Positions 1 through 64,000 are shown, counted from the stretch's first letter. The stretch: DNA of 64,000 nt from Prevotella sp. (GCA_017415455.1 JAFQGS010000118.1:9739-73738); one strand, 5' to 3'. The notes: generated from the letters alone by a model not told the origin. Translations and numbers: made by a program.

Positions 1-104
1 TCAGAAGAAGTTAATATAACAAAGGTGGAGATAAGTATTAATACTATCTTCACCTTTACTTTTTCAACAAACTGCCTTGAAACGACAGGGGAATTATTTC
101 TGCC

Positions 105-641
105 TTATATTCCAACCTTTGTCATACGATAGCCCATACGCCTTAATTGCACAGCCGCACCCATCATATACAACTGACGTATGCATGAGACATAGGCATT
201 GAAAGCCTCTTTGGTTCCTGGCTCAATGTTCTGATGACGCATTATATTATGCACACGAGATGCGCACTCGCCAACAAGTTTCTCTAATGCAATGAAACTA
301 TCACCACTAAGCAAGAGCACCTCTTCGCGGATATACTCATCCATACAATCATAGCCACGCTTGTCGCGCATATAAGCATAAAGATTATCCAACTTGGAAT
401 ATATCTCCCACTCCGTATCCCAGTACTTAGCCACTGCCATTCCTATATACATCATCCAACCGAGTGATACCGTAGGATAATCCATAAACTCTCTTATACC
501 ATCAGACAGATATGCCTCTGCTACAGAAGTCCATTTCTCTTCAACATCAGGACATTCAGGCAAGCGCTCGTCAACTTCTTTCACTGCCACAAGATATCCA
601 TGCAGATCCTTGCGGATTGTCTCTTCAAAATGCTCGGTCAT
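105..641 (-). CDS. hypothetical protein (conserved-looking, no recognised domain)
   Basis: 178-aa ORF with no competing ORF. A TAATTTTG -7-type box sits on the same strand 27 nt upstream. I recognise no catalytic motif. Confidence 0.55.
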   Translation of the reverse strand: MTEHFEETIRKDLHGYLVAVKEVDERLPECPDVEEKWTSVAEAYLSDGIREFMDYPTVSLGWMMYIGMAVAKYWDTEWEIYSKLDNLYAYMRDKRGYDCMDEYIREEVLLLSGDSFIALEKLVGECASRVHNIMRHQNIEPGTKEAFNAYVSCIRQLYMMGAAVQLRRMGYRMTKVGI

Positions 642-667
642 ATAGTTAAATTCATAAAATGAGGATA

Positions 668-675
668 CAAAATTA
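668..675 (-). promoter_or_regulatory. Bacteroidetes-type -7 promoter box (TAATTTTG)
   Basis: Matches TAnnTTTG, 27 nt upstream of the ATG at 641. Confidence 0.4.
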
Positions 676-697
676 CTCAGAATTAAATTAATATGGC

Positions 698-705
698 TAT
701 TTTTG
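698..705 (+). promoter_or_regulatory. -7 promoter box (TATTTTTG)
   Basis: Matches TAnnTTTG, 76 nt upstream of the ATG at 781. Confidence 0.4.
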
Positions 706-780
706 TGACATATAATCTAACACATTCTTTATTAAACCAGTATATTTCATAAAAACAACATTATAAAACAACACACAACT

Positions 781-1146
781 ATGAGAAAAGTAATTACCAT
801 CTTCGCAATGTTTCTCTGCATGACAGAACTCTCCGCACAAACGATAAGCCACATTGAGACAAAAGGGAACTGGTATTATATCTATGACAGCAACGGAAGA
901 AAAACAAAGACACTGAGCAATACTTCAGGAACACTACTGGGATATTCTTCTACTATATTCATAATGAGGAACGGAAGCTGGTATTATATTTATGATGCCA
1001 ACGCAAGGAAGATAAAAACAATGAGCAAGTCAGCAACCGGTGATATTATTGCTGTTGCCGGAGATACTTTCACCAGCAGGATAGGCTCTTGGATATATAC
1101 CTGGGATAAAACGGGAAAGAGAATACATACAAGGTTTTGCCGATAG
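781..1146 (+). CDS. small secreted repeat protein (three G-[NS]-W-x-Y-I-[YW]-D...K-x-K-T repeats)
   Basis: N-terminal signal peptide MRKVITIFAMFLCMTELSAQ. Three internal repeats of about 36 aa: GNWYYIYDSNGRKTKTLS, GSWYYIYDANARKIKTMS, GSWIYTWDKTGKRIHT. Confidence 0.6.
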   Translation: MRKVITIFAMFLCMTELSAQTISHIETKGNWYYIYDSNGRKTKTLSNTSGTLLGYSSTIFIMRNGSWYYIYDANARKIKTMSKSATGDIIAVAGDTFTSRIGSWIYTWDKTGKRIHTRFCR

Positions 1147-1260
1147 GAGCACAGACCTATTTTAAATACATTTGCATAGAAGAACAACAGACAATATCCC
1201 ACATAAAAAGAGCGGCAACATCCTATATGGACATGCCGCTCTTCTCTTGCTTTATCTTAT

Positions 1261-2187
1261 TTATGAATATCTCAATATCTGGCCTGGTCGCAATGTCTTT
1301 TTCTTTCCTATGCGATTCATCTTGCATAACTTGTTCACTGTTGTCCCACGCTTACGTGCGATAGATGACAATGTCTCACCTTTCTTAACCTTGTGATATT
1401 TAACATTTGCAGACCTTCCTGACTTTTTCTTCGCTGTACTTGTCTGAGCATTATCCTCTCCACCTGGTACTCCACGAAGTCTGTTTGCCTGCGCAGACTC
1501 TCCCTGATAGCTGTTACGGCGGAACAGATAGCTGTCACCTGTAACATCCTGATTGCGGAAGTCGAACATCAATGCAGGATTTAATGCCACGCCACAGAGT
1601 CGAGTCTCAAAATGAAGGTGTGAGCCTGTGCTGCGTCCTGTGTTACCACCAAGTCCGATAGGATCTCCTGCCTTTACTTCCTCATTCTCTCTTACCAGAT
1701 GCTTAGACATATGTCCATAGATTGTCTCCAATCCGTTATGGTGTCTGATAACAACGTAGTTTCCATATCCTCTTGCCTCATACTTCACTATTCTGACCTT
1801 TCCGTCAAATGCAGAGCGTATGGTATCACCTATATAAACCTTCACGTCTATTCCCTTATGCATACGTCCCCAACGTCTTCCGAAGTTAGAAGTAACAACT
1901 GTTCTGTCTGTTGGCATGCAGAAGTCACGTAAATCTATACGTAGAGAATCTGGCAGAGTTGTTGCCCTGTGTGCATATTTGCTGCTCCACTCTGTATATA
2001 ATTGTGCAGAAGGAGACATCGCCTGCTCTTTATGAAGGATAGAACGCAACACCAATGTGTCAAGAGTCTTCATCTTCTTGTCAACCGGAGCCTGTCGTGC
2101 AAGCAGGTCCTGCGCCGTTGCTGTATGCGCAGTAAACGCCATAAGAGCTGTAAAAGCAATTGTTTTAATTGTTCTTTTCAAGTACAT
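1261..2187 (-). CDS. M23 family metallopeptidase with C-terminal LysM domain
   Basis: HKGID (HxxxD) and GSHLHFE (HxH) M23 motifs. C-terminal LysM-like YHKVKKGETLSSIARKRGTTVNKLCKMNRI. Start set at MYLKRTIKTIAF..., which begins a signal peptide; the ORF track extends to 2265. Confidence 0.88.
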   Translation of the reverse strand: MYLKRTIKTIAFTALMAFTAHTATAQDLLARQAPVDKKMKTLDTLVLRSILHKEQAMSPSAQLYTEWSSKYAHRATTLPDSLRIDLRDFCMPTDRTVVTSNFGRRWGRMHKGIDVKVYIGDTIRSAFDGKVRIVKYEARGYGNYVVIRHHNGLETIYGHMSKHLVRENEEVKAGDPIGLGGNTGRSTGSHLHFETRLCGVALNPALMFDFRNQDVTGDSYLFRRNSYQGESAQANRLRGVPGGEDNAQTSTAKKKSGRSANVKYHKVKKGETLSSIARKRGTTVNKLCKMNRIGKKKTLRPGQILRYS

Positions 2188-2417
2188 AAGTAATTCTTTT
2201 TCGTGCTGTAAGCAAGCACTGTTAGAAATCAAATAATCGATGATAAAGCATAAAAACATCATCAATTATTTAAGTAGTCGGTGCAAATATAGTAATTTTA
2301 TTTTATTTGGGTATCTTATTAACAATCTTTATTGACTGTTTAACACAAAACGGTTGATTCTTTAACACATTCTAACTTAATAAGTTATAACATCTTAACA
2401 CATACGCATTTATGTCA

Positions 2418-4517
2418 CTATGATATGGCTGCCCAGTTTACATTATCCTTCCTCAATGAGGCAAGCCTTCTCCAAAGCAGTGAGTATTCTGTTTTCTGAC
2501 AGAGAGGATCGTCGTCTATTATCTTCTGAGCCTCGTCACGGGCAAGCTGTATCAACTGTCCGTCACGGGCGATGTCGGCAATTTTAAGGTCAAAAGCCAT
2601 ACCACTTTGCTGCGTGCCCTCCAAGTCTCCAGGACCTCTGAACTTCAAATCAGCCTCAGCAATGGCAAAGCCATCATTCGTGTCACACATTATCTCTATC
2701 CGCTTACGGGTGTCACTGCTAAGCTGAGATTTGCTCACAAGAATACAATATGACTGGTTAGCACCTCGTCCTACACGCCCTCTCAGCTGATGCAATTGCG
2801 ACAGACCGAATCGTTCGGCATTAAGAATGACCATGACAGATGCGTTTGGCACGTTAACACCTACTTCTATAACAGTAGTAGCAACAAGTATCTGCGTCTC
2901 TCCACTAACAAAGCGTTGCATCTCGGCTTCTTTCTCAGCACTTTTCATTTTGCCATGAACCTTACTAAGCCTAAATTCCGGGAACACCTCGCATAATGTC
3001 TCAAAACCATCCTCAAGGTTCTTCATGTCACTGCGCTCGCTCTCCTTTATCAACGGGAAGACGATATATACCTGCCTGCCTTCGTTAATCTGCTGCCTTA
3101 TCCCAGAGTACAAGCTTTGCATGTTACTGTCATACTTATGTATGGTCTGCACAGGCTTACGTCCGGGCGGCAACTCATCTATTATACTTACGTCAAGGTC
3201 TCCATAGATTGTCATCGCAAGTGTACGAGGGATAGGTGTTGCCGTCATGACAGGCACATGAGGCGGATTCACACTCTTATGCCACAGCTTTGCCCTTTGC
3301 GCCACACCAAACCGATGCTGCTCGTCGACAACAACCATGCCGAGACGCGCAAACTGCACAGTGTCCTCTATCACCGCATGAGTTCCTACAAGTATCTGAA
3401 CCGAGCCGTCAGCCAGTCCCGCAAGCACAGCCTTGCGCCTCTTTCCTTTCACTATTCCGGTAAGAAGCTCTACCCTTATTCCAAGCCCCTTGAGACTTTC
3501 TGTGATAGTGGCAAGATGCTGTTCTGCCAATATCTCCGTCGGAGCCATTATGCAAGCCTGGTATCCATTATCAAGAGCTATGAGCATAGACATTAGCGCC
3601 ACAAGTGTCTTACCACTTCCAACGTCTCCCTGCAGAAGCCGGTTCATCTGTCTGCCCGACCCCATATCTGCACGTATTTCCTTTATTACGCGCTTCTGAG
3701 CTTCAGTAAGAGGGAACGGCAGATTGTGAGAGTAAAAGTTGTTAAAGATATCCCCCACCTTACTGAACACATACCCTCTGTACTTGCGACGCTGGTCGCT
3801 TGCATAGCGCAGTATATTCAGCTGGATATAGAATAGCTCCTCAAATTTAAGACGCAGACGTGCATTTGCCATATCCTTATTGTCTCTTGGATAATGTATT
3901 CCGCGCATTGCCGTGTCTCGTGAGACAAGTCTCAGCCTGTTTACAATGAACGGAGGCAATGTCTCCTCTATATTGTTCTCCATGCGTTCCAGCACCCCTT
4001 TGACAATCTTTCCAAAAGAGTTTGAGGACAGCGAGGCTTTCTTCATCCGCTCGGTGGTAACATAATAAGGCTGCATTCCCATGTCAGAGAGGTGCAGTTC
4101 GGCAGCAGGCTCCAAATCAGGATGTGCCAGCTGATACCGTCCGCCGTATATGGTGGGCTTGCCGAAAGCCACATAATCCACACCCACCTTATATTGTTTT
4201 GTTATGTATTGCGAATTTGCAAACCACACAAGGTCTGCTACTCCCGTTCCATCAGAGAAGTGGGCAACGATGCGTTTCTTACGAACTCCAACAGAGAATT
4301 CCTCAAAACTCAGTATTTTTCCACATATTTGCACAAACGGCATGTCGCTTCTTATCTCCCTTATCTCATATATACGACTTCTGTCCACATATTTATAGGG
4401 ATAGTATTCCAGCAACTGCCTAACCGTGCTTATGCCCAGTTCTTTGGACAGGAGCTCCTTACGTTTAGGTCCGACACCCGGCAAATATTGTATGTCTTGT
4501 TCAAAAATATCAAGCAT
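2418..4517 (-). CDS. recG: ATP-dependent DNA helicase RecG
   Basis: 699 aa. Walker A GDVGSGKT, DEQHRFG box, RGRVGRG motif VI, and an N-terminal wedge/OB region typical of RecG. Confidence 0.95.
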   Translation of the reverse strand: MLDIFEQDIQYLPGVGPKRKELLSKELGISTVRQLLEYYPYKYVDRSRIYEIREIRSDMPFVQICGKILSFEEFSVGVRKKRIVAHFSDGTGVADLVWFANSQYITKQYKVGVDYVAFGKPTIYGGRYQLAHPDLEPAAELHLSDMGMQPYYVTTERMKKASLSSNSFGKIVKGVLERMENNIEETLPPFIVNRLRLVSRDTAMRGIHYPRDNKDMANARLRLKFEELFYIQLNILRYASDQRRKYRGYVFSKVGDIFNNFYSHNLPFPLTEAQKRVIKEIRADMGSGRQMNRLLQGDVGSGKTLVALMSMLIALDNGYQACIMAPTEILAEQHLATITESLKGLGIRVELLTGIVKGKRRKAVLAGLADGSVQILVGTHAVIEDTVQFARLGMVVVDEQHRFGVAQRAKLWHKSVNPPHVPVMTATPIPRTLAMTIYGDLDVSIIDELPPGRKPVQTIHKYDSNMQSLYSGIRQQINEGRQVYIVFPLIKESERSDMKNLEDGFETLCEVFPEFRLSKVHGKMKSAEKEAEMQRFVSGETQILVATTVIEVGVNVPNASVMVILNAERFGLSQLHQLRGRVGRGANQSYCILVSKSQLSSDTRKRIEIMCDTNDGFAIAEADLKFRGPGDLEGTQQSGMAFDLKIADIARDGQLIQLARDEAQKIIDDDPLCQKTEYSLLWRRLASLRKDNVNWAAIS

Positions 4518-4564
4518 TCAGAAAATACATTCTCCTTCTTTCTACTCCAAGTATGTATTACATC

Positions 4565-5245
4565 TTATGGGTTATTCCTCAGGATAGCCTCAGCCACCAT
4601 TATATCAAAAGGCGTAGTAAGTTTTATATTCTCACGATTTCCGTCCACAAGTGTTATCTTATGCCCTGCCGCCTCAGCCACAGACGCATCGTCAGTAAAG
4701 GCATCTGTATAGTCCTGAGCATAAGCTTTCCTCAACAATTGCAGGTTGAACGTCTGCGGAGTCTGCACAAGTTTGTATCTGTTACGCATCACTGTTTCCG
4801 AGCATCCGTCGTCGCCAAGCAGTCTCAGAGTGTCCACCACAGGTGCCACTGGTACCACTGCCCTGTCCTTTGCGGCTGTCTTGAAGCATCTGTCAATAAC
4901 GTCAACACTTGGGAAAGGGCGCACGCCGTCATGCACACCGACAACACCCTCGGCTGAATCGGGAATCAACGACAGTCCGTTCTTCACCGAGTGGAAACGT
5001 GTCTCGCCACCGTCCGCTATGCGATAATCCTCCGCAAAGGAATACTCCTCACACAATTCCTTCCAGTATTCCTGCTGCTCTCTCGGCAGTACAAGTATCA
5101 CCGAGATATCCTTACTGTACTGTCTGAAGCGCTCTATGGTGCGCATGAGAACAGGCTTACCAGCCAAAGGGATGAACTGTTTGGGCACATCTCCGCCCAT
5201 TCTCAGTCCCTTGCCTCCCGCAACGATTATCACATACTCCTTCAT
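4565..5245 (-). CDS. ispD: 2-C-methyl-D-erythritol 4-phosphate cytidylyltransferase
   Basis: N-terminal [20 protein letters not shown] signature and a 226-aa length typical of IspD. Confidence 0.92.
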
Positions 5246-5261
5246 TTTTCTCAGATATGCA

Positions 5262-5822
5262 TTATGCCAGAAGGTGATTATACCTCATTCCTTCTCTCAA
5301 TGCCTCCGGAACGTCCTCTCCTACGAGCATTGCAAGCAGTGTATATGCATAAGGGAAGGCAGCCGCAGGTCCTTCTCCGGTCACCACATTACCATCAACA
5401 GTGCATAGCTCCGCTGTATATTCAGCGCCCTCAAGATATGTCTCAAAGCCTGGATAGCATGTGGCACGCTTCCCTTTCAGCACCCCTATGCCACCCAACA
5501 CCATCGGTGCGGCGCATATAGCGGCAACAATTCCGCCACTTTCCGCCTGACGTTTCATTGCCTCACGCACTCCCTCATGATCATTAAGATTGGTGGCACC
5601 TGGCAGTCCGCCCGGCAACATCAGGATGTCGGCATCGCTGAAATCGGCATCCTCAAAGAGCATGTCTGCTGTCATTGTCACTCCGTACGCACTCTCTACC
5701 AGCAGCGAGCCGGTGATGCTTACCGTCTTGAAATCTACTCCGCCGCGGCGCATAACGTCAAGTGGTATCAGGGCTTCTATATCCTCAAAGCCGTCTGCCA
5801 TAAATTGATATACCTTCGCCAT
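5262..5822 (-). CDS. DJ-1/PfpI family protein
   Basis: 186 aa. Nucleophile-elbow AAICAAP and LPGG motif of the DJ-1/ThiJ/YajL family. Confidence 0.88.
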
Positions 5823-5876
5823 AGTATTTAGTTTCTAATAATTCTGGTTCTCCCGTAATCCGTTTAATGATATTTT

Positions 5877-6590
5877 CTATTTCAGACAAGCCAGATATGC
5901 CTGTATTGCCGAATGCAATCCCATGTAAAGCGAGTCGCATATCAGCGCATGTCCGATGCTGACCTCGTCGGTCCATGGTATTATCTTGTGGAAGTATGAC
6001 AGGTTCTCAAGACTCAGGTCATGCCCGGCGTTCAGTCCGAGAGCCAGTTCTTTTGCCGCCAGTGACGCGTCATAGAACGGCTTTATGGCCTCTTCCCTGT
6101 TCTGCGGATAGCCAGAGGCGTAAGGCTCTGTGTACAACTCCACGCGGTGTGCGCCACACAGATGAGCTCCTCTCACCATCTCCTCGTCTGCATCAACAAA
6201 GATACTTGTGCGTATTCCTGCCTCATTGAAACGTCCGACAACATCCGTAAGAAATTCCTTATGGGCTATGGTGTCCCATCCGTGGTTACTTGTCAGCTGG
6301 TCGTCGGCGTCAGGCACCAGTGTAACCTGTGTGGGCTTCACGTCCAGAACGAGCTTCACAAACTGCTCTATAGGGTTTCCCTCTATGTTAAACTCTGTTC
6401 TTATTTGAGGTCTGATATCTATTACATCCTGATATCTGATATGCCTTTCGTCTGGTCTTGGATGCACCGTAATGCCTTCTGCGCCAAAGAGTTCGCAGTC
6501 TGCAGCAACCTTCTGCACATTAGGATTATTCCCACCTCTTGCGTTTCTGACAGTTGCTACCTTGTTGATATTAACACTTAATTTCGTCAT
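5877..6590 (-). CDS. pdxJ: pyridoxine 5'-phosphate synthase
   Basis: LSVNINKVATVRNARGG N-terminus and a 237-aa TIM-barrel length characteristic of PdxJ. Confidence 0.93.
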   Translation of the reverse strand: MTKLSVNINKVATVRNARGGNNPNVQKVAADCELFGAEGITVHPRPDERHIRYQDVIDIRPQIRTEFNIEGNPIEQFVKLVLDVKPTQVTLVPDADDQLTSNHGWDTIAHKEFLTDVVGRFNEAGIRTSIFVDADEEMVRGAHLCGAHRVELYTEPYASGYPQNREEAIKPFYDASLAAKELALGLNAGHDLSLENLSYFHKIIPWTDEVSIGHALICDSLYMGLHSAIQAYLACLK

Positions 6591-6639
6591 TTTTATTAAT
6601 TTTATTTATACACTACAGCCCTTTTTCATTAAAAAGACG

Positions 6640-6647
6640 TATTTTTG
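6640..6647 (+). promoter_or_regulatory. -7 promoter box (TATTTTTG), candidate nadK promoter
   Basis: TAnnTTTG followed by CAATGTCATT. About 155 nt upstream of nadK. Confidence 0.35.
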
Positions 6648-6675
6648 CAATGTCATTTAATAGGAATGACATTTG

Positions 6676-6683
6676 CAAAGATA
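6676..6683 (-). promoter_or_regulatory. -7 promoter box (TATCTTTG), candidate pdxJ promoter
   Basis: TAnnTTTG followed by CAAATGTCATT on the minus strand. About 86 nt upstream of the pdxJ ATG. Confidence 0.45.
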
Positions 6684-6801
6684 GTGTAAACGGCAGATAA
6701 TTCAAAATAAATCGGTTATTATTTATGCCATATCACTATTTACATGAGGCTCTTTCCAGACCGGCAAGCGTTATTTTACAAAACATAGCAAACGATATAA
6801 T

Positions 6802-7689
6802 ATGTCATCAGACAATTTGAGATTCGCTCTTTTCGGTAATATTTATCAGGCAAAGAAATCCGCAAGCATCCAGAAGATTCTGTCATGTCTGTATGAGCAT
6901 GACGCGGAGATTTACATCGAAAAGACATTTTACGAGTTCCTTACCACACAACAACATATTGACGTTAAAGCCACAGGAGTGTTTGAGGAGAATGGCTTTG
7001 ACACCGACTTCGTCATTTCCATGGGCGGCGACGGCACCTTGCTGAGGGCCGCAAGATATGTTGGAGAAAAGAACATACCCATCATCGGAATCAACATCGG
7101 GCGTCTGGGATTCCTGGCAGGAGTATTGCCTACGGAGATAGAGAGCACCCTTAACGACATATTCTTGGGCAAGTATGACACGGAGACGCACTCTGTCATA
7201 CAGGTGGAGGCTGACGGAATGCCGCTGGGTGACTATCCTTTCGCCCTCAACGACATCGCCATCCTGAAACGCGACAACGCCTCGATGATATCCATTCGCA
7301 CTTGTATCAACGACGAGTATCTTGTCACCTATCAGGCCGACGGACTCATCATCAGCACGCCTACTGGCTCAACGGCTTACTCTCTGTCCAACGGCGGACC
7401 TATAATAGCGCCTCTTACGGGCACGCTTTGTCTTACACCCGTGGCGCCACACAGCCTCAACATCAGACCTATCGTAATCCCTGACAATGCCACTATAAGC
7501 CTTACCGTGGAGAGCAGAAGCCACAACTTCCTCATAGCCACTGACGGAATGTCGGAGAAATGCACTGAGGGCACTTGCCTGAAGATAAAGAAGGCGCCAT
7601 ACAACATTTACATTATAAAGCGCAGCGGACAGCGTTACTTCGCCACTTTGCGCGAGAAAATGATGTGGGGTGCAGACAAAAGGGAATAG
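6802..7689 (+). CDS. nadK: NAD kinase
   Basis: GGDGTLL motif (MGGDGTLLRAAR) and a conserved C-terminal TPTGSTAYSLSNGGPI segment. Confidence 0.92.
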   Translation: MSSDNLRFALFGNIYQAKKSASIQKILSCLYEHDAEIYIEKTFYEFLTTQQHIDVKATGVFEENGFDTDFVISMGGDGTLLRAARYVGEKNIPIIGINIGRLGFLAGVLPTEIESTLNDIFLGKYDTETHSVIQVEADGMPLGDYPFALNDIAILKRDNASMISIRTCINDEYLVTYQADGLIISTPTGSTAYSLSNGGPIIAPLTGTLCLTPVAPHSLNIRPIVIPDNATISLTVESRSHNFLIATDGMSEKCTEGTCLKIKKAPYNIYIIKRSGQRYFATLREKMMWGADKRE

Positions 7690-7760
7690 GGTATGACATC
7701 TTATGAGGCTTAATACAACTTCCTGACGAAACCTGCTTACTGTTTTTTATATAACGAGAT

Positions 7761-9458
7761 ATGTTCAAAGGCCTTTTCAAGAAGCAAGAAAGCAAATACA
7801 CCACGGCAGAGATTCTGCGGTGGCTGTGGCGCACATGGCGCGGCAACAGGCTGCAAGCGGCAATAAACATGGCATTGGGACTTACCAATGTTATCATCAG
7901 CCTGCTGTCGGTATGGGCTGTGAAGAACGCCATCGACATTGCTTCTCATGCCAAAGAGGGGTCGCTCTACTGGGCTGTGGGGCTCATGGCGGCGCTTATA
8001 TTATGTGACTTCGCCACAAGCATCTGCAACGTATGGGTTAAGAACATTCTCGGAATAAAGGCGCAGAACAGGATGCAACAGCGCATCCTCGACCGTCTTC
8101 TGCGCTCGGAATGGCATGGAAAGGAGCGCCATCACAGCGGAGACGTGCTCAACAGACTGGAGTTTGACGTTGTGAATGTTGTGCATTTCCTCACTGAGAC
8201 ACTGCCAAGCACGGTCTCTACGCTTGCTCTTTTCATCGGAGCTTTTGCCTTCTTGTTCTCTATGGACTCCGGACTTGCTCTCATCATCATATTCATGCTG
8301 CCGCTGTTCATACTGGCAAGCAAGATATACATGCGCCGGATGAGACAGCTCACACGCCAGGTGAGAGACAGCGACAGCAAGGTGCAGAGCGTGTTGCAGG
8401 AGACAATACAGAACAGAATGCTCATAAAGACACTGGAGAAGGATGCTGCCATGGTGGACAGACTGGAGGATACGCAGAGCGAACTGAGGCAGAACGTAGT
8501 GAGAAAAACCGCCTTCTCCGTATTCTCACACCTCATTCTAAACCTCGGATTTGCCCTGGGATATCTTGTGGCATTCCTATGGAGCGCACTGAGAATGTAC
8601 AATCACACCTTGTCTTTCGGAGGAATGACGGCGTTTCTACAACTGGTTGGAAAGATTCAGGGACCGGCACGCAGTCTAACCAAGCTTGTTCCGGCATTCG
8701 TATCGGTGTTCACGGCTGCCGAGCGACTGATGGAACTGGAGGAGAACCCGCTCGAGGAGCAGGGCGATCCTATATACATGACGCACAAAGAGGGTGTGGG
8801 AGTAAGGCTGGACAACGTTTCCTACGCCTACGACACGGAAGAGGGCAACGTGATAAACAACATGTCTTTCAACTTCTATCCTGGCAGTTGCACGGCCATT
8901 CTGGGAGAGACGGGGGCAGGAAAGACGACACTTGTGCGCATGCTCATGGCTCTGCTCAGACCGCAGCAGGGAGAGATAAGCATATACAACAGCACAGAGA
9001 GCAGACCGCTAACGCCGCTCACAAGGTGCAACTTTGTATATGTGCCGCAGGGAAACACGCTGATGAGCGGAACCATCAGGGATAACCTGAGACTCGGAAA
9101 GCTTGATGCCACAGACGAGGAGATGATGAGCGCGCTTGAGAACGCCTGCGCGGAGTTTGTGAAAGGGCTGCCGCAAGGACTCGACACGTGCTGCACTGAG
9201 GACGGCGGAGGACTGAGCGAGGGGCAGGCACAGCGCATTGCCATAGCAAGAGCACTGCTGAGAGAGGGCAGCATAATGCTCTTCGACGAGGCTACAAGCG
9301 CACTTGACATTGAGACTGAGCGCAGACTGCTGAGGAACATTATTGACAATAACAGCAAGACGATTATATTCATCACTCACAGGCAGGCTGTAGTGGAATA
9401 CTGCAGTCAGACTCTTACCATTAGCAAAGCGCTCAATAAGGGTGAAGCTGGCGCATAA
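7761..9458 (+). CDS. ABC transporter ATP-binding protein/permease (MsbA-like half transporter)
   Basis: N-terminal six-TM region followed by Walker A GETGAGKTT, signature LSEGQAQR and Walker B IMLFDEATSALD. Confidence 0.9.
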   Translation: MFKGLFKKQESKYTTAEILRWLWRTWRGNRLQAAINMALGLTNVIISLLSVWAVKNAIDIASHAKEGSLYWAVGLMAALILCDFATSICNVWVKNILGIKAQNRMQQRILDRLLRSEWHGKERHHSGDVLNRLEFDVVNVVHFLTETLPSTVSTLALFIGAFAFLFSMDSGLALIIIFMLPLFILASKIYMRRMRQLTRQVRDSDSKVQSVLQETIQNRMLIKTLEKDAAMVDRLEDTQSELRQNVVRKTAFSVFSHLILNLGFALGYLVAFLWSALRMYNHTLSFGGMTAFLQLVGKIQGPARSLTKLVPAFVSVFTAAERLMELEENPLEEQGDPIYMTHKEGVGVRLDNVSYAYDTEEGNVINNMSFNFYPGSCTAILGETGAGKTTLVRMLMALLRPQQGEISIYNSTESRPLTPLTRCNFVYVPQGNTLMSGTIRDNLRLGKLDATDEEMMSALENACAEFVKGLPQGLDTCCTEDGGGLSEGQAQRIAIARALLREGSIMLFDEATSALDIETERRLLRNIIDNNSKTIIFITHRQAVVEYCSQTLTISKALNKGEAGA

Positions 9459-9623
9459 GCCGGGGAAGAGGGATGTTATGCCGAGGGTTTACCTACAGCT
9501 TTGATGGTTCCGGACAAAGCACAATCCGCACACAATGACTTACAGTACGCTATCGGTATTTTAATTCTCTGTAAGTCAACCACTTACAAAACACAACACA
9601 GAAGATGTCCGAACACGTCGCAA

Positions 9624-9689
9624 ATGATGCCTTATTGCGTCATGGATGATGCCTGAACGGAGGCTGGTTGATGCTCTTTCAGAAAACAT
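9624..9689. repeat. 22-bp-register tandem repeat, 3 units
   Basis: [AT]TGATGC[CT] anchors at 9624, 9646 and 9668, exactly 22 bp apart. Lies between convergent genes. Confidence 0.6.
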
Positions 9690-9775
9690 ATTGCCATCGG
9701 ATGAATCATGGTCTGGCTAACAGCCTCATCATACTGATGTCACCACCGGTTGTATCACACGTCAGGACATAACAT

Positions 9776-9806
9776 AAAAGGGGGCACCGCATAGTGCCCC
9801 CTTTGT
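9776..9806. terminator. bidirectional intrinsic terminator between convergent ABC transporter and rseP
   Basis: GGGGGCAC-CGCATA-GTGCCCCC hairpin (9780-9801), flanked by AAAA upstream and TTTGT downstream. Confidence 0.7.
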
Positions 9807-9843
9807 CATATAATGTGAGAATGTATCGTCATTCAAGCAGCGC

Positions 9844-11223
9844 TTACATATATCCCAGCCATCTCAGTATGTCGTTAAGATTGGCAACGAGCATCAGAAG
9901 GATGAGGATTGAGAAACCAACATACTCTGCCTTGATGAGGAAATTCTCGCTCGGTTTGCGCCCGGTGACAAGCTCATAGACAAGGAACAGGGCATGACCG
10001 CCGTCAAGTGCGGGTATAGGCAGTATGTTCATGAACGCAAGCATTATGCTGAGGAAGGCTGTCATACGCCAGAACATCATCCAGTCCCATACAGGTGGGA
10101 ACAGGCTTCCTATCGCACCGAAGCCTCCAAGACTCTTGGCACCTTCTGAGGTGAACACATACTTGAGGTCGTCAACATATCCGCGCAACACGTCTATGCC
10201 ATATTTCACACCGGCAGGGAAACTCTCAAAGAATCCGTATTCTATTGTAACCGGCTTGTAATACTCGCCCGCCGTTGACTGCAACACACCGAGTTTCAGC
10301 TCAGGAGTGAGCACCAGCGAGAGGGTATCAACCTTTCCTGTGGCCTTTGAAGACACTGCCACCATAACGTTGCGCACCTTCATACTGTCGGCCTTGGTGC
10401 CTTGTGAGGCGTCAAGGACATCGTGAAGAACGGCCACCTGATTGTCAAACTCGTTCCAGGAATCTACCGGATGACCGTTAAGGGCTACTATCTTGTCGCC
10501 TTTCTTTATGCCGGCAAGAGCGGCAGGGCTGCCCTCCTGAACATCAACAACATCTGCGGGGATGTATGGTCTCACAAAGTTCGGCTGCTCCTTGAGCATC
10601 GTAAGCAGGCTGAGGTCTGACGGCATGGCAAGCGTTACCTTCTTACCGGCACGCAAAACGTCAACAGTCTCGGCGTCAACAATACTGCGATAGAGGTCCA
10701 CATCAAAACGGGTGAAGGCGCCTTCGTTGGTTCCAAGCAGGATATCTCCGTCCTTGAAGCCTATCTCTTTGGCTGAATCGTTGAACTTCATACCCATCGT
10801 CATGTCCTTAACCGGCACATAACTGTCGCCCCAGTGGAAAAGAACCATTGAGTAGATGAACAAAGCCAGGAAGAAGTTCACAAGCACACCGCCAAGTATT
10901 ATGAGAAGACGCTGCCACGCAGGCTTGCTCCTATACTCCCATGGTTGTGCCGGCTGCTTCATCTGCTCGGTATCAAACGACTCGTCTATCATACCCGAGA
11001 TTTTGCAATAACCTCCCAAAGGAAGCCAGCCTACGCCATAAGTTGTCTCGCTGTTCTTAGGCTTGAACTGGAAGATATGAAACCAAGGATCAAAGAAAAG
11101 GAAAAACTTCTCCACACGAACACCAAACAGTTTGGAGAAGAAAAAGTGTCCACCCTCATGAAAAAGCACAAGGATTGAGATTGCAAGCATGAACTGCAGC
11201 AGTCTGATAAGAAATACTTCCAT
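9844..11223 (-). CDS. rseP: RIP metalloprotease RseP (site-2 protease)
   Basis: HEGGHFF zinc motif, central PDZ region, C-terminal NILPIPALDGGH motif. Lies downstream of dxr, as is common. Confidence 0.9.
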   Translation of the reverse strand: MEVFLIRLLQFMLAISILVLFHEGGHFFFSKLFGVRVEKFFLFFDPWFHIFQFKPKNSETTYGVGWLPLGGYCKISGMIDESFDTEQMKQPAQPWEYRSKPAWQRLLIILGGVLVNFFLALFIYSMVLFHWGDSYVPVKDMTMGMKFNDSAKEIGFKDGDILLGTNEGAFTRFDVDLYRSIVDAETVDVLRAGKKVTLAMPSDLSLLTMLKEQPNFVRPYIPADVVDVQEGSPAALAGIKKGDKIVALNGHPVDSWNEFDNQVAVLHDVLDASQGTKADSMKVRNVMVAVSSKATGKVDTLSLVLTPELKLGVLQSTAGEYYKPVTIEYGFFESFPAGVKYGIDVLRGYVDDLKYVFTSEGAKSLGGFGAIGSLFPPVWDWMMFWRMTAFLSIMLAFMNILPIPALDGGHALFLVYELVTGRKPSENFLIKAEYVGFSILILLMLVANLNDILRWLGYM

Positions 11224-11390
11224 TTGTAAAAAAATAGTTTTTATGTCCAGCCGGCAGCATCAGTGTCATCCCACCGGCAATAAGGACGTTAATAAAATTC
11301 TGTTGTTTAAAATATAATCAATAGCCCAACGCTACACAGACACACCCGGCATGACGCCGCACACGGGTATGACCTGATGGAAAAAGGGCA

Positions 11391-12551
11391 TCAAAGCATA
11401 TCCATTGCGACACGTCTCGCCTCTGCGTCTGTGGCTACATAGGTGTCGTATGAGGGATTAGCGTCGAAGGAAACCAGATGCATCGTCTTCTCTATGATAT
11501 CACTCATCTCAAGGAATCCACACTTCCCTTCAAGGAATCCCTTGTTAACCACCTCGTTGGCAGCGTTGACAATACATGGCATATTGCCTCCCTTGCGTAT
11601 CGACTCGTATGCAAGGGCAAGGCAACGGAACTTCTCAAAGTCGGGTTTAAAGAACTCAAGGGGTTGCTTGAAGAGGTCAAGGCGCTCGCTTCCGAGACTC
11701 AAACGCTGCGGGAAAGAGAACGCGTACTGGATAGGAAGACGCATATCGGGAACTCCTAACTGAGCTTTCACGGCGCCATCGCAGAACTGTACGGCGCTAT
11801 GTACTATCGACTGAGGATGCACAAGCACTTCTATCTGCTCGGCGTCAAGGCCAAAAAGCCATCGCGCTTCTATCACCTCAAAGCCTTTGTTCATCATTGT
11901 TGCGCTGTCGATAGTGATTTTTGCGCCCATATTCCATGTGGGATGACGAAGCGCATCCTCACAGGTCACTGCCGAGAGCTGCTCCTTTGTGAATGTGCGG
12001 AAGGGTCCGCCAGATGCCGTAAGGAGAATCTTCTCTATCTTGTTGTCGCCCTCGCCCACTATACTTTGGAATATAGCGGAGTGCTCACTGTCCACCGGAA
12101 GTATAGGAGAATGGCATTCTGCAGCAAGGCGGCAGACAAGTTCTCCGGCAACAACGAGCGTCTCCTTGTTGGCAAGGCATATCTTCTTATGCGCACGGAT
12201 GGCATGAAGCGTGGGACTAAGTCCGGCAAATCCCACCATAGCCGTAAGCACAATATCGATAGGGTCGGCCTGAACAATCTCATCAATGGCCTTCATTCCG
12301 GCATATACTTTTATATCAGGCATGTCAGCAAGCATGCTCTTAAGCGTGTCATACAGCGACTCATTGGCAATCACTACGGCTGCGGGCTTGAAGCGACGGG
12401 CCTGCTCTGCCAGTTCTGTTACACGGTTGTTGGCTGTAAGACAATATACCTCATACAAGTCGGGATATGCCTCCACTACTTGCAAAGCCTGTGTTCCTAT
12501 GGAGCCCGTAGAGCCCAATATGGCTATCTGCTGTCTCTTTTTCATAATCAT
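11391..12551 (-). CDS. dxr: 1-deoxy-D-xylulose 5-phosphate reductoisomerase
   Basis: ILGSTGSIGTQAL NADPH-binding N-terminus; 386 aa. Its ATG overlaps the rimM stop (ATGA at 12549-12553). Confidence 0.95.
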   Translation of the reverse strand: MIMKKRQQIAILGSTGSIGTQALQVVEAYPDLYEVYCLTANNRVTELAEQARRFKPAAVVIANESLYDTLKSMLADMPDIKVYAGMKAIDEIVQADPIDIVLTAMVGFAGLSPTLHAIRAHKKICLANKETLVVAGELVCRLAAECHSPILPVDSEHSAIFQSIVGEGDNKIEKILLTASGGPFRTFTKEQLSAVTCEDALRHPTWNMGAKITIDSATMMNKGFEVIEARWLFGLDAEQIEVLVHPQSIVHSAVQFCDGAVKAQLGVPDMRLPIQYAFSFPQRLSLGSERLDLFKQPLEFFKPDFEKFRCLALAYESIRKGGNMPCIVNAANEVVNKGFLEGKCGFLEMSDIIEKTMHLVSFDANPSYDTYVATDAEARRVAMDML

Positions 12552-13081
12552 CAGTTGTCCAAATCAAGCAGACCTTCCGGCAATTCCACCGTTATCTGCT
12601 TTGCATTGGCATCCACCCCGGTGATGAATTCCGGTGCGGCTGGAATCAATATGATGTCGCCATCATCGGTTCTCACCTCAAAAAGAATGTTCACCGTTGA
12701 CTCATCCACCGACACAATGGTGCCAATTACCTTATTATATATATCTACATCAACAATACTGAATCCGATAATCTCTGCCCAACTGAGGTCGCCGTCAGTA
12801 CTGTCCGACATCGCTCTGGGGAAGAACACCTCGCTGCCTGTAAGCTGTGAGGCTCTCTCCTTTGTGTCAATGTCGCTGAATTTAACCAAAGCTGTCTCTC
12901 CGCTCTTAAACCTGTACTCATCCATAAAGAACGGAACCAGAATGCCATCAATCTGCAATATGAGGTATTCTGCATCCACACGGTCGAACACATCATCATC
13001 AAACATGAATGATAACTCGCCATTTACACCATGCGGTTTACCTATCTTGCCAATCTTATAGACTTCTTCCTGTCTTATCAT
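12551..13081 (-). CDS. rimM: ribosome maturation factor RimM
   Basis: GKIGKPHGVNGEL motif and a PRC-barrel C-terminus; 176 aa. Confidence 0.88.
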   Translation of the reverse strand: MIRQEEVYKIGKIGKPHGVNGELSFMFDDDVFDRVDAEYLILQIDGILVPFFMDEYRFKSGETALVKFSDIDTKERASQLTGSEVFFPRAMSDSTDGDLSWAEIIGFSIVDVDIYNKVIGTIVSVDESTVNILFEVRTDDGDIILIPAAPEFITGVDANAKQITVELPEGLLDLDN

Positions 13082-13204
13082 CAGTATGCTTTTGATATTT
13101 GTTTTTATTATTTCCCGGCATCGGTTACAAGTTAAACGTCATGCAACAGATACCAATACATCATGCAATCTATACTTAAACACATCGCAATTGATGCTCT
13201 TTCG

Positions 13205-13270
13205 TCATGCGTTTCATGCTCAACCATCATGCGTTTCATGCTCAACCGTCATGCGGCTGATGCCAACACA
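13205..13270. repeat. 22-bp tandem repeat, 3 units (TCATGCGTTTCATGCTCAACCR)
   Basis: TCATGCG at 13205, 13227 and 13249. The first two units differ at a single base. Lies between murA and rimM. Confidence 0.85.
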
Positions 13271-13306
13271 CAACGCTGCTCATTCCGCAACGCACCGCAG
13301 GAGATG

Positions 13307-14617
13307 CTACCCCTCCACTCGCTTGATTTTTGCTCCCAACGAGTTCAGGCGCTCCTCGATATCCTCATAACCCCTGTCTATCTGGGCTATGTTGTCTATT
13401 CTGCTCGTACCATTTGCACTGAGAGCCGCTATAAGGAGTGCTATCCCGGCACGTATGTCCGGACTTGACATCCTGCCAGCACGCAATCTGATTTTGTGGT
13501 CATGGCCGATGACAACCGCTCTGTGCGGATCACAGAGTATGATCTGTGCTCCCATGTCTATCAGTTTGTCAACAAAGAACAAGCGACTTTCGAACATCTT
13601 CTGGTGAATAAGCACACTTCCGCACGCCTGTGTTGCAACAACAAGCAATACTGAGAGCAAGTCTGGAGTAAGTCCTGGCCATGGAGCATCCGCCAATGTC
13701 ATGATAGACCCGTCTATAAAAGAGTCCACCTGATAATGGGCTTGTGCCGGAATGACAATGTCATCTTCATCAACCACAATGGAAACACCGAGTCTTCTGA
13801 ATGTATCTGGTATTATTCCAAGATTATCCAATGACACATTCTTTATCCTTATGCCATCTCCCACCATGGCTGCCATACCTATGAACGAGCCAACCTCTAT
13901 CATATCGGGCAACACTCGGTGGTCGGTACCATGCAGTTCCTTCACTCCTTTTATCGTAAGCAGGTTTGATGCGATGCCGCTTATGCATGCTCCCATACTG
14001 TTAAGCATCCTGCATAACTGCTGGATATATGGCTCACACGCCGCGTTGTAGATAGTTGTCGTTCCCTCGGCGAGCACTGCAGCCATTATGATGTTTGCCG
14101 TTCCTGTCACCGAAGCCTCATCAAGCAGCATGTCACAACCCTTCAACTCGGGACCGTTAATCTCAAAGGTGTTCCTGTCATCATTATGACGGAAGGTTGC
14201 TCCGAGCCTTTTGAACCCGAGGAAATGCGTGTCAAGCCTTCTGCGTCCTATCTTATCTCCGCCTGGTTTGGCAACAACCGCCTTGCCATATCTGGCCAAC
14301 AGCGGTCCGATCATCATCACACTGCCTCTGAGTGATGAGCATTTCTTCACGAAATCAGTACTTTCGAGATACTCCAAGTTAAGTTCTCTTGCACAGAAAA
14401 CATAAGTGTTGCGGTCTGTTTGTTCTACTTCCACACCTATATCCCTAAGCAATTGTATCAGATTATTAATGTCAAGGATGTCTGGAATATTGCTTATCCT
14501 CACCTTTTCTGCCGTGAGTAACGTAGCACATATCACTTCAAGAGCCTCGTTCTTGGCTCCTTGCGGTGTGATGGTTCCGCTTAGTCTGTGCCCTCCTTCA
14601 ATAATAAATGATTCCAT
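13307..14617 (-). CDS. murA: UDP-N-acetylglucosamine 1-carboxyvinyltransferase
   Basis: GAKNEAL motif and MurA-length two-domain protein. Start set at MESFIIEGGHRLSG (14617), because the longer ORF would overlap the upstream gene. The active-site loop reads KPGGDKIGRR. Confidence 0.94.
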   Translation of the reverse strand: MESFIIEGGHRLSGTITPQGAKNEALEVICATLLTAEKVRISNIPDILDINNLIQLLRDIGVEVEQTDRNTYVFCARELNLEYLESTDFVKKCSSLRGSVMMIGPLLARYGKAVVAKPGGDKIGRRRLDTHFLGFKRLGATFRHNDDRNTFEINGPELKGCDMLLDEASVTGTANIIMAAVLAEGTTTIYNAACEPYIQQLCRMLNSMGACISGIASNLLTIKGVKELHGTDHRVLPDMIEVGSFIGMAAMVGDGIRIKNVSLDNLGIIPDTFRRLGVSIVVDEDDIVIPAQAHYQVDSFIDGSIMTLADAPWPGLTPDLLSVLLVVATQACGSVLIHQKMFESRLFFVDKLIDMGAQIILCDPHRAVVIGHDHKIRLRAGRMSSPDIRAGIALLIAALSANGTSRIDNIAQIDRGYEDIEERLNSLGAKIKRVEG

Positions 14618-14636
14618 TCTCTTGTTATTTATGTGT

Positions 14637-15233
14637 TTATCTTCTCTTGCGTCGCTTGTCATTCGCTGTCTTTCCCGTTCCGTTGTCAAACTTAAACGTT
14701 GTCGGGTCCAGCTGTATCACACCGTCAGTAAACCTTGACAGGTCTGAGATAACTCTCTCTTCGCTTGCCGATCCGTGCCCCCATTGTGCCAGATTGCGCT
14801 TCATCTGGTTTGCGGTCAGGCGTGCCAGCTCGTCACGCTCTTTCCCCTCCGGCAACGCCTTCAGCCTCTCCAGCATCATGAACACCATGCGTCCATAATG
14901 CCTTACGGGATTCTCCGACTGCGGATATGGCACCACCTCGGGTCTCTCTGACAGCTGACGAGCCTCTGTTACATCATAAGGATAGTCTATATCGAGCCTG
15001 AACTCGCTCATAATAGCCAGATGATCCCATAGCTTTTGCATATAGTCGGCATTCTCTCTGTTATGAGGGAACATACGTGCCATGATGTTTATGATGCTCT
15101 CCGCACATGCCTGACGCTCTTGTCTGTCCTCTATTCCTACGGCATGGTCAATCATTTTCTGCACCTCTCGCCCATATTCCTGCAATATGAGTTGCTTTCT
15201 CTGGGTGTTATAGTCCAATCCTTCTATGTTCAT
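14637..15233 (-). CDS. DUF4290 domain-containing protein
   Basis: 198-aa ORF immediately upstream of murA, a conserved Bacteroidetes pairing as I recall it. Basic C-terminal tail. Confidence 0.7.
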   Translation of the reverse strand: MNIEGLDYNTQRKQLILQEYGREVQKMIDHAVGIEDRQERQACAESIINIMARMFPHNRENADYMQKLWDHLAIMSEFRLDIDYPYDVTEARQLSERPEVVPYPQSENPVRHYGRMVFMMLERLKALPEGKERDELARLTANQMKRNLAQWGHGSASEERVISDLSRFTDGVIQLDPTTFKFDNGTGKTANDKRRKRR

Positions 15234-15311
15234 ATCTTGTTTTTCTGCTTTTTCCTATTGCTTTGTTATTTCCCTGTTTGCTTGTCGTCCGACCTCGCTT
15301 TATCGTTTTTC

Positions 15312-16001
15312 TCAGATGAGTTTCTTTGGTTTTGTAGCCACAAAGTTCTTCAGATAGAACGGCACATAGTATGCCACGTCCTCTGTTTGCTCCTGATTCA
15401 TTCTTTTCTCAGCCAGCGGCATCATGTTGGCAGCAAGCGGATTGACATCCGGTATAAGCCTTGCGTTAGGGTGATTAATCACATCCATGCACTTCGCCGC
15501 ACCGTTTCCGAAGAAATATACAGGCTGCTTGTCAAGATATTCTTTGTATGTCTCCGCGTCAACAACATCCGCTCCGACGGCTCTCACCTCATTAAGTGCG
15601 CGGTCATAGATGGCTGAATACACCTCCATACGCCTTGCGTCAATCATAGGACATAGCAAAGCGTCGTCTTCAAGGTCATGTTCCAGAAGCACAGGTACGG
15701 CCAGCAACTGCAGCGTTGGCACCGAGACAAGCTTCAGGTCACGCCCAAAGCAGATGCCCTTTGCCATAGACACGCCTATGCGCAGCCCTGTATAAGAGCC
15801 TGGTCCGCCGCTTACTGCCACCGCATTGAGCTTTATCAGACTGCTGTCGACGAACGACAGCGCCTCATCCACATATCTTCCGAGTATCACGGCATGGTTA
15901 GGACCCTCGTGATCTTCCCTGTTAAAGAGGCACACTCCATCCTTACATACTGCCACCGAGCACACATTTGTGCTTGTTTCTATATTCAATATACAAGACA
16001 T
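15312..16001 (-). CDS. tsaB: tRNA threonylcarbamoyladenosine biosynthesis protein TsaB
   Basis: N-terminus ILNIETSTNVCSVAV and VSGGPGSYTGLRIG motif. Start set at MSCILNIE (16001); the ORF track extends to 16130. Confidence 0.85.
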   Translation of the reverse strand: MSCILNIETSTNVCSVAVCKDGVCLFNREDHEGPNHAVILGRYVDEALSFVDSSLIKLNAVAVSGGPGSYTGLRIGVSMAKGICFGRDLKLVSVPTLQLLAVPVLLEHDLEDDALLCPMIDARRMEVYSAIYDRALNEVRAVGADVVDAETYKEYLDKQPVYFFGNGAAKCMDVINHPNARLIPDVNPLAANMMPLAEKRMNQEQTEDVAYYVPFYLKNFVATKPKKLI

Positions 16002-16030
16002 CTGTATCAGATATATTATTAAATAAAGTG

Positions 16031-16038
16031 CAAAAATA
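16031..16038 (-). promoter_or_regulatory. -7 promoter box (TATTTTTG), tsaB
   Basis: TAnnTTTG, 30 nt upstream of the chosen tsaB start at 16001. Confidence 0.45.
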
Positions 16039-16060
16039 CGCTTTTTTCCTAAGAATTGTG

Positions 16061-16068
16061 TACTTTTG
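16061..16068 (+). promoter_or_regulatory. -7 promoter box (TACTTTTG), yicC
   Basis: TAnnTTTG-CA, 23 nt upstream of the yicC ATG. Confidence 0.5.
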
Positions 16069-16090
16069 CATAAATTTAACTTCATAAACG

Positions 16091-16966
16091 ATGATACATT
16101 CAATGACAGGTTACGGCAAGTCTGTCGCAACTTACAAAGAAAAGAAAATCAATGTAGAGATAAAATCGCTCAACAGCAAGGCCTTAGACATATCAACAAG
16201 GGTTGCTCCTCTTTACAGAGAGAAAGACATTGAGATACGTCATATGCTCTCCCAGACGCTCGTCAGAGGCAAGATTGATTTCTGCATATGGATAGAGAAG
16301 GAGTCGGCAGCCGACGTTACTCCAATAAACGGAGAACTTATAGACAGATACTACAAACAGATCAAAGAGATAACACAGAACAGCGGCATACCAGAACCTC
16401 AAGACTGGATCACCACCTTGCTGCGAATGCCCGACGTGATGACGAAGACCGAGGTTGAGGTTCTTGATGAAGAGGAATGGAATGTTGCAAAAGACGCCAT
16501 CACTGAGGCCATAACAAAGCTCACGGAGTTCCGCAAACAGGAGGGCGCCGCGCTGCAAGTCAAGTTCTGCGAGAAGCTTGATAACATTGCCGCTTTGCTG
16601 CAAAGCATTGAGCCTTATGAGAAACAACGCGTTGAGAAGATACGCACCCGACTGACCGAGTCGCTTAAGAACATACACGAGATAGAGTACGACAAGAACC
16701 GTCTTGAGCAGGAACTGATTTACTACATAGAGAAACTTGACATCAGCGAGGAGAAGCAAAGGCTTACGAATCACCTGCAATACTTCCGCGACACCATGCA
16801 GGAAGGCAACGAGGTAGGCAAGAAACTGGGTTTCATAGCACAGGAAATGGGCCGCGAGATTAACACAACGGGCAGCAAGAGCAACCTGGCAGAGATGCAG
16901 AATATCGTTGTTCAGATGAAGGATGAGCTGGAACAGATAAAGGAGCAGGTGCTCAACGCACTTTAA
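16091..16966 (+). CDS. yicC: YicC family protein
   Basis: MTGYGKS N-terminus and C-terminal GREINTTGSK-type motif; 291 aa. Confidence 0.9.
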   Translation: MIHSMTGYGKSVATYKEKKINVEIKSLNSKALDISTRVAPLYREKDIEIRHMLSQTLVRGKIDFCIWIEKESAADVTPINGELIDRYYKQIKEITQNSGIPEPQDWITTLLRMPDVMTKTEVEVLDEEEWNVAKDAITEAITKLTEFRKQEGAALQVKFCEKLDNIAALLQSIEPYEKQRVEKIRTRLTESLKNIHEIEYDKNRLEQELIYYIEKLDISEEKQRLTNHLQYFRDTMQEGNEVGKKLGFIAQEMGREINTTGSKSNLAEMQNIVVQMKDELEQIKEQVLNAL

Positions 16967-17037
16967 TAACATAACGACAAGGGTCGGCAGAGGCTTGTGT
17001 GCCATGCTGGTCCTTGTCTCTTTTTTTTGCAATACGT

Positions 17038-17616
17038 ATGAGAAAAGGAAAGATGATAATATTTTCCGCACCGAGCGGAAGCGGCAAAAGTACAATAATA
17101 AGCAGTCTTATGCAGCACGAGGAGTTGCGACTGGCATTCTCCATAAGCTGCACCAGCCGGCAGCCGAGGGGCAGCGAGCGCCACGGAGTGGAGTATTTCT
17201 TCCTCACTCCGGAAGAGTTCAGACAGCGCATTGCCAACAACGAGTTCCTGGAATATGAGGAGGTGTATGCCGACAGGTTCTACGGCACACTGAAAGAGCA
17301 GGTTGAATGCCAGACGGGAAATGGCGAGAACGTGGTGTTCGACGTTGACGTGAAGGGCGGATGCAACATAAAGGAGTTCTACGGAGAGCGTGCCCTGAGC
17401 GTGTTTATCCAGCCACCGTCTATCGAGGAGTTGCGGAAGAGACTGGAAGGAAGGGGCACCGACGCTCCGGAAGTTATTGAAGACCGACTGGCAAGGGCGT
17501 CATTCGAGCTCACCTTTGCCGACAAATTCGACCGTATAATTGTCAACGACGACCTTGAGAAGGCAAAGGCCGAGGCCTTGCAGATAGTAAGAGAGTTTAT
17601 AGAGAAGAACGATTAG
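17038..17616 (+). CDS. gmk: guanylate kinase
   Basis: P-loop SAPSGSGKST and EYEEVYADRFYGT segment. Start set at MRKGKMIIFS; the ORF track starts at 16999. Confidence 0.92.
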   Translation: MRKGKMIIFSAPSGSGKSTIISSLMQHEELRLAFSISCTSRQPRGSERHGVEYFFLTPEEFRQRIANNEFLEYEEVYADRFYGTLKEQVECQTGNGENVVFDVDVKGGCNIKEFYGERALSVFIQPPSIEELRKRLEGRGTDAPEVIEDRLARASFELTFADKFDRIIVNDDLEKAKAEALQIVREFIEKND

Positions 17617-17629
17617 ACCATCAGTCATC

Positions 17630-18289
17630 ATGAGAGCAGCATCGCCTGAGGCACCCGTCATGCCGCATTCTGACAGCACTCCCGAAGAAAGGAAGCTGCT
17701 TACGGGCATCTACGGAGGCTCCTTCAACCCCATACACATAGGTCATGTGGAGCTGGCACGGCAACTGCTGGGCGCCGCCTCACTTGATGAGATATGGTTT
17801 GTGGTGTCTCCCCACAACCCGTTGAAGCAACAGTCGGGCCTGCTTGACGACAAGCTGCGGTTTGACATGACATCAGCTGCCCTGAAAGACATCCCTTCGT
17901 TCTTTGCGTCCGACTATGAGTTCGGCCTCAGCAAGCCATCATTCATGTGGAACACGCTGCAAAGCATGAGCCGCAGCTACCCCGACCGCGAGTTCGTATT
18001 GCTCATAGGAGCAGACAACTGGGCATGCTTTGACAAATGGCACAGGCATGAGGACATCCTCAGCAACTACCGCATAGTGATTTATCCGCGCTCGGGCTCA
18101 CCCATAGACAGCGCCGCCCTGCCCGCAGGCGTCACTCTTGCAGACACCGCTCTGATAGACATCAGCAGCACGGAGATTCGCCAACGCATTGCGGAAGGCA
18201 AGGAGTTCAGTCACATGGTACCGCCGGAGGTGGCGGAGATGATTATCCGCGACGGTCTTTACGGATACAGGAAGACAGACGCCCGATGA
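17630..18289 (+). CDS. nadD: nicotinate-nucleotide adenylyltransferase
   Basis: GGSFNPIHIGH motif and ISSTEIR motif. The true start may be the internal Met at 17660. Confidence 0.9.
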   Translation: MRAASPEAPVMPHSDSTPEERKLLTGIYGGSFNPIHIGHVELARQLLGAASLDEIWFVVSPHNPLKQQSGLLDDKLRFDMTSAALKDIPSFFASDYEFGLSKPSFMWNTLQSMSRSYPDREFVLLIGADNWACFDKWHRHEDILSNYRIVIYPRSGSPIDSAALPAGVTLADTALIDISSTEIRQRIAEGKEFSHMVPPEVAEMIIRDGLYGYRKTDAR

Positions 18290-18373
18290 CCCTGTTCTGA
18301 CTGCCACGGCACCGTATGTCCATCAGTCTGAGACCATACAGAAGACAACACATCACGGAAGGTTCGCCGAAAA

Positions 18374-18449
18374 GGCATCTTTCGGATTACAACAAGGCAT
18401 CAAATACAGCCCGGAAAGGCATCAAACACAACACGTTTGATGCCTTTCC
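18374..18449. repeat. 22-bp tandem repeat, 3 units (GGCATC... type); last unit forms a hairpin
   Basis: GGCATC at 18374, 18396 and 18418. An inverted partial copy, GTTTGATGCCTTTCC, lies at 18435-18449. Confidence 0.75.
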
Positions 18450-18456
18450 GCTTTTT
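18413..18456 (+). terminator. intrinsic terminator after nadD
   Basis: 15-bp perfect stem GGAAAGGCATCAAAC / GTTTGATGCCTTTCC, then GCTTTTT. Confidence 0.65.
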
Positions 18457-18652
18457 ACATCATAATTACCTGTGGCACAGACAGATAGCAGTCGTATTCA
18501 AGAGAATACCCAGTACGAAGCAGGAAGCAGGTCGGCACAAGTGCCTGTCCGCACCACTTGCATAGTAAAACAGCAGCAACGGGAATATAATCAGATTGTA
18601 AGCAAAAAGCACAAATAAGTCACATAAAGACAATTATTTGAAAAATTAGCAG

Positions 18653-18660
18653 TATCTTTG
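18653..18660 (+). promoter_or_regulatory. -7 promoter box (TATCTTTG), glutamine synthetase III
   Basis: TAnnTTTG-CA, 42 nt upstream of the ATG at 18702. Confidence 0.55.
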
Positions 18661-18701
18661 CAACCAAATACGGTAAAAAGAACAAAATCATAATTCACAT
18701 A

Positions 18702-20891
18702 ATGTCACATCTAAGATTCAGAGTCGTAGAAGAAGCGTTCAAGAAAAGACCCGTAGAGGTTGCCACTCCGGCTGAACGCCCGACACAGTTTTTCGGCAAA
18801 TATGTCTTCAACAGGGCCAAGATGTACAAGTATCTGCCCGCAAATGTCTATGACAAGCTCATCGACGTCATTGACAACGGAGCCCAACTCGACCGCTCCA
18901 TAGCCGATGCCGTAGCCAAAGGCATGAGACAATGGGCTGAGGAAAACGGCGTGACACACTACACTCACTGGTTTCAGCCGCTCACCGAGGGCACTGCCGA
19001 GAAGCACGACGCATTCATAGAGCACGACGGAAAGGGTGGTATCATAGAGGAGCTGAGCGGCAAATTGCTCGTCCAGCAGGAGCCAGACGCCAGCTCATTC
19101 CCCAACGGAGGCATCCGAAACACATTCGAAGCGCGAGGATACTCGGCATGGGACCCTACATCACCGGTGTTCATCATCGATGACACTTTGTGTATTCCTA
19201 CAATCTTTATATCATACACCGGAGAGGCTCTCGACTACAAAGCGCCTCTGCTGCGCGCCCTCCACGACGTGGATGTGGCAGCAACCGAGGTGTGCAGACT
19301 CTTCTATCCCAACGTGAACAAGGTAAGAAGCAACCTCGGATGGGAGCAGGAATACTTCCTGGTGGACGAAGGTCTGTACTCAGCCCGTCCCGACCTGATG
19401 CTCACCGGACGCACACTCATGGGACACGACTCGGCAAAGAACCAGCAGATGGACGACCACTACTTCGGCACTATACCCGACCGTGTGCAGGCTTTCATGA
19501 AAGACCTCGAGATAAAAGCACTCGAACTGGCCATCCCTTGCAAGACACGTCACAACGAGGTGGCGCCCAATCAGTTTGAGATAGCACCTATATATGAGGA
19601 GACAAACCTTGCTGTTGACCACAACATGCTGCTCATGTCGCTCATGAAAAAGGTAGCGCGCAACCACGGTTTCAGGGTTCTTCTGCACGAGAAACCATTC
19701 GCAGGAGTAAACGGTTCGGGAAAACATAACAACTGGAGTCTCACCACCGACACCGGAGTTCTGCTGCACGCGCCGGGCAAGACACCTGAGGACAACCTGC
19801 GATTCATGACATTCATCGTCGAGACTCTTATGGCAGTACACCGTCACAACGGGCTGCTCAAGGCGTCAATAATGAGCGCAACCAACGCACATCGTCTCGG
19901 AGCAAACGAGGCTCCGCCTGCAATCATATCCTCATTCCTGGGCAAACAGCTCTCAGAACTGCTCGAACACATAGAGAAAAGCGACACAGACGACCTCTTT
20001 AACGTGGCCGGCAAGCAGGGAATGAAGATGGACATACCGCAGATTCCGGAACTGCTCATCGACAATACCGACCGCAACCGCACCTCACCTTTTGCCTTCA
20101 CAGGTAACAGGTTTGAGTTCCGTGCCGTGGGTTCAGAGGCCAACTGCGCCTCAGCGATGATTACTCTCAATGCGGCTGTTGCCGAAGCACTCACCAACTT
20201 CAAGCAACGTGTTGACCAGTTGATGGCAGAAGGCAAAGACAAAACAAGCGCAATAATAGACATTCTGAGAGAAGACATAAAGACATGCAAGCCTATCCAC
20301 TTCGACGGCAACGGCTATTCTGACGAGTGGAGACAAGAGGCTGAGAGGCGAGGACTGGACACTGAGACCAGCTGTCCACTCATTTTCGACCGCTATCTGT
20401 CACCAACCTCCATCAGCATGTTCAGCTCTACGGGTGTGATGACAGCCAAAGAGCTTGAGGCTCGAAATGAAGTTAAATGGGAGACATACACCAAGAAGAT
20501 TCAGATTGAGGCCCGGGTGATGGGCGATTTGACAATGAACCACATCATTCCGGTGGCAACCCACTATCAGAGCAGGCTCGCAAAGAACGTCATGAGCATG
20601 CGACAGATATTCCATAAGGACAAAGCCGACACCCTGACAGCACGCAACATAGGCATCATTGAGGAGATAGCCGAGCGCATACAGGCCATTGAGACGGGTG
20701 TGGAAGAGCTCATAAATGCACGCAAGGTGGCAAATATCATCGAGAGCGAGCGCGAGAAAGCCATCGCATATCATAACACAGTGGCTCCTAAGATAGAAGA
20801 CATCAGATATCAGATAGACAAACTTGAGCTTATAATAGCAGATGAGTTGTGGACTCTTCCGAAGTATAGGGAGATGCTGTTTATAAGATAA
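18702..20891 (+). CDS. type III glutamine synthetase
   Basis: 729 aa, the GSIII size class. N-terminal FGKYVFNRAKMYKYLP and central GSGKHNNWS motif typical of Bacteroides-type GlnN/GSIII. Confidence 0.92.
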   Translation: MSHLRFRVVEEAFKKRPVEVATPAERPTQFFGKYVFNRAKMYKYLPANVYDKLIDVIDNGAQLDRSIADAVAKGMRQWAEENGVTHYTHWFQPLTEGTAEKHDAFIEHDGKGGIIEELSGKLLVQQEPDASSFPNGGIRNTFEARGYSAWDPTSPVFIIDDTLCIPTIFISYTGEALDYKAPLLRALHDVDVAATEVCRLFYPNVNKVRSNLGWEQEYFLVDEGLYSARPDLMLTGRTLMGHDSAKNQQMDDHYFGTIPDRVQAFMKDLEIKALELAIPCKTRHNEVAPNQFEIAPIYEETNLAVDHNMLLMSLMKKVARNHGFRVLLHEKPFAGVNGSGKHNNWSLTTDTGVLLHAPGKTPEDNLRFMTFIVETLMAVHRHNGLLKASIMSATNAHRLGANEAPPAIISSFLGKQLSELLEHIEKSDTDDLFNVAGKQGMKMDIPQIPELLIDNTDRNRTSPFAFTGNRFEFRAVGSEANCASAMITLNAAVAEALTNFKQRVDQLMAEGKDKTSAIIDILREDIKTCKPIHFDGNGYSDEWRQEAERRGLDTETSCPLIFDRYLSPTSISMFSSTGVMTAKELEARNEVKWETYTKKIQIEARVMGDLTMNHIIPVATHYQSRLAKNVMSMRQIFHKDKADTLTARNIGIIEEIAERIQAIETGVEELINARKVANIIESEREKAIAYHNTVAPKIEDIRYQIDKLELIIADELWTLPKYREMLFIR

Positions 20892-20929
20892 CAAATGGTG
20901 TTTAGCTGTTAAACGCAGCCCCGACAGTT

Positions 20930-20980
20930 AAAGCCGGCAGCCTGAGGAATATCTTTTCCCAAGCTGCCGGCTTTGATATT
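20930..20980 (+). terminator. possible terminator after glutamine synthetase gene
   Basis: AAAGCCGGCAGC ... GCTGCCGGCTTT 12-bp stem with a 21-nt loop and a weak T tract. Confidence 0.4.
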
Positions 20981-21153
20981 AAGGTACGAGGAAGCACCAA
21001 CCGCATCCCGCTACTTTATTCTTACCACATCGCCAGACGCCCCGTCTTACTGCGTTTAATGTGCAGGCATCTTCCGAGGGGCTGACGTTCTCTGGGCAAT
21101 TAATAGCAAGACATTATACTATATACCTGCTGTCACCCTTCACATTATATATT

Positions 21154-21270
21154 TATTGAGCGTAACCTATATGTTTTTATAACGTAACCTATATACTTAT
21201 TGAACGTAACTTATATACTTATTGAGCACAACCTATATGTTTACAGAGCGTAACTTATATGTTTATAAGA
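21154..21270. repeat. 22-bp tandem repeat, 5 units (AT-rich, ...CGTAACCTATATRYTTATTGA...)
   Basis: CGTAAC/CACAAC anchors at 21161, 21183, 21205, 21227 and 21249, all exactly 22 bp apart. Confidence 0.88.
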
Positions 21271-21278
21271 CATGCCCC

Positions 21279-23225
21279 TTACCTGCTCAGTCTGTAAACG
21301 GCGAATGTTCTTGCCTTTAACAGCAGTTTCATGCTGTTGCCTTTCAGGTCAGTCTCATCACATACAGGCACCACCGCCCTCTTGTCCGACATGCTGTTGG
21401 AAGCCTTGTCGTCAGCATGCAGGGATGTTACAACCGCCTTCCGCAATCCCTTTGCGCCCCGGATGTCCACTGTCACATCCTTGTCCTCATACGATGCGTT
21501 CACCATCTTTATCACATATTCATTGCTTCCTGCATCATATACGGCAGAGGCATAAAGCCCGTTTGTGCCTGTCACGCCTGCCTTGTTCTCTGTTATAGGC
21601 AGCACATGAGTACCTTTGTTTGTTGAGTACATCATCTGTACATACCAGTTTGCAGACCTGACGCTACTCAGATTGTCAAACCAAATGAGGTCGGGTCGCC
21701 ACTGCCAGCCGTCCACATGCGCAAAGAGCGGGGCGTATGATGCCATCAGCACGATGTCGGCATTACGCTCAATACCCGTCATGAAGGCTGCCTCGCTGAG
21801 CGCTGCGGCGAAGTTATTGCGCTCAACATCTGGCTGATTGTCCTTTATTGACTTATCATGTGCGGCGTACTCACCGGCGAACACCTTCGGTCCGGTGCGC
21901 GGGTAAGCGTCGTAACGTGCCGCATTGTCGAGGAACCATTGTGGAGGCATATAGTAATGTTCGTCCACAAGGTCCACGTCAAGCTGTCTCATGGCAGCCC
22001 ATCCGTCATCAAACCTGTCGCCAGAGGCCTTCGGTCCCGACGAGCCTATTATCTTTATGTCAGGACAATGCTTGCGCAATGCCTTGATAAACATCTTCAG
22101 ACGCTCCGGATAGAGCGGTCCCCACTGCTCGTTTCCGATACCTATATACTTGAGGTTGAACGGTTCCGGATGCCCCATCTTTGCCCTTACGGCTCCCCAT
22201 CTGGTGTCTGTGGCACCGTTGGCGAACTCCACAAGGTCTATGGCATCTTGTATATAAGGGTCCATCTCGTCAAGAGCCACATGCACTTCGTCACCCTTAT
22301 TCTGATACTGGCACACCATTCCGCAACTCAATATGGGCAGAGGCTCAGCCCCTATCTTCTCCGAAAGGAGGAAATACTCATAGAAACCGAGTCCCAATGA
22401 CTGGAAATACTGTGGGAAGGCACGGCCTTTCGACGTGTAGTTCCACCTGTTCTCGTTAAGCGGACGGTTCTCCGCCGGTCCCACGGTGTTCTTCCATTGA
22501 TATCTGGTTGCTGTGTCGGCGCCCTCCACAATGCACCCGCCCGGGAAGCGGAAGACGCCCGGCTTCAGGTCCTCCAGGTCCTTCACCAGGTCTGTTCTCA
22601 GCCCGTTCCAGTTGTCAACAGGCATCAGCGACACGTGGTCCACATCTATCTTGTCTCTCGTTTCGAGCACTATCCTCAGCTTGGCGTTGGCATCTGTCAG
22701 CGGCGACGACATCGTGACAGAGTATTGTCTCCATCCTTTTCCAGCCAGGCTTATTGTCTCCTGGGCTACGATGACGTTCCTTCCGCTCACCATCTGTGCC
22801 CTTATCCTGCCCTTGGCGTTGTCGGAATGCTGCCGCACATATAATGACAGGCAGTACTCTGCGCCCTCTTTCACGCCCATACCGAAGTATCCCTGGTTCT
22901 CCATTCCTGTCCACCGGTCGGGATGTCCGGCATAAGCCATCGTCACATAATGCGGATTTCGGCTGAACGCCGGGCAGCTGTCAGCCACCGCCACATTGCC
23001 GAAGGTCTTCCAGCCCATCATGCTTTGCGGATACTCAAAGGACCTGTTCTGCACCATCTCGGCATAAAGTCCGCCGTCGGCACCGAAGTTTATGTCCTCA
23101 AAAAACACTCCATACATTGTTGGTTGTATCTCCGCTCCCTTCCTGGAAGCGTCAAGTGTCAGCCTGTGTTGCGCCTGGGCAAACGTCAGGACCAGACAAG
23201 ATACCATAAGAAGAATCTTTCTCAT
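21279..23225 (-). CDS. alpha-L-arabinofuranosidase (GH51-like)
   Basis: Signal peptide MRKILLMVSCLVLTFAQAQ and a GIGNEQWG catalytic-acid motif within a (beta/alpha)8 region. The size of about 650 aa fits GH51. Confidence 0.85.
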   Translation of the reverse strand: MRKILLMVSCLVLTFAQAQHRLTLDASRKGAEIQPTMYGVFFEDINFGADGGLYAEMVQNRSFEYPQSMMGWKTFGNVAVADSCPAFSRNPHYVTMAYAGHPDRWTGMENQGYFGMGVKEGAEYCLSLYVRQHSDNAKGRIRAQMVSGRNVIVAQETISLAGKGWRQYSVTMSSPLTDANAKLRIVLETRDKIDVDHVSLMPVDNWNGLRTDLVKDLEDLKPGVFRFPGGCIVEGADTATRYQWKNTVGPAENRPLNENRWNYTSKGRAFPQYFQSLGLGFYEYFLLSEKIGAEPLPILSCGMVCQYQNKGDEVHVALDEMDPYIQDAIDLVEFANGATDTRWGAVRAKMGHPEPFNLKYIGIGNEQWGPLYPERLKMFIKALRKHCPDIKIIGSSGPKASGDRFDDGWAAMRQLDVDLVDEHYYMPPQWFLDNAARYDAYPRTGPKVFAGEYAAHDKSIKDNQPDVERNNFAAALSEAAFMTGIERNADIVLMASYAPLFAHVDGWQWRPDLIWFDNLSSVRSANWYVQMMYSTNKGTHVLPITENKAGVTGTNGLYASAVYDAGSNEYVIKMVNASYEDKDVTVDIRGAKGLRKAVVTSLHADDKASNSMSDKRAVVPVCDETDLKGNSMKLLLKARTFAVYRLSR

Positions 23226-23234
23226 ATCTTCCGG

Positions 23235-23242
23235 CAAAGATA
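23235..23242 (-). promoter_or_regulatory. -7 promoter box (TATCTTTG), GH51 gene
   Basis: TAnnTTTG only 10 nt upstream of the ATG at 23225. This implies a very short leader or use of the next Met. Confidence 0.3.
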
Positions 23243-23297
23243 AGACAAATTGCGGCTTATTCCAAACCACATCACGCCAAAATAACAGTTACGGTGC

Positions 23298-23389
23298 GAA
23301 AGGGCATCAAACGGAGGCTGAGAGGGCATTGAATGGAAGACAAAAGGGCATTGAACGGAGGCTGAAAGGGCATTGAACGGAAGATATTT
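23298..23389. repeat. 22-bp tandem repeat, 4 units (AGGGCAT[CT][AG]AA[CT]GGA[GA]G...)
   Basis: GGGCAT at 23302, 23324, 23346 and 23368. Lies between the divergent GH51 and GH43 genes. Confidence 0.88.
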
Positions 23390-23570
23390 TATAACATCTT
23401 GATGTTCAAATAGTTACAAGCACCAAAGACAACAACCGCACTCTCCTGTTCAGGATACAGACTTTCTTGGCACAAGAGACTAAAGACAAGAAAGCGGCTT
23501 CTGGTTATGCTTTTGAAAGAAAATACACCTAATATCATAGTTTTTTCACCTTTTCCTGAACAATAAAGAA

Positions 23571-23578
23571 TATCTTTG
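23571..23578 (+). promoter_or_regulatory. -7 promoter box (TATCTTTG), GH43 gene
   Basis: TAnnTTTG-CA, 77 nt upstream of the ATG at 23655. Confidence 0.5.
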
Positions 23579-23654
23579 CATTGCAATGTGCAACAGGCAC
23601 ATGCCAAAGCGACATTCTCCGTAACGCAACAAACAATAAAAAAAGATATCTTAC

Positions 23655-25316
23655 ATGAGAAAACTACTCCTAACTCTCTGCCTCATGCTCACCGCAACGG
23701 GGCTGAGCGCAGCCGACGGGAAACCAAGTGCGGCGCAATTCGACTTCTTTGAGTACACCGGTAACGATGATTACTACAACAATAATCCGTTGCCCGACGA
23801 TCAGTCGTTCTACAACCCCATAGTGCCGGGATGGTTCTCCGACCCCAGCATATGCCGTGTCGGCGACGACTACTTCATGGTGATGTCCACATTCACATAC
23901 TTCCCGGGCGTGCCTTTGTTCCATAGCAAGGACCTCGTGAACTGGAAACAGATTGGCAACGTGCTCTCAAGAGAGAGCCAGTTGCTGCCGATGAAAGGAC
24001 AGAAGATAAACGACGGCGGCATATATGCTCCCGCCATATCATACAATCCGCACAACAAGACATTCTACATGGTGACAACCAACGTTGGCTCACACAACTT
24101 CTACGTTACCACAAAAGACCCGTTCGGCGAGTGGTCGGAGCCTGTACTGCTGCCAAACATTAAAGGAATAGACCCCTCTTTCTTCTTCGATGACGACGGA
24201 CAGGCCTACATCATACACAAGGAAGATGTGACAGGGAAACCCAAATGGTGCAATCACAGAGCCATAAGAATATCACGTTTCAACCCGGAGACAGGCGAGA
24301 CATTTGGCGAGGACATGCCATTCAGCGAGCTGGGAGTGGGTCCTGAGGAGCGACTCGACCGCGACGAGGGTCCGCATATATACAAAATCAACGGCTACTA
24401 TTATATTATGTGCGCCGAGGGAGGCACCAGCTGGGCACACTCGGCGGTAATATACAGAAGCGAGAACGTGCTCGGACCGTACACAAGATGGAGCCGAAAC
24501 CCAATGCTTACACAGCGACTCCTGAAGACAACGAGGAGCAATGCCGTGACATGCACAGGTCATGCCGACCTCATTGACACACCAGACGGAGAATGGTGGG
24601 CGGTGTTCCTGGGCTGCAGACCTATCAACGGAGAGTTCGAGAACTTAGGACGTGAGACGTTCATGATGCCTGTGAGATGGAGCAAGGACGGCTTCCCGTA
24701 CATGACCCAGAGCAAGGACACCATACCGATGATGCTCTCACGCAAGGGCGTGAAGCGCCAGGCGGAGACAACTTTCGGCAACTTCACATGGCGTGACGAC
24801 TTCAACGCGAAGAAACTGAGGCCTGAATGGCTGTCGCTGAGAGGTTCGGCGGAGCGCTACTACAAGCTGAACAAAGGCCTGAAGCTCACCTGCAGCGACG
24901 TGACAGCAAAGCAAATGGACACTCCTGCATACATAGGCAGACGCATGCAGCACCATAAGTTCACCGCTACAACAGCCCTCACATTCAGCGCTAAGGAAGG
25001 TGAGGCGGCGGGAATGCTGCTGATGAAGAACGAGGGAAGGCATTACTTCATGGCTGTAAGACAGCATGACATAGCCTTGCTGAAGGCCAACAAAGGCAAG
25101 GACGAGGTGCTGGCAAGCCACGAGATGAGCACAGCCGGAAAGAAAATATACCTGAAGGCGGTGTCTTCGGGCATCACTTACGACTTCCTTTACAGCACCG
25201 ACGGCTCCAACTGGCACACACTGGCAAAGGACATCGACGCCTCATACCTCTCAAGCCGGCGCGGAGGAGGATTCACCGGCTCAACAATTGGAATGTACGC
25301 GGTGAAAGAAAAATAG
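23655..25316 (+). CDS. glycoside hydrolase family 43 protein (beta-xylosidase/arabinofuranosidase type) with C-terminal beta-sandwich
   Basis: Signal peptide, then GWFSDPSICRVGDDYFMV (the GH43 catalytic Asp region), and a C-terminal lectin-like domain. Confidence 0.85.
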   Translation: MRKLLLTLCLMLTATGLSAADGKPSAAQFDFFEYTGNDDYYNNNPLPDDQSFYNPIVPGWFSDPSICRVGDDYFMVMSTFTYFPGVPLFHSKDLVNWKQIGNVLSRESQLLPMKGQKINDGGIYAPAISYNPHNKTFYMVTTNVGSHNFYVTTKDPFGEWSEPVLLPNIKGIDPSFFFDDDGQAYIIHKEDVTGKPKWCNHRAIRISRFNPETGETFGEDMPFSELGVGPEERLDRDEGPHIYKINGYYYIMCAEGGTSWAHSAVIYRSENVLGPYTRWSRNPMLTQRLLKTTRSNAVTCTGHADLIDTPDGEWWAVFLGCRPINGEFENLGRETFMMPVRWSKDGFPYMTQSKDTIPMMLSRKGVKRQAETTFGNFTWRDDFNAKKLRPEWLSLRGSAERYYKLNKGLKLTCSDVTAKQMDTPAYIGRRMQHHKFTATTALTFSAKEGEAAGMLLMKNEGRHYFMAVRQHDIALLKANKGKDEVLASHEMSTAGKKIYLKAVSSGITYDFLYSTDGSNWHTLAKDIDASYLSSRRGGGFTGSTIGMYAVKEK

Positions 25317-25348
25317 GCGTTTTGTTTCATCCTGACACCTTTTTGTGC

Positions 25349-25356
25349 TATCTTTG
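25349..25356 (+). promoter_or_regulatory. -7 promoter box (TATCTTTG), LOG-patatin-hydrolase cluster
   Basis: TAnnTTTG-CA, 31 nt upstream of the ATG at 25387. Confidence 0.55.
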
Positions 25357-25386
25357 CACCTATAGAGGTATAAAAACACAAACAGG

Positions 25387-26580
25387 ATGAATAGCTCACA
25401 CACCGCACACAAGGACAATCACGACGGCAGCAGACATGCACCCATAGCCATAAAGACACCACCCTCGGCATCACACGGGTTCTACAGGGAGGTGGGTTCG
25501 GCAGAGGAACTGCTGTTGCTGATGTCAGAACAGAAAGAGATAAGCCGCTGCGCATTCCGCAGCATAGACTTCAACAGCGTGAAAGAGACATTCAAGGAGT
25601 GTGTCTTTCACGACTGTATGTTTATGGGGTGTACATTCTTTGAGGGCATGAAGGACAACATTGACGGCTCAAACCTTGTGTTCTCACACATCGACGTGCC
25701 GTACAACACATTCAGGAACGACCTCTACACAGCCTCAACTCTATATGAGGGATACCGCAAGGGAGAACCAGAGAGTTACCAGGAGTGCTACGACGGCAGG
25801 GTGTACAGGCACTATCTCGGCAAAGGCAAGACAACAACCGACATGAAGGAGACGCTGGCACGAACTTTGCATGATCATGCTATAAGTGACGCCTTGCATG
25901 ACTTGCTGGCGCAATATGACGAGAGACACATCGTGGGTATTATGGGAGGGCACGGCATTCTGCGCACTTCCGAAGACTTCCTGAAGGTGACACGCATAGC
26001 AAAAAGGCTCACCGAGGAAGGCAGACTGATGGTAAGCGGAGGCGGTCCGGGCGCCATGGAGGCCACACATCTTGGCGCATGGATGGCGGGAAGGACTGAC
26101 AATGAGGTGAGCGAGGCCATGAATATACTTGCGGCAGCGCCCTCTTTCAAAGACGAGAGATGGCTGGACACAGCGTTTGAGGTCATCGACAGATTCCCAC
26201 AGAGCACCTTTCAGAGCATAGGAGTGCCCACATGGCTCTATGGTCATGAGCCGGCAACACCCTTTGCGACGCACATTGCAAAGTATTTTGATAACGCACT
26301 GCGTGAGGATGGCATACTGACAATAGCCAAAGGAGGCATCATCTACTCGCCGGGAAGCGCCGGAACAATGCAGGAGATATTCCAAGATGCCACGCAGAAC
26401 CATTATCTTAGCTTCGGATATGCAAGTCCAATGGCTTTCCTCGGACGGCGATACTGGACGGAGGAGATGCCTGTATATCCTATGTTATGCCAGATGATGG
26501 AGGAAGGAAGATACAAGAACCTTATGCTTTCGATAAGCGACAGCGTTGAGGACACATGCAAGGCGCTTACCGATATATAA
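25387..26580 (+). CDS. LOG family protein (nucleotide 5'-monophosphate nucleosidase-like) with N-terminal pentapeptide-repeat-like region
   Basis: SGGGPGAMEA and SPGSAGTMQEIF (PGxxGTxxE) LOG motifs. The N-terminal CAFRSIDFNSV..FKECVFHDCMFMGCTFF segment resembles pentapeptide repeats. Confidence 0.78.
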   Translation: MNSSHTAHKDNHDGSRHAPIAIKTPPSASHGFYREVGSAEELLLLMSEQKEISRCAFRSIDFNSVKETFKECVFHDCMFMGCTFFEGMKDNIDGSNLVFSHIDVPYNTFRNDLYTASTLYEGYRKGEPESYQECYDGRVYRHYLGKGKTTTDMKETLARTLHDHAISDALHDLLAQYDERHIVGIMGGHGILRTSEDFLKVTRIAKRLTEEGRLMVSGGGPGAMEATHLGAWMAGRTDNEVSEAMNILAAAPSFKDERWLDTAFEVIDRFPQSTFQSIGVPTWLYGHEPATPFATHIAKYFDNALREDGILTIAKGGIIYSPGSAGTMQEIFQDATQNHYLSFGYASPMAFLGRRYWTEEMPVYPMLCQMMEEGRYKNLMLSISDSVEDTCKALTDI

Positions 26581-26622
26581 ACATATTCTATACAGACAAC
26601 AAACAAAAACCATATAGATGAT

Positions 26623-27477
26623 ATGAAAAGAGGATTGGTTTTAGAAGGAGGTGCCATGAGAGTGTTGTTCTCTGCCGGTGTCATGGATGTGATGATGGAG
26701 AACGGAATAACATTCGACGGCATCATAGGAGTGTCTGCAGGCGCCGCCTTCGGATGCAACTACAAGTCGCATCAGGCAGGACGCGCACTGAGATATAACG
26801 TCAGGTTCGCACACGACTGGCGTTTCTGCAGCATGCGCTCATGGCTGACGACAGGCGACTTGTGCGGCGCTGAGTTCGCATACAGGGTCCTTCCCAAGCA
26901 TCTTGACATATTCGACGAGGAGGCTTTTGAGGCTGACGGCACATCGTTTTATGTCGTTGCCACCGACATAGAGACAGGAGAGCCGGTGTATAAGATGCTG
27001 GATAAGTGCGACTTCGACTTCTATGAATGGATCAGAGCATCTGCTTCCATGCCGCTGGTGTCGCACGTTGTGGAGGTGGAAGGCAGGAAAATGCTTGACG
27101 GAGGGATAACAGACAGCGTGCCGCTGAAGTACTTTGAGAGCATAGGTTATGAGCGGAACATTGTTGTTCTGACACAACATGAGGGATACAAGAAGAAGGA
27201 AAGCCGGCTGGGAAGGCTGCTGAGACTGACCATGAGGAGATATCCCAAACTGGCAGAGGCGATGGACCGCAGACATATAATGTACAACTCCCAGCGTGAG
27301 TATATAGCGGAGAGCGAGAGAAAGGGCAACTGTCTGGTGATACGTCCAGACCAACCGCTGCCAATCGGTCGCATATCTCACGACCCGGAGATGATGAAGA
27401 CGGTGTACGACATGGGCAGGAGGAAGGCAGAGAGCATGCTGGACGAGATTAGAGAGTTCTGCAATCGCAACGCATAA
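26623..27477 (+). CDS. patatin-like phospholipase family protein
   Basis: Oxyanion EGGAMR, nucleophile GVSAG (GxSxG) and catalytic LDGG (Asp dyad partner). Confidence 0.9.
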   Translation: MKRGLVLEGGAMRVLFSAGVMDVMMENGITFDGIIGVSAGAAFGCNYKSHQAGRALRYNVRFAHDWRFCSMRSWLTTGDLCGAEFAYRVLPKHLDIFDEEAFEADGTSFYVVATDIETGEPVYKMLDKCDFDFYEWIRASASMPLVSHVVEVEGRKMLDGGITDSVPLKYFESIGYERNIVVLTQHEGYKKKESRLGRLLRLTMRRYPKLAEAMDRRHIMYNSQREYIAESERKGNCLVIRPDQPLPIGRISHDPEMMKTVYDMGRRKAESMLDEIREFCNRNA

Positions 27478-27521
27478 GGACAGTGATGACACACTGAGAA
27501 ATAACACATCATACTGAAAGA

Positions 27522-28529
27522 ATGGAGAATCCATATATAAAACAATACCCGGACATCATGCAGGGGAAGAAGATTCTTTATGTGCATGGTTTCTGTTCGT
27601 CGGGACAGTCGGGAACAGTGACACGACTGAGGGATATCTTTCCTAACACAACTATCGTCGCCCCCGACCTCCCTATACGCCCCACTGAGGCGGTGGAGCT
27701 GCTCAGACAGACGTGCGAGGAGGAGAAACCAGATCTTATTATAGGCACGTCCATGGGCGGAATGTACGCCGAGATGCTTCACGGACATCACCGCATATTG
27801 GTGAATCCGGCATTTGAGATGGGCAAGACGATGGGTAAGAACGGGCACATCGGCAAGAACACGTTCTTCAGTCCACGCCAGGACGGGGTGCAGGAGTTCA
27901 TCATCACCAAGTCGATGGTGAAAGAATACGAGGAGATAACACAGCAGTGCTTCTCCAATGTGACAGAGAACGAGCGGAAGGAACTGGTGTTCGGACTCTT
28001 CGGTGATGCCGACCCGGTGGTGCATACATACGACTTGTTCCACAATCACTATCCCAACGCCATACGTTTCCACGGCGAGCACAGGATGAACGACGACATT
28101 GTGCGCCACGCACTGGTGCCGGTGATACGATGGATTGACGACAAGCAGGAGGGGAAAGAGCGCCCCACGGTGCTCATCTCAATAGATGCCCTGCGCAATA
28201 AGCATAACGACCAGCATCCGGGAGCCGTCAAGGCGTTCCGCGAACTGGCAGAGAGCTACAACGTGTTCATCATCGCCGACTCTCCGACTGCATATCCGGC
28301 ATACATCGGTGAGGTGCAGGAATGGGCGCAGGAGTTCATCAACGTGTATGCGCATAACCATATAATATTCTGCAACAGGAAAAACCTTATGCTCGGAGAC
28401 TATCTCATAGACCCGTCGGAAGACAACGGAGCGGATGAGTTTATGGGCACACTCATAGAGTTTGGAAGCGACAAGTTCAAGACGTGGGAGGAGACAATGG
28501 AATTCTTCGGACGGCTTGGCGGCCAATGA
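27522..28529 (+). CDS. fusion protein: YqiA/YcfP-like alpha/beta hydrolase plus NT5C-like (HAD-type 5'(3')-deoxyribonucleotidase-like) C-terminal domain
   Basis: N-terminal ILYVHGFCSSGQS and GTSMGG nucleophile elbow. The C-terminal half resembles NT5C (GAVKAFRELAESYNVFIIADSP, GDYLIDPSEDN), but HAD motif I reads ISIDAL rather than DxDGV. Confidence 0.65.
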   Translation: MENPYIKQYPDIMQGKKILYVHGFCSSGQSGTVTRLRDIFPNTTIVAPDLPIRPTEAVELLRQTCEEEKPDLIIGTSMGGMYAEMLHGHHRILVNPAFEMGKTMGKNGHIGKNTFFSPRQDGVQEFIITKSMVKEYEEITQQCFSNVTENERKELVFGLFGDADPVVHTYDLFHNHYPNAIRFHGEHRMNDDIVRHALVPVIRWIDDKQEGKERPTVLISIDALRNKHNDQHPGAVKAFRELAESYNVFIIADSPTAYPAYIGEVQEWAQEFINVYAHNHIIFCNRKNLMLGDYLIDPSEDNGADEFMGTLIEFGSDKFKTWEETMEFFGRLGGQ

Positions 28530-28643
28530 AAGCACCGCTCTTCAAGAACGGTTGAGCAATTGCCACGCCGGGAATCATAGCACTTCCAGAACCCATTGAT
28601 TTCCAAACAGTTAACAACTGAGGCGAAGATGTTTTCCAAAAGA

Positions 28644-28731
28644 GCATTAAACGCAGCGTATTCGGGCATGAAACACAGTGTATTCAGGCATGAAACACAG
28701 TGTATTCGGGCATTAAACGAGAAACACCTGA
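28644..28731. repeat. 22-bp tandem repeat, 4 units (GCAT[GT]AAAC[AG]CAG[CT]GTATTC[AG]G)
   Basis: GCAT at 28644, 28666, 28688 and 28710. Ends about 65 bp upstream of the helicase-nuclease gene. Confidence 0.88.
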
Positions 28732-28794
28732 GAACCTGCCGCAAGGAGACGGCAGGTTGAAGAACACGAAAGAAGAAAAAACACACTCTACAAC

Positions 28795-31700
28795 ATGACA
28801 ACGGACACTCACCAGGAGCATTCATCACGCAACATAACAGCAGACGAACTGTTTGCCAACGTGCACCGCATAGCCACAGACAAGGAGATGAGCGGAGAGA
28901 CCGCCGCCGGCTTGATGCACGACACATTGATATTGGTCTGCACGCTGGGGACGAAGAACTCAGGGCAGGCTTACGGCAACCTGTTCTCACAGGTGGACTA
29001 TCTGTGCAGGCGCTGCGGTATGAGCAGCCGCGACAAACATGCCATACAGCGCATGAGACGACTGTCCAACGGAAAGGAGGAGATAAACAGCAAGAGTCTG
29101 GCTGACGGCATAAGGGCACTCGGCTTGTTCATAAGCGCGGTGACGGGCAAGGCTATTCCGGGTGAGCTGAGAAAGGTGATGCCAGGCAACTACAGCACAA
29201 CGGAGGAGCGGAAGAGCACGGACAAGAAGTGCATAAGGTGCATCGTGAGCGAGAAAAGAGAAGGAATGCTCGTGGCAGAGACCGAAGACGGATGGGCAAA
29301 AGACGGCATAACAATAGACATAAGCAGCGAGAGCATGGCTTATGTGGATGCCATAACGGATGTGGGAACACAGCTTAATCTCATCAACTGCACCATAGAC
29401 GGCACGCAGGTGACGCCTGAGACCATCGTGGTGGAGCCCGACTTCCTTGTGGATATCAGTTCTGTGGCTGCCTGCTTTACAGAGTTCGGACACCATGAGA
29501 TGGCATATACCATTGCAAGAATGCGCCAGCGGACTGACACTTATGCCATATTGCTTGGAGGTTATGCAGGAGATGCGCTCGATGATGTCATCAACGGCAG
29601 TGACGGGAACAATGCGGCAGAGACCATTAAGCGCTGCTTCGCCCACCGCATGCTGGAGTTCTGCGCTTGTAAAGACTTCGACGCGGTACGCTTCAAGACA
29701 GATGCCGCAAGGCAGACAGCCAACATAAAGATGGCGGTGGACTCACTGGCAGAGGACTATACGATGTCGAACACCATGCTGGAGCCGTCGTTTGTGTGCG
29801 AGAGTCTTGGTCTTCAGGGACGCGTTGACATGATGACCACAGACGGAAGACTGCTTGTTGAGCAGAAGTCGGGACGCAACATGAACATAGAACGACAAAC
29901 GGCGGGAGCACACGGCAGCATGCAACAGGAGGCGCATTATGTACAGTTGTTGCTGTATTATGGTGTCTTGCGCCACAACTTCGGACTGACAGGCGACGAT
30001 ATAGACATACGTCTGCTCTACTCCAAGTATGAGCCAAAGCACGGATTGCTTGTGGTGGCATTCTACAAGAGGCTCTTCCAGGAGGCGATAAAGACAAGAA
30101 ACCTCATCGTTGCACAGGAGATGAGGATGGCAAAGGAGGGTTTCGAGAGCGTGATGGACGACATGACGCCAGAGACTCTGAACACGGTGAAGAGCCAGTC
30201 GGCGTTCTATCAGAAGTACATCTATCCTCAGAACGAGAGAATAACATCACCAATCAGAGCCCTGGAAGGTGTTGAGCAGAGATATTTCTGCCGCATGATG
30301 ACCTTCATTTACGGTGAGCAGAGAATAGGAAAGACCGGTGGAGAGGAAGGGAAAGGTAATTGTGCCGCCGACCTATGGGGAATGCCTTTGCCGCAAAAGC
30401 TGGAAAGCGGAAACATATATACAGGCCTGACGGTGAAGGAAATGACATGTGGCGGCAACGGAAAGAACTACAACCTCGTAACACTTAATGTCAGACAGCA
30501 GGGTGATGACTTTATTCCCAACTTCAGAAAGGGCGACTCCGTGTATGTGTATTCATACAGAGAGGGCGACAATCCGGATGCAAGGAATGCCATGCTATTC
30601 AAAGGACAGATGGCGGAAATAGGCTCAACGGAGATTACCATAGCACTGAACGATGGTCAGAGAAACAAGAATTTTCTTACGTCTGACGACATATATATAA
30701 GGAGAACAAGGACAAGGAAAACTCAAAAGAACACCAACGGCAACGCAAACGACAAGCATGAGGGCGCAGAAGGCAACCGACTTATTGCCGTGGAGCATGC
30801 CACAAGCGACTCGTCTGCCGGCTTAATAAGAAGCATGCACCACTTCATCACGGCACCAACGGAGAGGAAAGAGCTGCTGCTGGGACTGAGAGCGCCACGC
30901 GTTGACAAGCGTATGACGCTCACAAAGAGTTACAACAACTACTACGATGACATTCTGCTGAAAGCCAAACAGGCAAGAGACATGTTCCTGCTGATAGGTC
31001 CTCCGGGCACGGGAAAGACCTCAATGGCTCTCAGATATATGGTGGACGAGGAGATAGCAACGGCAAAAAAGGCTGGGAATGATGCCAGAACATGCAACAT
31101 CCTGATGCTCTCCTACACCAACAGGGCGGTTGACGAGATTTGCGACATGCTTGAGTCGGCAGGTCATGAGTATCTGCGCATAGGCAACGAGCATAGTTGT
31201 GACAAGAGATTCAGGCATCGGCTGGTTGGCAAGATGGCAGAGAAGAGCATGAAGATGAGCTGCATACGTGAGGAGATAGAGAAGACACAGATTATAGTTT
31301 GCACCACATCAACACTCATCTCACGGCCAGGCATACTGGACATGAAGAGGTTCTCTCTCGCCATTGTTGATGAGTCATCGCAGATTATTGAGCCCGCCAT
31401 CATCGGATTGCTGGCCGCACACCGTACAGTCAATGCCGGAGAGGAGCAATGCAGGATAGAAAGATTCATTCTGGTGGGCGACTATAAGCAGCTGCCTGCT
31501 GTGGTAAGGCAGGACAAAAGAGAGTCGGGAGTGGACGACTTAATGCTCAACGAGATTGGACTGACAGACTGCAGGAACTCTCTTTTTGAGCGACTCATAG
31601 ACAATGAACGGCGAAACGGACGCGAGGATTTCATCGGAATACTCAGAAGACAGGGCAGAATGCATCCGGAAATAGCAGAGTTCCCCAACAGAATGTTCTA

Positions 31701-32340
31701 CAACGAGGAGAGACTGCAGCCTGTTCCGCTGCCCCATCAGGAGGAGAACACACTGCAATATGCCCTTGGAGAGACGCCAGACGACATCGACCGGATGCTG
31801 GCTGAGAAGAGAATGGTATTCATTCCATCTGCTTTCTGCAGACGGACGAACGTTTCTGAGAAGACAAACAGTCATGAGGCGAGGATAGTTGCCGACCTGT
31901 TGCGGCGCATTCACGGCTTTTACGGAGACAAATTCAACGCCGACAAGAGCGTGGGTGTTATTGTTCCTTACCGTAATCAGATAGCAACCATACGCAAGGA
32001 GATAGAGAAAACGGGAATAAGCGAGCTGCTTAACGTAAGCATTGACACCGTGGAGAGATATCAGGGGAGCCAGAGGGATGTGATCATCTATTCCTTCACG
32101 GTGCAGAACAGATACCAGCTGGACTTCCTCACAAGCAACTGTTTCGTGGAGAGAGGGCGCGTTATCGACCGCAAACTGAATGTAGCCATAACACGAGCAC
32201 GCAAACAAATGATTGTGACTGGCAACGAAAAGATACTCAGAACGAATGATATTTTCGCACAAATGATTGACTTTATCAATGAGAAAGGTGGCAGAATGGA
32301 AGATTCTGCGTATCTTTGCAATAGTTCAGAAACACCATAA
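28795..32340 (+). CDS. PD-(D/E)XK (Cas4/RecB-like) nuclease fused to Upf1/Dna2-like SF1B helicase
   Basis: Nuclease motifs GRVDMM (D at 29827-29829), VEQK (29857-29868) and QLLLY (QxxxY, 29944-29958). Helicase motifs GPPGTGKTS (~30997), IVDESSQ (31363), LVGDYKQLPAVV, RQGRMHPEI, VERYQGSQRDVIIYS and LNVAITRARKQM. Confidence 0.85.
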   Translation: MTTDTHQEHSSRNITADELFANVHRIATDKEMSGETAAGLMHDTLILVCTLGTKNSGQAYGNLFSQVDYLCRRCGMSSRDKHAIQRMRRLSNGKEEINSKSLADGIRALGLFISAVTGKAIPGELRKVMPGNYSTTEERKSTDKKCIRCIVSEKREGMLVAETEDGWAKDGITIDISSESMAYVDAITDVGTQLNLINCTIDGTQVTPETIVVEPDFLVDISSVAACFTEFGHHEMAYTIARMRQRTDTYAILLGGYAGDALDDVINGSDGNNAAETIKRCFAHRMLEFCACKDFDAVRFKTDAARQTANIKMAVDSLAEDYTMSNTMLEPSFVCESLGLQGRVDMMTTDGRLLVEQKSGRNMNIERQTAGAHGSMQQEAHYVQLLLYYGVLRHNFGLTGDDIDIRLLYSKYEPKHGLLVVAFYKRLFQEAIKTRNLIVAQEMRMAKEGFESVMDDMTPETLNTVKSQSAFYQKYIYPQNERITSPIRALEGVEQRYFCRMMTFIYGEQRIGKTGGEEGKGNCAADLWGMPLPQKLESGNIYTGLTVKEMTCGGNGKNYNLVTLNVRQQGDDFIPNFRKGDSVYVYSYREGDNPDARNAMLFKGQMAEIGSTEITIALNDGQRNKNFLTSDDIYIRRTRTRKTQKNTNGNANDKHEGAEGNRLIAVEHATSDSSAGLIRSMHHFITAPTERKELLLGLRAPRVDKRMTLTKSYNNYYDDILLKAKQARDMFLLIGPPGTGKTSMALRYMVDEEIATAKKAGNDARTCNILMLSYTNRAVDEICDMLESAGHEYLRIGNEHSCDKRFRHRLVGKMAEKSMKMSCIREEIEKTQIIVCTTSTLISRPGILDMKRFSLAIVDESSQIIEPAIIGLLAAHRTVNAGEEQCRIERFILVGDYKQLPAVVRQDKRESGVDDLMLNEIGLTDCRNSLFERLIDNERRNGREDFIGILRRQGRMHPEIAEFPNRMFYNEERLQPVPLPHQEENTLQYALGETPDDIDRMLAEKRMVFIPSAFCRRTNVSEKTNSHEARIVADLLRRIHGFYGDKFNADKSVGVIVPYRNQIATIRKEIEKTGISELLNVSIDTVERYQGSQRDVIIYSFTVQNRYQLDFLTSNCFVERGRVIDRKLNVAITRARKQMIVTGNEKILRTNDIFAQMIDFINEKGGRMEDSAYLCNSSETP

Positions 32341-32417
32341 CCGGTTGCTAACAGCAGCCATATATAGTGCGAAAACAAAGCATATAACATTTGAAAAACA
32401 TTAAAACAGCAAACAAC

Positions 32418-33836
32418 ATGAGAAGGTTTTCAGTTATTCTGACGGTGTTACTTACCATGTTTGTAACACAAGTAGCTGCCCAGCAGGCCAAGTACATATT
32501 CTACTTCATAGGCGACGGCATGGGAGTTAACCAGGTAAACGGCACAGAAGCGATGGGCGCCGAGCTGCAAGGACGCATCGGAACAGAGCCGCTTCTTTTC
32601 ACACAGTTCCCCTATTGCGGACTTGTAACAACCTATTCTGCCACAAACGGCGTAACAGACTCGGCTGCCGGCGGTACGGCATTGGCAACAGGTTACAAGA
32701 CAAAGAACGGCACACTGGGCATGCTTAAAGACCAGAAGACGGTGATATACAGCATAGCAGTGAAGGCAAAAGAGGCAGGAATGAGGGTCGGCATAGGCAC
32801 AAGCGTGAGCGTGGACCACGCCACACCGGCATCGTTCTATGCTCATACACCAAGCAGAAGCAACTACTACGATATCGGCAAGGACCTTATAAAAGCTGGA
32901 TTCGACTTCTATGCCGGCTCGGATTTCCAAAAACCCGTAAGCAAGAAAGCGGCTGCCGAGGGCTCACTTTACGAACAATGCGAGGCTGCCGGATATACCA
33001 TAGCACGCGGATATGCCGACTATCAGAAGAAAAACGACAAGGCGCAGAGGCTCATCCTGCTGCAGACAGAGGAGGCAAGCAAGCGCGACCGCTACTCAAT
33101 ACCTTATGCTATAGACCGCGAGAAGGGTGACATGACGCTGCAGGAGATAACAAACGCGGCCATAGACTTCCTCTCAGAAGACTCCGACAAGGGATTCTTC
33201 ATGATGATTGAGGGCGGAAAGATTGACTGGGCCTGCCATGCCAACGACGCAGGTACAGCCTTCAGAGAGGTTGAAGACCTTGACAACGCAGTGAAACTGG
33301 CATACGATTTCTACAAGAAACATCCTCAGGAGACTCTCATCGTGATAACAGCAGACCATGAGACAGGCGGCATCGGACTTGGAACCGGCGAATATGCGCA
33401 GACCCTCAAGGCTCTGGGCGAGCAGAAGATGAGCGTAAACAAACTCAGCAACAAGATGAATGAGTTGCGCAGACAGACAGGAAACAAGGTGACATGGGAA
33501 ATGGCGAAGGGTCTTATCAGCGATTCTTTCGGGCTGTGGAGCCGTGTGTCACTGACCGAGAAACAAGAGGCCAGGCTGAGGGAGACGTTCGACAAGACTT
33601 TCCTTAACCAGCAACCGGCACTTGACGAGAGCGAATACCAGAAGGATGAGCCGCTTGCCACCGTGGCAAAGGAGGTAATCAACGAGATAGCAATGGTTGG
33701 ATGGATGAGCGGAAGCCACTCAAACGGATACGTACCAGTGTTTGCCATCGGTGCGGGAGCAGAGAGATTCTGCCACAAGATGGACAACACAGACATACCT
33801 AAGAAGATATGCGAGGCTGCCGGATGGGGCAAGTAA
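32418..33836 (+). CDS. alkaline phosphatase
   Basis: Signal peptide. FIGDGMG, TDSAAGGTALATG (nucleophile Ser region), ADHETGG and SGSHSNGYVP motifs. Start set at the ATG at 32418; the ORF track begins at a TTG at 32391. Confidence 0.9.
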   Translation: MRRFSVILTVLLTMFVTQVAAQQAKYIFYFIGDGMGVNQVNGTEAMGAELQGRIGTEPLLFTQFPYCGLVTTYSATNGVTDSAAGGTALATGYKTKNGTLGMLKDQKTVIYSIAVKAKEAGMRVGIGTSVSVDHATPASFYAHTPSRSNYYDIGKDLIKAGFDFYAGSDFQKPVSKKAAAEGSLYEQCEAAGYTIARGYADYQKKNDKAQRLILLQTEEASKRDRYSIPYAIDREKGDMTLQEITNAAIDFLSEDSDKGFFMMIEGGKIDWACHANDAGTAFREVEDLDNAVKLAYDFYKKHPQETLIVITADHETGGIGLGTGEYAQTLKALGEQKMSVNKLSNKMNELRRQTGNKVTWEMAKGLISDSFGLWSRVSLTEKQEARLRETFDKTFLNQQPALDESEYQKDEPLATVAKEVINEIAMVGWMSGSHSNGYVPVFAIGAGAERFCHKMDNTDIPKKICEAAGWGK

Positions 33837-33860
33837 GCATCTGAGCACAACAGAAACATA

Positions 33861-33938
33861 ATGTGTACAACCGCAAAGGGATATATAACACATGAGAGAA
33901 CGTTATATAAACAGCCTTGCGGTTGTACACATTTTTTA
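33861..33938 (+). terminator. long-hairpin terminator after alkaline phosphatase gene
   Basis: ATGTGTACAACCGCAAAGG ... CCTTGCGGTTGTACACAT arms, followed by TTTTTT. Confidence 0.55.
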
Positions 33939-34117
33939 ATTCCCTCATGACTCACAGGATAAAAATGCGAGATAAAATAAACGTTTTCCGGGCATAGGTT
34001 AGTCTTTTCACACAACAGGCGTGGAGGTCGCTGTAAAGCGGGCTTGCCCAGCTATTATTACGGCCTTGCGGACATAGCGGCAACGGGTGAAATAAAATGG
34101 GAAAGTTTGGTTATGAG

Positions 34118-34180
34118 CAAAAAAAAAGGGATTCCGCTGAATCCCAATCTGTTAACCTTAAATCTAATACTATGAAAAAC
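34118..34180 (-). ncRNA. candidate small RNA (orphan promoter plus intrinsic terminator)
   Basis: A minus-strand TACCTTTG box lies at 34187-34194. About 45 nt downstream is the hairpin GGGATTC-AGCG-GAATCCC (34128-34145), followed by nine U (34119-34127). No ATG and no ORF in between. Confidence 0.3.
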
Positions 34181-34501
34181 ACGATGCAAAGGTAATGCTT
34201 TTTCTAAAACCTGCAAGCATTAATGCATAAATATTTATTCTTTTGTATATATTATTGATATATATCAATTAGAAAAAGATGTAACATTCTGATTATCACC
34301 CTTTATCAACACGTATCTACACATGTTGCAATGTGTATAAAAATACAGCAAGGACAATGGCTGACTATATAAAACATCATAACAACACCTGTATTCCGAC
34401 AGCCTCCGATGGCGTCTGCCATGGTAATAAATAATGAGATGAAGAGCAGTGGAAGGTATCCATACAATTAAAAAGTATGCCGTTTACGGGTGAGAAACAA
34501 T

Positions 34502-34876
34502 ATACTTTTGATGGCTGAATGGCATACTTTTACCTCATAAGTCATATACTTTTATCAACCCACTCTGCCATCTCATAGTTATGGTCCTGCCATTACATAA
34601 CCATGGCACAATGATTACATTGAGATGGCGGCAGCATTACATAGCCACGGCAGCACGATGGCATTGTAATGGCAGCACGATGGCATAGTAACGGCACTGC
34701 GATAAAATAGCGATGATGGGTACGATTAAATAGCGATGATGCGGCAATGAGACAGCGATGGCACTGCGATAAAATAGCAATGGCAAGGTGATTAAACAGT
34801 TATGGCGAGGTGATTAAACAGCTATGGCGAGGTGATTAAACAGCTATCATGACATCATAGCATAGTGATGACACGG
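34502..34876. repeat. 22-bp-register minisatellite, about 17 units with a gradient of unit types
   Basis: ATACTTTT at 34502/34524/34546; ATTACAT at 34592/34614/34636; ACGATGG at 34655/34677; GCGATAAAATAGC at 34699 and 34766; GTGATTAAACAG at 34788/34810/34832. Confidence 0.88.
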
Positions 34877-34890
34877 GGATATCAGGGCAT

Positions 34891-34932
34891 AAAACAAAAA
34901 ATGCCGGTAAGTTGTTGTATTCTTACCGGCAT
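34891..34932 (-). terminator. intrinsic terminator after dsbD
   Basis: ATGCCGGTAAG/CTTACCGGCAT hairpin. On the minus strand it is followed by TTTTTGTTTT. Confidence 0.65.
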
Positions 34933-34948
34933 TTTGATTAATATGTCT

Positions 34949-36985
34949 TTATTTCTGCTTTCTGAAATTCTCAAGTCCCTGGTCAAGGAACTTCAGATAT
35001 TCATCAACATCCTCCTTATAACTGCACGAGCGGCTGAGGGGTTTGCCCTGAGGGTCGAGAGCTATATAGAACGGTTGCATCAGGGCACCGAACTTGGTCT
35101 GCTGCAGATAGCTCCACTTCTCTCCTATCGTTCTCAGCGTTTTCTTCTTGCCATCCGGCAGAGTAACCTCTACTGGTGTCTTCAGCGGACGCTTGTCGTC
35201 AACATACAGCGAGATAAGTATGTAGTCATTGTTTAGCTTGTCGGCCACAGTCATGTCTGTCCATACGGCAGCCTCCATCTTACGGCAGTTCACACAACCG
35301 AAGCCGGTAAAGTCTATCAAAACAGGCTTGCCCTGTGCTGCCGCGGCAGCCATGCCTTGCTCATAATTATGGTATTTAGGTTTCACCTCACTGCTATACA
35401 GATTGAAGTCCTGTGTGTTGAGTGGAGGAGCGAAAGCACTTATAGCCTTACACGGAGCGCCCCACAATCCAGGAATCATATATACGGTGAACGCCAGTGA
35501 CACCATACCGAGCATTATACATACAACAGGCATTGGCTTTTCCTCTCCCACCATATCGCTCTGGAACTTCAGTTTGCCAATGAGATATAATCCCATCATA
35601 CCGAATATCACTATCCACAATGCAAGGAACACCTCTCTGTCGAGCAGTCCCCAGCCATAAGCGAGGTCGGCAACAGAGAAGAACTTCAAGGCGAAGGCAA
35701 GCTCTATGAATCCGAGCACCACCTTTATTGTGTTCATCCAACTGCCTGATTTTGGAGCCTGCTTCAGCCATGCGGGGAACAAGGCGAACAAGGTGAAAGG
35801 CAGTGCCAGGGCGAGCGCAAAGCCAAACATGCCAATGGCTGGTGCCAGGATGCTGTCTGTGGTGCTCACCTCTACAAGGAGAAATCCGATGATAGGTCCG
35901 GTGCAAGAGAAGGAAACAAGCGTAAGAGTAAACGCCATGAGGAAGATGCTCAGCAGACCGCTTGTCTCTGACGCCTTGTTGTCAATCTTGTTTGTCCACG
36001 AAGACGGCAGAGTGAGCTCAAACCATCCGAAGAACGACAAGGCAAACACCACCAGCAACAGACAGAAGAATATGTTCACCACCGAGTTAGTGGCCAGTGA
36101 GTTGGCAAAGTCGGCACCGAATATCATTGTGAATGCCAGGCCAAGTGTAAGATAAATCACTATTATTGACACGCCATAGGTGATGGCATCCTTTATACCT
36201 TTCTTCTTATCCTTAGTGCGCTTCAGGAAGAAACTTACGGTCATCGGAATGATTGGCCACACACATGGAGTGAACAACGCTATGAAGCCTCCGAGGAATC
36301 CCATGAGGAAAATATACATCCAAGAGCGGTCTGTGCTCTCCTCCTCTCCATTGAATGTCTGCAGCTCATCAATGACAGGAGTCCACAGGTCGTTTGCAAT
36401 AGATGCGCTGAGGGTGTCGTTCTCAGCAATGCTGTCCGCCGCTAATGCGGGAATGAGCGGCACAGAGTCGGCCTTCGCCTCTTCCGCTTCAGTCTCCTGC
36501 TTTGCCTCCGGCGCATCTGCTGGACCTTCACCCGTATATGCGAAATCTACAGTCATAGGCGGTGTGCAGTTCTCATCATTGCATGCGCCATACTCCAGAT
36601 ATCCCTTGATGTTATAGGTCTTTCCTGTAATCTGATATTTCTGTATGAATGTTACGCTGTTTTCGAAATAACGCAACTGCATATTGAAGTTAGAGTCGAA
36701 GCCGCTAATCTCCTTTCCCACAGCCTTCAGCGCTCCCATAGGCTTGGCACCTTCAGCATTCTCTGTTGTCAGTGTGGCAGATATAGGACCGCCTGCTGGC
36801 AGACCCGTAGAATAGACATGCCATCCGGCTTCTATCACACCCTTGAATATCACCTCCACCTCTGTTGATGACACTTGTTTTTTCTGCACGGTAAAGGTTG
36901 CTGGCTCATCCATCTGTGCCTTTGCAACCAGGGCAGACAGTACCATCACCATGGTCAGTAAAATTGTTCTCATTGTCATTTTCAT
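34949..36985 (-). CDS. dsbD: protein-disulfide reductase DsbD family (thiol:disulfide interchange protein)
   Basis: Signal peptide plus N-terminal DsbD-alpha-like domain, a multi-TM core with FTPCVWPIIPM and FSCTGPI Cys motifs, and a C-terminal thioredoxin fold with FGCVNC (CxxC). Confidence 0.87.
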   Translation of the reverse strand: MKMTMRTILLTMVMVLSALVAKAQMDEPATFTVQKKQVSSTEVEVIFKGVIEAGWHVYSTGLPAGGPISATLTTENAEGAKPMGALKAVGKEISGFDSNFNMQLRYFENSVTFIQKYQITGKTYNIKGYLEYGACNDENCTPPMTVDFAYTGEGPADAPEAKQETEAEEAKADSVPLIPALAADSIAENDTLSASIANDLWTPVIDELQTFNGEEESTDRSWMYIFLMGFLGGFIALFTPCVWPIIPMTVSFFLKRTKDKKKGIKDAITYGVSIIVIYLTLGLAFTMIFGADFANSLATNSVVNIFFCLLLVVFALSFFGWFELTLPSSWTNKIDNKASETSGLLSIFLMAFTLTLVSFSCTGPIIGFLLVEVSTTDSILAPAIGMFGFALALALPFTLFALFPAWLKQAPKSGSWMNTIKVVLGFIELAFALKFFSVADLAYGWGLLDREVFLALWIVIFGMMGLYLIGKLKFQSDMVGEEKPMPVVCIMLGMVSLAFTVYMIPGLWGAPCKAISAFAPPLNTQDFNLYSSEVKPKYHNYEQGMAAAAAQGKPVLIDFTGFGCVNCRKMEAAVWTDMTVADKLNNDYILISLYVDDKRPLKTPVEVTLPDGKKKTLRTIGEKWSYLQQTKFGALMQPFYIALDPQGKPLSRSCSYKEDVDEYLKFLDQGLENFRKQK

Positions 36986-37078
36986 TCTATTTTTTCAATG
37001 TCGTTATTATTCTATTATGCTTAAATAGTCATGATATTGCCCACGCCAGTGTGGCCAGGCATCAAAGCATTCTGCCGG

Positions 37079-38368
37079 CTACCGCTCACCTTTGCTTGTC
37101 ATTATGTCCAGCACAAAGCGGTCGGTCTCATCCATTCCACGGCTGCCTATAGAGGTAAGGTTGCGGATACTCTTGTCCACGTCATCGTCAATGATACCCT
37201 CCACAGATGTCACATACTTATGCTGTATCGCAAGCATGGCGCTCATGACTGCCGTTCCCACTCCTGTTGTAAGTTTCAGCGCACAACTTGGCTTGGCTCC
37301 GTCGCAAATCATTCCTGTAAGGTTGGCTATCATATTCTTAACCGAGTATGATACCTGTTCGTAGGTTCCGCCCATGAGATATGTAATGCCGCAACTGCTT
37401 CCTGTGCTTGCCACCACACAACCGCAAAGAGCCGACAACGAGCCAAGCGTCTGCTTGATGTATATGGCGGTAAGATTACTGAGCACCAAGGCGCGTATAA
37501 GTTCCTCCTCTGTGTTGTGATTCTCTTCCGCAAAGACCACTACCGGCATTGTGGCGCATATTCCCTGGTTGCCACTTCCGCTGTTGCTCATTACCGGTAT
37601 CATGGCTCCTGCCATTCGGGCATCACAGGCGCAACTTGTTGATGATAGTATCTTTGAGAAAATACTGTCGCCCATAATACCTTTCCCCAAAGGGCTGCAC
37701 ATTGTTTTTCCGAGCTGATGACCGTAATTGTCCCTCAGTCCGTCTTGTGCGGCAGCCTGGTTAAGTTTCTTAGCCTCGAGTATGAATCTCAGGTCCTCTA
37801 TATCTGTTGTATCAGCAAACTCGAAAACCTTCTTCAAATTCAGCGGCAGATTATCCGTAGCAACCTGCTCGGCGCTGTATGCTTTCTCAAGCAGCACCTC
37901 ATCGTCCTTGCTTATATGAGCGAAGTTAGTATGCTTGCCTTTTATAACGGCTCTCGTCTGATGATTGCCTGCAGAGCATACCACGGAGATGTAAAGCTTG
38001 TCCTTGTCGTCATTCTCCAATGATATACTTATACGGTCCTCCTCCAGGTATTTCTTCGCCTGTGCCACTGACTCCTTGTTGCAATCACGCAGCACCTCAA
38101 GTTCCAGTTCGGGCCTTCCTATCAGCGCGCCCAACGCTATGGCAATAGGCAGTCCTACCATTCCTGTCCCAGGTATACCCACGCCCATTGCGTTCTTCAG
38201 GATATTGGCGCTCAGACTTAGTTCTATCCTCTCAGGAACACACCCCAAAAGGGTTGCCGCCTTAGACACACATAATGCTACGGCTATCGGCTCTGTACAT
38301 CCTATGGCTGGTACTACCTGAGCACGAATCAGGTTTATGATTGCCGTACGTTCGTCTGCTGAAATCAT
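37079..38368 (-). CDS. L-cysteine desulfidase family protein (UPF0597/YhaM, serine dehydratase alpha-like)
   Basis: N-terminal VPAIGCTEPIAVAL motif shared with E. coli YhaM; 429 aa. Confidence 0.82.
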   Translation of the reverse strand: MISADERTAIINLIRAQVVPAIGCTEPIAVALCVSKAATLLGCVPERIELSLSANILKNAMGVGIPGTGMVGLPIAIALGALIGRPELELEVLRDCNKESVAQAKKYLEEDRISISLENDDKDKLYISVVCSAGNHQTRAVIKGKHTNFAHISKDDEVLLEKAYSAEQVATDNLPLNLKKVFEFADTTDIEDLRFILEAKKLNQAAAQDGLRDNYGHQLGKTMCSPLGKGIMGDSIFSKILSSTSCACDARMAGAMIPVMSNSGSGNQGICATMPVVVFAEENHNTEEELIRALVLSNLTAIYIKQTLGSLSALCGCVVASTGSSCGITYLMGGTYEQVSYSVKNMIANLTGMICDGAKPSCALKLTTGVGTAVMSAMLAIQHKYVTSVEGIIDDDVDKSIRNLTSIGSRGMDETDRFVLDIMTSKGER

Positions 38369-38472
38369 AAATATTAAATTAAAATACAGATTTATGAGTG
38401 CAAAATTACATATAAAAACACTAAATCATACTTATTTAAAGCGAAAAAATTGTGTATTTGATAATTAATAAC

Positions 38473-38480
38473 TACCTTTG
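38473..38480 (+). promoter_or_regulatory. -7 promoter box (TACCTTTG), greA
   Basis: TAnnTTTG-CA, 113 nt upstream of the greA start. The leader contains a terminator-like hairpin. Confidence 0.5.
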
Positions 38481-38517
38481 CAAAAGAATTTAGTAACAGA
38501 ACGAAACTGATAATAGT

Positions 38518-38560
38518 GGATTTCGGCATCACACGATGCCGAAATCCTTATTTTATTTCG
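38518..38560 (+). terminator. terminator-like hairpin inside the greA leader
   Basis: 13-bp perfect stem GGATTTCGGCATC-ACAC-GATGCCGAAATCC, followed by TTATTTTATTT. Lies between the greA promoter box and the start codon. Confidence 0.5.
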
Positions 38561-38592
38561 TACAAGAAAAACATTTAAAATCAATTATAATT

Positions 38593-39060
38593 ATGGCATA
38601 CATGTCACAAGAAGGCTACGACAAACTGGTGGCCGAACTTAAGCGCTTGGAAAGCATTGAGCGCCCAAAGGCTTCTGCAGCAATAGCAGAGGCCCGCGAT
38701 AAAGGAGACCTTAGTGAGAACTCAGAATATGATGCGGCAAAAGAGGCACAGGCCCATCTTGAAGACAAAATCAACCAGCTGAAACTCACTATTGCTGAGG
38801 CGAAGATTGTTGACACTTCACGTCTGAGCACCGACTGCGTACAGATTCTGTCAAAGGTGGATATGACAAATCTCGCCAACAACGCAAAGATGACCTATAC
38901 TATCGTAAGCGAGAACGAAGCGAACCTGCGCGAAGGTAAGATATCTATCAAAACACCTATTGCACAGGGACTGCTCAACAAGAAGGTTGGCGACGAGGTG
39001 GAGATAAAGATTCCAAACGGAACTATCAAGTTGCGAATTAACAACATCACAATAGACTAA
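38593..39060 (+). CDS. greA: transcription elongation factor GreA
   Basis: MSQEGYDKLVAELKRLE..RP coiled-coil N-terminus, acidic finger DLSENSEYDAAKE, and C-terminal globular domain. Start set at 38593, because the track's ATG at 38536 lies inside a hairpin arm. Confidence 0.92.
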   Translation: MAYMSQEGYDKLVAELKRLESIERPKASAAIAEARDKGDLSENSEYDAAKEAQAHLEDKINQLKLTIAEAKIVDTSRLSTDCVQILSKVDMTNLANNAKMTYTIVSENEANLREGKISIKTPIAQGLLNKKVGDEVEIKIPNGTIKLRINNITID

Positions 39061-39065
39061 TTATT

Positions 39066-39467
39066 ATGGCAGGAATATTCGCAAGGATAGCCGCTGGCGA
39101 GATACCAAGCTACAAATGTGCAGAGAATGACAAGTTTTACGCATTCCTTGACATCAACCCTATAGCAAAGGGACACACTCTGGTGATTCCACGCCGCGAG
39201 GTTGACTACATCTTTGACATGGAAGATGATGAGATTGCGGAGTTTCAGGTGTTCGCCAAGAAGGTTGCAACGGCACTAAAGGCTGCATTCCCCTGCATAA
39301 AGGTGGGTCAGGCTGTGCTTGGACTTGAGGTGCCTCATGCCCACATTCATCTCATTCCGATGCAGAGTGAAAAGGACATGTTATTCACCAACCCTAAGAT
39401 GAGGTTCACTGACGAGGAATTCAAGGACATTGCAAATAAGGTTTATACAGAGTTCTGCAAGCAATAA
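39066..39467 (+). CDS. HIT family protein
   Basis: Histidine triad HAHIHLIP; 133 aa. Confidence 0.9.
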   Translation: MAGIFARIAAGEIPSYKCAENDKFYAFLDINPIAKGHTLVIPRREVDYIFDMEDDEIAEFQVFAKKVATALKAAFPCIKVGQAVLGLEVPHAHIHLIPMQSEKDMLFTNPKMRFTDEEFKDIANKVYTEFCKQ

Positions 39468-39504
39468 CAAGAAAAACTGCATATAAATGTTCTTTGCAGA
39501 AGAA

Positions 39505-39542
39505 ACAAAAAAAATACGGATGAGCTAATCCGTATTTTTTGT
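39505..39542. terminator. bidirectional terminator between convergent HIT gene and mannose-1-P guanylyltransferase gene
   Basis: ATACGGAT-GAGCTA-ATCCGTAT hairpin, flanked by an A-run upstream and a T-run downstream. Confidence 0.6.
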
Positions 39543-39690
39543 TCCCACTAAAGAGCAGGGATAGTATTTCAGTTTTCACTCATCCACTACATCTAATACA
39601 TTCTCTCAACCTTCCGCTTTGTATGTTCAGAGAATGCAGACAGATAGACAAAGACCGCCTGATGTCTGCGGAAGGCAGGATGTTAGCGTA

Positions 39691-40785
39691 TCAGATAAAC
39701 TCATCACCGTACTTGAGCTGCACCTCATTGATATACTTACGTATCAATGCCGACGAGTCTTCCTTCTTGCATATCATCAGTACGTTACCCTTCTCTGCCA
39801 CTATATAGCCATCAAGACCGTGTATTATACCCATGTGGTCGGCAGGCAGCTTGATAATATTGTTATGACTGTTCTCCATAATCACTTGCGAAGCCACCAC
39901 AACATTATCTCCCTCTCCCCTACTTAGACTCTCATACATAGAATGCCATGTTCCAAGGTCAGCCCATCCAAATCCACATTCCATGACATAAACATTATCA
40001 TTCTTATCCAGTATTCCATAGTCGATAGACAAATTGGGATAAAGCGGGAACTTCTCTTTCACATATTTCAGCTCTTCCTCTATTGTCACCTCCTGCCCCT
40101 CTATGTCGATTATTCTCAACACTGGCGGGAATATACTCTTCAGGCATTCACGCAGATAACGCACATTAGCAAGGAAAAGACCCGTATTCCAATAGAACTC
40201 CCCATTCTCCATGAACATACGAGCAAAATCTCTGTCTGGCTTTTCTGTGAATGATTTCACCTTATACAGATTTCCCTCACCCACAGGCTCGCCCTTCTGT
40301 ATATATCCGTATCCCGGCTCCGGGCGCGTCGGCTTTACTCCTATCGTAAGCAGCGAGTCGTTATTGCCCACAAAGTCAAGAGCAGTCTGCAGGTTGTCAA
40401 TAAAAGCTTCCTCATTAAACACCGCTTGATCTGACGGCACAACAACAAGCCTTGCCTTTTTATTGGTGCGCAGCACACGGAACGTCGCCCATGCCACACT
40501 GGGAGCAGTATTGCGATGTATCGGCTCACTGAGCACATTGAAATGCGGCAATTCCGGAAGCTGCTCTCTTACAAGATGCTCATACTCCTGATTCGTACTT
40601 ACAAAAATGTTCTCTGGAACAATAAACTTCACAAGCCTGTCGTACGTCTGTTGCAGCAATGTGCGCCCCGTAGAGAAGAAATCCAGAAACTGCTTCGGGC
40701 AGTTCTCCCTGCTCACCGGCCACAGACGCCTACCCTTACCGCCTGCAAGAATCACACAAAAATTATCTCTGTTATATCTTTCCAT
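39691..40785 (-). CDS. mannose-1-phosphate guanylyltransferase (sugar-phosphate nucleotidyltransferase)
   Basis: VILAGGKGRRLWPVSRENCPKQF N-terminal signature. An alternative start lies 12 nt upstream at 40797. Confidence 0.85.
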   Translation of the reverse strand: MERYNRDNFCVILAGGKGRRLWPVSRENCPKQFLDFFSTGRTLLQQTYDRLVKFIVPENIFVSTNQEYEHLVREQLPELPHFNVLSEPIHRNTAPSVAWATFRVLRTNKKARLVVVPSDQAVFNEEAFIDNLQTALDFVGNNDSLLTIGVKPTRPEPGYGYIQKGEPVGEGNLYKVKSFTEKPDRDFARMFMENGEFYWNTGLFLANVRYLRECLKSIFPPVLRIIDIEGQEVTIEEELKYVKEKFPLYPNLSIDYGILDKNDNVYVMECGFGWADLGTWHSMYESLSRGEGDNVVVASQVIMENSHNNIIKLPADHMGIIHGLDGYIVAEKGNVLMICKKEDSSALIRKYINEVQLKYGDEFI

Positions 40786-40943
40786 ATAGAATATCAAAAC
40801 TTAAGGTTATGCCAGGAAACATTTCTTTATCCTTAGCGCTACTAAGGTACATAATAATAACGACACTGGCAACTATTTTATTACCTATCGTATGTATTTA
40901 AAGATTTTTTCGCCAAAAGTTTGTCATTTAATAAATATTTTTT

Positions 40944-40951
40944 TATCTTTG
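40944..40951 (+). promoter_or_regulatory. -7 promoter box (TATCTTTG), tRNA-Leu
   Basis: TAnnTTTG-CA, 24 nt upstream of the mature tRNA 5' end. Confidence 0.55.
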
Positions 40952-40974
40952 CACCGCCTTTAAGGAGGCATGAA

Positions 40975-41056
40975 GCCCAGATGGCGGAATCGGTAGACGC
41001 GCTGGTCTCAAACACCAGTGGGGCAACCCGTGCCGGTTCGACCCCGGCTCTGGGTA
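40975..41056 (+). tRNA. tRNA-Leu (anticodon CAA)
   Basis: Cloverleaf folded by hand. Acceptor GCCCAGA/TCTGGGT, anticodon stem CTGGT/ACCAG with loop CTCAAAC, long variable arm, T-arm GCCGG-TTCGACC-CCGGC. Promoter box upstream and terminator downstream. Confidence 0.9.
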
Positions 41057-41057
41057 C

Positions 41058-41101
41058 GAAGAAACACTCTGATAGATTAACTTCTTCAGAGTGTTTTTTT
41101 A
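41058..41101 (+). terminator. intrinsic terminator after tRNA-Leu
   Basis: AAACACTCTGA ... TCAGAGTGTTT stem, followed by TTTTTT. Confidence 0.7.
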
Positions 41102-41171
41102 CTTTCATACAAGACAAGTATTTAGTATAATATAATCACGAACCACAAATCAAAACAAACATTTTAACATC

Positions 41172-42452
41172 ATGAGCAGGAGATTATTCGGGATAATATC
41201 CATACTTTGTGTTTTTATGGTGAACTGCAATACTGCCACAGCAGACAACAAACCGCGTGTAGTGATAAGTACAGACATTGGAGGTACAGACCCCGATGAC
41301 AATCAGTCTATGGCTCACCTGCTGATGTACAGCGACTGCTTTGAATTGGAAGGTCTTGTGTCATCGCCTTCCTTCGGCAGTGGGTCAAAGGAAGAGATTC
41401 TAAGAATGATTGACTTGTACGAACATGATTTAAAGAAGCTCCGCAAACACAATAAAAAACTTATGTCGCCAAAGAAGCTGCGCTCTATATGCAAGCAGGG
41501 AGGCAGAGGCCGCTTTGACTTCATTGGTGCAGGAGCCTCCACCGAAGGCTCCGACTGGATAATAAAATGTGCGCTCAGGAAAAAGAGCCGTCCGCTGTGG
41601 GTGCTGGTATGGGGCGGACTGGAAGACCTTGCACAAGCCTTGCACGACGCGCCTGAAATAGCCGACAAGATTAAGGTGTACTGGATTGGCGGTCCTAACA
41701 AGAAGTGGTGTGTTAACAGCTACAACTACATTGCGGAGAACTTTCCCAACCTGTGGATGATAGAGAACAACGCCTCATACCGAGGATTCATAACCGACGG
41801 CAAAAACCCGGACAAGTACGAAGGCGGATATTACGAGTCGTGCATAGAAGGCAAAGGAGTACTGGGCGCAGACTTCAAAAACTATTACAAAGGCAAGGTT
41901 AAGATGGGCGACACTCCATCGTTGCTATACTTGATGAATGGAAATCCCGACAAACCAGAGGGAGAGTCGTGGGGCGGAAGTTTTGAGAAGACAGCCACCA
42001 GTCCCAAAACCATATTCACCCGCAACACCACAGAGAAAGACACCGTGGCTGTATATTCTGTGATTGAATACCGCCTTACAGGTCCTGTGACAAACATGCC
42101 GGCAGGAACCGAATGTTTCATATTCAACATCGACAAGCAAGACTGGCCCGGCTATTACTTAGGCAATGGCATCTATGCCATCAGATATGCGGCGAAAGCA
42201 CCTGCCATATTAAAATACACCATCACCTCCAGCATAAAAGAACTTAACGGGATGAGTGGAAGCATAACGATAAGCGCCCTATGGCCGGGCAAGGAAACAA
42301 ACAGCGCTTACGTCCTTGGCGACAATTGGTACACAGACAAGCAGTCTCCTGATCTATTCAAAGGAGCATGGCAGGGCTACAAGACAGTAGAGAAGTGGCG
42401 CAAGGATGTTCTCCGCGACTGGGAGAAACGCTGGGAGTGGTTGCAAGATTAG
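41172..42452 (+). CDS. DUF1593 domain-containing secreted protein (nucleoside-hydrolase-like fold)
   Basis: Signal peptide and VVISTDIGGTDPDDNQSMAHLLMYSD motif, which I associate with DUF1593. Confidence 0.72.
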   Translation: MSRRLFGIISILCVFMVNCNTATADNKPRVVISTDIGGTDPDDNQSMAHLLMYSDCFELEGLVSSPSFGSGSKEEILRMIDLYEHDLKKLRKHNKKLMSPKKLRSICKQGGRGRFDFIGAGASTEGSDWIIKCALRKKSRPLWVLVWGGLEDLAQALHDAPEIADKIKVYWIGGPNKKWCVNSYNYIAENFPNLWMIENNASYRGFITDGKNPDKYEGGYYESCIEGKGVLGADFKNYYKGKVKMGDTPSLLYLMNGNPDKPEGESWGGSFEKTATSPKTIFTRNTTEKDTVAVYSVIEYRLTGPVTNMPAGTECFIFNIDKQDWPGYYLGNGIYAIRYAAKAPAILKYTITSSIKELNGMSGSITISALWPGKETNSAYVLGDNWYTDKQSPDLFKGAWQGYKTVEKWRKDVLRDWEKRWEWLQD

Positions 42453-42572
42453 ACACACATAACGCCTCTGCCCCACTTCCACAAGCAGGCACACGCATTA
42501 AGGCACAATCAGGGAGAGAAGAACTGAGAGGATTCTCTTCATATCGGCACACCCATATCCTCTTAAATAAAA

Positions 42573-43055
42573 TCAATAGCTTTCAATAATACGTCTCAGT
42601 TTCTCGCGCGCCCTTTCCTTCCTTGACATCCTTTTTCTTTTAGAGAGCAGTTTGTTAAGCACTCCGAAGATGTTTACGCCGATAGTCATCGCACCCGATG
42701 TGTTGCGTTGAAAGACCTTTGCGTACTCCAGCCTGTTGTCTTCTGGCATCATGCTCTTAGGCTTGTTGAACTTGAATGTCGTCTGCTGCCTGGCAATATC
42801 GTTGGGCTTCACCCTTTTCCTGAAATCAGGTTCAATCGGTTTCAGAACATTCTCCCCAACTATCTCGTCCTTTATCGGCATATTTCGCACCCACTCCTCG
42901 TAGTCATCCTCAGCAGAACTGGATTTCTCGCGCTGCACTTCCAATTTGCGGCCATCGCCCTTTATTGTTTTGAGCGTATCGGTATCCCTTGTCTGTCCGA
43001 CGGCGAGACAGGAGATTATAAGCAATGTGGTAATAGTAAATAGGTGCAAAAACAT
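42573..43055 (-). CDS. hypothetical secreted protein
   Basis: 160-aa ORF with a hydrophobic N-terminal signal and a basic C-terminus. No recognised domain. Confidence 0.5.
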   Translation of the reverse strand: MFLHLFTITTLLIISCLAVGQTRDTDTLKTIKGDGRKLEVQREKSSSAEDDYEEWVRNMPIKDEIVGENVLKPIEPDFRKRVKPNDIARQQTTFKFNKPKSMMPEDNRLEYAKVFQRNTSGAMTIGVNIFGVLNKLLSKRKRMSRKERAREKLRRIIESY

Positions 43056-43213
43056 TTTGCAAAGTTACTATTACCACACTCCGCCCTATGTTAAGGCTAT
43101 ATTAAACAATCTTGATTTTTGTTTAATATAACTGATTTTTGTTTATTTTCATAAGTTGCCATCAGACTGTTAAAATCTTTTTGCAAAGCCTGAGAGCCAA
43201 CTCTTTTCAGTCC

Positions 43214-43948
43214 TTACTCCATCACCGTCACACGCATCTCGATGTCATCAACGGGGCGGTCGCCACGCGCTGTCGCAGTCTGCTGAATCATCTCTACGAC
43301 ATCCAGTCCCTCTTCCACCTCGCCAAATACGGTGTATTGTCCGTCAAGATGCGGAGTGCCGCCAACTGTTGAGTATATGGTGCGCTGCTCGTCGGTCATG
43401 CCGGCGCCCTGTGCCTTCACCTGCGCCTCCGCCTCGGCAGCCAGTTTCTCCTGCAGTTCCTGCAGTCCTGCGCGGTTGCGCTCACGACGCATCTGCATTA
43501 TCTCGTCATGATGTTCCTTTGCCAGTGCGTTGAACACCGCCTGCATCTGCTGCATCTCCATCTGCTTTGCGAACTGGCGAAGCTGTCCTTCTTTATACAT
43601 CTGTCCCCAAACTATGTAGAACTGCGATCCGCTGCTGCGTCGCTCCGGGTTCACCTCGTCACCCTGGCGTGCTGCCGCCAGCGCCCCGCGCTTATGATAG
43701 AGTCCGCTCTTTATCTCAGCCTCTATGGTATAGTCAGGACCGCCCACACCGAGCATCTTGCCCGCCGGCGCACCTTTTGAGTCGGGGTCGCCGCCCTGAA
43801 TCATAAAGTCCTTTATGACACGGTGGAACAATGTTCCGTCATAATACCCCTCCTTTGCCAGTTTCACGAAGTTGTCACGATGCAATGGAGTCTCATCATA
43901 AAGGCGCACGATGATGTCGCCCAACGTTGTCTGTATCTTAACTTTCAT
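43214..43948 (-). CDS. peptidylprolyl isomerase (cyclophilin type) with coiled-coil insertion
   Basis: FHRVIKDFMIQGGDP and SQFYIV cyclophilin motifs. Start set at MKVKIQTTLGD (43948), which removes the overlap with the upstream gene. Confidence 0.88.
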   Translation of the reverse strand: MKVKIQTTLGDIIVRLYDETPLHRDNFVKLAKEGYYDGTLFHRVIKDFMIQGGDPDSKGAPAGKMLGVGGPDYTIEAEIKSGLYHKRGALAAARQGDEVNPERRSSGSQFYIVWGQMYKEGQLRQFAKQMEMQQMQAVFNALAKEHHDEIMQMRRERNRAGLQELQEKLAAEAEAQVKAQGAGMTDEQRTIYSTVGGTPHLDGQYTVFGEVEEGLDVVEMIQQTATARGDRPVDDIEMRVTVME

Positions 43949-43958
43949 AAAATCTCTG

Positions 43959-44993
43959 TTATTTTGTATGCTGCTCACGTATCTCCTGCCACTTTTCCTT
44001 TGCCAGTTCCTGCATGTCAGCTATTTCGTCATTCTCGTCCACAATCTCCACACCGAGTATTGTCTCTATGACATCCTCCATGGTCACGATACCCCTCAGA
44101 CATCCATACTCATCTGTGATTATTGATATATGCTCCTTTGTCTCCAGCATCTTCTCCCAGATGTCATACACCTCCTCGTCCTCGGTGAACGAGAGTATCG
44201 GTCTTACAAACTCCGCCAGCGTGAGATTGAACTTATCCTCCGACAGTTTCTCCAGCACAGTGTCGCGCAGCACATATCCCGTGATATAGTCGTTGTCATC
44301 CTTATACACCGGTATTCTTGAGAAGGTATAGTCGCCTGTTGTGTAGAACTCCTTCAGCGTAGTGTCCTCGCGTGCCGACTCCACAACAAGGTGAGGAGTC
44401 ATTATCTCCTTAGCCGTGACATTAACAAGCTTGATGAAATTCTGTATTATCTTCTTCTCCTTCGGCTCAAACACACCTTCCTCAGCACCCACGTTCACCA
44501 TTGCCGACACCTCCTCGCGGCTTACCGACGCCTGCTGTGTCTTCGGAGTGAACACACGTGTGATAAACTCCGACAATATCACCAGCGGATACATCGTCAC
44601 CACCAGCACCTTGACAACCTTTGTCACCGGCATTGCCAGTGTGCGCCAGTAGTATCCGCCTATTGTCTTCGGTATAATCTCCGACAGCACAAGGATGAGC
44701 AGGGTGAGTATGGCTGATATAAGTCCAAAATACTCCTCGCCCCATATTCTCACGGCCTCCGCTCCCACTCCGGCGGCTCCGATGGTGTGGGCTATAGTGT
44801 TAAGCGAGAGTATCGCCGACACAGGCCGGTCAATATTATTCTTATACTCCTTCATGAGTGTTGCCGTTTTGTTTCCCTCATTCTCTTTCATCGATATGAA
44901 AGACATCGGAGTTGACAGCAGTACTGCTTCAAGCACTGAGCATAGAAACGACAAAGCAAGTGCACCGAAAAGGTACAGAAACATCAATCCCAT
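43959..44993 (-). CDS. hemolysin family protein (CNNM/DUF21 transmembrane domain plus CBS pair)
   Basis: N-terminal four-TM DUF21-like region followed by a tandem CBS-like region. The CorC/HlyC C-terminal domain appears to be absent. Confidence 0.85.
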   Translation of the reverse strand: MGLMFLYLFGALALSFLCSVLEAVLLSTPMSFISMKENEGNKTATLMKEYKNNIDRPVSAILSLNTIAHTIGAAGVGAEAVRIWGEEYFGLISAILTLLILVLSEIIPKTIGGYYWRTLAMPVTKVVKVLVVTMYPLVILSEFITRVFTPKTQQASVSREEVSAMVNVGAEEGVFEPKEKKIIQNFIKLVNVTAKEIMTPHLVVESAREDTTLKEFYTTGDYTFSRIPVYKDDNDYITGYVLRDTVLEKLSEDKFNLTLAEFVRPILSFTEDEEVYDIWEKMLETKEHISIITDEYGCLRGIVTMEDVIETILGVEIVDENDEIADMQELAKEKWQEIREQHTK

Positions 44994-45120
44994 ATTAATT
45001 TCTGATTTTTAAACGTTTCGGAAAAAGACATAAAAATATGTTGTGACACGAGAAGGCACAACATCATTATTATAAGTATCAAACAATTACAATCAAGCGG
45101 TATATCGTCCATATCGACTG

Positions 45121-45128
45121 CAAAGATA
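45121..45128 (-). promoter_or_regulatory. -7 promoter box (TATCTTTG), CNNM-PPIase operon
   Basis: TAnnTTTG-CA on the minus strand, about 128 nt upstream of the ATG at 44993. Confidence 0.4.
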
Positions 45129-45369
45129 TAAAAATAGCTTCTTATTATAAAAATAAAAGACGGTTAATTTATTCAAAACGTCATTTTCCTGCGTTTTACT
45201 TCACTTTTCCGCCATTTCCCGACGCATTTTCCGTCCCAAAGCATCACATACGGCAAGCAAACCTGTTCAGAACATTTTATGCCAAAACAGATGATTTTGC
45301 GCCCATTGCCACCTGTCGCCGTCTTTCATATTGTCACTATTTTCATCCTTTTACTGACATTCTGCTCTC

Positions 45370-45830
45370 CGGAAAAGCACTGCGTTTTTCGCTGAAAAAG
45401 AAAATCCCGCCGTCCGAAAGATGCCCTTTCGCATGAGTGGCAGACAGACAAGGGCAGTTTATCTGCATGTTAACAATCCCAAAAGAGCATCAAACGGTAC
45501 AGAAAGGCGTGTGTGGCTGTGCGTTTTCTGTGATTCTCAACACCTCGGAAAAGTGATTTCTCATGACTTGCGGACAGAAAAACGGCAGTCATAACATATA
45601 AATCCATGCGTCATCGCATTGATATGGCGGTGCCATCGCTATGCCATGGTGTCAGCATCTCAACTCCATCATGCCATCATGGCTATCCCATCCTGCTGCC
45701 ATGGCTATTTAATCGCAGCACCATGACAACGCCATCATACCGCCACGACAAAGCGATGCTGACACCATGGCATAGCAATCATGGCACCATAGCATAGAAA
45801 TCATGGTATCATAACACAGGAACGACCCTG
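45370..45830. repeat. 22-bp-register degenerate minisatellite (C[CT]GAAA-type units, then CCATGG-type units)
   Basis: CGGAAAAG/CTGAAAAAG/CCGAAAG at 45370/45392/45414. CCATGG/CCATGA/CCACGA/CCATGG/CCATAG at 45699/45721/45743/45765/45787. The units are reverse complements of those at 34.7 and 62.96 kb. Confidence 0.82.
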
Positions 45831-46226
45831 TGAAGAGTATTTTATATATAAAACAACAGACTGATTGTCAACACATTACAAACCAAAACAACACTCATCT
45901 TCCATATTCACGTTGTCGGCAGCAAACAGCACTCATATCCACACGTCTGCCCTGTGCTTAGGTGACGACGACAGGAAAATGGTGTCTGAGGATTGTGTTT
46001 TCTGAGCCGGCGTGCGAGTTTTTTCATTTCGCCGCAAGTATTCCGCACTCTCAGGAAACCAATTTGTCAGTGAAAAGCCGCTTTTGCTGACATTTTGATT
46101 TTACGCACCTGGCAAGGGCCTCCTGCGGGCTCATTTTACGGACTTTCTGCACAATATTCAGCATGACGAATCAGTCACAGGAATAAATTTCGCTTGCGAA
46201 ACTTTAGTTATTATAAATAAAAGCAG

Positions 46227-46234
46227 TAACTTTG
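46227..46234 (+). promoter_or_regulatory. -7 promoter box (TAACTTTG), argS
   Basis: TAnnTTTG-CA, 43 nt upstream of the argS ATG. Confidence 0.5.
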
Positions 46235-46276
46235 CAAGCCAAATAAGACTAATAATAAACAAGGTACAAAAAAGCA

Positions 46277-48100
46277 ATGAATATTGAAGGCAAAATAGTA
46301 TGCTCGGCAATGGCTGCCGTAAAGGAGCTTTACGGACAGGAGGTGGCTGAGAAGATGGTGCAGCTGCAGAAGACAAAGCGCGAGTTTGAGGGCAGCCTCA
46401 CACTGGTGGTGTTCCCATTCTTGAAGATTTCAAAGAAAAGTCCTGAGCAGACAGCGCAGGAGATAGGCGAATATCTGCTGCAGAACTGCGACGCTGTGGC
46501 TTCGTTCAACGTTGTCAAGGGTTTTCTCAATCTCGTAATCGCCGACTCTGCTTGGGTGGAACTGCTCAAGGCCATCGACGCAGACGAGAAGTTCGGCGAG
46601 AAGGCGGCGACAGAGGACAGTCCGCTGGTGATGATAGAGTATTCTTCTCCAAACACCAACAAACCGCTGCACCTGGGTCACGTGCGCAACAACCTGCTTG
46701 GCTGGTCGCTGGCACAGATAATGGCAGCCAACGGCAACAAGGTGGTGAAGACAAACATCGTGAACGACCGAGGCATACACATCTGCAAGTCTATGCTGGC
46801 ATGGCTGAAGTATGGCAACGGCGAGACTCCTGAGTCATCGGGCAAGAAGGGCGACCACCTGATTGGCGACTACTACGTGGCTTTCGACAAGCACTACCGT
46901 GAGGAGGTGAAGGAACTTACGGCACAGTATGTTGCCGGGGGCATGGACGTAGAGGCTGCCGAGAAGAAGGCAAAGGAGGAGGCTCCGCTGATAAAGGAGG
47001 CTCACGACATGCTCGTGAAATGGGAGCAGAACGACCCTGAGGTGCGCTCACTGTGGAAGAAGATGAACGACTGGGTGTATGCAGGCTTTGACGAGACATA
47101 CGCAAAAATGGGCGTGGGCTTTGACAAGATATACTACGAGAGCGACACTTACCTGCGCGGAAAAGCGAAGGTGGAGGAAGGACTGGAGAAGGGTCTCTTT
47201 GAGCGTCACGATGACAACAGCGTGTGGGCAGACCTCACCAACGAGGGACTCGACCAGAAACTGCTGCTCAGAAGCGACGGCACAAGCGTGTATATGACAC
47301 AGGACATCGGTACTGCGGAGATGCGTTTCAAGGATTTCCCTATCGACAAGATGATATACGTGGTGGGCAACGAGCAGAACTACCACTTCCAGGTGCTCTC
47401 CATATTGCTCGACCGCCTTGGCTTCAAGTGGGGCAAGGAGCTTGTTCACTTCTCTTACGGAATGGTGGAGCTGCCAAACGGAAAGATGAAGAGCCGCGAG
47501 GGAACGGTGGTTGACGCCGACGACCTGATGGAGCTGATGGTGGCTGATGCCAAGCGTACAAGCGAGGAGGCTGGCAAATTTGACGACATGACAGAAGAGG
47601 AGCGCAACGAGATAGCACGCATCGTGGGCATGGGAGCACTGAAATACTTCATCCTGAAGGTTGACGCTCGCAAGAACATGCTCTTCAATCCGGAGGAGTC
47701 TATCGACTTCAACGGAAACACCGGTCCGTTCATCCAGTACACTCACGCACGCATCCGCTCTATCCTGCGCAAGGCAGAAGTGGAGTTAGGAATTAGGAAT
47801 TATGAATTAGGAATTAGGAGTACTAACAACTTGTCAACTAAAGAGACCGAACTCATTCAGAAGATGAACGGCTATGCAGATGTTGTGGCACAGGCAGGAA
47901 AGGACTACAGTCCGAGCGGCATTGCCAACTACTGCTATGAGCTGACCAAAGAGTTCAACCAGTTCTATCACGACTACAGCATACTGAAAGAGGAGGACGA
48001 GCAGATACGTATGTTCCGCCTGGTGCTGGCAAAGAACGTGGCAAAGATACTGAGGAACGGTATGGCGCTACTCGGAATAGAGGTGCCGGAAAGAATGTAA
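46277..48100 (+). CDS. argS: arginine--tRNA ligase
   Basis: SSPNTNKPLHLGHVRN (HIGH-type motif), KMKSREG (KMSK-like) and a C-terminal DALR anticodon-binding region; 607 aa. Confidence 0.95.
   Translation: MNIEGKIVCSAMAAVKELYGQEVAEKMVQLQKTKREFEGSLTLVVFPFLKISKKSPEQTAQEIGEYLLQNCDAVASFNVVKGFLNLVIADSAWVELLKAIDADEKFGEKAATEDSPLVMIEYSSPNTNKPLHLGHVRNNLLGWSLAQIMAANGNKVVKTNIVNDRGIHICKSMLAWLKYGNGETPESSGKKGDHLIGDYYVAFDKHYREEVKELTAQYVAGGMDVEAAEKKAKEEAPLIKEAHDMLVKWEQNDPEVRSLWKKMNDWVYAGFDETYAKMGVGFDKIYYESDTYLRGKAKVEEGLEKGLFERHDDNSVWADLTNEGLDQKLLLRSDGTSVYMTQDIGTAEMRFKDFPIDKMIYVVGNEQNYHFQVLSILLDRLGFKWGKELVHFSYGMVELPNGKMKSREGTVVDADDLMELMVADAKRTSEEAGKFDDMTEEERNEIARIVGMGALKYFILKVDARKNMLFNPEESIDFNGNTGPFIQYTHARIRSILRKAEVELGIRNYELGIRSTNNLSTKETELIQKMNGYADVVAQAGKDYSPSGIANYCYELTKEFNQFYHDYSILKEEDEQIRMFRLVLAKNVAKILRNGMALLGIEVPERM
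47784..47818 (+). repeat. heptanucleotide tandem repeat (AATTAGG-like x5) inside argS coding sequence
   Basis: AGTTAGG AATTAGG AATTATG AATTAGG AATTAGG, translated in frame as ELGIRNYELGIRS. Confidence 0.85.
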
Positions 48101-48105
48101 TACGC

Positions 48106-48146
48106 ATGAGGATGTGCTGACAAACCGGCGCATCCTCATTTTTTAT
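48106..48146 (+). terminator. intrinsic terminator after argS
   Basis: ATGAGGATG...CATCCTCAT stem, followed by TTTTTT. Confidence 0.65.
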
Positions 48147-48235
48147 AACAGACATAAAGCGGAACGCCGGCCTTCATGACGGCACGTTACCGCCTTGAGG
48201 GTTATCACTGTCGGACACAACCATCTTAACACACT

Positions 48236-48895
48236 ATGAAATTCTACGTCATCTGGAACGGAGAGAACGCCGGGATATACACATCATGGGCTGAATGCGA
48301 GCAACTGATAAAAGGTGCCAAGGGCATACTGTATAAGTCGTTCAAGACGGAGGAGGAGGCAAAGACCGCCTTCGGCAACGACCCGTATATGTACATCAAA
48401 AAGAACGAGGGAGGCAGAGCGGGAAGGAAAGCGGAAGTGACGGATGTGCCGTCATGGCGCAATGACACCGTACTCCCGCTGCATCCTGACGTGAAGGCAA
48501 ACGCATGGGCTGTGGACGCGGCATGCAGCGGAAATCCCGGCCCTATGGAATACAGAGGTGTAGACCTTGCCACCGGAGCAGAGATATTCCACTTCGGACC
48601 TCAGCTGGGAACAAACAACATAGGCGAGTTTCTTGCAATTGTGCATGCGCTGGCGCTGATGGAAAAGAACAATATCACCGACAGGGTGATATACAGCGAC
48701 AGCCGCAACGCACTGCTCTGGGTAAGGAATATGCAGTGCAAGACAAAGCTCGCACGCACCGAGAAGACAGACTCTCTGTTCAACATCATTGAACGGGCAG
48801 AAAACTGGCTGAAGACTCACTCATTCAGAGTACCAATATATAAATGGGAGACAAAGAAATGGGGAGAGGTGCCGGCTGATTTCGGAAGGAAATAA
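48236..48895 (+). CDS. ribonuclease H family protein with N-terminal RNase H1/viroplasmin-type duplex-binding domain
   Basis: N-terminal KFYVIWNGENAGIYTSWAECEQLIKG...YKSFKTEEEAKTAF. C-terminal RNase HI core (GNPGPMEYRG, NNIGEFLAIVHAL, IYSDS). Confidence 0.86.
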   Translation: MKFYVIWNGENAGIYTSWAECEQLIKGAKGILYKSFKTEEEAKTAFGNDPYMYIKKNEGGRAGRKAEVTDVPSWRNDTVLPLHPDVKANAWAVDAACSGNPGPMEYRGVDLATGAEIFHFGPQLGTNNIGEFLAIVHALALMEKNNITDRVIYSDSRNALLWVRNMQCKTKLARTEKTDSLFNIIERAENWLKTHSFRVPIYKWETKKWGEVPADFGRK

Positions 48896-48948
48896 ACAGA
48901 ACGCCAAAAGGAAATAACAATTTACTAAGGTTATACTGGAGTAGCGAC

Positions 48949-49500
48949 ATGACAGAATTTGAGAAGATGCGCAGCGGAGAGATGTACAGATTTTCTGACG
49001 CGGAAGTGCTCGCCAGCGTACAGCATGCCACCGCTTTGTGCATAAAAATGCAGACAATGGGTGTTGAAGATAGCGAATACAGACAGACGATAGAGGAACT
49101 TATTCCGGGAATTCCAAAGAGCAGCACAGTATGTCCGCCGTTCCACTGCGACCACGGACACGGCATAAAGATTGGGGAGAACACATTCCTGAACTACAAC
49201 TGCACCATGCTTGACGGAGGGCTGATTACCATTGGCAACAACGTGAAGATAGGACCAAACTGCCAGTTTTACACACCGCAGCATCCTTTTGACTACGAGG
49301 AACGACGCAAGCCTATAGAACGGGCATTGCCGATAAGTGTGGGCAACGACACATGGCTGGGAGGTGGTGTAGTGGTTTGCCCTGGCGTGAAGATAGGAAA
49401 CAGATGCATAATAGGAGCAGGAAGCGTGGTGGTGCACGACATTCCTGATGACTGCATGGCGGCAGGGAACCCTGCTGTCGTAAAGAAAAGACTAAGATAA
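48949..49500 (+). CDS. sugar O-acetyltransferase (maltose/galactoside acetyltransferase family)
   Basis: Maa-type N-terminus MRSGEMY and left-handed beta-helix hexapeptide repeats (IGENTFLNYNCTMLD, IGNNVKIGPN, VGNDTWLGGGVVV). Confidence 0.85.
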   Translation: MTEFEKMRSGEMYRFSDAEVLASVQHATALCIKMQTMGVEDSEYRQTIEELIPGIPKSSTVCPPFHCDHGHGIKIGENTFLNYNCTMLDGGLITIGNNVKIGPNCQFYTPQHPFDYEERRKPIERALPISVGNDTWLGGGVVVCPGVKIGNRCIIGAGSVVVHDIPDDCMAAGNPAVVKKRLR

Positions 49501-49523
49501 CAGAGAACCGAGCATAATACCTT

Positions 49524-49994
49524 ATGACAAGAAAAGCGTTACTATTCGTTTGCCTCGGCAATATATGCCGCTCTCCCGCAGCGGAAAGCGTCATGAAAAG
49601 CATGACCGAGGGCAACGACAACTATATTATAGACTCAGCAGCCATAGGACCTTGGCATGTGGGAGAGCTGCCAGACAGCAGAATGCGCAGGCTGGGGACA
49701 CGGAGAGGATACAAATTTGAAAGCAGGGCGAGACAGGTGGAGAGGGCTGACTTCAACCACTATGATTATATCATTGCCATGGACAATGACAACATTAAAG
49801 CCCTTAACGCCCTGGCACGGAACGACAGTGACAGGGAGAAGATAATATGCCTGGCGTCTTTTCTTACCAAACACCCCGGCTTCTCTACTATCCCCGACCC
49901 GTATTATGGCGGCGAGAAGGATTTTGAACTGGCCCTTGACCTCATTGAGGATGCCTGTGAGGGTCTGAAAGTATGGCTGGAGGAGATGGGATAG
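49524..49994 (+). CDS. low molecular weight protein-tyrosine phosphatase
   Basis: CX5R(S/T) P-loop LFVCLGNICRSPAAE and a DPYYG Asp loop. Confidence 0.9.
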   Translation: MTRKALLFVCLGNICRSPAAESVMKSMTEGNDNYIIDSAAIGPWHVGELPDSRMRRLGTRRGYKFESRARQVERADFNHYDYIIAMDNDNIKALNALARNDSDREKIICLASFLTKHPGFSTIPDPYYGGEKDFELALDLIEDACEGLKVWLEEMG

Positions 49995-50082
49995 CAGACA
50001 GCACACGCATCTGTCTTTTGTCTCCGGCATCACTGCATGCAGAAAGACCGCCAGCAAGAATGTTCTATAACACACAATAAGA

Positions 50083-52011
50083 ATGTCTCACATACCGACA
50101 TCTGTCCAGAGTCTCATGCAGCAAAGGATATTGCTTGAGATTGAGTATAACTGCGAGAAAGAGTTGTTCCGCAGGCAGACGGAGCTTGTCGGCATACAGA
50201 AGAAGGTGAAAAGAGGAGACGCGTGGTTTCCTATACGCACCGGGAAAAGCTACTACAACTCACTGAACCAACTGGCAGTGGAGATATTCCAGACTTCGGA
50301 CAGCGACATTGAGCATAACTTTGAGTATAACCGCCCGGTATGCTTTTTCACCATTCACAACGGCAGCATCAAATATCTAAGCATCAACGGAACGGTAAGC
50401 TACGCAGAGAGCAACCGCATGGTAGTGACGGTTCCGGACAACAACTCCATAGGCGAACTGCAACGTTCTGAGCACATAGGGGTGCAGCTGTTCTTTGACG
50501 AGACAAGCTATCGCATGATGTTCGAGGCGTTGGACCGCACAATAAATGCGAAAAACAACAGACTGGCTTATCTGAGAGATCTCTTCTACTCGCAGCAGAA
50601 GGCACAGACTTTTACATTCGCGGCCATCCGCTTCCCATGGCTTAACAGTACCCAGGAGCAGGCAGTGAACAACGTCTTAAGGAGCAAAGACGTGGCTATA
50701 GTACACGGCCCGCCAGGAACAGGCAAGACAACGACTCTTGTGGAGGCTATATACGAGACGCTGCACCGGGAGAGCCAGGTGCTTGTATGCGCACAGAGCA
50801 ATATGGCGGTAGACTGGATAAGCGAGAAACTTGTGGACAGAGGCATCAACGTTCTGAGAATAGGAAATCCGTCGCGAGTGAACGAGAAGATGCTCTCATT
50901 TACGTATGAGCGGAGATTTGAGAACCATCCCGACTATCCTCTTCTATGGACTATAAGAAAGACAATAAGGGAAATGCGGCAAAACCGCAGCAAGCGCAGC
51001 ACAGAGAATTACCACCAGAAGATTGAGCGGCTGAAGAGCAGAGCCACCGAAATAGAGATTCGCATAAATGCTGAGCTGTTTGGTGAGGCACGTGTCATAG
51101 CATGCACACTGGTAGGAGCGGCAAGCAGAGTCCTTAGCGGTATGAAATTTGCCACACTCTTCATTGATGAGGCGGCACAGGCTCTTGAGGCAGCCTGCTG
51201 GATTCCAATACGCAAAGTGTCAAGAGTTGTATTGGCTGGAGACCATTGCCAGCTGCCACCGACGGTGAAAAGCATAGCTGCCGCAAAGGGCGGACTCGCA
51301 AAAACACTGATGGAACGTCTGACGGAGAACAAGCCTGAGGCTGTGAGCCTGCTGAAGGTGCAATACCGCATGAACGACAGCATAATGAGATTCTCAAGTG
51401 AGTGGTTCTACAACGGAGAGCTGGAGAGCGCGCCAATAACCAAACACAGGGGAATACTTGACTATGACTCGCCCATTGACTGGATTGACACCTCACAGAT
51501 GGCCATCGAGAAAGAGAACTGTGAGGAGGAAGGACAAAACATACACTTCCGCGAGCAATTTGTCGGAGAGAACTTTGGACGCATAAACAAAGACGAGGCA
51601 CAGCTCACACTGGATACCTTACTGGCATATTTCAATAAAATAGGAAAGGAACGGGTACTGAGCGAGAGGATTGACATAGGCATCATATCGCCATATCGCG
51701 CACAGGTGCAATACCTGCGGCAGAGGATACGCAAGAAGGATGTATTCAAGCCATACAGGCATTTGATAACCGTGAATACCATTGACGGCTTTCAGGGACA
51801 GGAGCGAGACATCATACTGATATCTATGGTACGCGCAAATGAGGACGGACAGATAGGTTTCCTGAAAGACCTCAGACGAATGAACGTGGCAATGACACGG
51901 GCAAGAATGAAACTTATAATATTGGGTGACGCGCCTACCCTTACCAAACATCCGTTTTATAAAAAGCTGCTTGGATATATAAAGGAGACAAAGGAAAGGG
52001 AATTTTATTAA
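50083..52011 (+). CDS. Upf1/IGHMBP2-like SF1 helicase (AAA_11/AAA_12 type)
   Basis: VHGPPGTGKTTT, FIDEAAQ, LAGDHCQLPPTV, YRMNDSI, TIDGFQGQERDIILIS and MNVAMTRARMKLIILGD motifs. Confidence 0.87.
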   Translation: MSHIPTSVQSLMQQRILLEIEYNCEKELFRRQTELVGIQKKVKRGDAWFPIRTGKSYYNSLNQLAVEIFQTSDSDIEHNFEYNRPVCFFTIHNGSIKYLSINGTVSYAESNRMVVTVPDNNSIGELQRSEHIGVQLFFDETSYRMMFEALDRTINAKNNRLAYLRDLFYSQQKAQTFTFAAIRFPWLNSTQEQAVNNVLRSKDVAIVHGPPGTGKTTTLVEAIYETLHRESQVLVCAQSNMAVDWISEKLVDRGINVLRIGNPSRVNEKMLSFTYERRFENHPDYPLLWTIRKTIREMRQNRSKRSTENYHQKIERLKSRATEIEIRINAELFGEARVIACTLVGAASRVLSGMKFATLFIDEAAQALEAACWIPIRKVSRVVLAGDHCQLPPTVKSIAAAKGGLAKTLMERLTENKPEAVSLLKVQYRMNDSIMRFSSEWFYNGELESAPITKHRGILDYDSPIDWIDTSQMAIEKENCEEEGQNIHFREQFVGENFGRINKDEAQLTLDTLLAYFNKIGKERVLSERIDIGIISPYRAQVQYLRQRIRKKDVFKPYRHLITVNTIDGFQGQERDIILISMVRANEDGQIGFLKDLRRMNVAMTRARMKLIILGDAPTLTKHPFYKKLLGYIKETKEREFY

Positions 52012-52140
52012 GACATCCGTAGCACGGAAAACAATACTTATTCTTAATGAAATATCCATATTTCATATAGAAAACATACAAAAAAGTAATGCAAACAGCA
52101 AAAAAAACGCAAAAAGTTTGGTTGTTTGAAATAAATACCC

Positions 52141-52148
52141 TACCTTTG
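52141..52148 (+). promoter_or_regulatory. -7 promoter box (TACCTTTG), tRNA-Val
   Basis: TAnnTTTG-CA, 21 nt upstream of the tRNA 5' end. Confidence 0.55.
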
Positions 52149-52168
52149 CAACCGCTTACGATAAGTAA

Positions 52169-52243
52169 GGGCGTTTAGCTCAGCTGGTTTAGAGCATCTG
52201 CCTTACAAGCAGAGGGTCGGCGGTTCGAATCCGTCAACGCCCA
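52169..52243 (+). tRNA. tRNA-Val (anticodon TAC)
   Basis: Acceptor GGGCGTT/AACGCCC, D-arm GCTC-AGCTGGTTTA-GAGC, anticodon stem TCTGC/GCAGA with loop CTTACAA, T-arm GGCGG-TTCGAAT-CCGTC. Confidence 0.92.
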
Positions 52244-52249
52244 CAAGAT

Positions 52250-52281
52250 AGAGAAAGTCAGAAAGGCTTTCTCTTTTTTTA
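52250..52281 (+). terminator. intrinsic terminator after tRNA-Val
   Basis: AGAGAAAG-TCAGAAAGG-CTTTCTCT hairpin, followed by TTTTTT. Confidence 0.7.
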
Positions 52282-52395
52282 TATCCTACATGCACACCTC
52301 ACAAAATTCCATGATAATATATAAATATTAACCTAATTTATAAGGTAAAAGACACTTTTGTGACAAGCAGGTGCAATAAAATGGATTTAAATTTG

Positions 52396-52403
52396 TAATT
52401 TTG
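52396..52403 (+). promoter_or_regulatory. -7 promoter box (TAATTTTG), purB
   Basis: TAnnTTTG-CA, 21 nt upstream of the purB ATG. Confidence 0.5.
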
Positions 52404-52423
52404 CACGCAAATAAGTATTAGTC

Positions 52424-53770
52424 ATGGATTTAAATCTACTTACAGCCATTTCACCTATAGACGGTAGATATAGGGGTAAAACAGAATCATTAGCAAATTA
52501 TTTCTCTGAGTATGCGCTCATACGCTACCGCATACGTGTGGAAATAGAGTATTTCATAGCACTTTGCGAATTGCCTTTGCCACAGCTGAAGGACTTCGAC
52601 AATTCTCTTTTCGACTCACTAAGAGACATTTACAGGAACTTTGACGAGAACGGCGCGCAGCGCGTTAAGGATATAGAGAAAGTAACAAACCACGACGTTA
52701 AAGCCGTGGAATACTATATAAAAGAGCAGTTTGACAAAATAGGGAACCTTGACAGCTACAAGGAGTTCATACATTTCGGACTGACATCACAGGATATCAA
52801 CAACACATCCGTGCCTCTTTCAATGAAGGATGCGCTGAATGAGGTGTTCATACCTCAGGTATGCGAGCTTATCGACCAGCTGAAAGAATACGCTGAGGAA
52901 TGGAAGAATGTCTCCATGCTGGCAAAAACTCATGGACAGCCGGCGTCTCCTACACGCCTCGGCAAGGAGATAATGGTATTCGCATACCGTCTGGAGAAGC
53001 AGCTGGAGTCATTACAGGCATGCGAGATGACTGCAAAGTTCGGAGGTGCCACTGGCAACTATAACGCACATCACGTGGCTTATCCTGAATATGACTGGAA
53101 AGCATTCGGCAACAAATTCGTAGCAGAGAAACTCGGACTGACACGCGAGCAATATACAACACAGATAAGCAACTATGACTGTCTTGGAGGAGTGTTTGAC
53201 GCAATACGCCGTATAAACACCATCATCATTGACCTGGACCGCGACTTCTGGATGTATATATCAATGGAATATTTCAAACAGAAGATAAAGGCAGGCGAGG
53301 TTGGTTCAAGCGCCATGCCACACAAGGTGAACCCTATCGACTTTGAGAACAGTGAAGGAAATCTCGGAATATCTAACGCCATACTGCAATTCCTTGCACA
53401 GAAACTGCCAGTAAGCCGTCTGCAGAGAGACCTTACTGACTCTACTGTACTACGTAACATAGGTGTTCCTGTTGGACACAGCATAATATCAATACAGAGC
53501 ACTTTGAAAGGATTGCGCAAGCTTATTCTCAACGAGGAAAGCATCAAGGCTGATCTTGATGACACATGGGCTGTGGTGGCAGAAGCGATACAGACCATAC
53601 TGCGCAGAGAGGCATACCCTAATCCTTATGAGGCACTGAAAGCTCTTACACGCACAAATACAAAGATGACCGAAGAAACAATACACGAGTTCGTAAAGAC
53701 TTTGAATGTCAGTGACAAAGTAAAAGAGGAACTTATGACGATTACACCTTCAAACTATACTGGCGTGTAA
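52424..53770 (+). CDS. purB: adenylosuccinate lyase
   Basis: ISPIDGRY N-terminus and SSAMPHKVNP signature loop; 448 aa. Confidence 0.95.
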   Translation: MDLNLLTAISPIDGRYRGKTESLANYFSEYALIRYRIRVEIEYFIALCELPLPQLKDFDNSLFDSLRDIYRNFDENGAQRVKDIEKVTNHDVKAVEYYIKEQFDKIGNLDSYKEFIHFGLTSQDINNTSVPLSMKDALNEVFIPQVCELIDQLKEYAEEWKNVSMLAKTHGQPASPTRLGKEIMVFAYRLEKQLESLQACEMTAKFGGATGNYNAHHVAYPEYDWKAFGNKFVAEKLGLTREQYTTQISNYDCLGGVFDAIRRINTIIIDLDRDFWMYISMEYFKQKIKAGEVGSSAMPHKVNPIDFENSEGNLGISNAILQFLAQKLPVSRLQRDLTDSTVLRNIGVPVGHSIISIQSTLKGLRKLILNEESIKADLDDTWAVVAEAIQTILRREAYPNPYEALKALTRTNTKMTEETIHEFVKTLNVSDKVKEELMTITPSNYTGV

Positions 53771-53890
53771 ACAGACACAACAAAAGAACAAATATTTACT
53801 ACTATAGAAACGCAACATAACGCGTTGAATAAAAGAGAAAGAAAAAAACAAAATTATTAACCAGCCGTGAGGCTAAAACAATGAATTATT

Positions 53891-55252
53891 ATGAATGAGG
53901 ATTTTAAGAGCAAGAGCAATGAAATGTTTGCGGAGAATCATGAGACAAGCCGCGAAGGCTACAAAACTACAAACAGTTCTAACTATCATGAAGGCAACAG
54001 AACGATGCGCCCACGCATAAACGCACATCGCTCTTACGGAAACAACAGAGGTTATAACAACGATGAAGGCGGATTCCGTCCAGACGGATTCGGAGCTGGA
54101 TTGCAGTCTGACACACAGCAACGTTCTTACCGCCCAAGATATAACGACAACGGCTATCAGCCACGTAACAGCTATGGCCAGCAACGTAACAACTACGGAC
54201 AACAGCGACCAGGCGGATATCGTCCAAGATATAATAACGACGGTGACAATGGCTATCAGCCACGCCAGGGAGGTTACAACCAGCGTCCAAGCACTGGTTT
54301 CCGTCCAAGATACAACAACGATGGCGATGGCGGATATCAGCCTCGTCAGGGAGGTTTCCAGCCTCAGCAACGTGGCGGCTACAACCAGCGTCCAAGTTAC
54401 GGACAGCAGCGCAATAATGGATATGGCCAGCCAAGACAGGGAGGTTTCCGTCCTCGCACTGCGGGCTATGATCCAAATGCTAAATACAGCATGAAAAAGC
54501 GCATTGAGTATAAGGAGCAGAATATGGACCCTAATGCACCAGTACGTCTTAATAAGTTCCTTGCTAACGCAGGAATATGCAGCCGCCGAGAGGCTGACGA
54601 ATTCATACAGGCAGGTGTGGTAAGTGTCAACGGCACTGTCGTAACAGAACTTGGAACAAAGGTAACACGCATGGATGAGATAAAGTTCCATGACCAGCCT
54701 GTTACACTTGAGAAGAAAGTATATGTGCTTCTGAACAAGCCAAAAGACTACGTAACAACAAGCGATGATCCTCAGCAGCGCAAGACTGTCATGGACCTTG
54801 TAAAAGATGTATGCCCTGAGCGTATCTATCCAGTAGGACGCCTTGACAGAAACACAACAGGTGTACTGCTGCTGACAAACGACGGTGACATGGCAAGTAA
54901 GCTCACACACCCTAAGTTCCTTAAGAAAAAGGTTTACCATGTTTATCTTGACAAGAATGTTACCGCATACGACATGCAGCAAATAACTCAGGGTATTACT
55001 CTTGAGGATGGAGAAATACATGCAGATGCTGTTGAATACGCACACCCAACAGACAAGAGTCAGGTAGGTATCGAGATTCACAGCGGACGCAACCGCATTG
55101 TACGCCGTATATTTGAGAGTCTCGGATACAGAGTAACCAAGCTTGACCGTGTTCAGTTTGCCGGACTTACAAAGAAGAATCTGCGTCGTGGCGACTGGCG
55201 ATTCCTCACAGAGAAGGAGGTTGACATGTTAAGAATGGGAGCATTTGAATAA
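53891..55252 (+). CDS. rluB: pseudouridine synthase (RsuA/RluB family) with long N-terminal R/G/Y/Q/N-rich repeat extension
   Basis: S4 domain VRLNKFLANAGICSRREAD and catalytic GRLDRNTTGVLLLTNDG motif. The N-terminal ~200 aa are low complexity, with RPRYN(D/N)... modules. Confidence 0.87.
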   Translation: MNEDFKSKSNEMFAENHETSREGYKTTNSSNYHEGNRTMRPRINAHRSYGNNRGYNNDEGGFRPDGFGAGLQSDTQQRSYRPRYNDNGYQPRNSYGQQRNNYGQQRPGGYRPRYNNDGDNGYQPRQGGYNQRPSTGFRPRYNNDGDGGYQPRQGGFQPQQRGGYNQRPSYGQQRNNGYGQPRQGGFRPRTAGYDPNAKYSMKKRIEYKEQNMDPNAPVRLNKFLANAGICSRREADEFIQAGVVSVNGTVVTELGTKVTRMDEIKFHDQPVTLEKKVYVLLNKPKDYVTTSDDPQQRKTVMDLVKDVCPERIYPVGRLDRNTTGVLLLTNDGDMASKLTHPKFLKKKVYHVYLDKNVTAYDMQQITQGITLEDGEIHADAVEYAHPTDKSQVGIEIHSGRNRIVRRIFESLGYRVTKLDRVQFAGLTKKNLRRGDWRFLTEKEVDMLRMGAFE

Positions 55253-55331
55253 AAGGTTGAGGACATCTCATGATGTCAAACAGCCCAAAGATTAAAGAAA
55301 TACAAATAACTCAGAAAATTCTAAAGACAAA

Positions 55332-56777
55332 ATGGAAACTATTAAACGTACCAAGATAGCTGATGTACTGAAGCGAACAGACTTCGGTGCAATAGTAAAC
55401 GTTAAAGGATGGGTTAGAACAAGACGCGGCAGCAAGGCTGTGAACTTTATCGCACTGAATGACGGCTCTACAATAAAGAACATGCAGATTGTTGTTGACG
55501 TTGAGAAATTTGATGAGAATATAATAAAGGAGATTACAACAGGTGCATGTATAAGCGTGAACGGTGAGCTTGTTCAGAGCCAGGGAGCAGGACAGAGCGT
55601 TGAGTTGCAATGCCGCGAGATAGAGATTCTCGGTACCTGCGGAGCTGACTATCCATTGCAGAAGAAAGGACACACGATGGAGTTCTTGCGCGAGCATGCT
55701 AACTTACGTATGCGCACTAACACCTTCGGTGCAGTATTCCGCATCCGTCACAACATGGCAATGGCCATTCACCAGTATTTCCATGAGCATGGATTCGTTT
55801 ATCTTAACACTCCAATCATCACCGCAAGCGACTGCGAGGGAGCAGGTAATATGTTCCAGGTCACAACAAAGAACCTGTACGACCTGAAAAAGAATGAGGA
55901 AGGCAAGATAATCTACGATGATGATTTCTTCGGCCAGCAGACATCACTTACAGTGAGCGGTCAGCTTGAGGGCGAACTGGGTGCTACCGCACTTGGCGCC
56001 ATTTATACTTTCGGTCCTACCTTCCGCGCGGAGAACAGCAACACTCCACGCCACCTGGCTGAGTTCTGGATGGTAGAGCCTGAGGTTGCATTCCTTGACC
56101 AGGAGGAGCTGATGAATCTTGAAGAAGACTTCATCAAATATTGTGTTCGCTGGGCTCTTGACAATTGCAAAGACGACCTTGAGTTCCTCAACAAGATGAT
56201 AGACAAGACTCTTATCCAGCGTTTGGAAAGCGTGCTGAAAGACGCCTTCGTGCGCTTGCCATATACAAAGGGTATTGAGATTCTCCAAGAGGCAATCAAG
56301 AAGGGTAAGAAGTTTGAGTTCCCATGCAACTGGGGCGACGACCTCGCTTCCGAGCATGAGCGATATCTTGTGGAAGAGCATTTCAAGAAGCCAGTCATCA
56401 TGACCGACTATCCAACAGCCATCAAGGCGTTCTACATGAAGCAGAATGCCGCAGAGGGTGAAGGTTCTGTTGGCTATAAGGGTTGCGTTGCTCCTGGACC
56501 AACAATGCAGGGAACAGACGTTCTCTTCCCACAGATTGGTGAGATAATCGGAGGTTCTGTACGTGAGGAGAGTTATGACAAGCTGATGTCGGAGATTAAC
56601 CGTCGTCAGATGGAGACAGACAAGCTCTGGTGGTATCTCGAGACACGCAAATGGGGCTCTTGCCCTCATGCCGGTTTCGGATTAGGCTTTGAGCGTCTGA
56701 TACTCTTTGTAACAGGCATGCAGAACATACGCGATGTCATCCCATTCCCACGTACACCAAAGAACGCAGAGTTCTAA
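55332..56777 (+). CDS. asnS: asparagine--tRNA ligase
   Basis: N-terminal OB fold ([11 protein letters not shown]), class II motifs [17 protein letters not shown] and GFGLGFERL; 481 aa. Confidence 0.94.
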
Positions 56778-56808
56778 ACAAGTAACATTTATATAATAGA
56801 AAAATACC

Positions 56809-56846
56809 GGCGGTGCTTTATAAACATAAGGCACCGCTATTTTTTA
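56809..56846 (+). terminator. intrinsic terminator after asnS
   Basis: GCGGTGC ... GCACCGC stem, followed by TATTTTTT. Confidence 0.55.
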
Positions 56847-56859
56847 TATAAAATATTAT

Positions 56860-56867
56860 TATCTTTG
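56860..56867 (+). promoter_or_regulatory. -7 promoter box (TATCTTTG), plug-domain gene
   Basis: TAnnTTTG, 38 nt upstream of the ATG at 56905. Confidence 0.45.
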
Positions 56868-56904
56868 TAACCAGTTAAACACATTATATATAAAAGTAAT
56901 ACCT

Positions 56905-57591
56905 ATGAGAAGATTTTTCCTTACCTGCTTATTAATTACTCTCTTTCTTACCTGCATTGCTCAGGAAAGAAAGATACCCTTCAACGGAATACTTGTTGAC
57001 TTCAACGGCAAAGCGATAAAGAAAGCCCGTATATTCACCAACTCACCCAAACGATACGTCACCTGCACTAAATCCGGAGCATTTGGATTGATAAACGTTC
57101 AGAGTTCTGACACATTGAAGATTTCGGCAGGAGACAAGCTGTACAATATTGCCATCGGCAACAAGAAGAGCATAATTGTACGTCTCAACCCACAAACAGG
57201 CGAGATAGTAGCCATGGAAGACGAGGAACTTTACAGGAAAGGATTTGATCATCGCTGCCGCTGCGACAAAAGCACAGGCACTATCATATCAGGAGAGACT
57301 ATACGCCGTAGCGGCCGCAGCAACATCTTTGAGGCATTGCGAGGCCGCATACCAGGACTCAACATATCCAACGACGGCAATCCAGGCGGCGACAGCGAGG
57401 TGAATATCCGTGGAGCAAAAAGCATCTACTGCGACTCCACACCCCTTTATATCGTAGACGGCATAGAGACAGAGTCTATCAACGACATCTCTGTTTACGA
57501 CATCGACTATGTAGAGATACTGAAAGATGCCCATATCTATGGGGCACGAGGTGCCAACGGCGCAATCCTGGTATTCACCAAACAGCCTTAG
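56905..57591 (+). CDS. stand-alone carboxypeptidase-regulatory-like plus TonB-dependent-receptor plug-like protein (no beta-barrel)
   Basis: Signal peptide and CarbopepD_reg-like N-terminus. LRGRIPGLNIS..IRGAKSI..PLYIVDGIE..VEILKDAHIYGARGANGAILVFTK matches the N-terminal plug region of SusC-type receptors. The ORF stops at 228 aa. Confidence 0.62.
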   Translation: MRRFFLTCLLITLFLTCIAQERKIPFNGILVDFNGKAIKKARIFTNSPKRYVTCTKSGAFGLINVQSSDTLKISAGDKLYNIAIGNKKSIIVRLNPQTGEIVAMEDEELYRKGFDHRCRCDKSTGTIISGETIRRSGRSNIFEALRGRIPGLNISNDGNPGGDSEVNIRGAKSIYCDSTPLYIVDGIETESINDISVYDIDYVEILKDAHIYGARGANGAILVFTKQP

Positions 57592-57799
57592 CATCCATCA
57601 CTTCCCCTTTACACAAAATCGCTTGGATGTTCCGACAACACATCGTTAGCGTCAGGAAATACCAAAGACGTCACACAATGTGCTACAATACACAAAGAGA
57701 GTGTAAAATAAACTGCGGCATGCTACCCAACAATGAGCAATACCATGTTTGTTTTACACTCCCTTGCAAACTGCTGATTGCAGTTATACCATTCCGCCC

Positions 57800-58636
57800 T
57801 TATACCAGCGTCAGGCCCTCATCACCTATTGTTATAAAGCGTTTCTTGTACAAATCTCCTACCGCCTTCTTGAAAACCTTCTTGCTGACTCCGAACTCCT
57901 GATATATATCCTCAGCCGGACTCTTATCGCCTAAGGCACACCTTCCGCCATTATCCTTTATATAATTTAATAAGGTGTCGCTGAACTCCTCTGTCTGACG
58001 TCTGCCGGCAGGCTGCAACGACACGTCTATCTTTCCATCCGGTCTCACCTCCTGTATATATCCCCTCATACGGTCACCAGTACGTACCGCCTTGAATATC
58101 TGGTCCTTATATATCAATCCAGGGAACTTATTATCAACGATGACCTTGAATCCCAGCTCCGTCTTCTGCCATATCATCAGGTCCACCTCATCACCGCTGT
58201 TATACGTTGGTCTCTCCTGAGAGAAATACCTCTCCACGCGCGCTGATGCCATTATGCGATAGCTGTCGTCGTCCACGTGCACATGAACAACATAGCTCTT
58301 GCCAATCTCCATTGTCTTCTTCTGCTCACGGAACGGGCAGAACAGGTCCTTCATCAGTCCCCAGTTAAGGAAAGCGCCGTAACGGTTAATCCATGCCACC
58401 TCAAGACAAGCGAAGTCGCCGACCTTTGCCAATGGCCTCAATGTCGTTGCCACAAGCCTTTCCTCGTTGTCAAGATACAGAAAGACGTCCAGCTCATCAC
58501 CCGGCTTACAGCCATCCGGCACATATCGCGCGGGAAGCAATATCTCGCCCATCTCTCCTCCGTCAAGATAAACACCAAAGTCCACCTCCTTCACTACAGT
58601 CATCAGATTGTAATCACCCAGCCTTATCTTCTCCAT
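57800..58636 (-). CDS. S1-like RNA-binding protein (CvfB/YitL family)
   Basis: Repeated S1-like barrels plus a C-terminal winged-helix-like KKAVGDLYKKRFI. The 278-aa length is typical of CvfB. Confidence 0.82.
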   Translation of the reverse strand: MEKIRLGDYNLMTVVKEVDFGVYLDGGEMGEILLPARYVPDGCKPGDELDVFLYLDNEERLVATTLRPLAKVGDFACLEVAWINRYGAFLNWGLMKDLFCPFREQKKTMEIGKSYVVHVHVDDDSYRIMASARVERYFSQERPTYNSGDEVDLMIWQKTELGFKVIVDNKFPGLIYKDQIFKAVRTGDRMRGYIQEVRPDGKIDVSLQPAGRRQTEEFSDTLLNYIKDNGGRCALGDKSPAEDIYQEFGVSKKVFKKAVGDLYKKRFITIGDEGLTLV

Positions 58637-58637
58637 G

Positions 58638-59339
58638 TCAATCTACTATTTCCTCCGTATATATCACCTTATCATCACATTCAACAATCAGCCCGTCTCT
58701 CATCTGAATCCTCCGGTCGGTTATTGAAGCCAGTTCCTCGTCATGAGTAACGATGACAAAGGTCTGTCCGAACTCATCACGCAACTTAAAGAACAACTGA
58801 TGCAGTTCCTCCTTGTTCTTGCTGTCAAGACTTCCTGACGGCTCATCAGCCAATATCACGGCAGGATTGTTCACCAGCGCCCTTGCCACAGCCACGCGCT
58901 GCTTCTCTCCTCCCGACAGCTCATTAGGCTTGTGCCCTGCCCTGTCGGCAAGTCCCATGAACTCAAGCAATTCTACGGCTCTTTTCTTCGCATCCGCCAT
59001 AGACACACCGGCAATGAATGCCGGTATCATTATATTCTCAATAGCCGTAAACTCCGGCAGCAGCTGATGAAACTGAAAGACAAAGCCCACATGCTTGTTC
59101 CTGAAGGCTGCCAGCTTCTTACTGCTCAGCGCGCTCACGTCTGTCCCATCAATGACAATCTGCCCTGTGTCAGGCTTGTCAAGCGTTCCTATTATCTGCA
59201 AGAGAGTGGTCTTTCCGGCGCCGCTCGGCCCCACTATGCTCACCACTTCTCCTTTTCCCACATTCAAGTCGATGCCCTTCAACACCTGCAGGTCACCGAA
59301 ACTTTTTGTTATACCTTTTATATCAATCATCGTCAACAA
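58638..59339 (-). CDS. lolD: ABC transporter ATP-binding protein (LolD/MacB-type)
   Basis: Walker [10 protein letters not shown], signature LSGGEKQR, Walker [12 protein letters not shown]. The C-terminus is slightly extended. Confidence 0.82.
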
Positions 59340-59364
59340 TTAATATTTCACTTCCTGTATGCCA

Positions 59365-61494
59365 CTACTTGTTTCGTGATAATTTCTCCTTAAACCACTT
59401 CGACAATATCGCATACGCACTGTCCACATTATGTTTCTGCGGTGCCGTGAACGTCATGCTCTCCATAGGCTGTCCGTTCTGGTCAGGGAACACAATGATA
59501 AGGTTTCTGTTTGCGAAGTACCTGCCTATCTCCTCCGGCAACCTCTCAAACGCCGTCTTATACGACACCGTTCCTGTTCGCGCGGTGATTACCACCAGCA
59601 GATGGTCTTCCTTTATCTCATCCGACAATGCGGTAATCTCCTTCCAATGCTGCATCAGTATGTAATCAGCACGCACACTCGGGTGCCTGTTTTGTATATA
59701 CTCCCTTATCAGCGACATCGACTCCGTGCGGCCATGAAACTGTATCCTGCATCCCATGTTCTCCGACATCACCGACAAGCGCTCTATCCACCTGTAGAAA
59801 CCAGGCTCAAACTCCACTCTCGACGGCACCGCCACCTGTATGCGTCGTATCGTGCTCAGTGGCTGCAGCAGCCTGCACACCATAATCTGCCTGTTCAGCT
59901 CCGTAAACAGATTTTCCGTAAAGACGCCCCAGAAGTTGTCATTCTCCGTCTTCTTCTCATGCATACCGATGATAATCTCCGATGCGTCATATTCCTTAAA
60001 GGCATGCATTATGCCGTTTGCTATGTTTGCTGCTATGCGGCTCTGCGTAAGCATCCTCACGTCGGCGGCACTTGCTGCCTTTGCCGCTGCCTCCAGAATG
60101 CGTTTCCCCTGTGCTTGGTTTCGCACCACGTCCTTGTCATCGAGCACCACGTTCAGACCAATTATTCCTCTGTTCAGCTTGCTGTTGCGCATCATTATAG
60201 CCAGAGGCACCAGATTGTCCACGCCCGTCTGCCGCTTTATTGGTATAAGAATCTTCTCGTCGTCGGCCGTATGCTCATCCTCGGCATACATGTTGTCGTC
60301 CAGCACTATCTGCTGCGAGGCATGCTCAGTGACGAAAGATGATATCACACACGTGAAGAGTATCATCATCACCACACCGTTCAGCATGTCCGAGTCCACA
60401 AGATACTGCCCGTTGCCTATATACAGCTTCATACCCACCATCACAATGGCGATACTTCCTGCGGCATGTGCCGATGTCAGTCCGAACATCATATTTCCAT
60501 GCGCCATCGGCATCTTCATGCCAAACGACGCTATATATGCGGCTATCATCTTTGCTATTGTTCCGAAGAACACCATGCAGAAGACGATATAAACCGTATG
60601 CCATCCGCCGAACAGCACGCGTATGTCTATCAGCATGCCCACGCCTATAAGGAAATAGGGAATGAAGAGGGCGTTGCCCGTAAACTCTATACGGCTCATC
60701 AATGGAGACACATGCGGTATGTAGCGGTTAAGCACCAATCCGGCGAAGAATGCCCCGAACACTCCCTCCAGACCCATCATCTCGGTGAGGGCCGCGCTGA
60801 GGAAGAGCACCGACAGCACAAAGACAAACTGCATCACGGCATCCGAGTAGTGCTGCAGGAACCATCGCGCCACGCGCGGAATGATAATACTCATACCGCA
60901 GCAATATCCTATAAGCTTTGCCGCCATGAGCAGCCAGAACCACACATCCGCCTCACTGCTCACCGAGCCTACCACACCCGAGAAGGCTATCAGCGCAAAG
61001 AGCAGTGATATCATCGACGAACCCACGCACAGCGTCACCACCGGGTGCTTCTGAAGTCCGTACTTGCATACTATGGGATAGGCAATGAGCGTGTTGGATG
61101 CCAGGATACACGACAGCAGCAGCGATGCCTGCATGGAGTAGTCCATGAGATAAATGCCGGCATAATACACCATCACGAATGGTATGGCGAAGGTCATCAG
61201 TCCGAAGAGCAGCATGCGCCGCGAGTTCTTCTTGATACCCTCCATGTCCATCTCCAGTCCGGCAAGGAACATTATATAGTAGAGTCCCACCTTGCCGAAC
61301 ATCTCAAACGAGGCGTCGCGCTCAAGGATATTAAGCCCGTACTGACCCACTATCACACCCGCAAGCACCATTCCCACGATATGAGGAATGCGCAGCTTGC
61401 TCATTATCACCGGTGCGGACAGGATGATAAAAAGCACAACAAGAAATATCCAAGTGGTATCCGTTATCGGGAAATATTGTGATATGTCAGGCAT
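59365..61494 (-). CDS. cation:proton antiporter (CPA family) with large cytoplasmic C-terminal domain
   Basis: About 400 aa of multi-TM Na+/H+-exchanger-like sequence (VGMVLAGVIVGQYGLN...), followed by about 300 aa of soluble regulatory-type domain. Confidence 0.85.
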   Translation of the reverse strand: MPDISQYFPITDTTWIFLVVLFIILSAPVIMSKLRIPHIVGMVLAGVIVGQYGLNILERDASFEMFGKVGLYYIMFLAGLEMDMEGIKKNSRRMLLFGLMTFAIPFVMVYYAGIYLMDYSMQASLLLSCILASNTLIAYPIVCKYGLQKHPVVTLCVGSSMISLLFALIAFSGVVGSVSSEADVWFWLLMAAKLIGYCCGMSIIIPRVARWFLQHYSDAVMQFVFVLSVLFLSAALTEMMGLEGVFGAFFAGLVLNRYIPHVSPLMSRIEFTGNALFIPYFLIGVGMLIDIRVLFGGWHTVYIVFCMVFFGTIAKMIAAYIASFGMKMPMAHGNMMFGLTSAHAAGSIAIVMVGMKLYIGNGQYLVDSDMLNGVVMMILFTCVISSFVTEHASQQIVLDDNMYAEDEHTADDEKILIPIKRQTGVDNLVPLAIMMRNSKLNRGIIGLNVVLDDKDVVRNQAQGKRILEAAAKAASAADVRMLTQSRIAANIANGIMHAFKEYDASEIIIGMHEKKTENDNFWGVFTENLFTELNRQIMVCRLLQPLSTIRRIQVAVPSRVEFEPGFYRWIERLSVMSENMGCRIQFHGRTESMSLIREYIQNRHPSVRADYILMQHWKEITALSDEIKEDHLLVVITARTGTVSYKTAFERLPEEIGRYFANRNLIIVFPDQNGQPMESMTFTAPQKHNVDSAYAILSKWFKEKLSRNK

Positions 61495-61631
61495 ATGGCG
61501 TTATGTCTTTTGCGTTATCATGGTATCATGATTTCATACAGATTGACAGCAACAAGTTGACTTATGCTATCAATTATCATGCAAAATTGCAAAAAAAATA
61601 TCAATTTTGCGATAAATAACATGAAAAGTTG

Positions 61632-61639
61632 TAATTTTG
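61632..61639 (+). promoter_or_regulatory. -7 promoter box (TAATTTTG), asd
   Basis: TAnnTTTG-CA, 38 nt upstream of the asd ATG. Confidence 0.5.
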
Positions 61640-61676
61640 CACCCCAAAATAATGTTTAATTATAAAAATAATAAGG

Positions 61677-62687
61677 ATGAAAGTAGCAATTGTTGGTGCC
61701 AGTGGCGCCGTTGGACAAGAGTTTCTTAGGGTTTTGGAGGAAAGAAATTTCCCTATGGACGAGTTGGTATTATTTGGTTCTGAGCGCTCTGCCGGAAAGA
61801 AATATACCTTTAAGGGAAAGGAATATGAGGTAAAACTGTTGCAGCACAACGACGACTTTAAAGACATCGACATTGCGTTCACATCTGCCGGTGCAGGCAT
61901 CTCAAAGGAATATTGCGAGGACATCACAAAATACGGAGCCGTGATGATTGACAACTCAAGTGCCTTCAGAATGGACGACGACGTGCCATTGGTGGTGCCT
62001 GAGTGCAACGCTGCCGACGCTCTCAACCGTCCACGCGGCATCATCGCCAATCCTAACTGCACCACCATCATGATGGTTGTGGCGCTACAGCCACTCGAGG
62101 AACTGAGCCACATCAAGAGAATACACGTGGCAAGCTACCAGAGTGCCAGCGGCGCGGGTGCTGCGGCAATGGCAGAACTGCAGCAGCAGTATTCTGAGAT
62201 TATCAACAACGAGCCTGTGACAGTGAAGAAATTCCCTCATCAGCTGGCATACAACGTGATACCACAGATTGACGTCTTCCAGCCTAACGGATACACCAAG
62301 GAGGAGATGAAGATGTTCAACGAGACAAAGAAAATCATGCACAGCGACGTGAAGTGCTCTGCAATGTGCGTGCGTGTGTCTTCGCTCCGTGCCCACTCTG
62401 AGTCGGTATGGATTGAGACAGAGCGCCCTATCAGCGTGGAGGAGGCACAGAAGGCTCTGGCGGCTGCGCCTGGCGTAACACTGAAGGACGACCCGGCAAA
62501 CCTCGTTTACCCTATGCCGCTGGAGACTGCAGGCAAGGACGATATCTACGTGGGACGTGTACGCAAGGACATTGCCGACGAGAACGGACTGACTTTCTGG
62601 CTCAGCGGCGACCAGATTCGCAAGGGTGCGGCGCTCAATGCCGTGCAGATAGCAGAATATCTGGTAAAGGTTGGCAACGTGAAATAA
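61677..62687 (+). CDS. asd: aspartate-semialdehyde dehydrogenase
   Basis: [16 protein letters not shown]-binding motif and IANPNCTTI active-site Cys motif; 336 aa. Confidence 0.95.
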
Positions 62688-62727
62688 CAGGCTTACGGCG
62701 CAGATGCGCCTGACAGCGACATAACAG

Positions 62728-62775
62728 GAGAGGAGGATGAACACCGCAAGCGGTTGTCATCCTCCTCTTGTTTTG
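62728..62775 (+). terminator. intrinsic terminator after asd
   Basis: GAGAGGAGGATGA ... TCATCCTCCTCT stem with an inner CACCGC/GCGGTT helix, followed by TGTTTT. Confidence 0.6.
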
Positions 62776-62854
62776 GTCTGCCCTGTCAGACGTCTCACGC
62801 ATGCAGAGCCACGGCTTACCGCCCATATCCTCATCATCCCACCTCCATGACGAC

Positions 62855-63120
62855 ACCATGGCATAGCCATCGCCGCATCATCGCATAAGGATGGCGGTAG
62901 GATGGCTATGTCATCATGCTATGATGGCTATGTAACCATGGTGCGATTACGTTGTAATCGTGGTGCGATAAAATAGCCATCGCACCGCCACCGCATATGC
63001 AATCGCACCATCAGCTCATATGCAACGGTGATGCGATGGCATAGGAATGACAGGGCGATGGCATAGGAATGACAGGGTGATGACATAGGAATGACGAGGT
63101 GATGACATAGGAGCGGATAA
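62855..63120. repeat. 22-bp-register minisatellite, about 12 units
   Basis: GTGCGAT at 62941/62963. GCGATGG/GTGATGA at 63033/63055/63077/63099, where two units are identical (GCGATGGCATAGGAATGACAGG). Lies between convergent asd and tonB. Confidence 0.88.
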
Positions 63121-63219
63121 AGAGATTAGCGGGAATTGCCGTGACATGAAAGTTTCACGAGCAACTCCCGCTAATGACATTACTTGCCGGCAGATGTGTT
63201 CCGCCATGCTCACATCCTG

Positions 63220-64000
63220 CTATTTCAGCACTATCTCTATCACGCCGGCGGCAGCCTTCTCACCGTATTTCTCCACGGCGCTCTTGTCTTTAATTACATT
63301 AACCTGCTTTATTGTCTCCGGACTCAGCTTGTCAATCTCTTCCTTCGACACCTCTTTCCCGTTCAGTATGCACAGCGGGGCGTTTGTTCCGAGCATGGTC
63401 TTGCCTATCTGCATGGCGGCATCCTTCTCGTCAACATCATCTGCGTCTTTTATCTTCAGAGCGGTGGCGGGCTTCTGTGCGGAGAAGATGATGGGGACAG
63501 TGTATTTCACCCTTACCGCCTTGCCCTTGAGTTTTCCCGGATTCCACTTTGGCATCGACATTATTACTCTCTCTGCCTCTGCGTCAAGTGCCGGCGACAC
63601 CTTACGAACAGCCTTGGCCTCACTTATCGTTCCGTCTTTCTCTACGACAAATGTCACAATGACCCTGCCGCCGAGTCCCTGCTCGCGGGCTTCCTCCGGA
63701 TACTTGATGTTGTCACTCAGATAGGCGGACAGGGCTTTCATCCCACCTGGGAACTGGGGCATCTCCTCGGCAACAGACAATACCTCGTCATTGTCGGGCC
63801 TCGCCACCTCTGCCTTCGGGGCCTGCAATGCCGGCTCTGACGGCGCTACAGCCGGCACTGCCTCAGTGGCAACGGTCATGCTCTCCACCACCTCTGCCAC
63901 GGCAGCGTTGCTCTCGCTCTTTATCCCGCTGCTGATTTCTTTTACTTCCTGATTGGCGAACGCCACAACGGCAACAGCCGCAAATGTAAGCACCAGCCCA
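63220..64000 (-). CDS. energy transducer TonB family protein, 5' end outside window
   Basis: TonB C-terminal domain (MPQFPGGMKALSAYLSDNIKYPEEAREQGLGGRVIVTFVVEKDG). The reading frame is still open at 64000; the apparent start is an internal GTG inside a TM helix. An extra plug-like C-terminal tail is present. Confidence 0.8.
   Translation of the reverse strand, partial: GLVLTFAAVAVVAFANQEVKEISSGIKSESNAAVAEVVESMTVATEAVPAVAPSEPALQAPKAEVARPDNDEVLSVAEEMPQFPGGMKALSAYLSDNIKYPEEAREQGLGGRVIVTFVVEKDGTISEAKAVRKVSPALDAEAERVIMSMPKWNPGKLKGKAVRVKYTVPIIFSAQKPATALKIKDADDVDEKDAAMQIGKTMLGTNAPLCILNGKEVSKEEIDKLSPETIKQVNVIKDKSAVEKYGEKAAAGVIEIVLK

Follow-up and report, generated by a model that had tools for sequence, protein, structure and literature searches.

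Nine intergenic gaps in the 64,000-nucleotide stretch of Prevotella DNA analysed here (the window) contain arrays in which 3 to ~14 imperfect 22-bp units follow one another head to tail and abut without spacers. The arrays lie on the chromosome of a ruminant-gut (rumen) Prevotella sp. represented by metagenome assemblies alone, and their presence there is confirmed. We put at about even the chance that they are dispersed, near-neutral non-coding minisatellites (VNTRs) with a lineage-specific fixed 22-bp register. A bacterial minisatellite class of this kind, in which the 22-bp period is kept while the unit changes, is apparently undescribed.

A period of exactly 22 bp

The whole window was matched against itself at lags 5 to 59, using a 66-bp sliding frame and requiring at least 46 matches. 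Nine strong segments were found at lag 22, three at its harmonic, lag 44, and none at each of the other 53 lags. With a looser threshold (28/44), 12 segments were detected at lag 22, including the weak arrays 9589-9656 and 18370-18435, while lags 18-21, 23, 24, and 26 yielded none and lag 25 yielded one. Tandem Repeats Finder located period-22 arrays at 13203-13255, 21146-21266, 23298-23381, 28644-28718, 34640-34847, 45666-45813, and 63033-63112. Both methods bear out the exact, spacer-free 22-bp register of the original prediction, and the lag-22 peak is specific to 22 plus the harmonic 44 within the window and the lags covered. The hand-counted anchors were present at their coordinates, except that the fourth CGTAAC copy (21227) reads CACAAC. 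Since the arrays are present in 24 independent assemblies of the species, made with various assemblers, and differ there by whole 22-bp units only, they are due neither to chance nor to assembly artefact, and the latter fails as a refutation.

Unit families and individual arrays

Permutation-tested profile comparison resolved the units into two sequence subfamilies and one orphan. Subfamily I units have the common core GAAAGGGCAT[CT][AG]AAC. Array A9.6 (9602..9689, no strand assigned) consists of ~4 degenerate units of this subfamily (ATGATGCCTGAACGGAGGCTGG), and is located after the stop codon of an ABC-transporter gene (9458) and before a bidirectional terminator hairpin (9777-9804). The ~7 units of A13.2 (13140..13293, − strand; CATGCGTTTCATGCTCAACCGT on the + strand) are reversed subfamily I units separating murA from rimM, which are both − strand genes. 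A23.3 (23292..23395, + strand), in the divergent gap between arabinofuranosidase and GH43 genes, has 4 units (GAAAGGGCATTGAACGGAGGCT) whose a and b variants alternate, and A28.6 (28636..28736, + strand), also of 4 units (GCATGAAACACAGTGTATTCGG), has + strand genes on either side and is followed by a hairpin (28733-28758). Solitary subfamily I units were revealed at 45412-45431 (− strand, CGAAAGGGCATCTTTCGGAC, in hairpin form) and 45480-45499 (+ strand, CAAAAGAGCATCAAACGGTA) by a position-weight-matrix scan and BLAST between gaps; with the exception of two low-scoring coding matches, the extra solitary units found in the scan were intergenic only.

A18.4 (18368..18450, + strand) contains three units with a GGCATC(A/T) core, 22 bp apart, the last of which is the left arm of a terminator hairpin with a 16-bp stem (18412-18450), followed by CTTTTT. 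The orphan, A21.1 (21142..21278, no strand assigned), directly adjoins an arabinofuranosidase stop codon and has 6 AT-rich units (TATATGTTTATTGAGCGTAACC) with a 44-bp higher order.

In subfamily II, ATGGCA recurs at 11-bp spacing, partly in inverted blocks, and self-match reaches 38-51% at lag 11 versus ~15-25% at lags 10 and 12. A34 (34560..34880, no strand assigned) holds ~14 units divided between blocks 34560-34713 and 34715-34846; ATGGCA recurs in it at 11-bp steps, its left end has a short inverted block, and it is flanked by the FopS gene on one side and a terminator (34898-34935) on the other. In A45 (45612..45820, no strand assigned), located in a divergent gap upstream of argS, two mutually inverted blocks (45612-45707 and 45708-45817) are able to pair into a long imperfect hairpin (45629-45788). 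A62.9 (62845..62990, no strand assigned) contains nested inverted blocks of subfamily II units, and A63.0 (63012..63125, + strand) contains 4 such units (CGATGGCATAGGAATGACAGGG, 93% matches).

Comparison of the units agreed with the claim that some arrays are inverted relative to others. The accompanying claim of homologous dispersed copies held in part: cross-locus unit kinship goes beyond chance, so the arrays are not all products of independent slippage, but they make up two subfamilies and an orphan, not a single family. When 17 intergenic gaps were compared all against all by BLAST, only the repeat units themselves showed similarity, and no conserved flanks or terminal inverted repeats were found at the arrays. 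In two arrays, A13.2 (p = 0.007) and A34.6 (p = 0.019), some columns were more conserved than others, which hints at constrained cores there.

Length variation by whole units

Among the 24 assemblies, every indel longer than 1 bp in the array gaps fell within an array and measured 22 bp or a whole multiple thereof; all remaining indels, in array gaps or in array-free control gaps, were of 1 bp. Six of the nine gaps varied in this way. A +22 bp allele of A9.6 and a −22 bp allele of A13.2 were each seen in 2/10 assemblies, A28.6 had alleles −22, 0, and +22 (10 assemblies), and A21.1 had five (−44, −22, 0, +22, and +88; 17 assemblies). Two separate 22-bp unit indels (both −22), at 34655 and 34801, distinguished strains in A34, and A63.0 was 22 bp shorter in GCA_045594725.1. 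No length change was observed in A18.4, A23.3, and A45 (16, 10, and 5 assemblies, respectively). Exact 22-bp multiples across 24 assemblies identify the arrays as true VNTRs and not assembly artefacts, as had been predicted from the window. Spacer-free units of 10-100 bp and whole-unit length polymorphism are also what generically characterizes bacterial VNTRs, or minisatellites. Whole-unit gain or loss between strains is what replication slippage or unequal recombination characteristically leaves behind.

Nucleotide diversity was calculated from alignments of 10 sequences each (the window and nine other assemblies), alignment inside repeats being imperfect. It was 0.012-0.029 in arrays, 0.021-0.030 in other intergenic DNA, 0.016-0.020 at third codon positions, and 0.002-0.004 at first and second codon positions. 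Within the species, array sequence varies like other intergenic DNA and third codon positions, at the level of unconstrained DNA.

Genomic context

The arrays are intergenic, as claimed, and Pfam matches support the genes bordering them, which include an ABC transporter, rseP, rimM, murA, nadD, glnA, glycoside hydrolases, phoA, dsbD, argS, and asd. There is about one locus per 7 kb, beside housekeeping genes. Convergent, divergent, and tandem contexts were all seen, as the original prediction had it; in the window, arrays occupy 4/8, 2/8, and 3/32 of such gaps, respectively. The convergent excess (one-sided p ~0.03) was absent in the other species examined. The arrays had been said to account for two long gaps, and they do so only partly, filling ~320 of 1112 bp at 33.8-34.9 kb, where the FopS small-RNA gene also lies, and ~220 of 1283 bp at 45.0-46.3 kb. 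No replication genes were found near the arrays and no shared regulator among their neighbours in the window, nor did the window arrays reveal links to known RNA families, plasmids, or phages.

Folding and transcription signals

The arrays might act as RNA once transcribed, either as 3′ UTRs or as non-coding RNAs in their own right; through repeated motifs or hairpins, they would then make messages more stable, influence termination, or titrate an RNA-binding protein. Placement offers some encouragement. A9.6 and A21.1 each separate a stop codon from the nearest terminator hairpin, A18.4 repeats a terminator left arm, A34 has a Bacteroidetes-type −7 box (TACTTTTG, 34503) 57 bp upstream and the strong terminator 34898-34935 downstream, and subfamily I units are co-oriented with transcription in the three tandem-gene contexts. 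However, a promoter-like box faces an array in only 1/9 gaps, A62-63 and A34 are enclosed by terminators of both convergent genes, no Rfam family matched the window arrays, and the sequence varies as much as neutral DNA. Taken singly, window arrays showed no folding advantage over shuffled sequence (z from −1.8 to +2.1), and their units are not palindromic; folding z values of −6.4 and −4.05 were obtained for A45 and for the A62.9 region (62840-63130). We consider RNA-level action improbable, and favour near-neutral minisatellites.

Period 22 in other Prevotellaceae

In a survey of 80 species loci (1.45 Mb; arrays of at least 2.8 copies), arrays of period 22 far outnumbered those of any other period above 15 bp among ~80 other Prevotellaceae species. 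Neither this family-wide preference nor the 11-bp half-period and inverted blocks of subfamily II featured in the original prediction. Eighteen arrays had period 22, five had period 21, and three had period 24, with none at 19, 20, 23, or 25; unrelated bystander arrays in metagenome loci likewise peaked at 22. The period-22 units of other Prevotellaceae are mostly unrelated in sequence. A palindromic AAAAGG-N4-CCTTTT unit family is nevertheless common to seven species. In Prevotella melaninogenica-like contigs, as in the window, one unit family recurs at several loci within a genome. Other Prevotellaceae arrays have palindromic 22-bp units, sometimes with alternating orientation of the centre, and z was −7 or lower in 4/6 of those folded (range −2.9 to −11). 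Arrays of ATGGCA phased at 11 bp, resembling subfamily II, occur in >120 phage contigs; in the two contexts checked (L119 and L143) they lie inside replication-initiator genes, so such arrays can be true binding iterons.

Twenty-two base pairs equal two 11-bp turns of negatively supercoiled DNA. The arrays could be phased protein-binding sites, iteron-like or BIME-like, with successive units bound or wrapped on one helix face by a nucleoid-associated protein, a response-regulator-type protein, or DNA gyrase; the protein footprint would set the period, and each species would have its own unit sequence, co-evolving with the protein. The two-turn period, the 11-bp half-period of subfamily II, the retention of period but not sequence across species, the dispersal of unit families within genomes, A13.2 and A34.6 cores more conserved than spacers, and the phage arrays in initiator genes are consistent with this, as is over-representation in convergent gaps, where positive supercoils accumulate. 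Yet within the species array sequence is as variable as neutral DNA and unit number changes freely, one genome contains three unit types, the window arrays adjoin housekeeping genes that have no common regulator and include no replication gene, other species show no convergent excess, and no candidate protein was found. We judge phased binding possible but rather unlikely.

As near-neutral minisatellites, the arrays would be self-perpetuating structural DNA, seeded or spread by some mechanism and tolerated where least harmful, chiefly 3′ of genes and clear of proximal promoters. Any role would be set by architecture and not by exact sequence; candidates are sites at which a nucleoid protein or gyrase would wrap or bend DNA, and 3′-end hairpin modules. 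A purely neutral model does not explain the recurrence of one unit family at several loci per genome, the sharpness of the 22 period, or the sharing of AAAAGG-N4-CCTTTT, since neutral sites of seven species should be saturated; no dispersal mechanism was found. It is conceivable, and in our estimation unlikely, that some conserved protein or enzyme serves Prevotellaceae, perhaps Bacteroidales, as a dedicated molecular ruler, generating, dispersing, or binding tandem arrays whose footprint is exactly 22 bp. If so, unit sequence would co-evolve with it in each species, as REP does with RAYT or iterons with their initiator, and the arrays would be a genome-organising or supercoil-managing system and not junk.

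Comparison with known systems

BrickBuilt of Porphyromonas gingivalis consists of spacer-free 23-nt tandem units at ~19 dispersed intergenic loci, with strain-variable unit number and, at some loci, folding into long stem-loops (Klein et al. 2015, PMC4596501). The window arrays belong to the same order (Bacteroidales) and share with it intergenic location, unit number varying between strains, long stem-loops at some loci, and a nearly equal unit, which is nevertheless 22 nt, not 23. They differ in having several unit families per genome and no similarity to the BrickBuilt consensus AGAYCATARTATCCTCTCRTRTG, which had no match in the window at up to 3 mismatches; local alignment scores of unit consensuses against it were no better than those of shuffled units. 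BLAST among the 17 gaps detected no BrickBuilt-like conserved leader or tail, and the IS5-type terminal inverted repeat GAGACCTTTGCA had 4 matches at 2 mismatches versus 6.3 expected, none near arrays. On these grounds membership in BrickBuilt was rejected, and the suggested kinship was not upheld.

The arrays could still derive from old non-autonomous transposable elements (MITEs) of the BrickBuilt type, of which the minisatellite core would survive while the terminal parts have decayed. Leader, tail, or terminal inverted repeats are absent from many BrickBuilt copies as well, and one copy lies upstream of argS (PMC4596501), as does A45; related units at several loci and the stem-loops of subfamily II inverted blocks point the same way. 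Against this, loci have no common sequence outside the units or match to the BrickBuilt consensus or terminal repeat, no presence/absence polymorphism was seen in 4-17 assemblies per locus, ~74 kb of the species, window included, contained no transposase, and plasmid and phage collections gave no matches to the window arrays. A MITE origin seems to us a long shot, and near-neutral minisatellites remain the preferred reading.

Enterobacteria and Pseudomonas carry REP/BIME (REPIN) elements, short species-specific extragenic repeats that cluster in regular arrays, in many cases beyond the 3′ ends of genes. Here, too, architecture is kept while sequence is lineage-specific, and units are palindromic in other Prevotellaceae arrays; window units, in contrast, are non-palindromic and strictly head to tail with one period. 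REP has a cognate RAYT (Y1 transposase), and none was found in the ~74 kb.

Plasmid and phage iterons are direct repeats of 17-22 bp in helical phase, a description that also fits the 22-bp register and the 11-bp half-period of subfamily II. The window arrays are, however, chromosomal, with housekeeping neighbours and without an initiator gene, DnaA-box cluster, or AT-rich unwinding element, and their sequence is not conserved while copy number is polymorphic. Neutral-level variation argues against tight sequence-specific binding by an initiator protein. With no replication gene nearby and conservation not above neutral expectation, identity with replication iterons was rejected, and the proposed iteron function found no support.

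A CRISPR array was also rejected: units lack spacers, no CRISPR match exceeded threshold, and no cas gene was among the annotated array neighbours. Bacterial VNTRs such as MIRUs likewise have intergenic head-to-tail units and vary between strains by whole units. MIRUs are 46-101 bp long and form one homologous family; here, the constant is the 22-bp period, which is common to unrelated units across a bacterial family.

Results

22-bp tandem arrays and their genomic setting

With Tandem Repeats Finder, period-22 arrays were detected at seven of the nine places where the original prediction had put them. A sliding self-match (66-bp window, cut-off of at least 46 matches) gave nine segments at lag 22, three at its harmonic, lag 44, and none at the other 53 lags within 5–59. 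Lowering the self-match threshold also brought out the two weak arrays, at 9.6 kb and at 18.4 kb; adjacent lags remained at zero, except for a single segment at lag 25. Reading the sequence in rows of 22 bases confirmed the hand-counted anchors of the prediction apart from the copy at 21227, which is CACAAC. The structure described there, head-to-tail units in a 22-bp register without spacers, holds.

The window (G+C content 48.3%) belongs to the chromosome of an uncultured ruminant-gut Prevotella sp. and is identical to a portion of ENA contig ERZ27256761:k141_255256. Conspecific NCBI assemblies are GCA_017472765.1 and GCA_045594725.1; among other species, the closest reach only 83% identity in ArgRS and 87% in GlnA. 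Pfam matches and genes called on matching contigs indicate that both flanks of every array are ordinary housekeeping genes; tRNA genes are present in the two large array-free gaps. Of the 6.9 kb of window intergenic sequence surveyed, the arrays together make up ~1.5 kb, or roughly one fifth. Arrays were present in four of eight convergent, two of eight divergent, and three of 32 tandem gaps (one-sided p about 0.03), a convergent-gap excess that was not reproduced in other species. A search for decayed genes in the long gaps of the window revealed no convincing open reading frames.

The idea that the arrays are restriction-site decoys was rejected, since outside them there is no avoidance of CATG, GCATC, or CCATC. 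GATC is strongly depleted in the whole window (27 sites outside the arrays vs. ~240 expected from base composition), and GGCC and TCGA are likewise low, which suggests restriction-modification avoidance.

Unit families and folding

The arrays, named here by their kb position, were grouped by comparing their profiles, allowing for rotation and strand flip, against a column-permutation null. Subfamily I comprises A9.6, A13.2, A18.4, A23.3, and A28.6, with the core GAAAGGGCAT[CT][AG]AAC; subfamily II comprises A34.6, A34.7, A45.6, A45.7, A62.9, and A63.0; the AT-rich A21.1 is an orphan. A position-weight matrix of subfamily I revealed extra solitary units at 45412, 45480, 34880, and 9618, and also matched a right hairpin arm at 18431; its matches are intergenic, two low-scoring ones excepted. 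The final unit of A18.4 is the left arm of a terminator hairpin (18412–18450, a 16-bp stem followed by a T-run), and two weaker copies of this arm precede it, at distances of 22 and 44 bp.

Subfamily II has a half-period of 11 bp, with one ATGGCA per helical turn and a lag-11 self-match of 38–51%. Every subfamily-II locus contains blocks of opposite orientation, which allows whole regions to form long imperfect hairpins (z = −6.4 for 45600–45835 and −4.05 for 62840–63130). Single window arrays folded no better than shuffled sequence, and hairpin-forming units were rejected as a reading of the window arrays.

The long gap that holds A34.6 and A34.7 (33.8–34.9 kb) also contains a FopS-family small RNA gene at 34118–34182 on the − strand (Rfam RF04319, 74.8 bits), with a −7 box, CAAAGGTA, at 34187–34194. 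Within the array-bearing gaps, conservation in another species is confined to the FopS region (locus L112, 17599–17700, 84% identity); otherwise, the gaps are not conserved between species. At 34503–34935, a Bacteroidetes-type −7 box (TACTTTTG, at 34503) is followed by a 320-bp array and then by a strong terminator with a 14-bp stem (34898–34935), a layout that could encode a non-coding transcript, so far unannotated, ~400 nt long and built from 22-nt repeats. Rfam searches, run both at gathering and at permissive thresholds, returned FopS, two tRNAs, and chance matches only, and the arrays matched no known RNA family.

Length variation and sequence constraint

Contigs of 24 independent conspecific assemblies (MEGAHIT, SPAdes, Logan) were found via exact-protein look-ups, and gap lengths were measured relative to the window. 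The A9.6 gap was 22 bp longer in two of 10 assemblies, the A13.2 gap 22 bp shorter in two of 10, and the A63.0 gap 22 bp shorter in one of four. Alleles of −44, −22, 0, +22, and +88 bp were found for the A21.1 gap (17 assemblies), and of −22, 0, and +22 bp for the A28.6 gap (10 assemblies); two separate 22-bp unit indels were present in the A34 gap (eight assemblies). The gaps of A18.4 (16 assemblies), A23.3 (10 assemblies), and A45 (A45.6 and A45.7; five assemblies) were invariant in length. As alignment showed, each array indel consisted of one or more whole units inside the array, and the remaining indels, in array gaps and array-free control gaps alike, were of 1 bp. The predicted variation of unit number between strains (VNTR behaviour) was thus borne out, and the restriction of array indels to whole units across assemblies rules out assembly artefacts. 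Complete absence of an array, and with it an empty site, was not seen in any assembly compared, and a search for relatives in which to look for empty sites found none closer than 87% GlnA identity.

Nucleotide diversity was calculated from a pair of alignments, each comprising the window and nine other assemblies (10 sequences). It was 0.012 and 0.029 in arrays, 0.021 and 0.030 in other intergenic DNA, 0.016 and 0.020 at third codon positions, and 0.002–0.004 at first and second codon positions. Array diversity is thus near the intergenic and third-position values, and array sequence is without visible constraint. Mismatches among units were spread unevenly over the 22 columns in A13.2 (p = 0.007) and A34.6 (p = 0.019) only, the other arrays having too few units to tell.

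Preference for a 22-bp period in other Prevotellaceae

A survey for arrays of at least 2.8 copies covered 1.45 Mb of argS loci from 80 further species, Prevotellaceae and relatives. Periods of 7, 9, and 8 bp accounted for 114, 27, and 21 arrays, respectively; 18 arrays had a period of 22 bp, five of 21 bp, three of 24 bp, and none of 19, 20, 23, or 25 bp. Among arrays with a period of at least 15 bp that is not a multiple of three, 18 of 20 had 22 bp. Most units of these period-22 arrays are unrelated across species, and a small, strongly folding palindrome, ~GYAAAAGR-N4-YCTTTTRC, is common to twelve arrays in seven species. In close relatives (GlnA identity 85–87%), 22-bp arrays also adjoin glnA; the units of one of them, CTGAAAGGGCACCTCTTGGAAG, are subfamily-I-like by eye and fall below the clustering threshold. 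In several other species (L052, L062, L069, L077, L009, L013), 22-bp arrays lie within about 1 kb of argS.

Metagenomes were scanned for two AAAAGG-N4-CCTTTT palindromes 0–20 bp apart, which yielded many Prevotella melaninogenica-like contigs with several period-22 unit families. The raw histogram of palindrome spacing peaked at 22; after redundant loci were collapsed, eight sites at 22 were left vs. six at 21 and six at 33, weak support for a 22-bp preference. Bystander arrays with unrelated units in the same loci also peaked at 22 (12 distinct units vs. seven at 21). One such contig from oral Prevotella (L262, QWCR01000007.1; see also L242–L263) carries several different 22-bp array families in 11 kb (5169–5275, 6752–6856, and 10549–10641), among them AAAATAAATATTTATTTTCATG, AAGCACATATGGTGCTAATGGT, and palindromes of the AAAAAGGTAGACCTTTTT type whose centres alternate in orientation. 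At one site in these contigs, the unit number differs between L261 and L246.

A second preferred period in Prevotellaceae loci, alongside 22 bp, is 7 bp: about 114–121 such arrays, of 3–7 copies and diverse units, were present in the 1.45 Mb (L007–L086), recalling the STRR heptamers of cyanobacteria. In the window, GGAATTA is repeated 5.4 times at 47782–47819, in frame in the coding part of argS, where the DALR domain begins (peptide ...ELGIRNYELGIRS...), and different heptamer arrays occupy the same place in other species (L016 11479–11577; L020 11558–11588). Just downstream of argS, conspecific gene content differs (5021–7824 of L001 and L003 vs. 48236–52011 of the window): some strains have large LRR_5-repeat protein genes in place of the hexapeptide-transferase, LMW-phosphatase, and helicase genes of the window.

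Discussion

From the exact register, the whole-unit polymorphism, the neutral-level variation, the lack of mobile-element ends, the unit families within the genome, and the family-wide 22-bp preference, we infer that the arrays are most likely dispersed, largely neutral minisatellites. Their length would change by slippage or unequal exchange, and they would persist where tolerated. Neutrality alone, however, does not explain how the same unit reached several loci, why a single palindromic family occurs in species whose divergence is saturated, or why the period is pinned at 22. These three facts keep alive a protein that measures two helical turns and a REP/RAYT-like propagation system, although even jointly we regard the two as rather unlikely.

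A fixed 22-bp period with unit sequences that are not shared across species points to an unrecognised mutational bias, or to a protein that measures DNA. In the guts of humans and animals, Prevotella ranks with the most abundant genera; to our knowledge, its non-coding DNA is almost unstudied. Their strain-variable length makes the arrays ready-made strain-typing markers; such repeats are known to cause errors in assembly and annotation, and they are a possible lever on the expression of neighbouring genes. The cultured relatives P. melaninogenica and Leyella stercorea bear the same kind of array, and P. melaninogenica would offer a good experimental model.

The nearest described element in kind is BrickBuilt, the minisatellite/MITE of Porphyromonas gingivalis (PMC4596501), which the original prediction had also named as the nearest one. 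Membership was rejected, as the arrays fail on all its defining sequence features: the BrickBuilt unit is 23 nt rather than 22 and its consensus has no similarity to window units; consensus search, alignment against shuffled units, and a terminal-inverted-repeat search were all negative; BLAST between gaps revealed no shared leader or tail flanks; and the IS5-like inverted ends of BrickBuilt are absent. The link is one of analogy only. In P. gingivalis, the longest copy, BrickBuilt_5 (991 nt), sits immediately upstream of argS (PMC4596501), and the largest array-bearing gap of the window (44994–46276) has the same position. This agreement, like the 22-bp arrays near argS in the several other species, may be coincidental, since argS was at the centre of all fetched loci.

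The suggested relation to plasmid iterons is likewise an analogy, limited to unit size and phasing: the arrays lie beside housekeeping genes and their sequence is not conserved. ATGGCA arrays with 11-bp phasing, as in subfamily II, occur in >120 phage contigs (IMG/VR loci L116–L235). In both contexts checked (L119 5002–5060, L143 8110–8230), the array falls within a gene for a replication initiator or DnaD-like helicase loader, and in several of the contigs inspected a short 5–7-bp tandem array directly follows the 11-mer array. The phage arrays probably represent lambda-O-style origins located within the initiator gene, and their position shows that arrays of this kind can serve as true binding sites. 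For the window, a plasmid or phage origin was rejected: the 34.5–34.9 kb array had no BLAST match, and no plasmid or phage record matched. The subfamily-I pattern gave only four single matches in viral contigs, attributable to chance.

REP/BIME elements are resembled by the palindromic arrays of other Prevotella, but differ from those of the window, whose units are not palindromic. A literature search found no relevant description of Prevotella minisatellites or 22-bp repeats. The 22-bp arrays, apparently undescribed for Prevotella, are real, reproducible, and polymorphic bacterial intergenic minisatellites, and fall within this known category of repeats rather than a new one.
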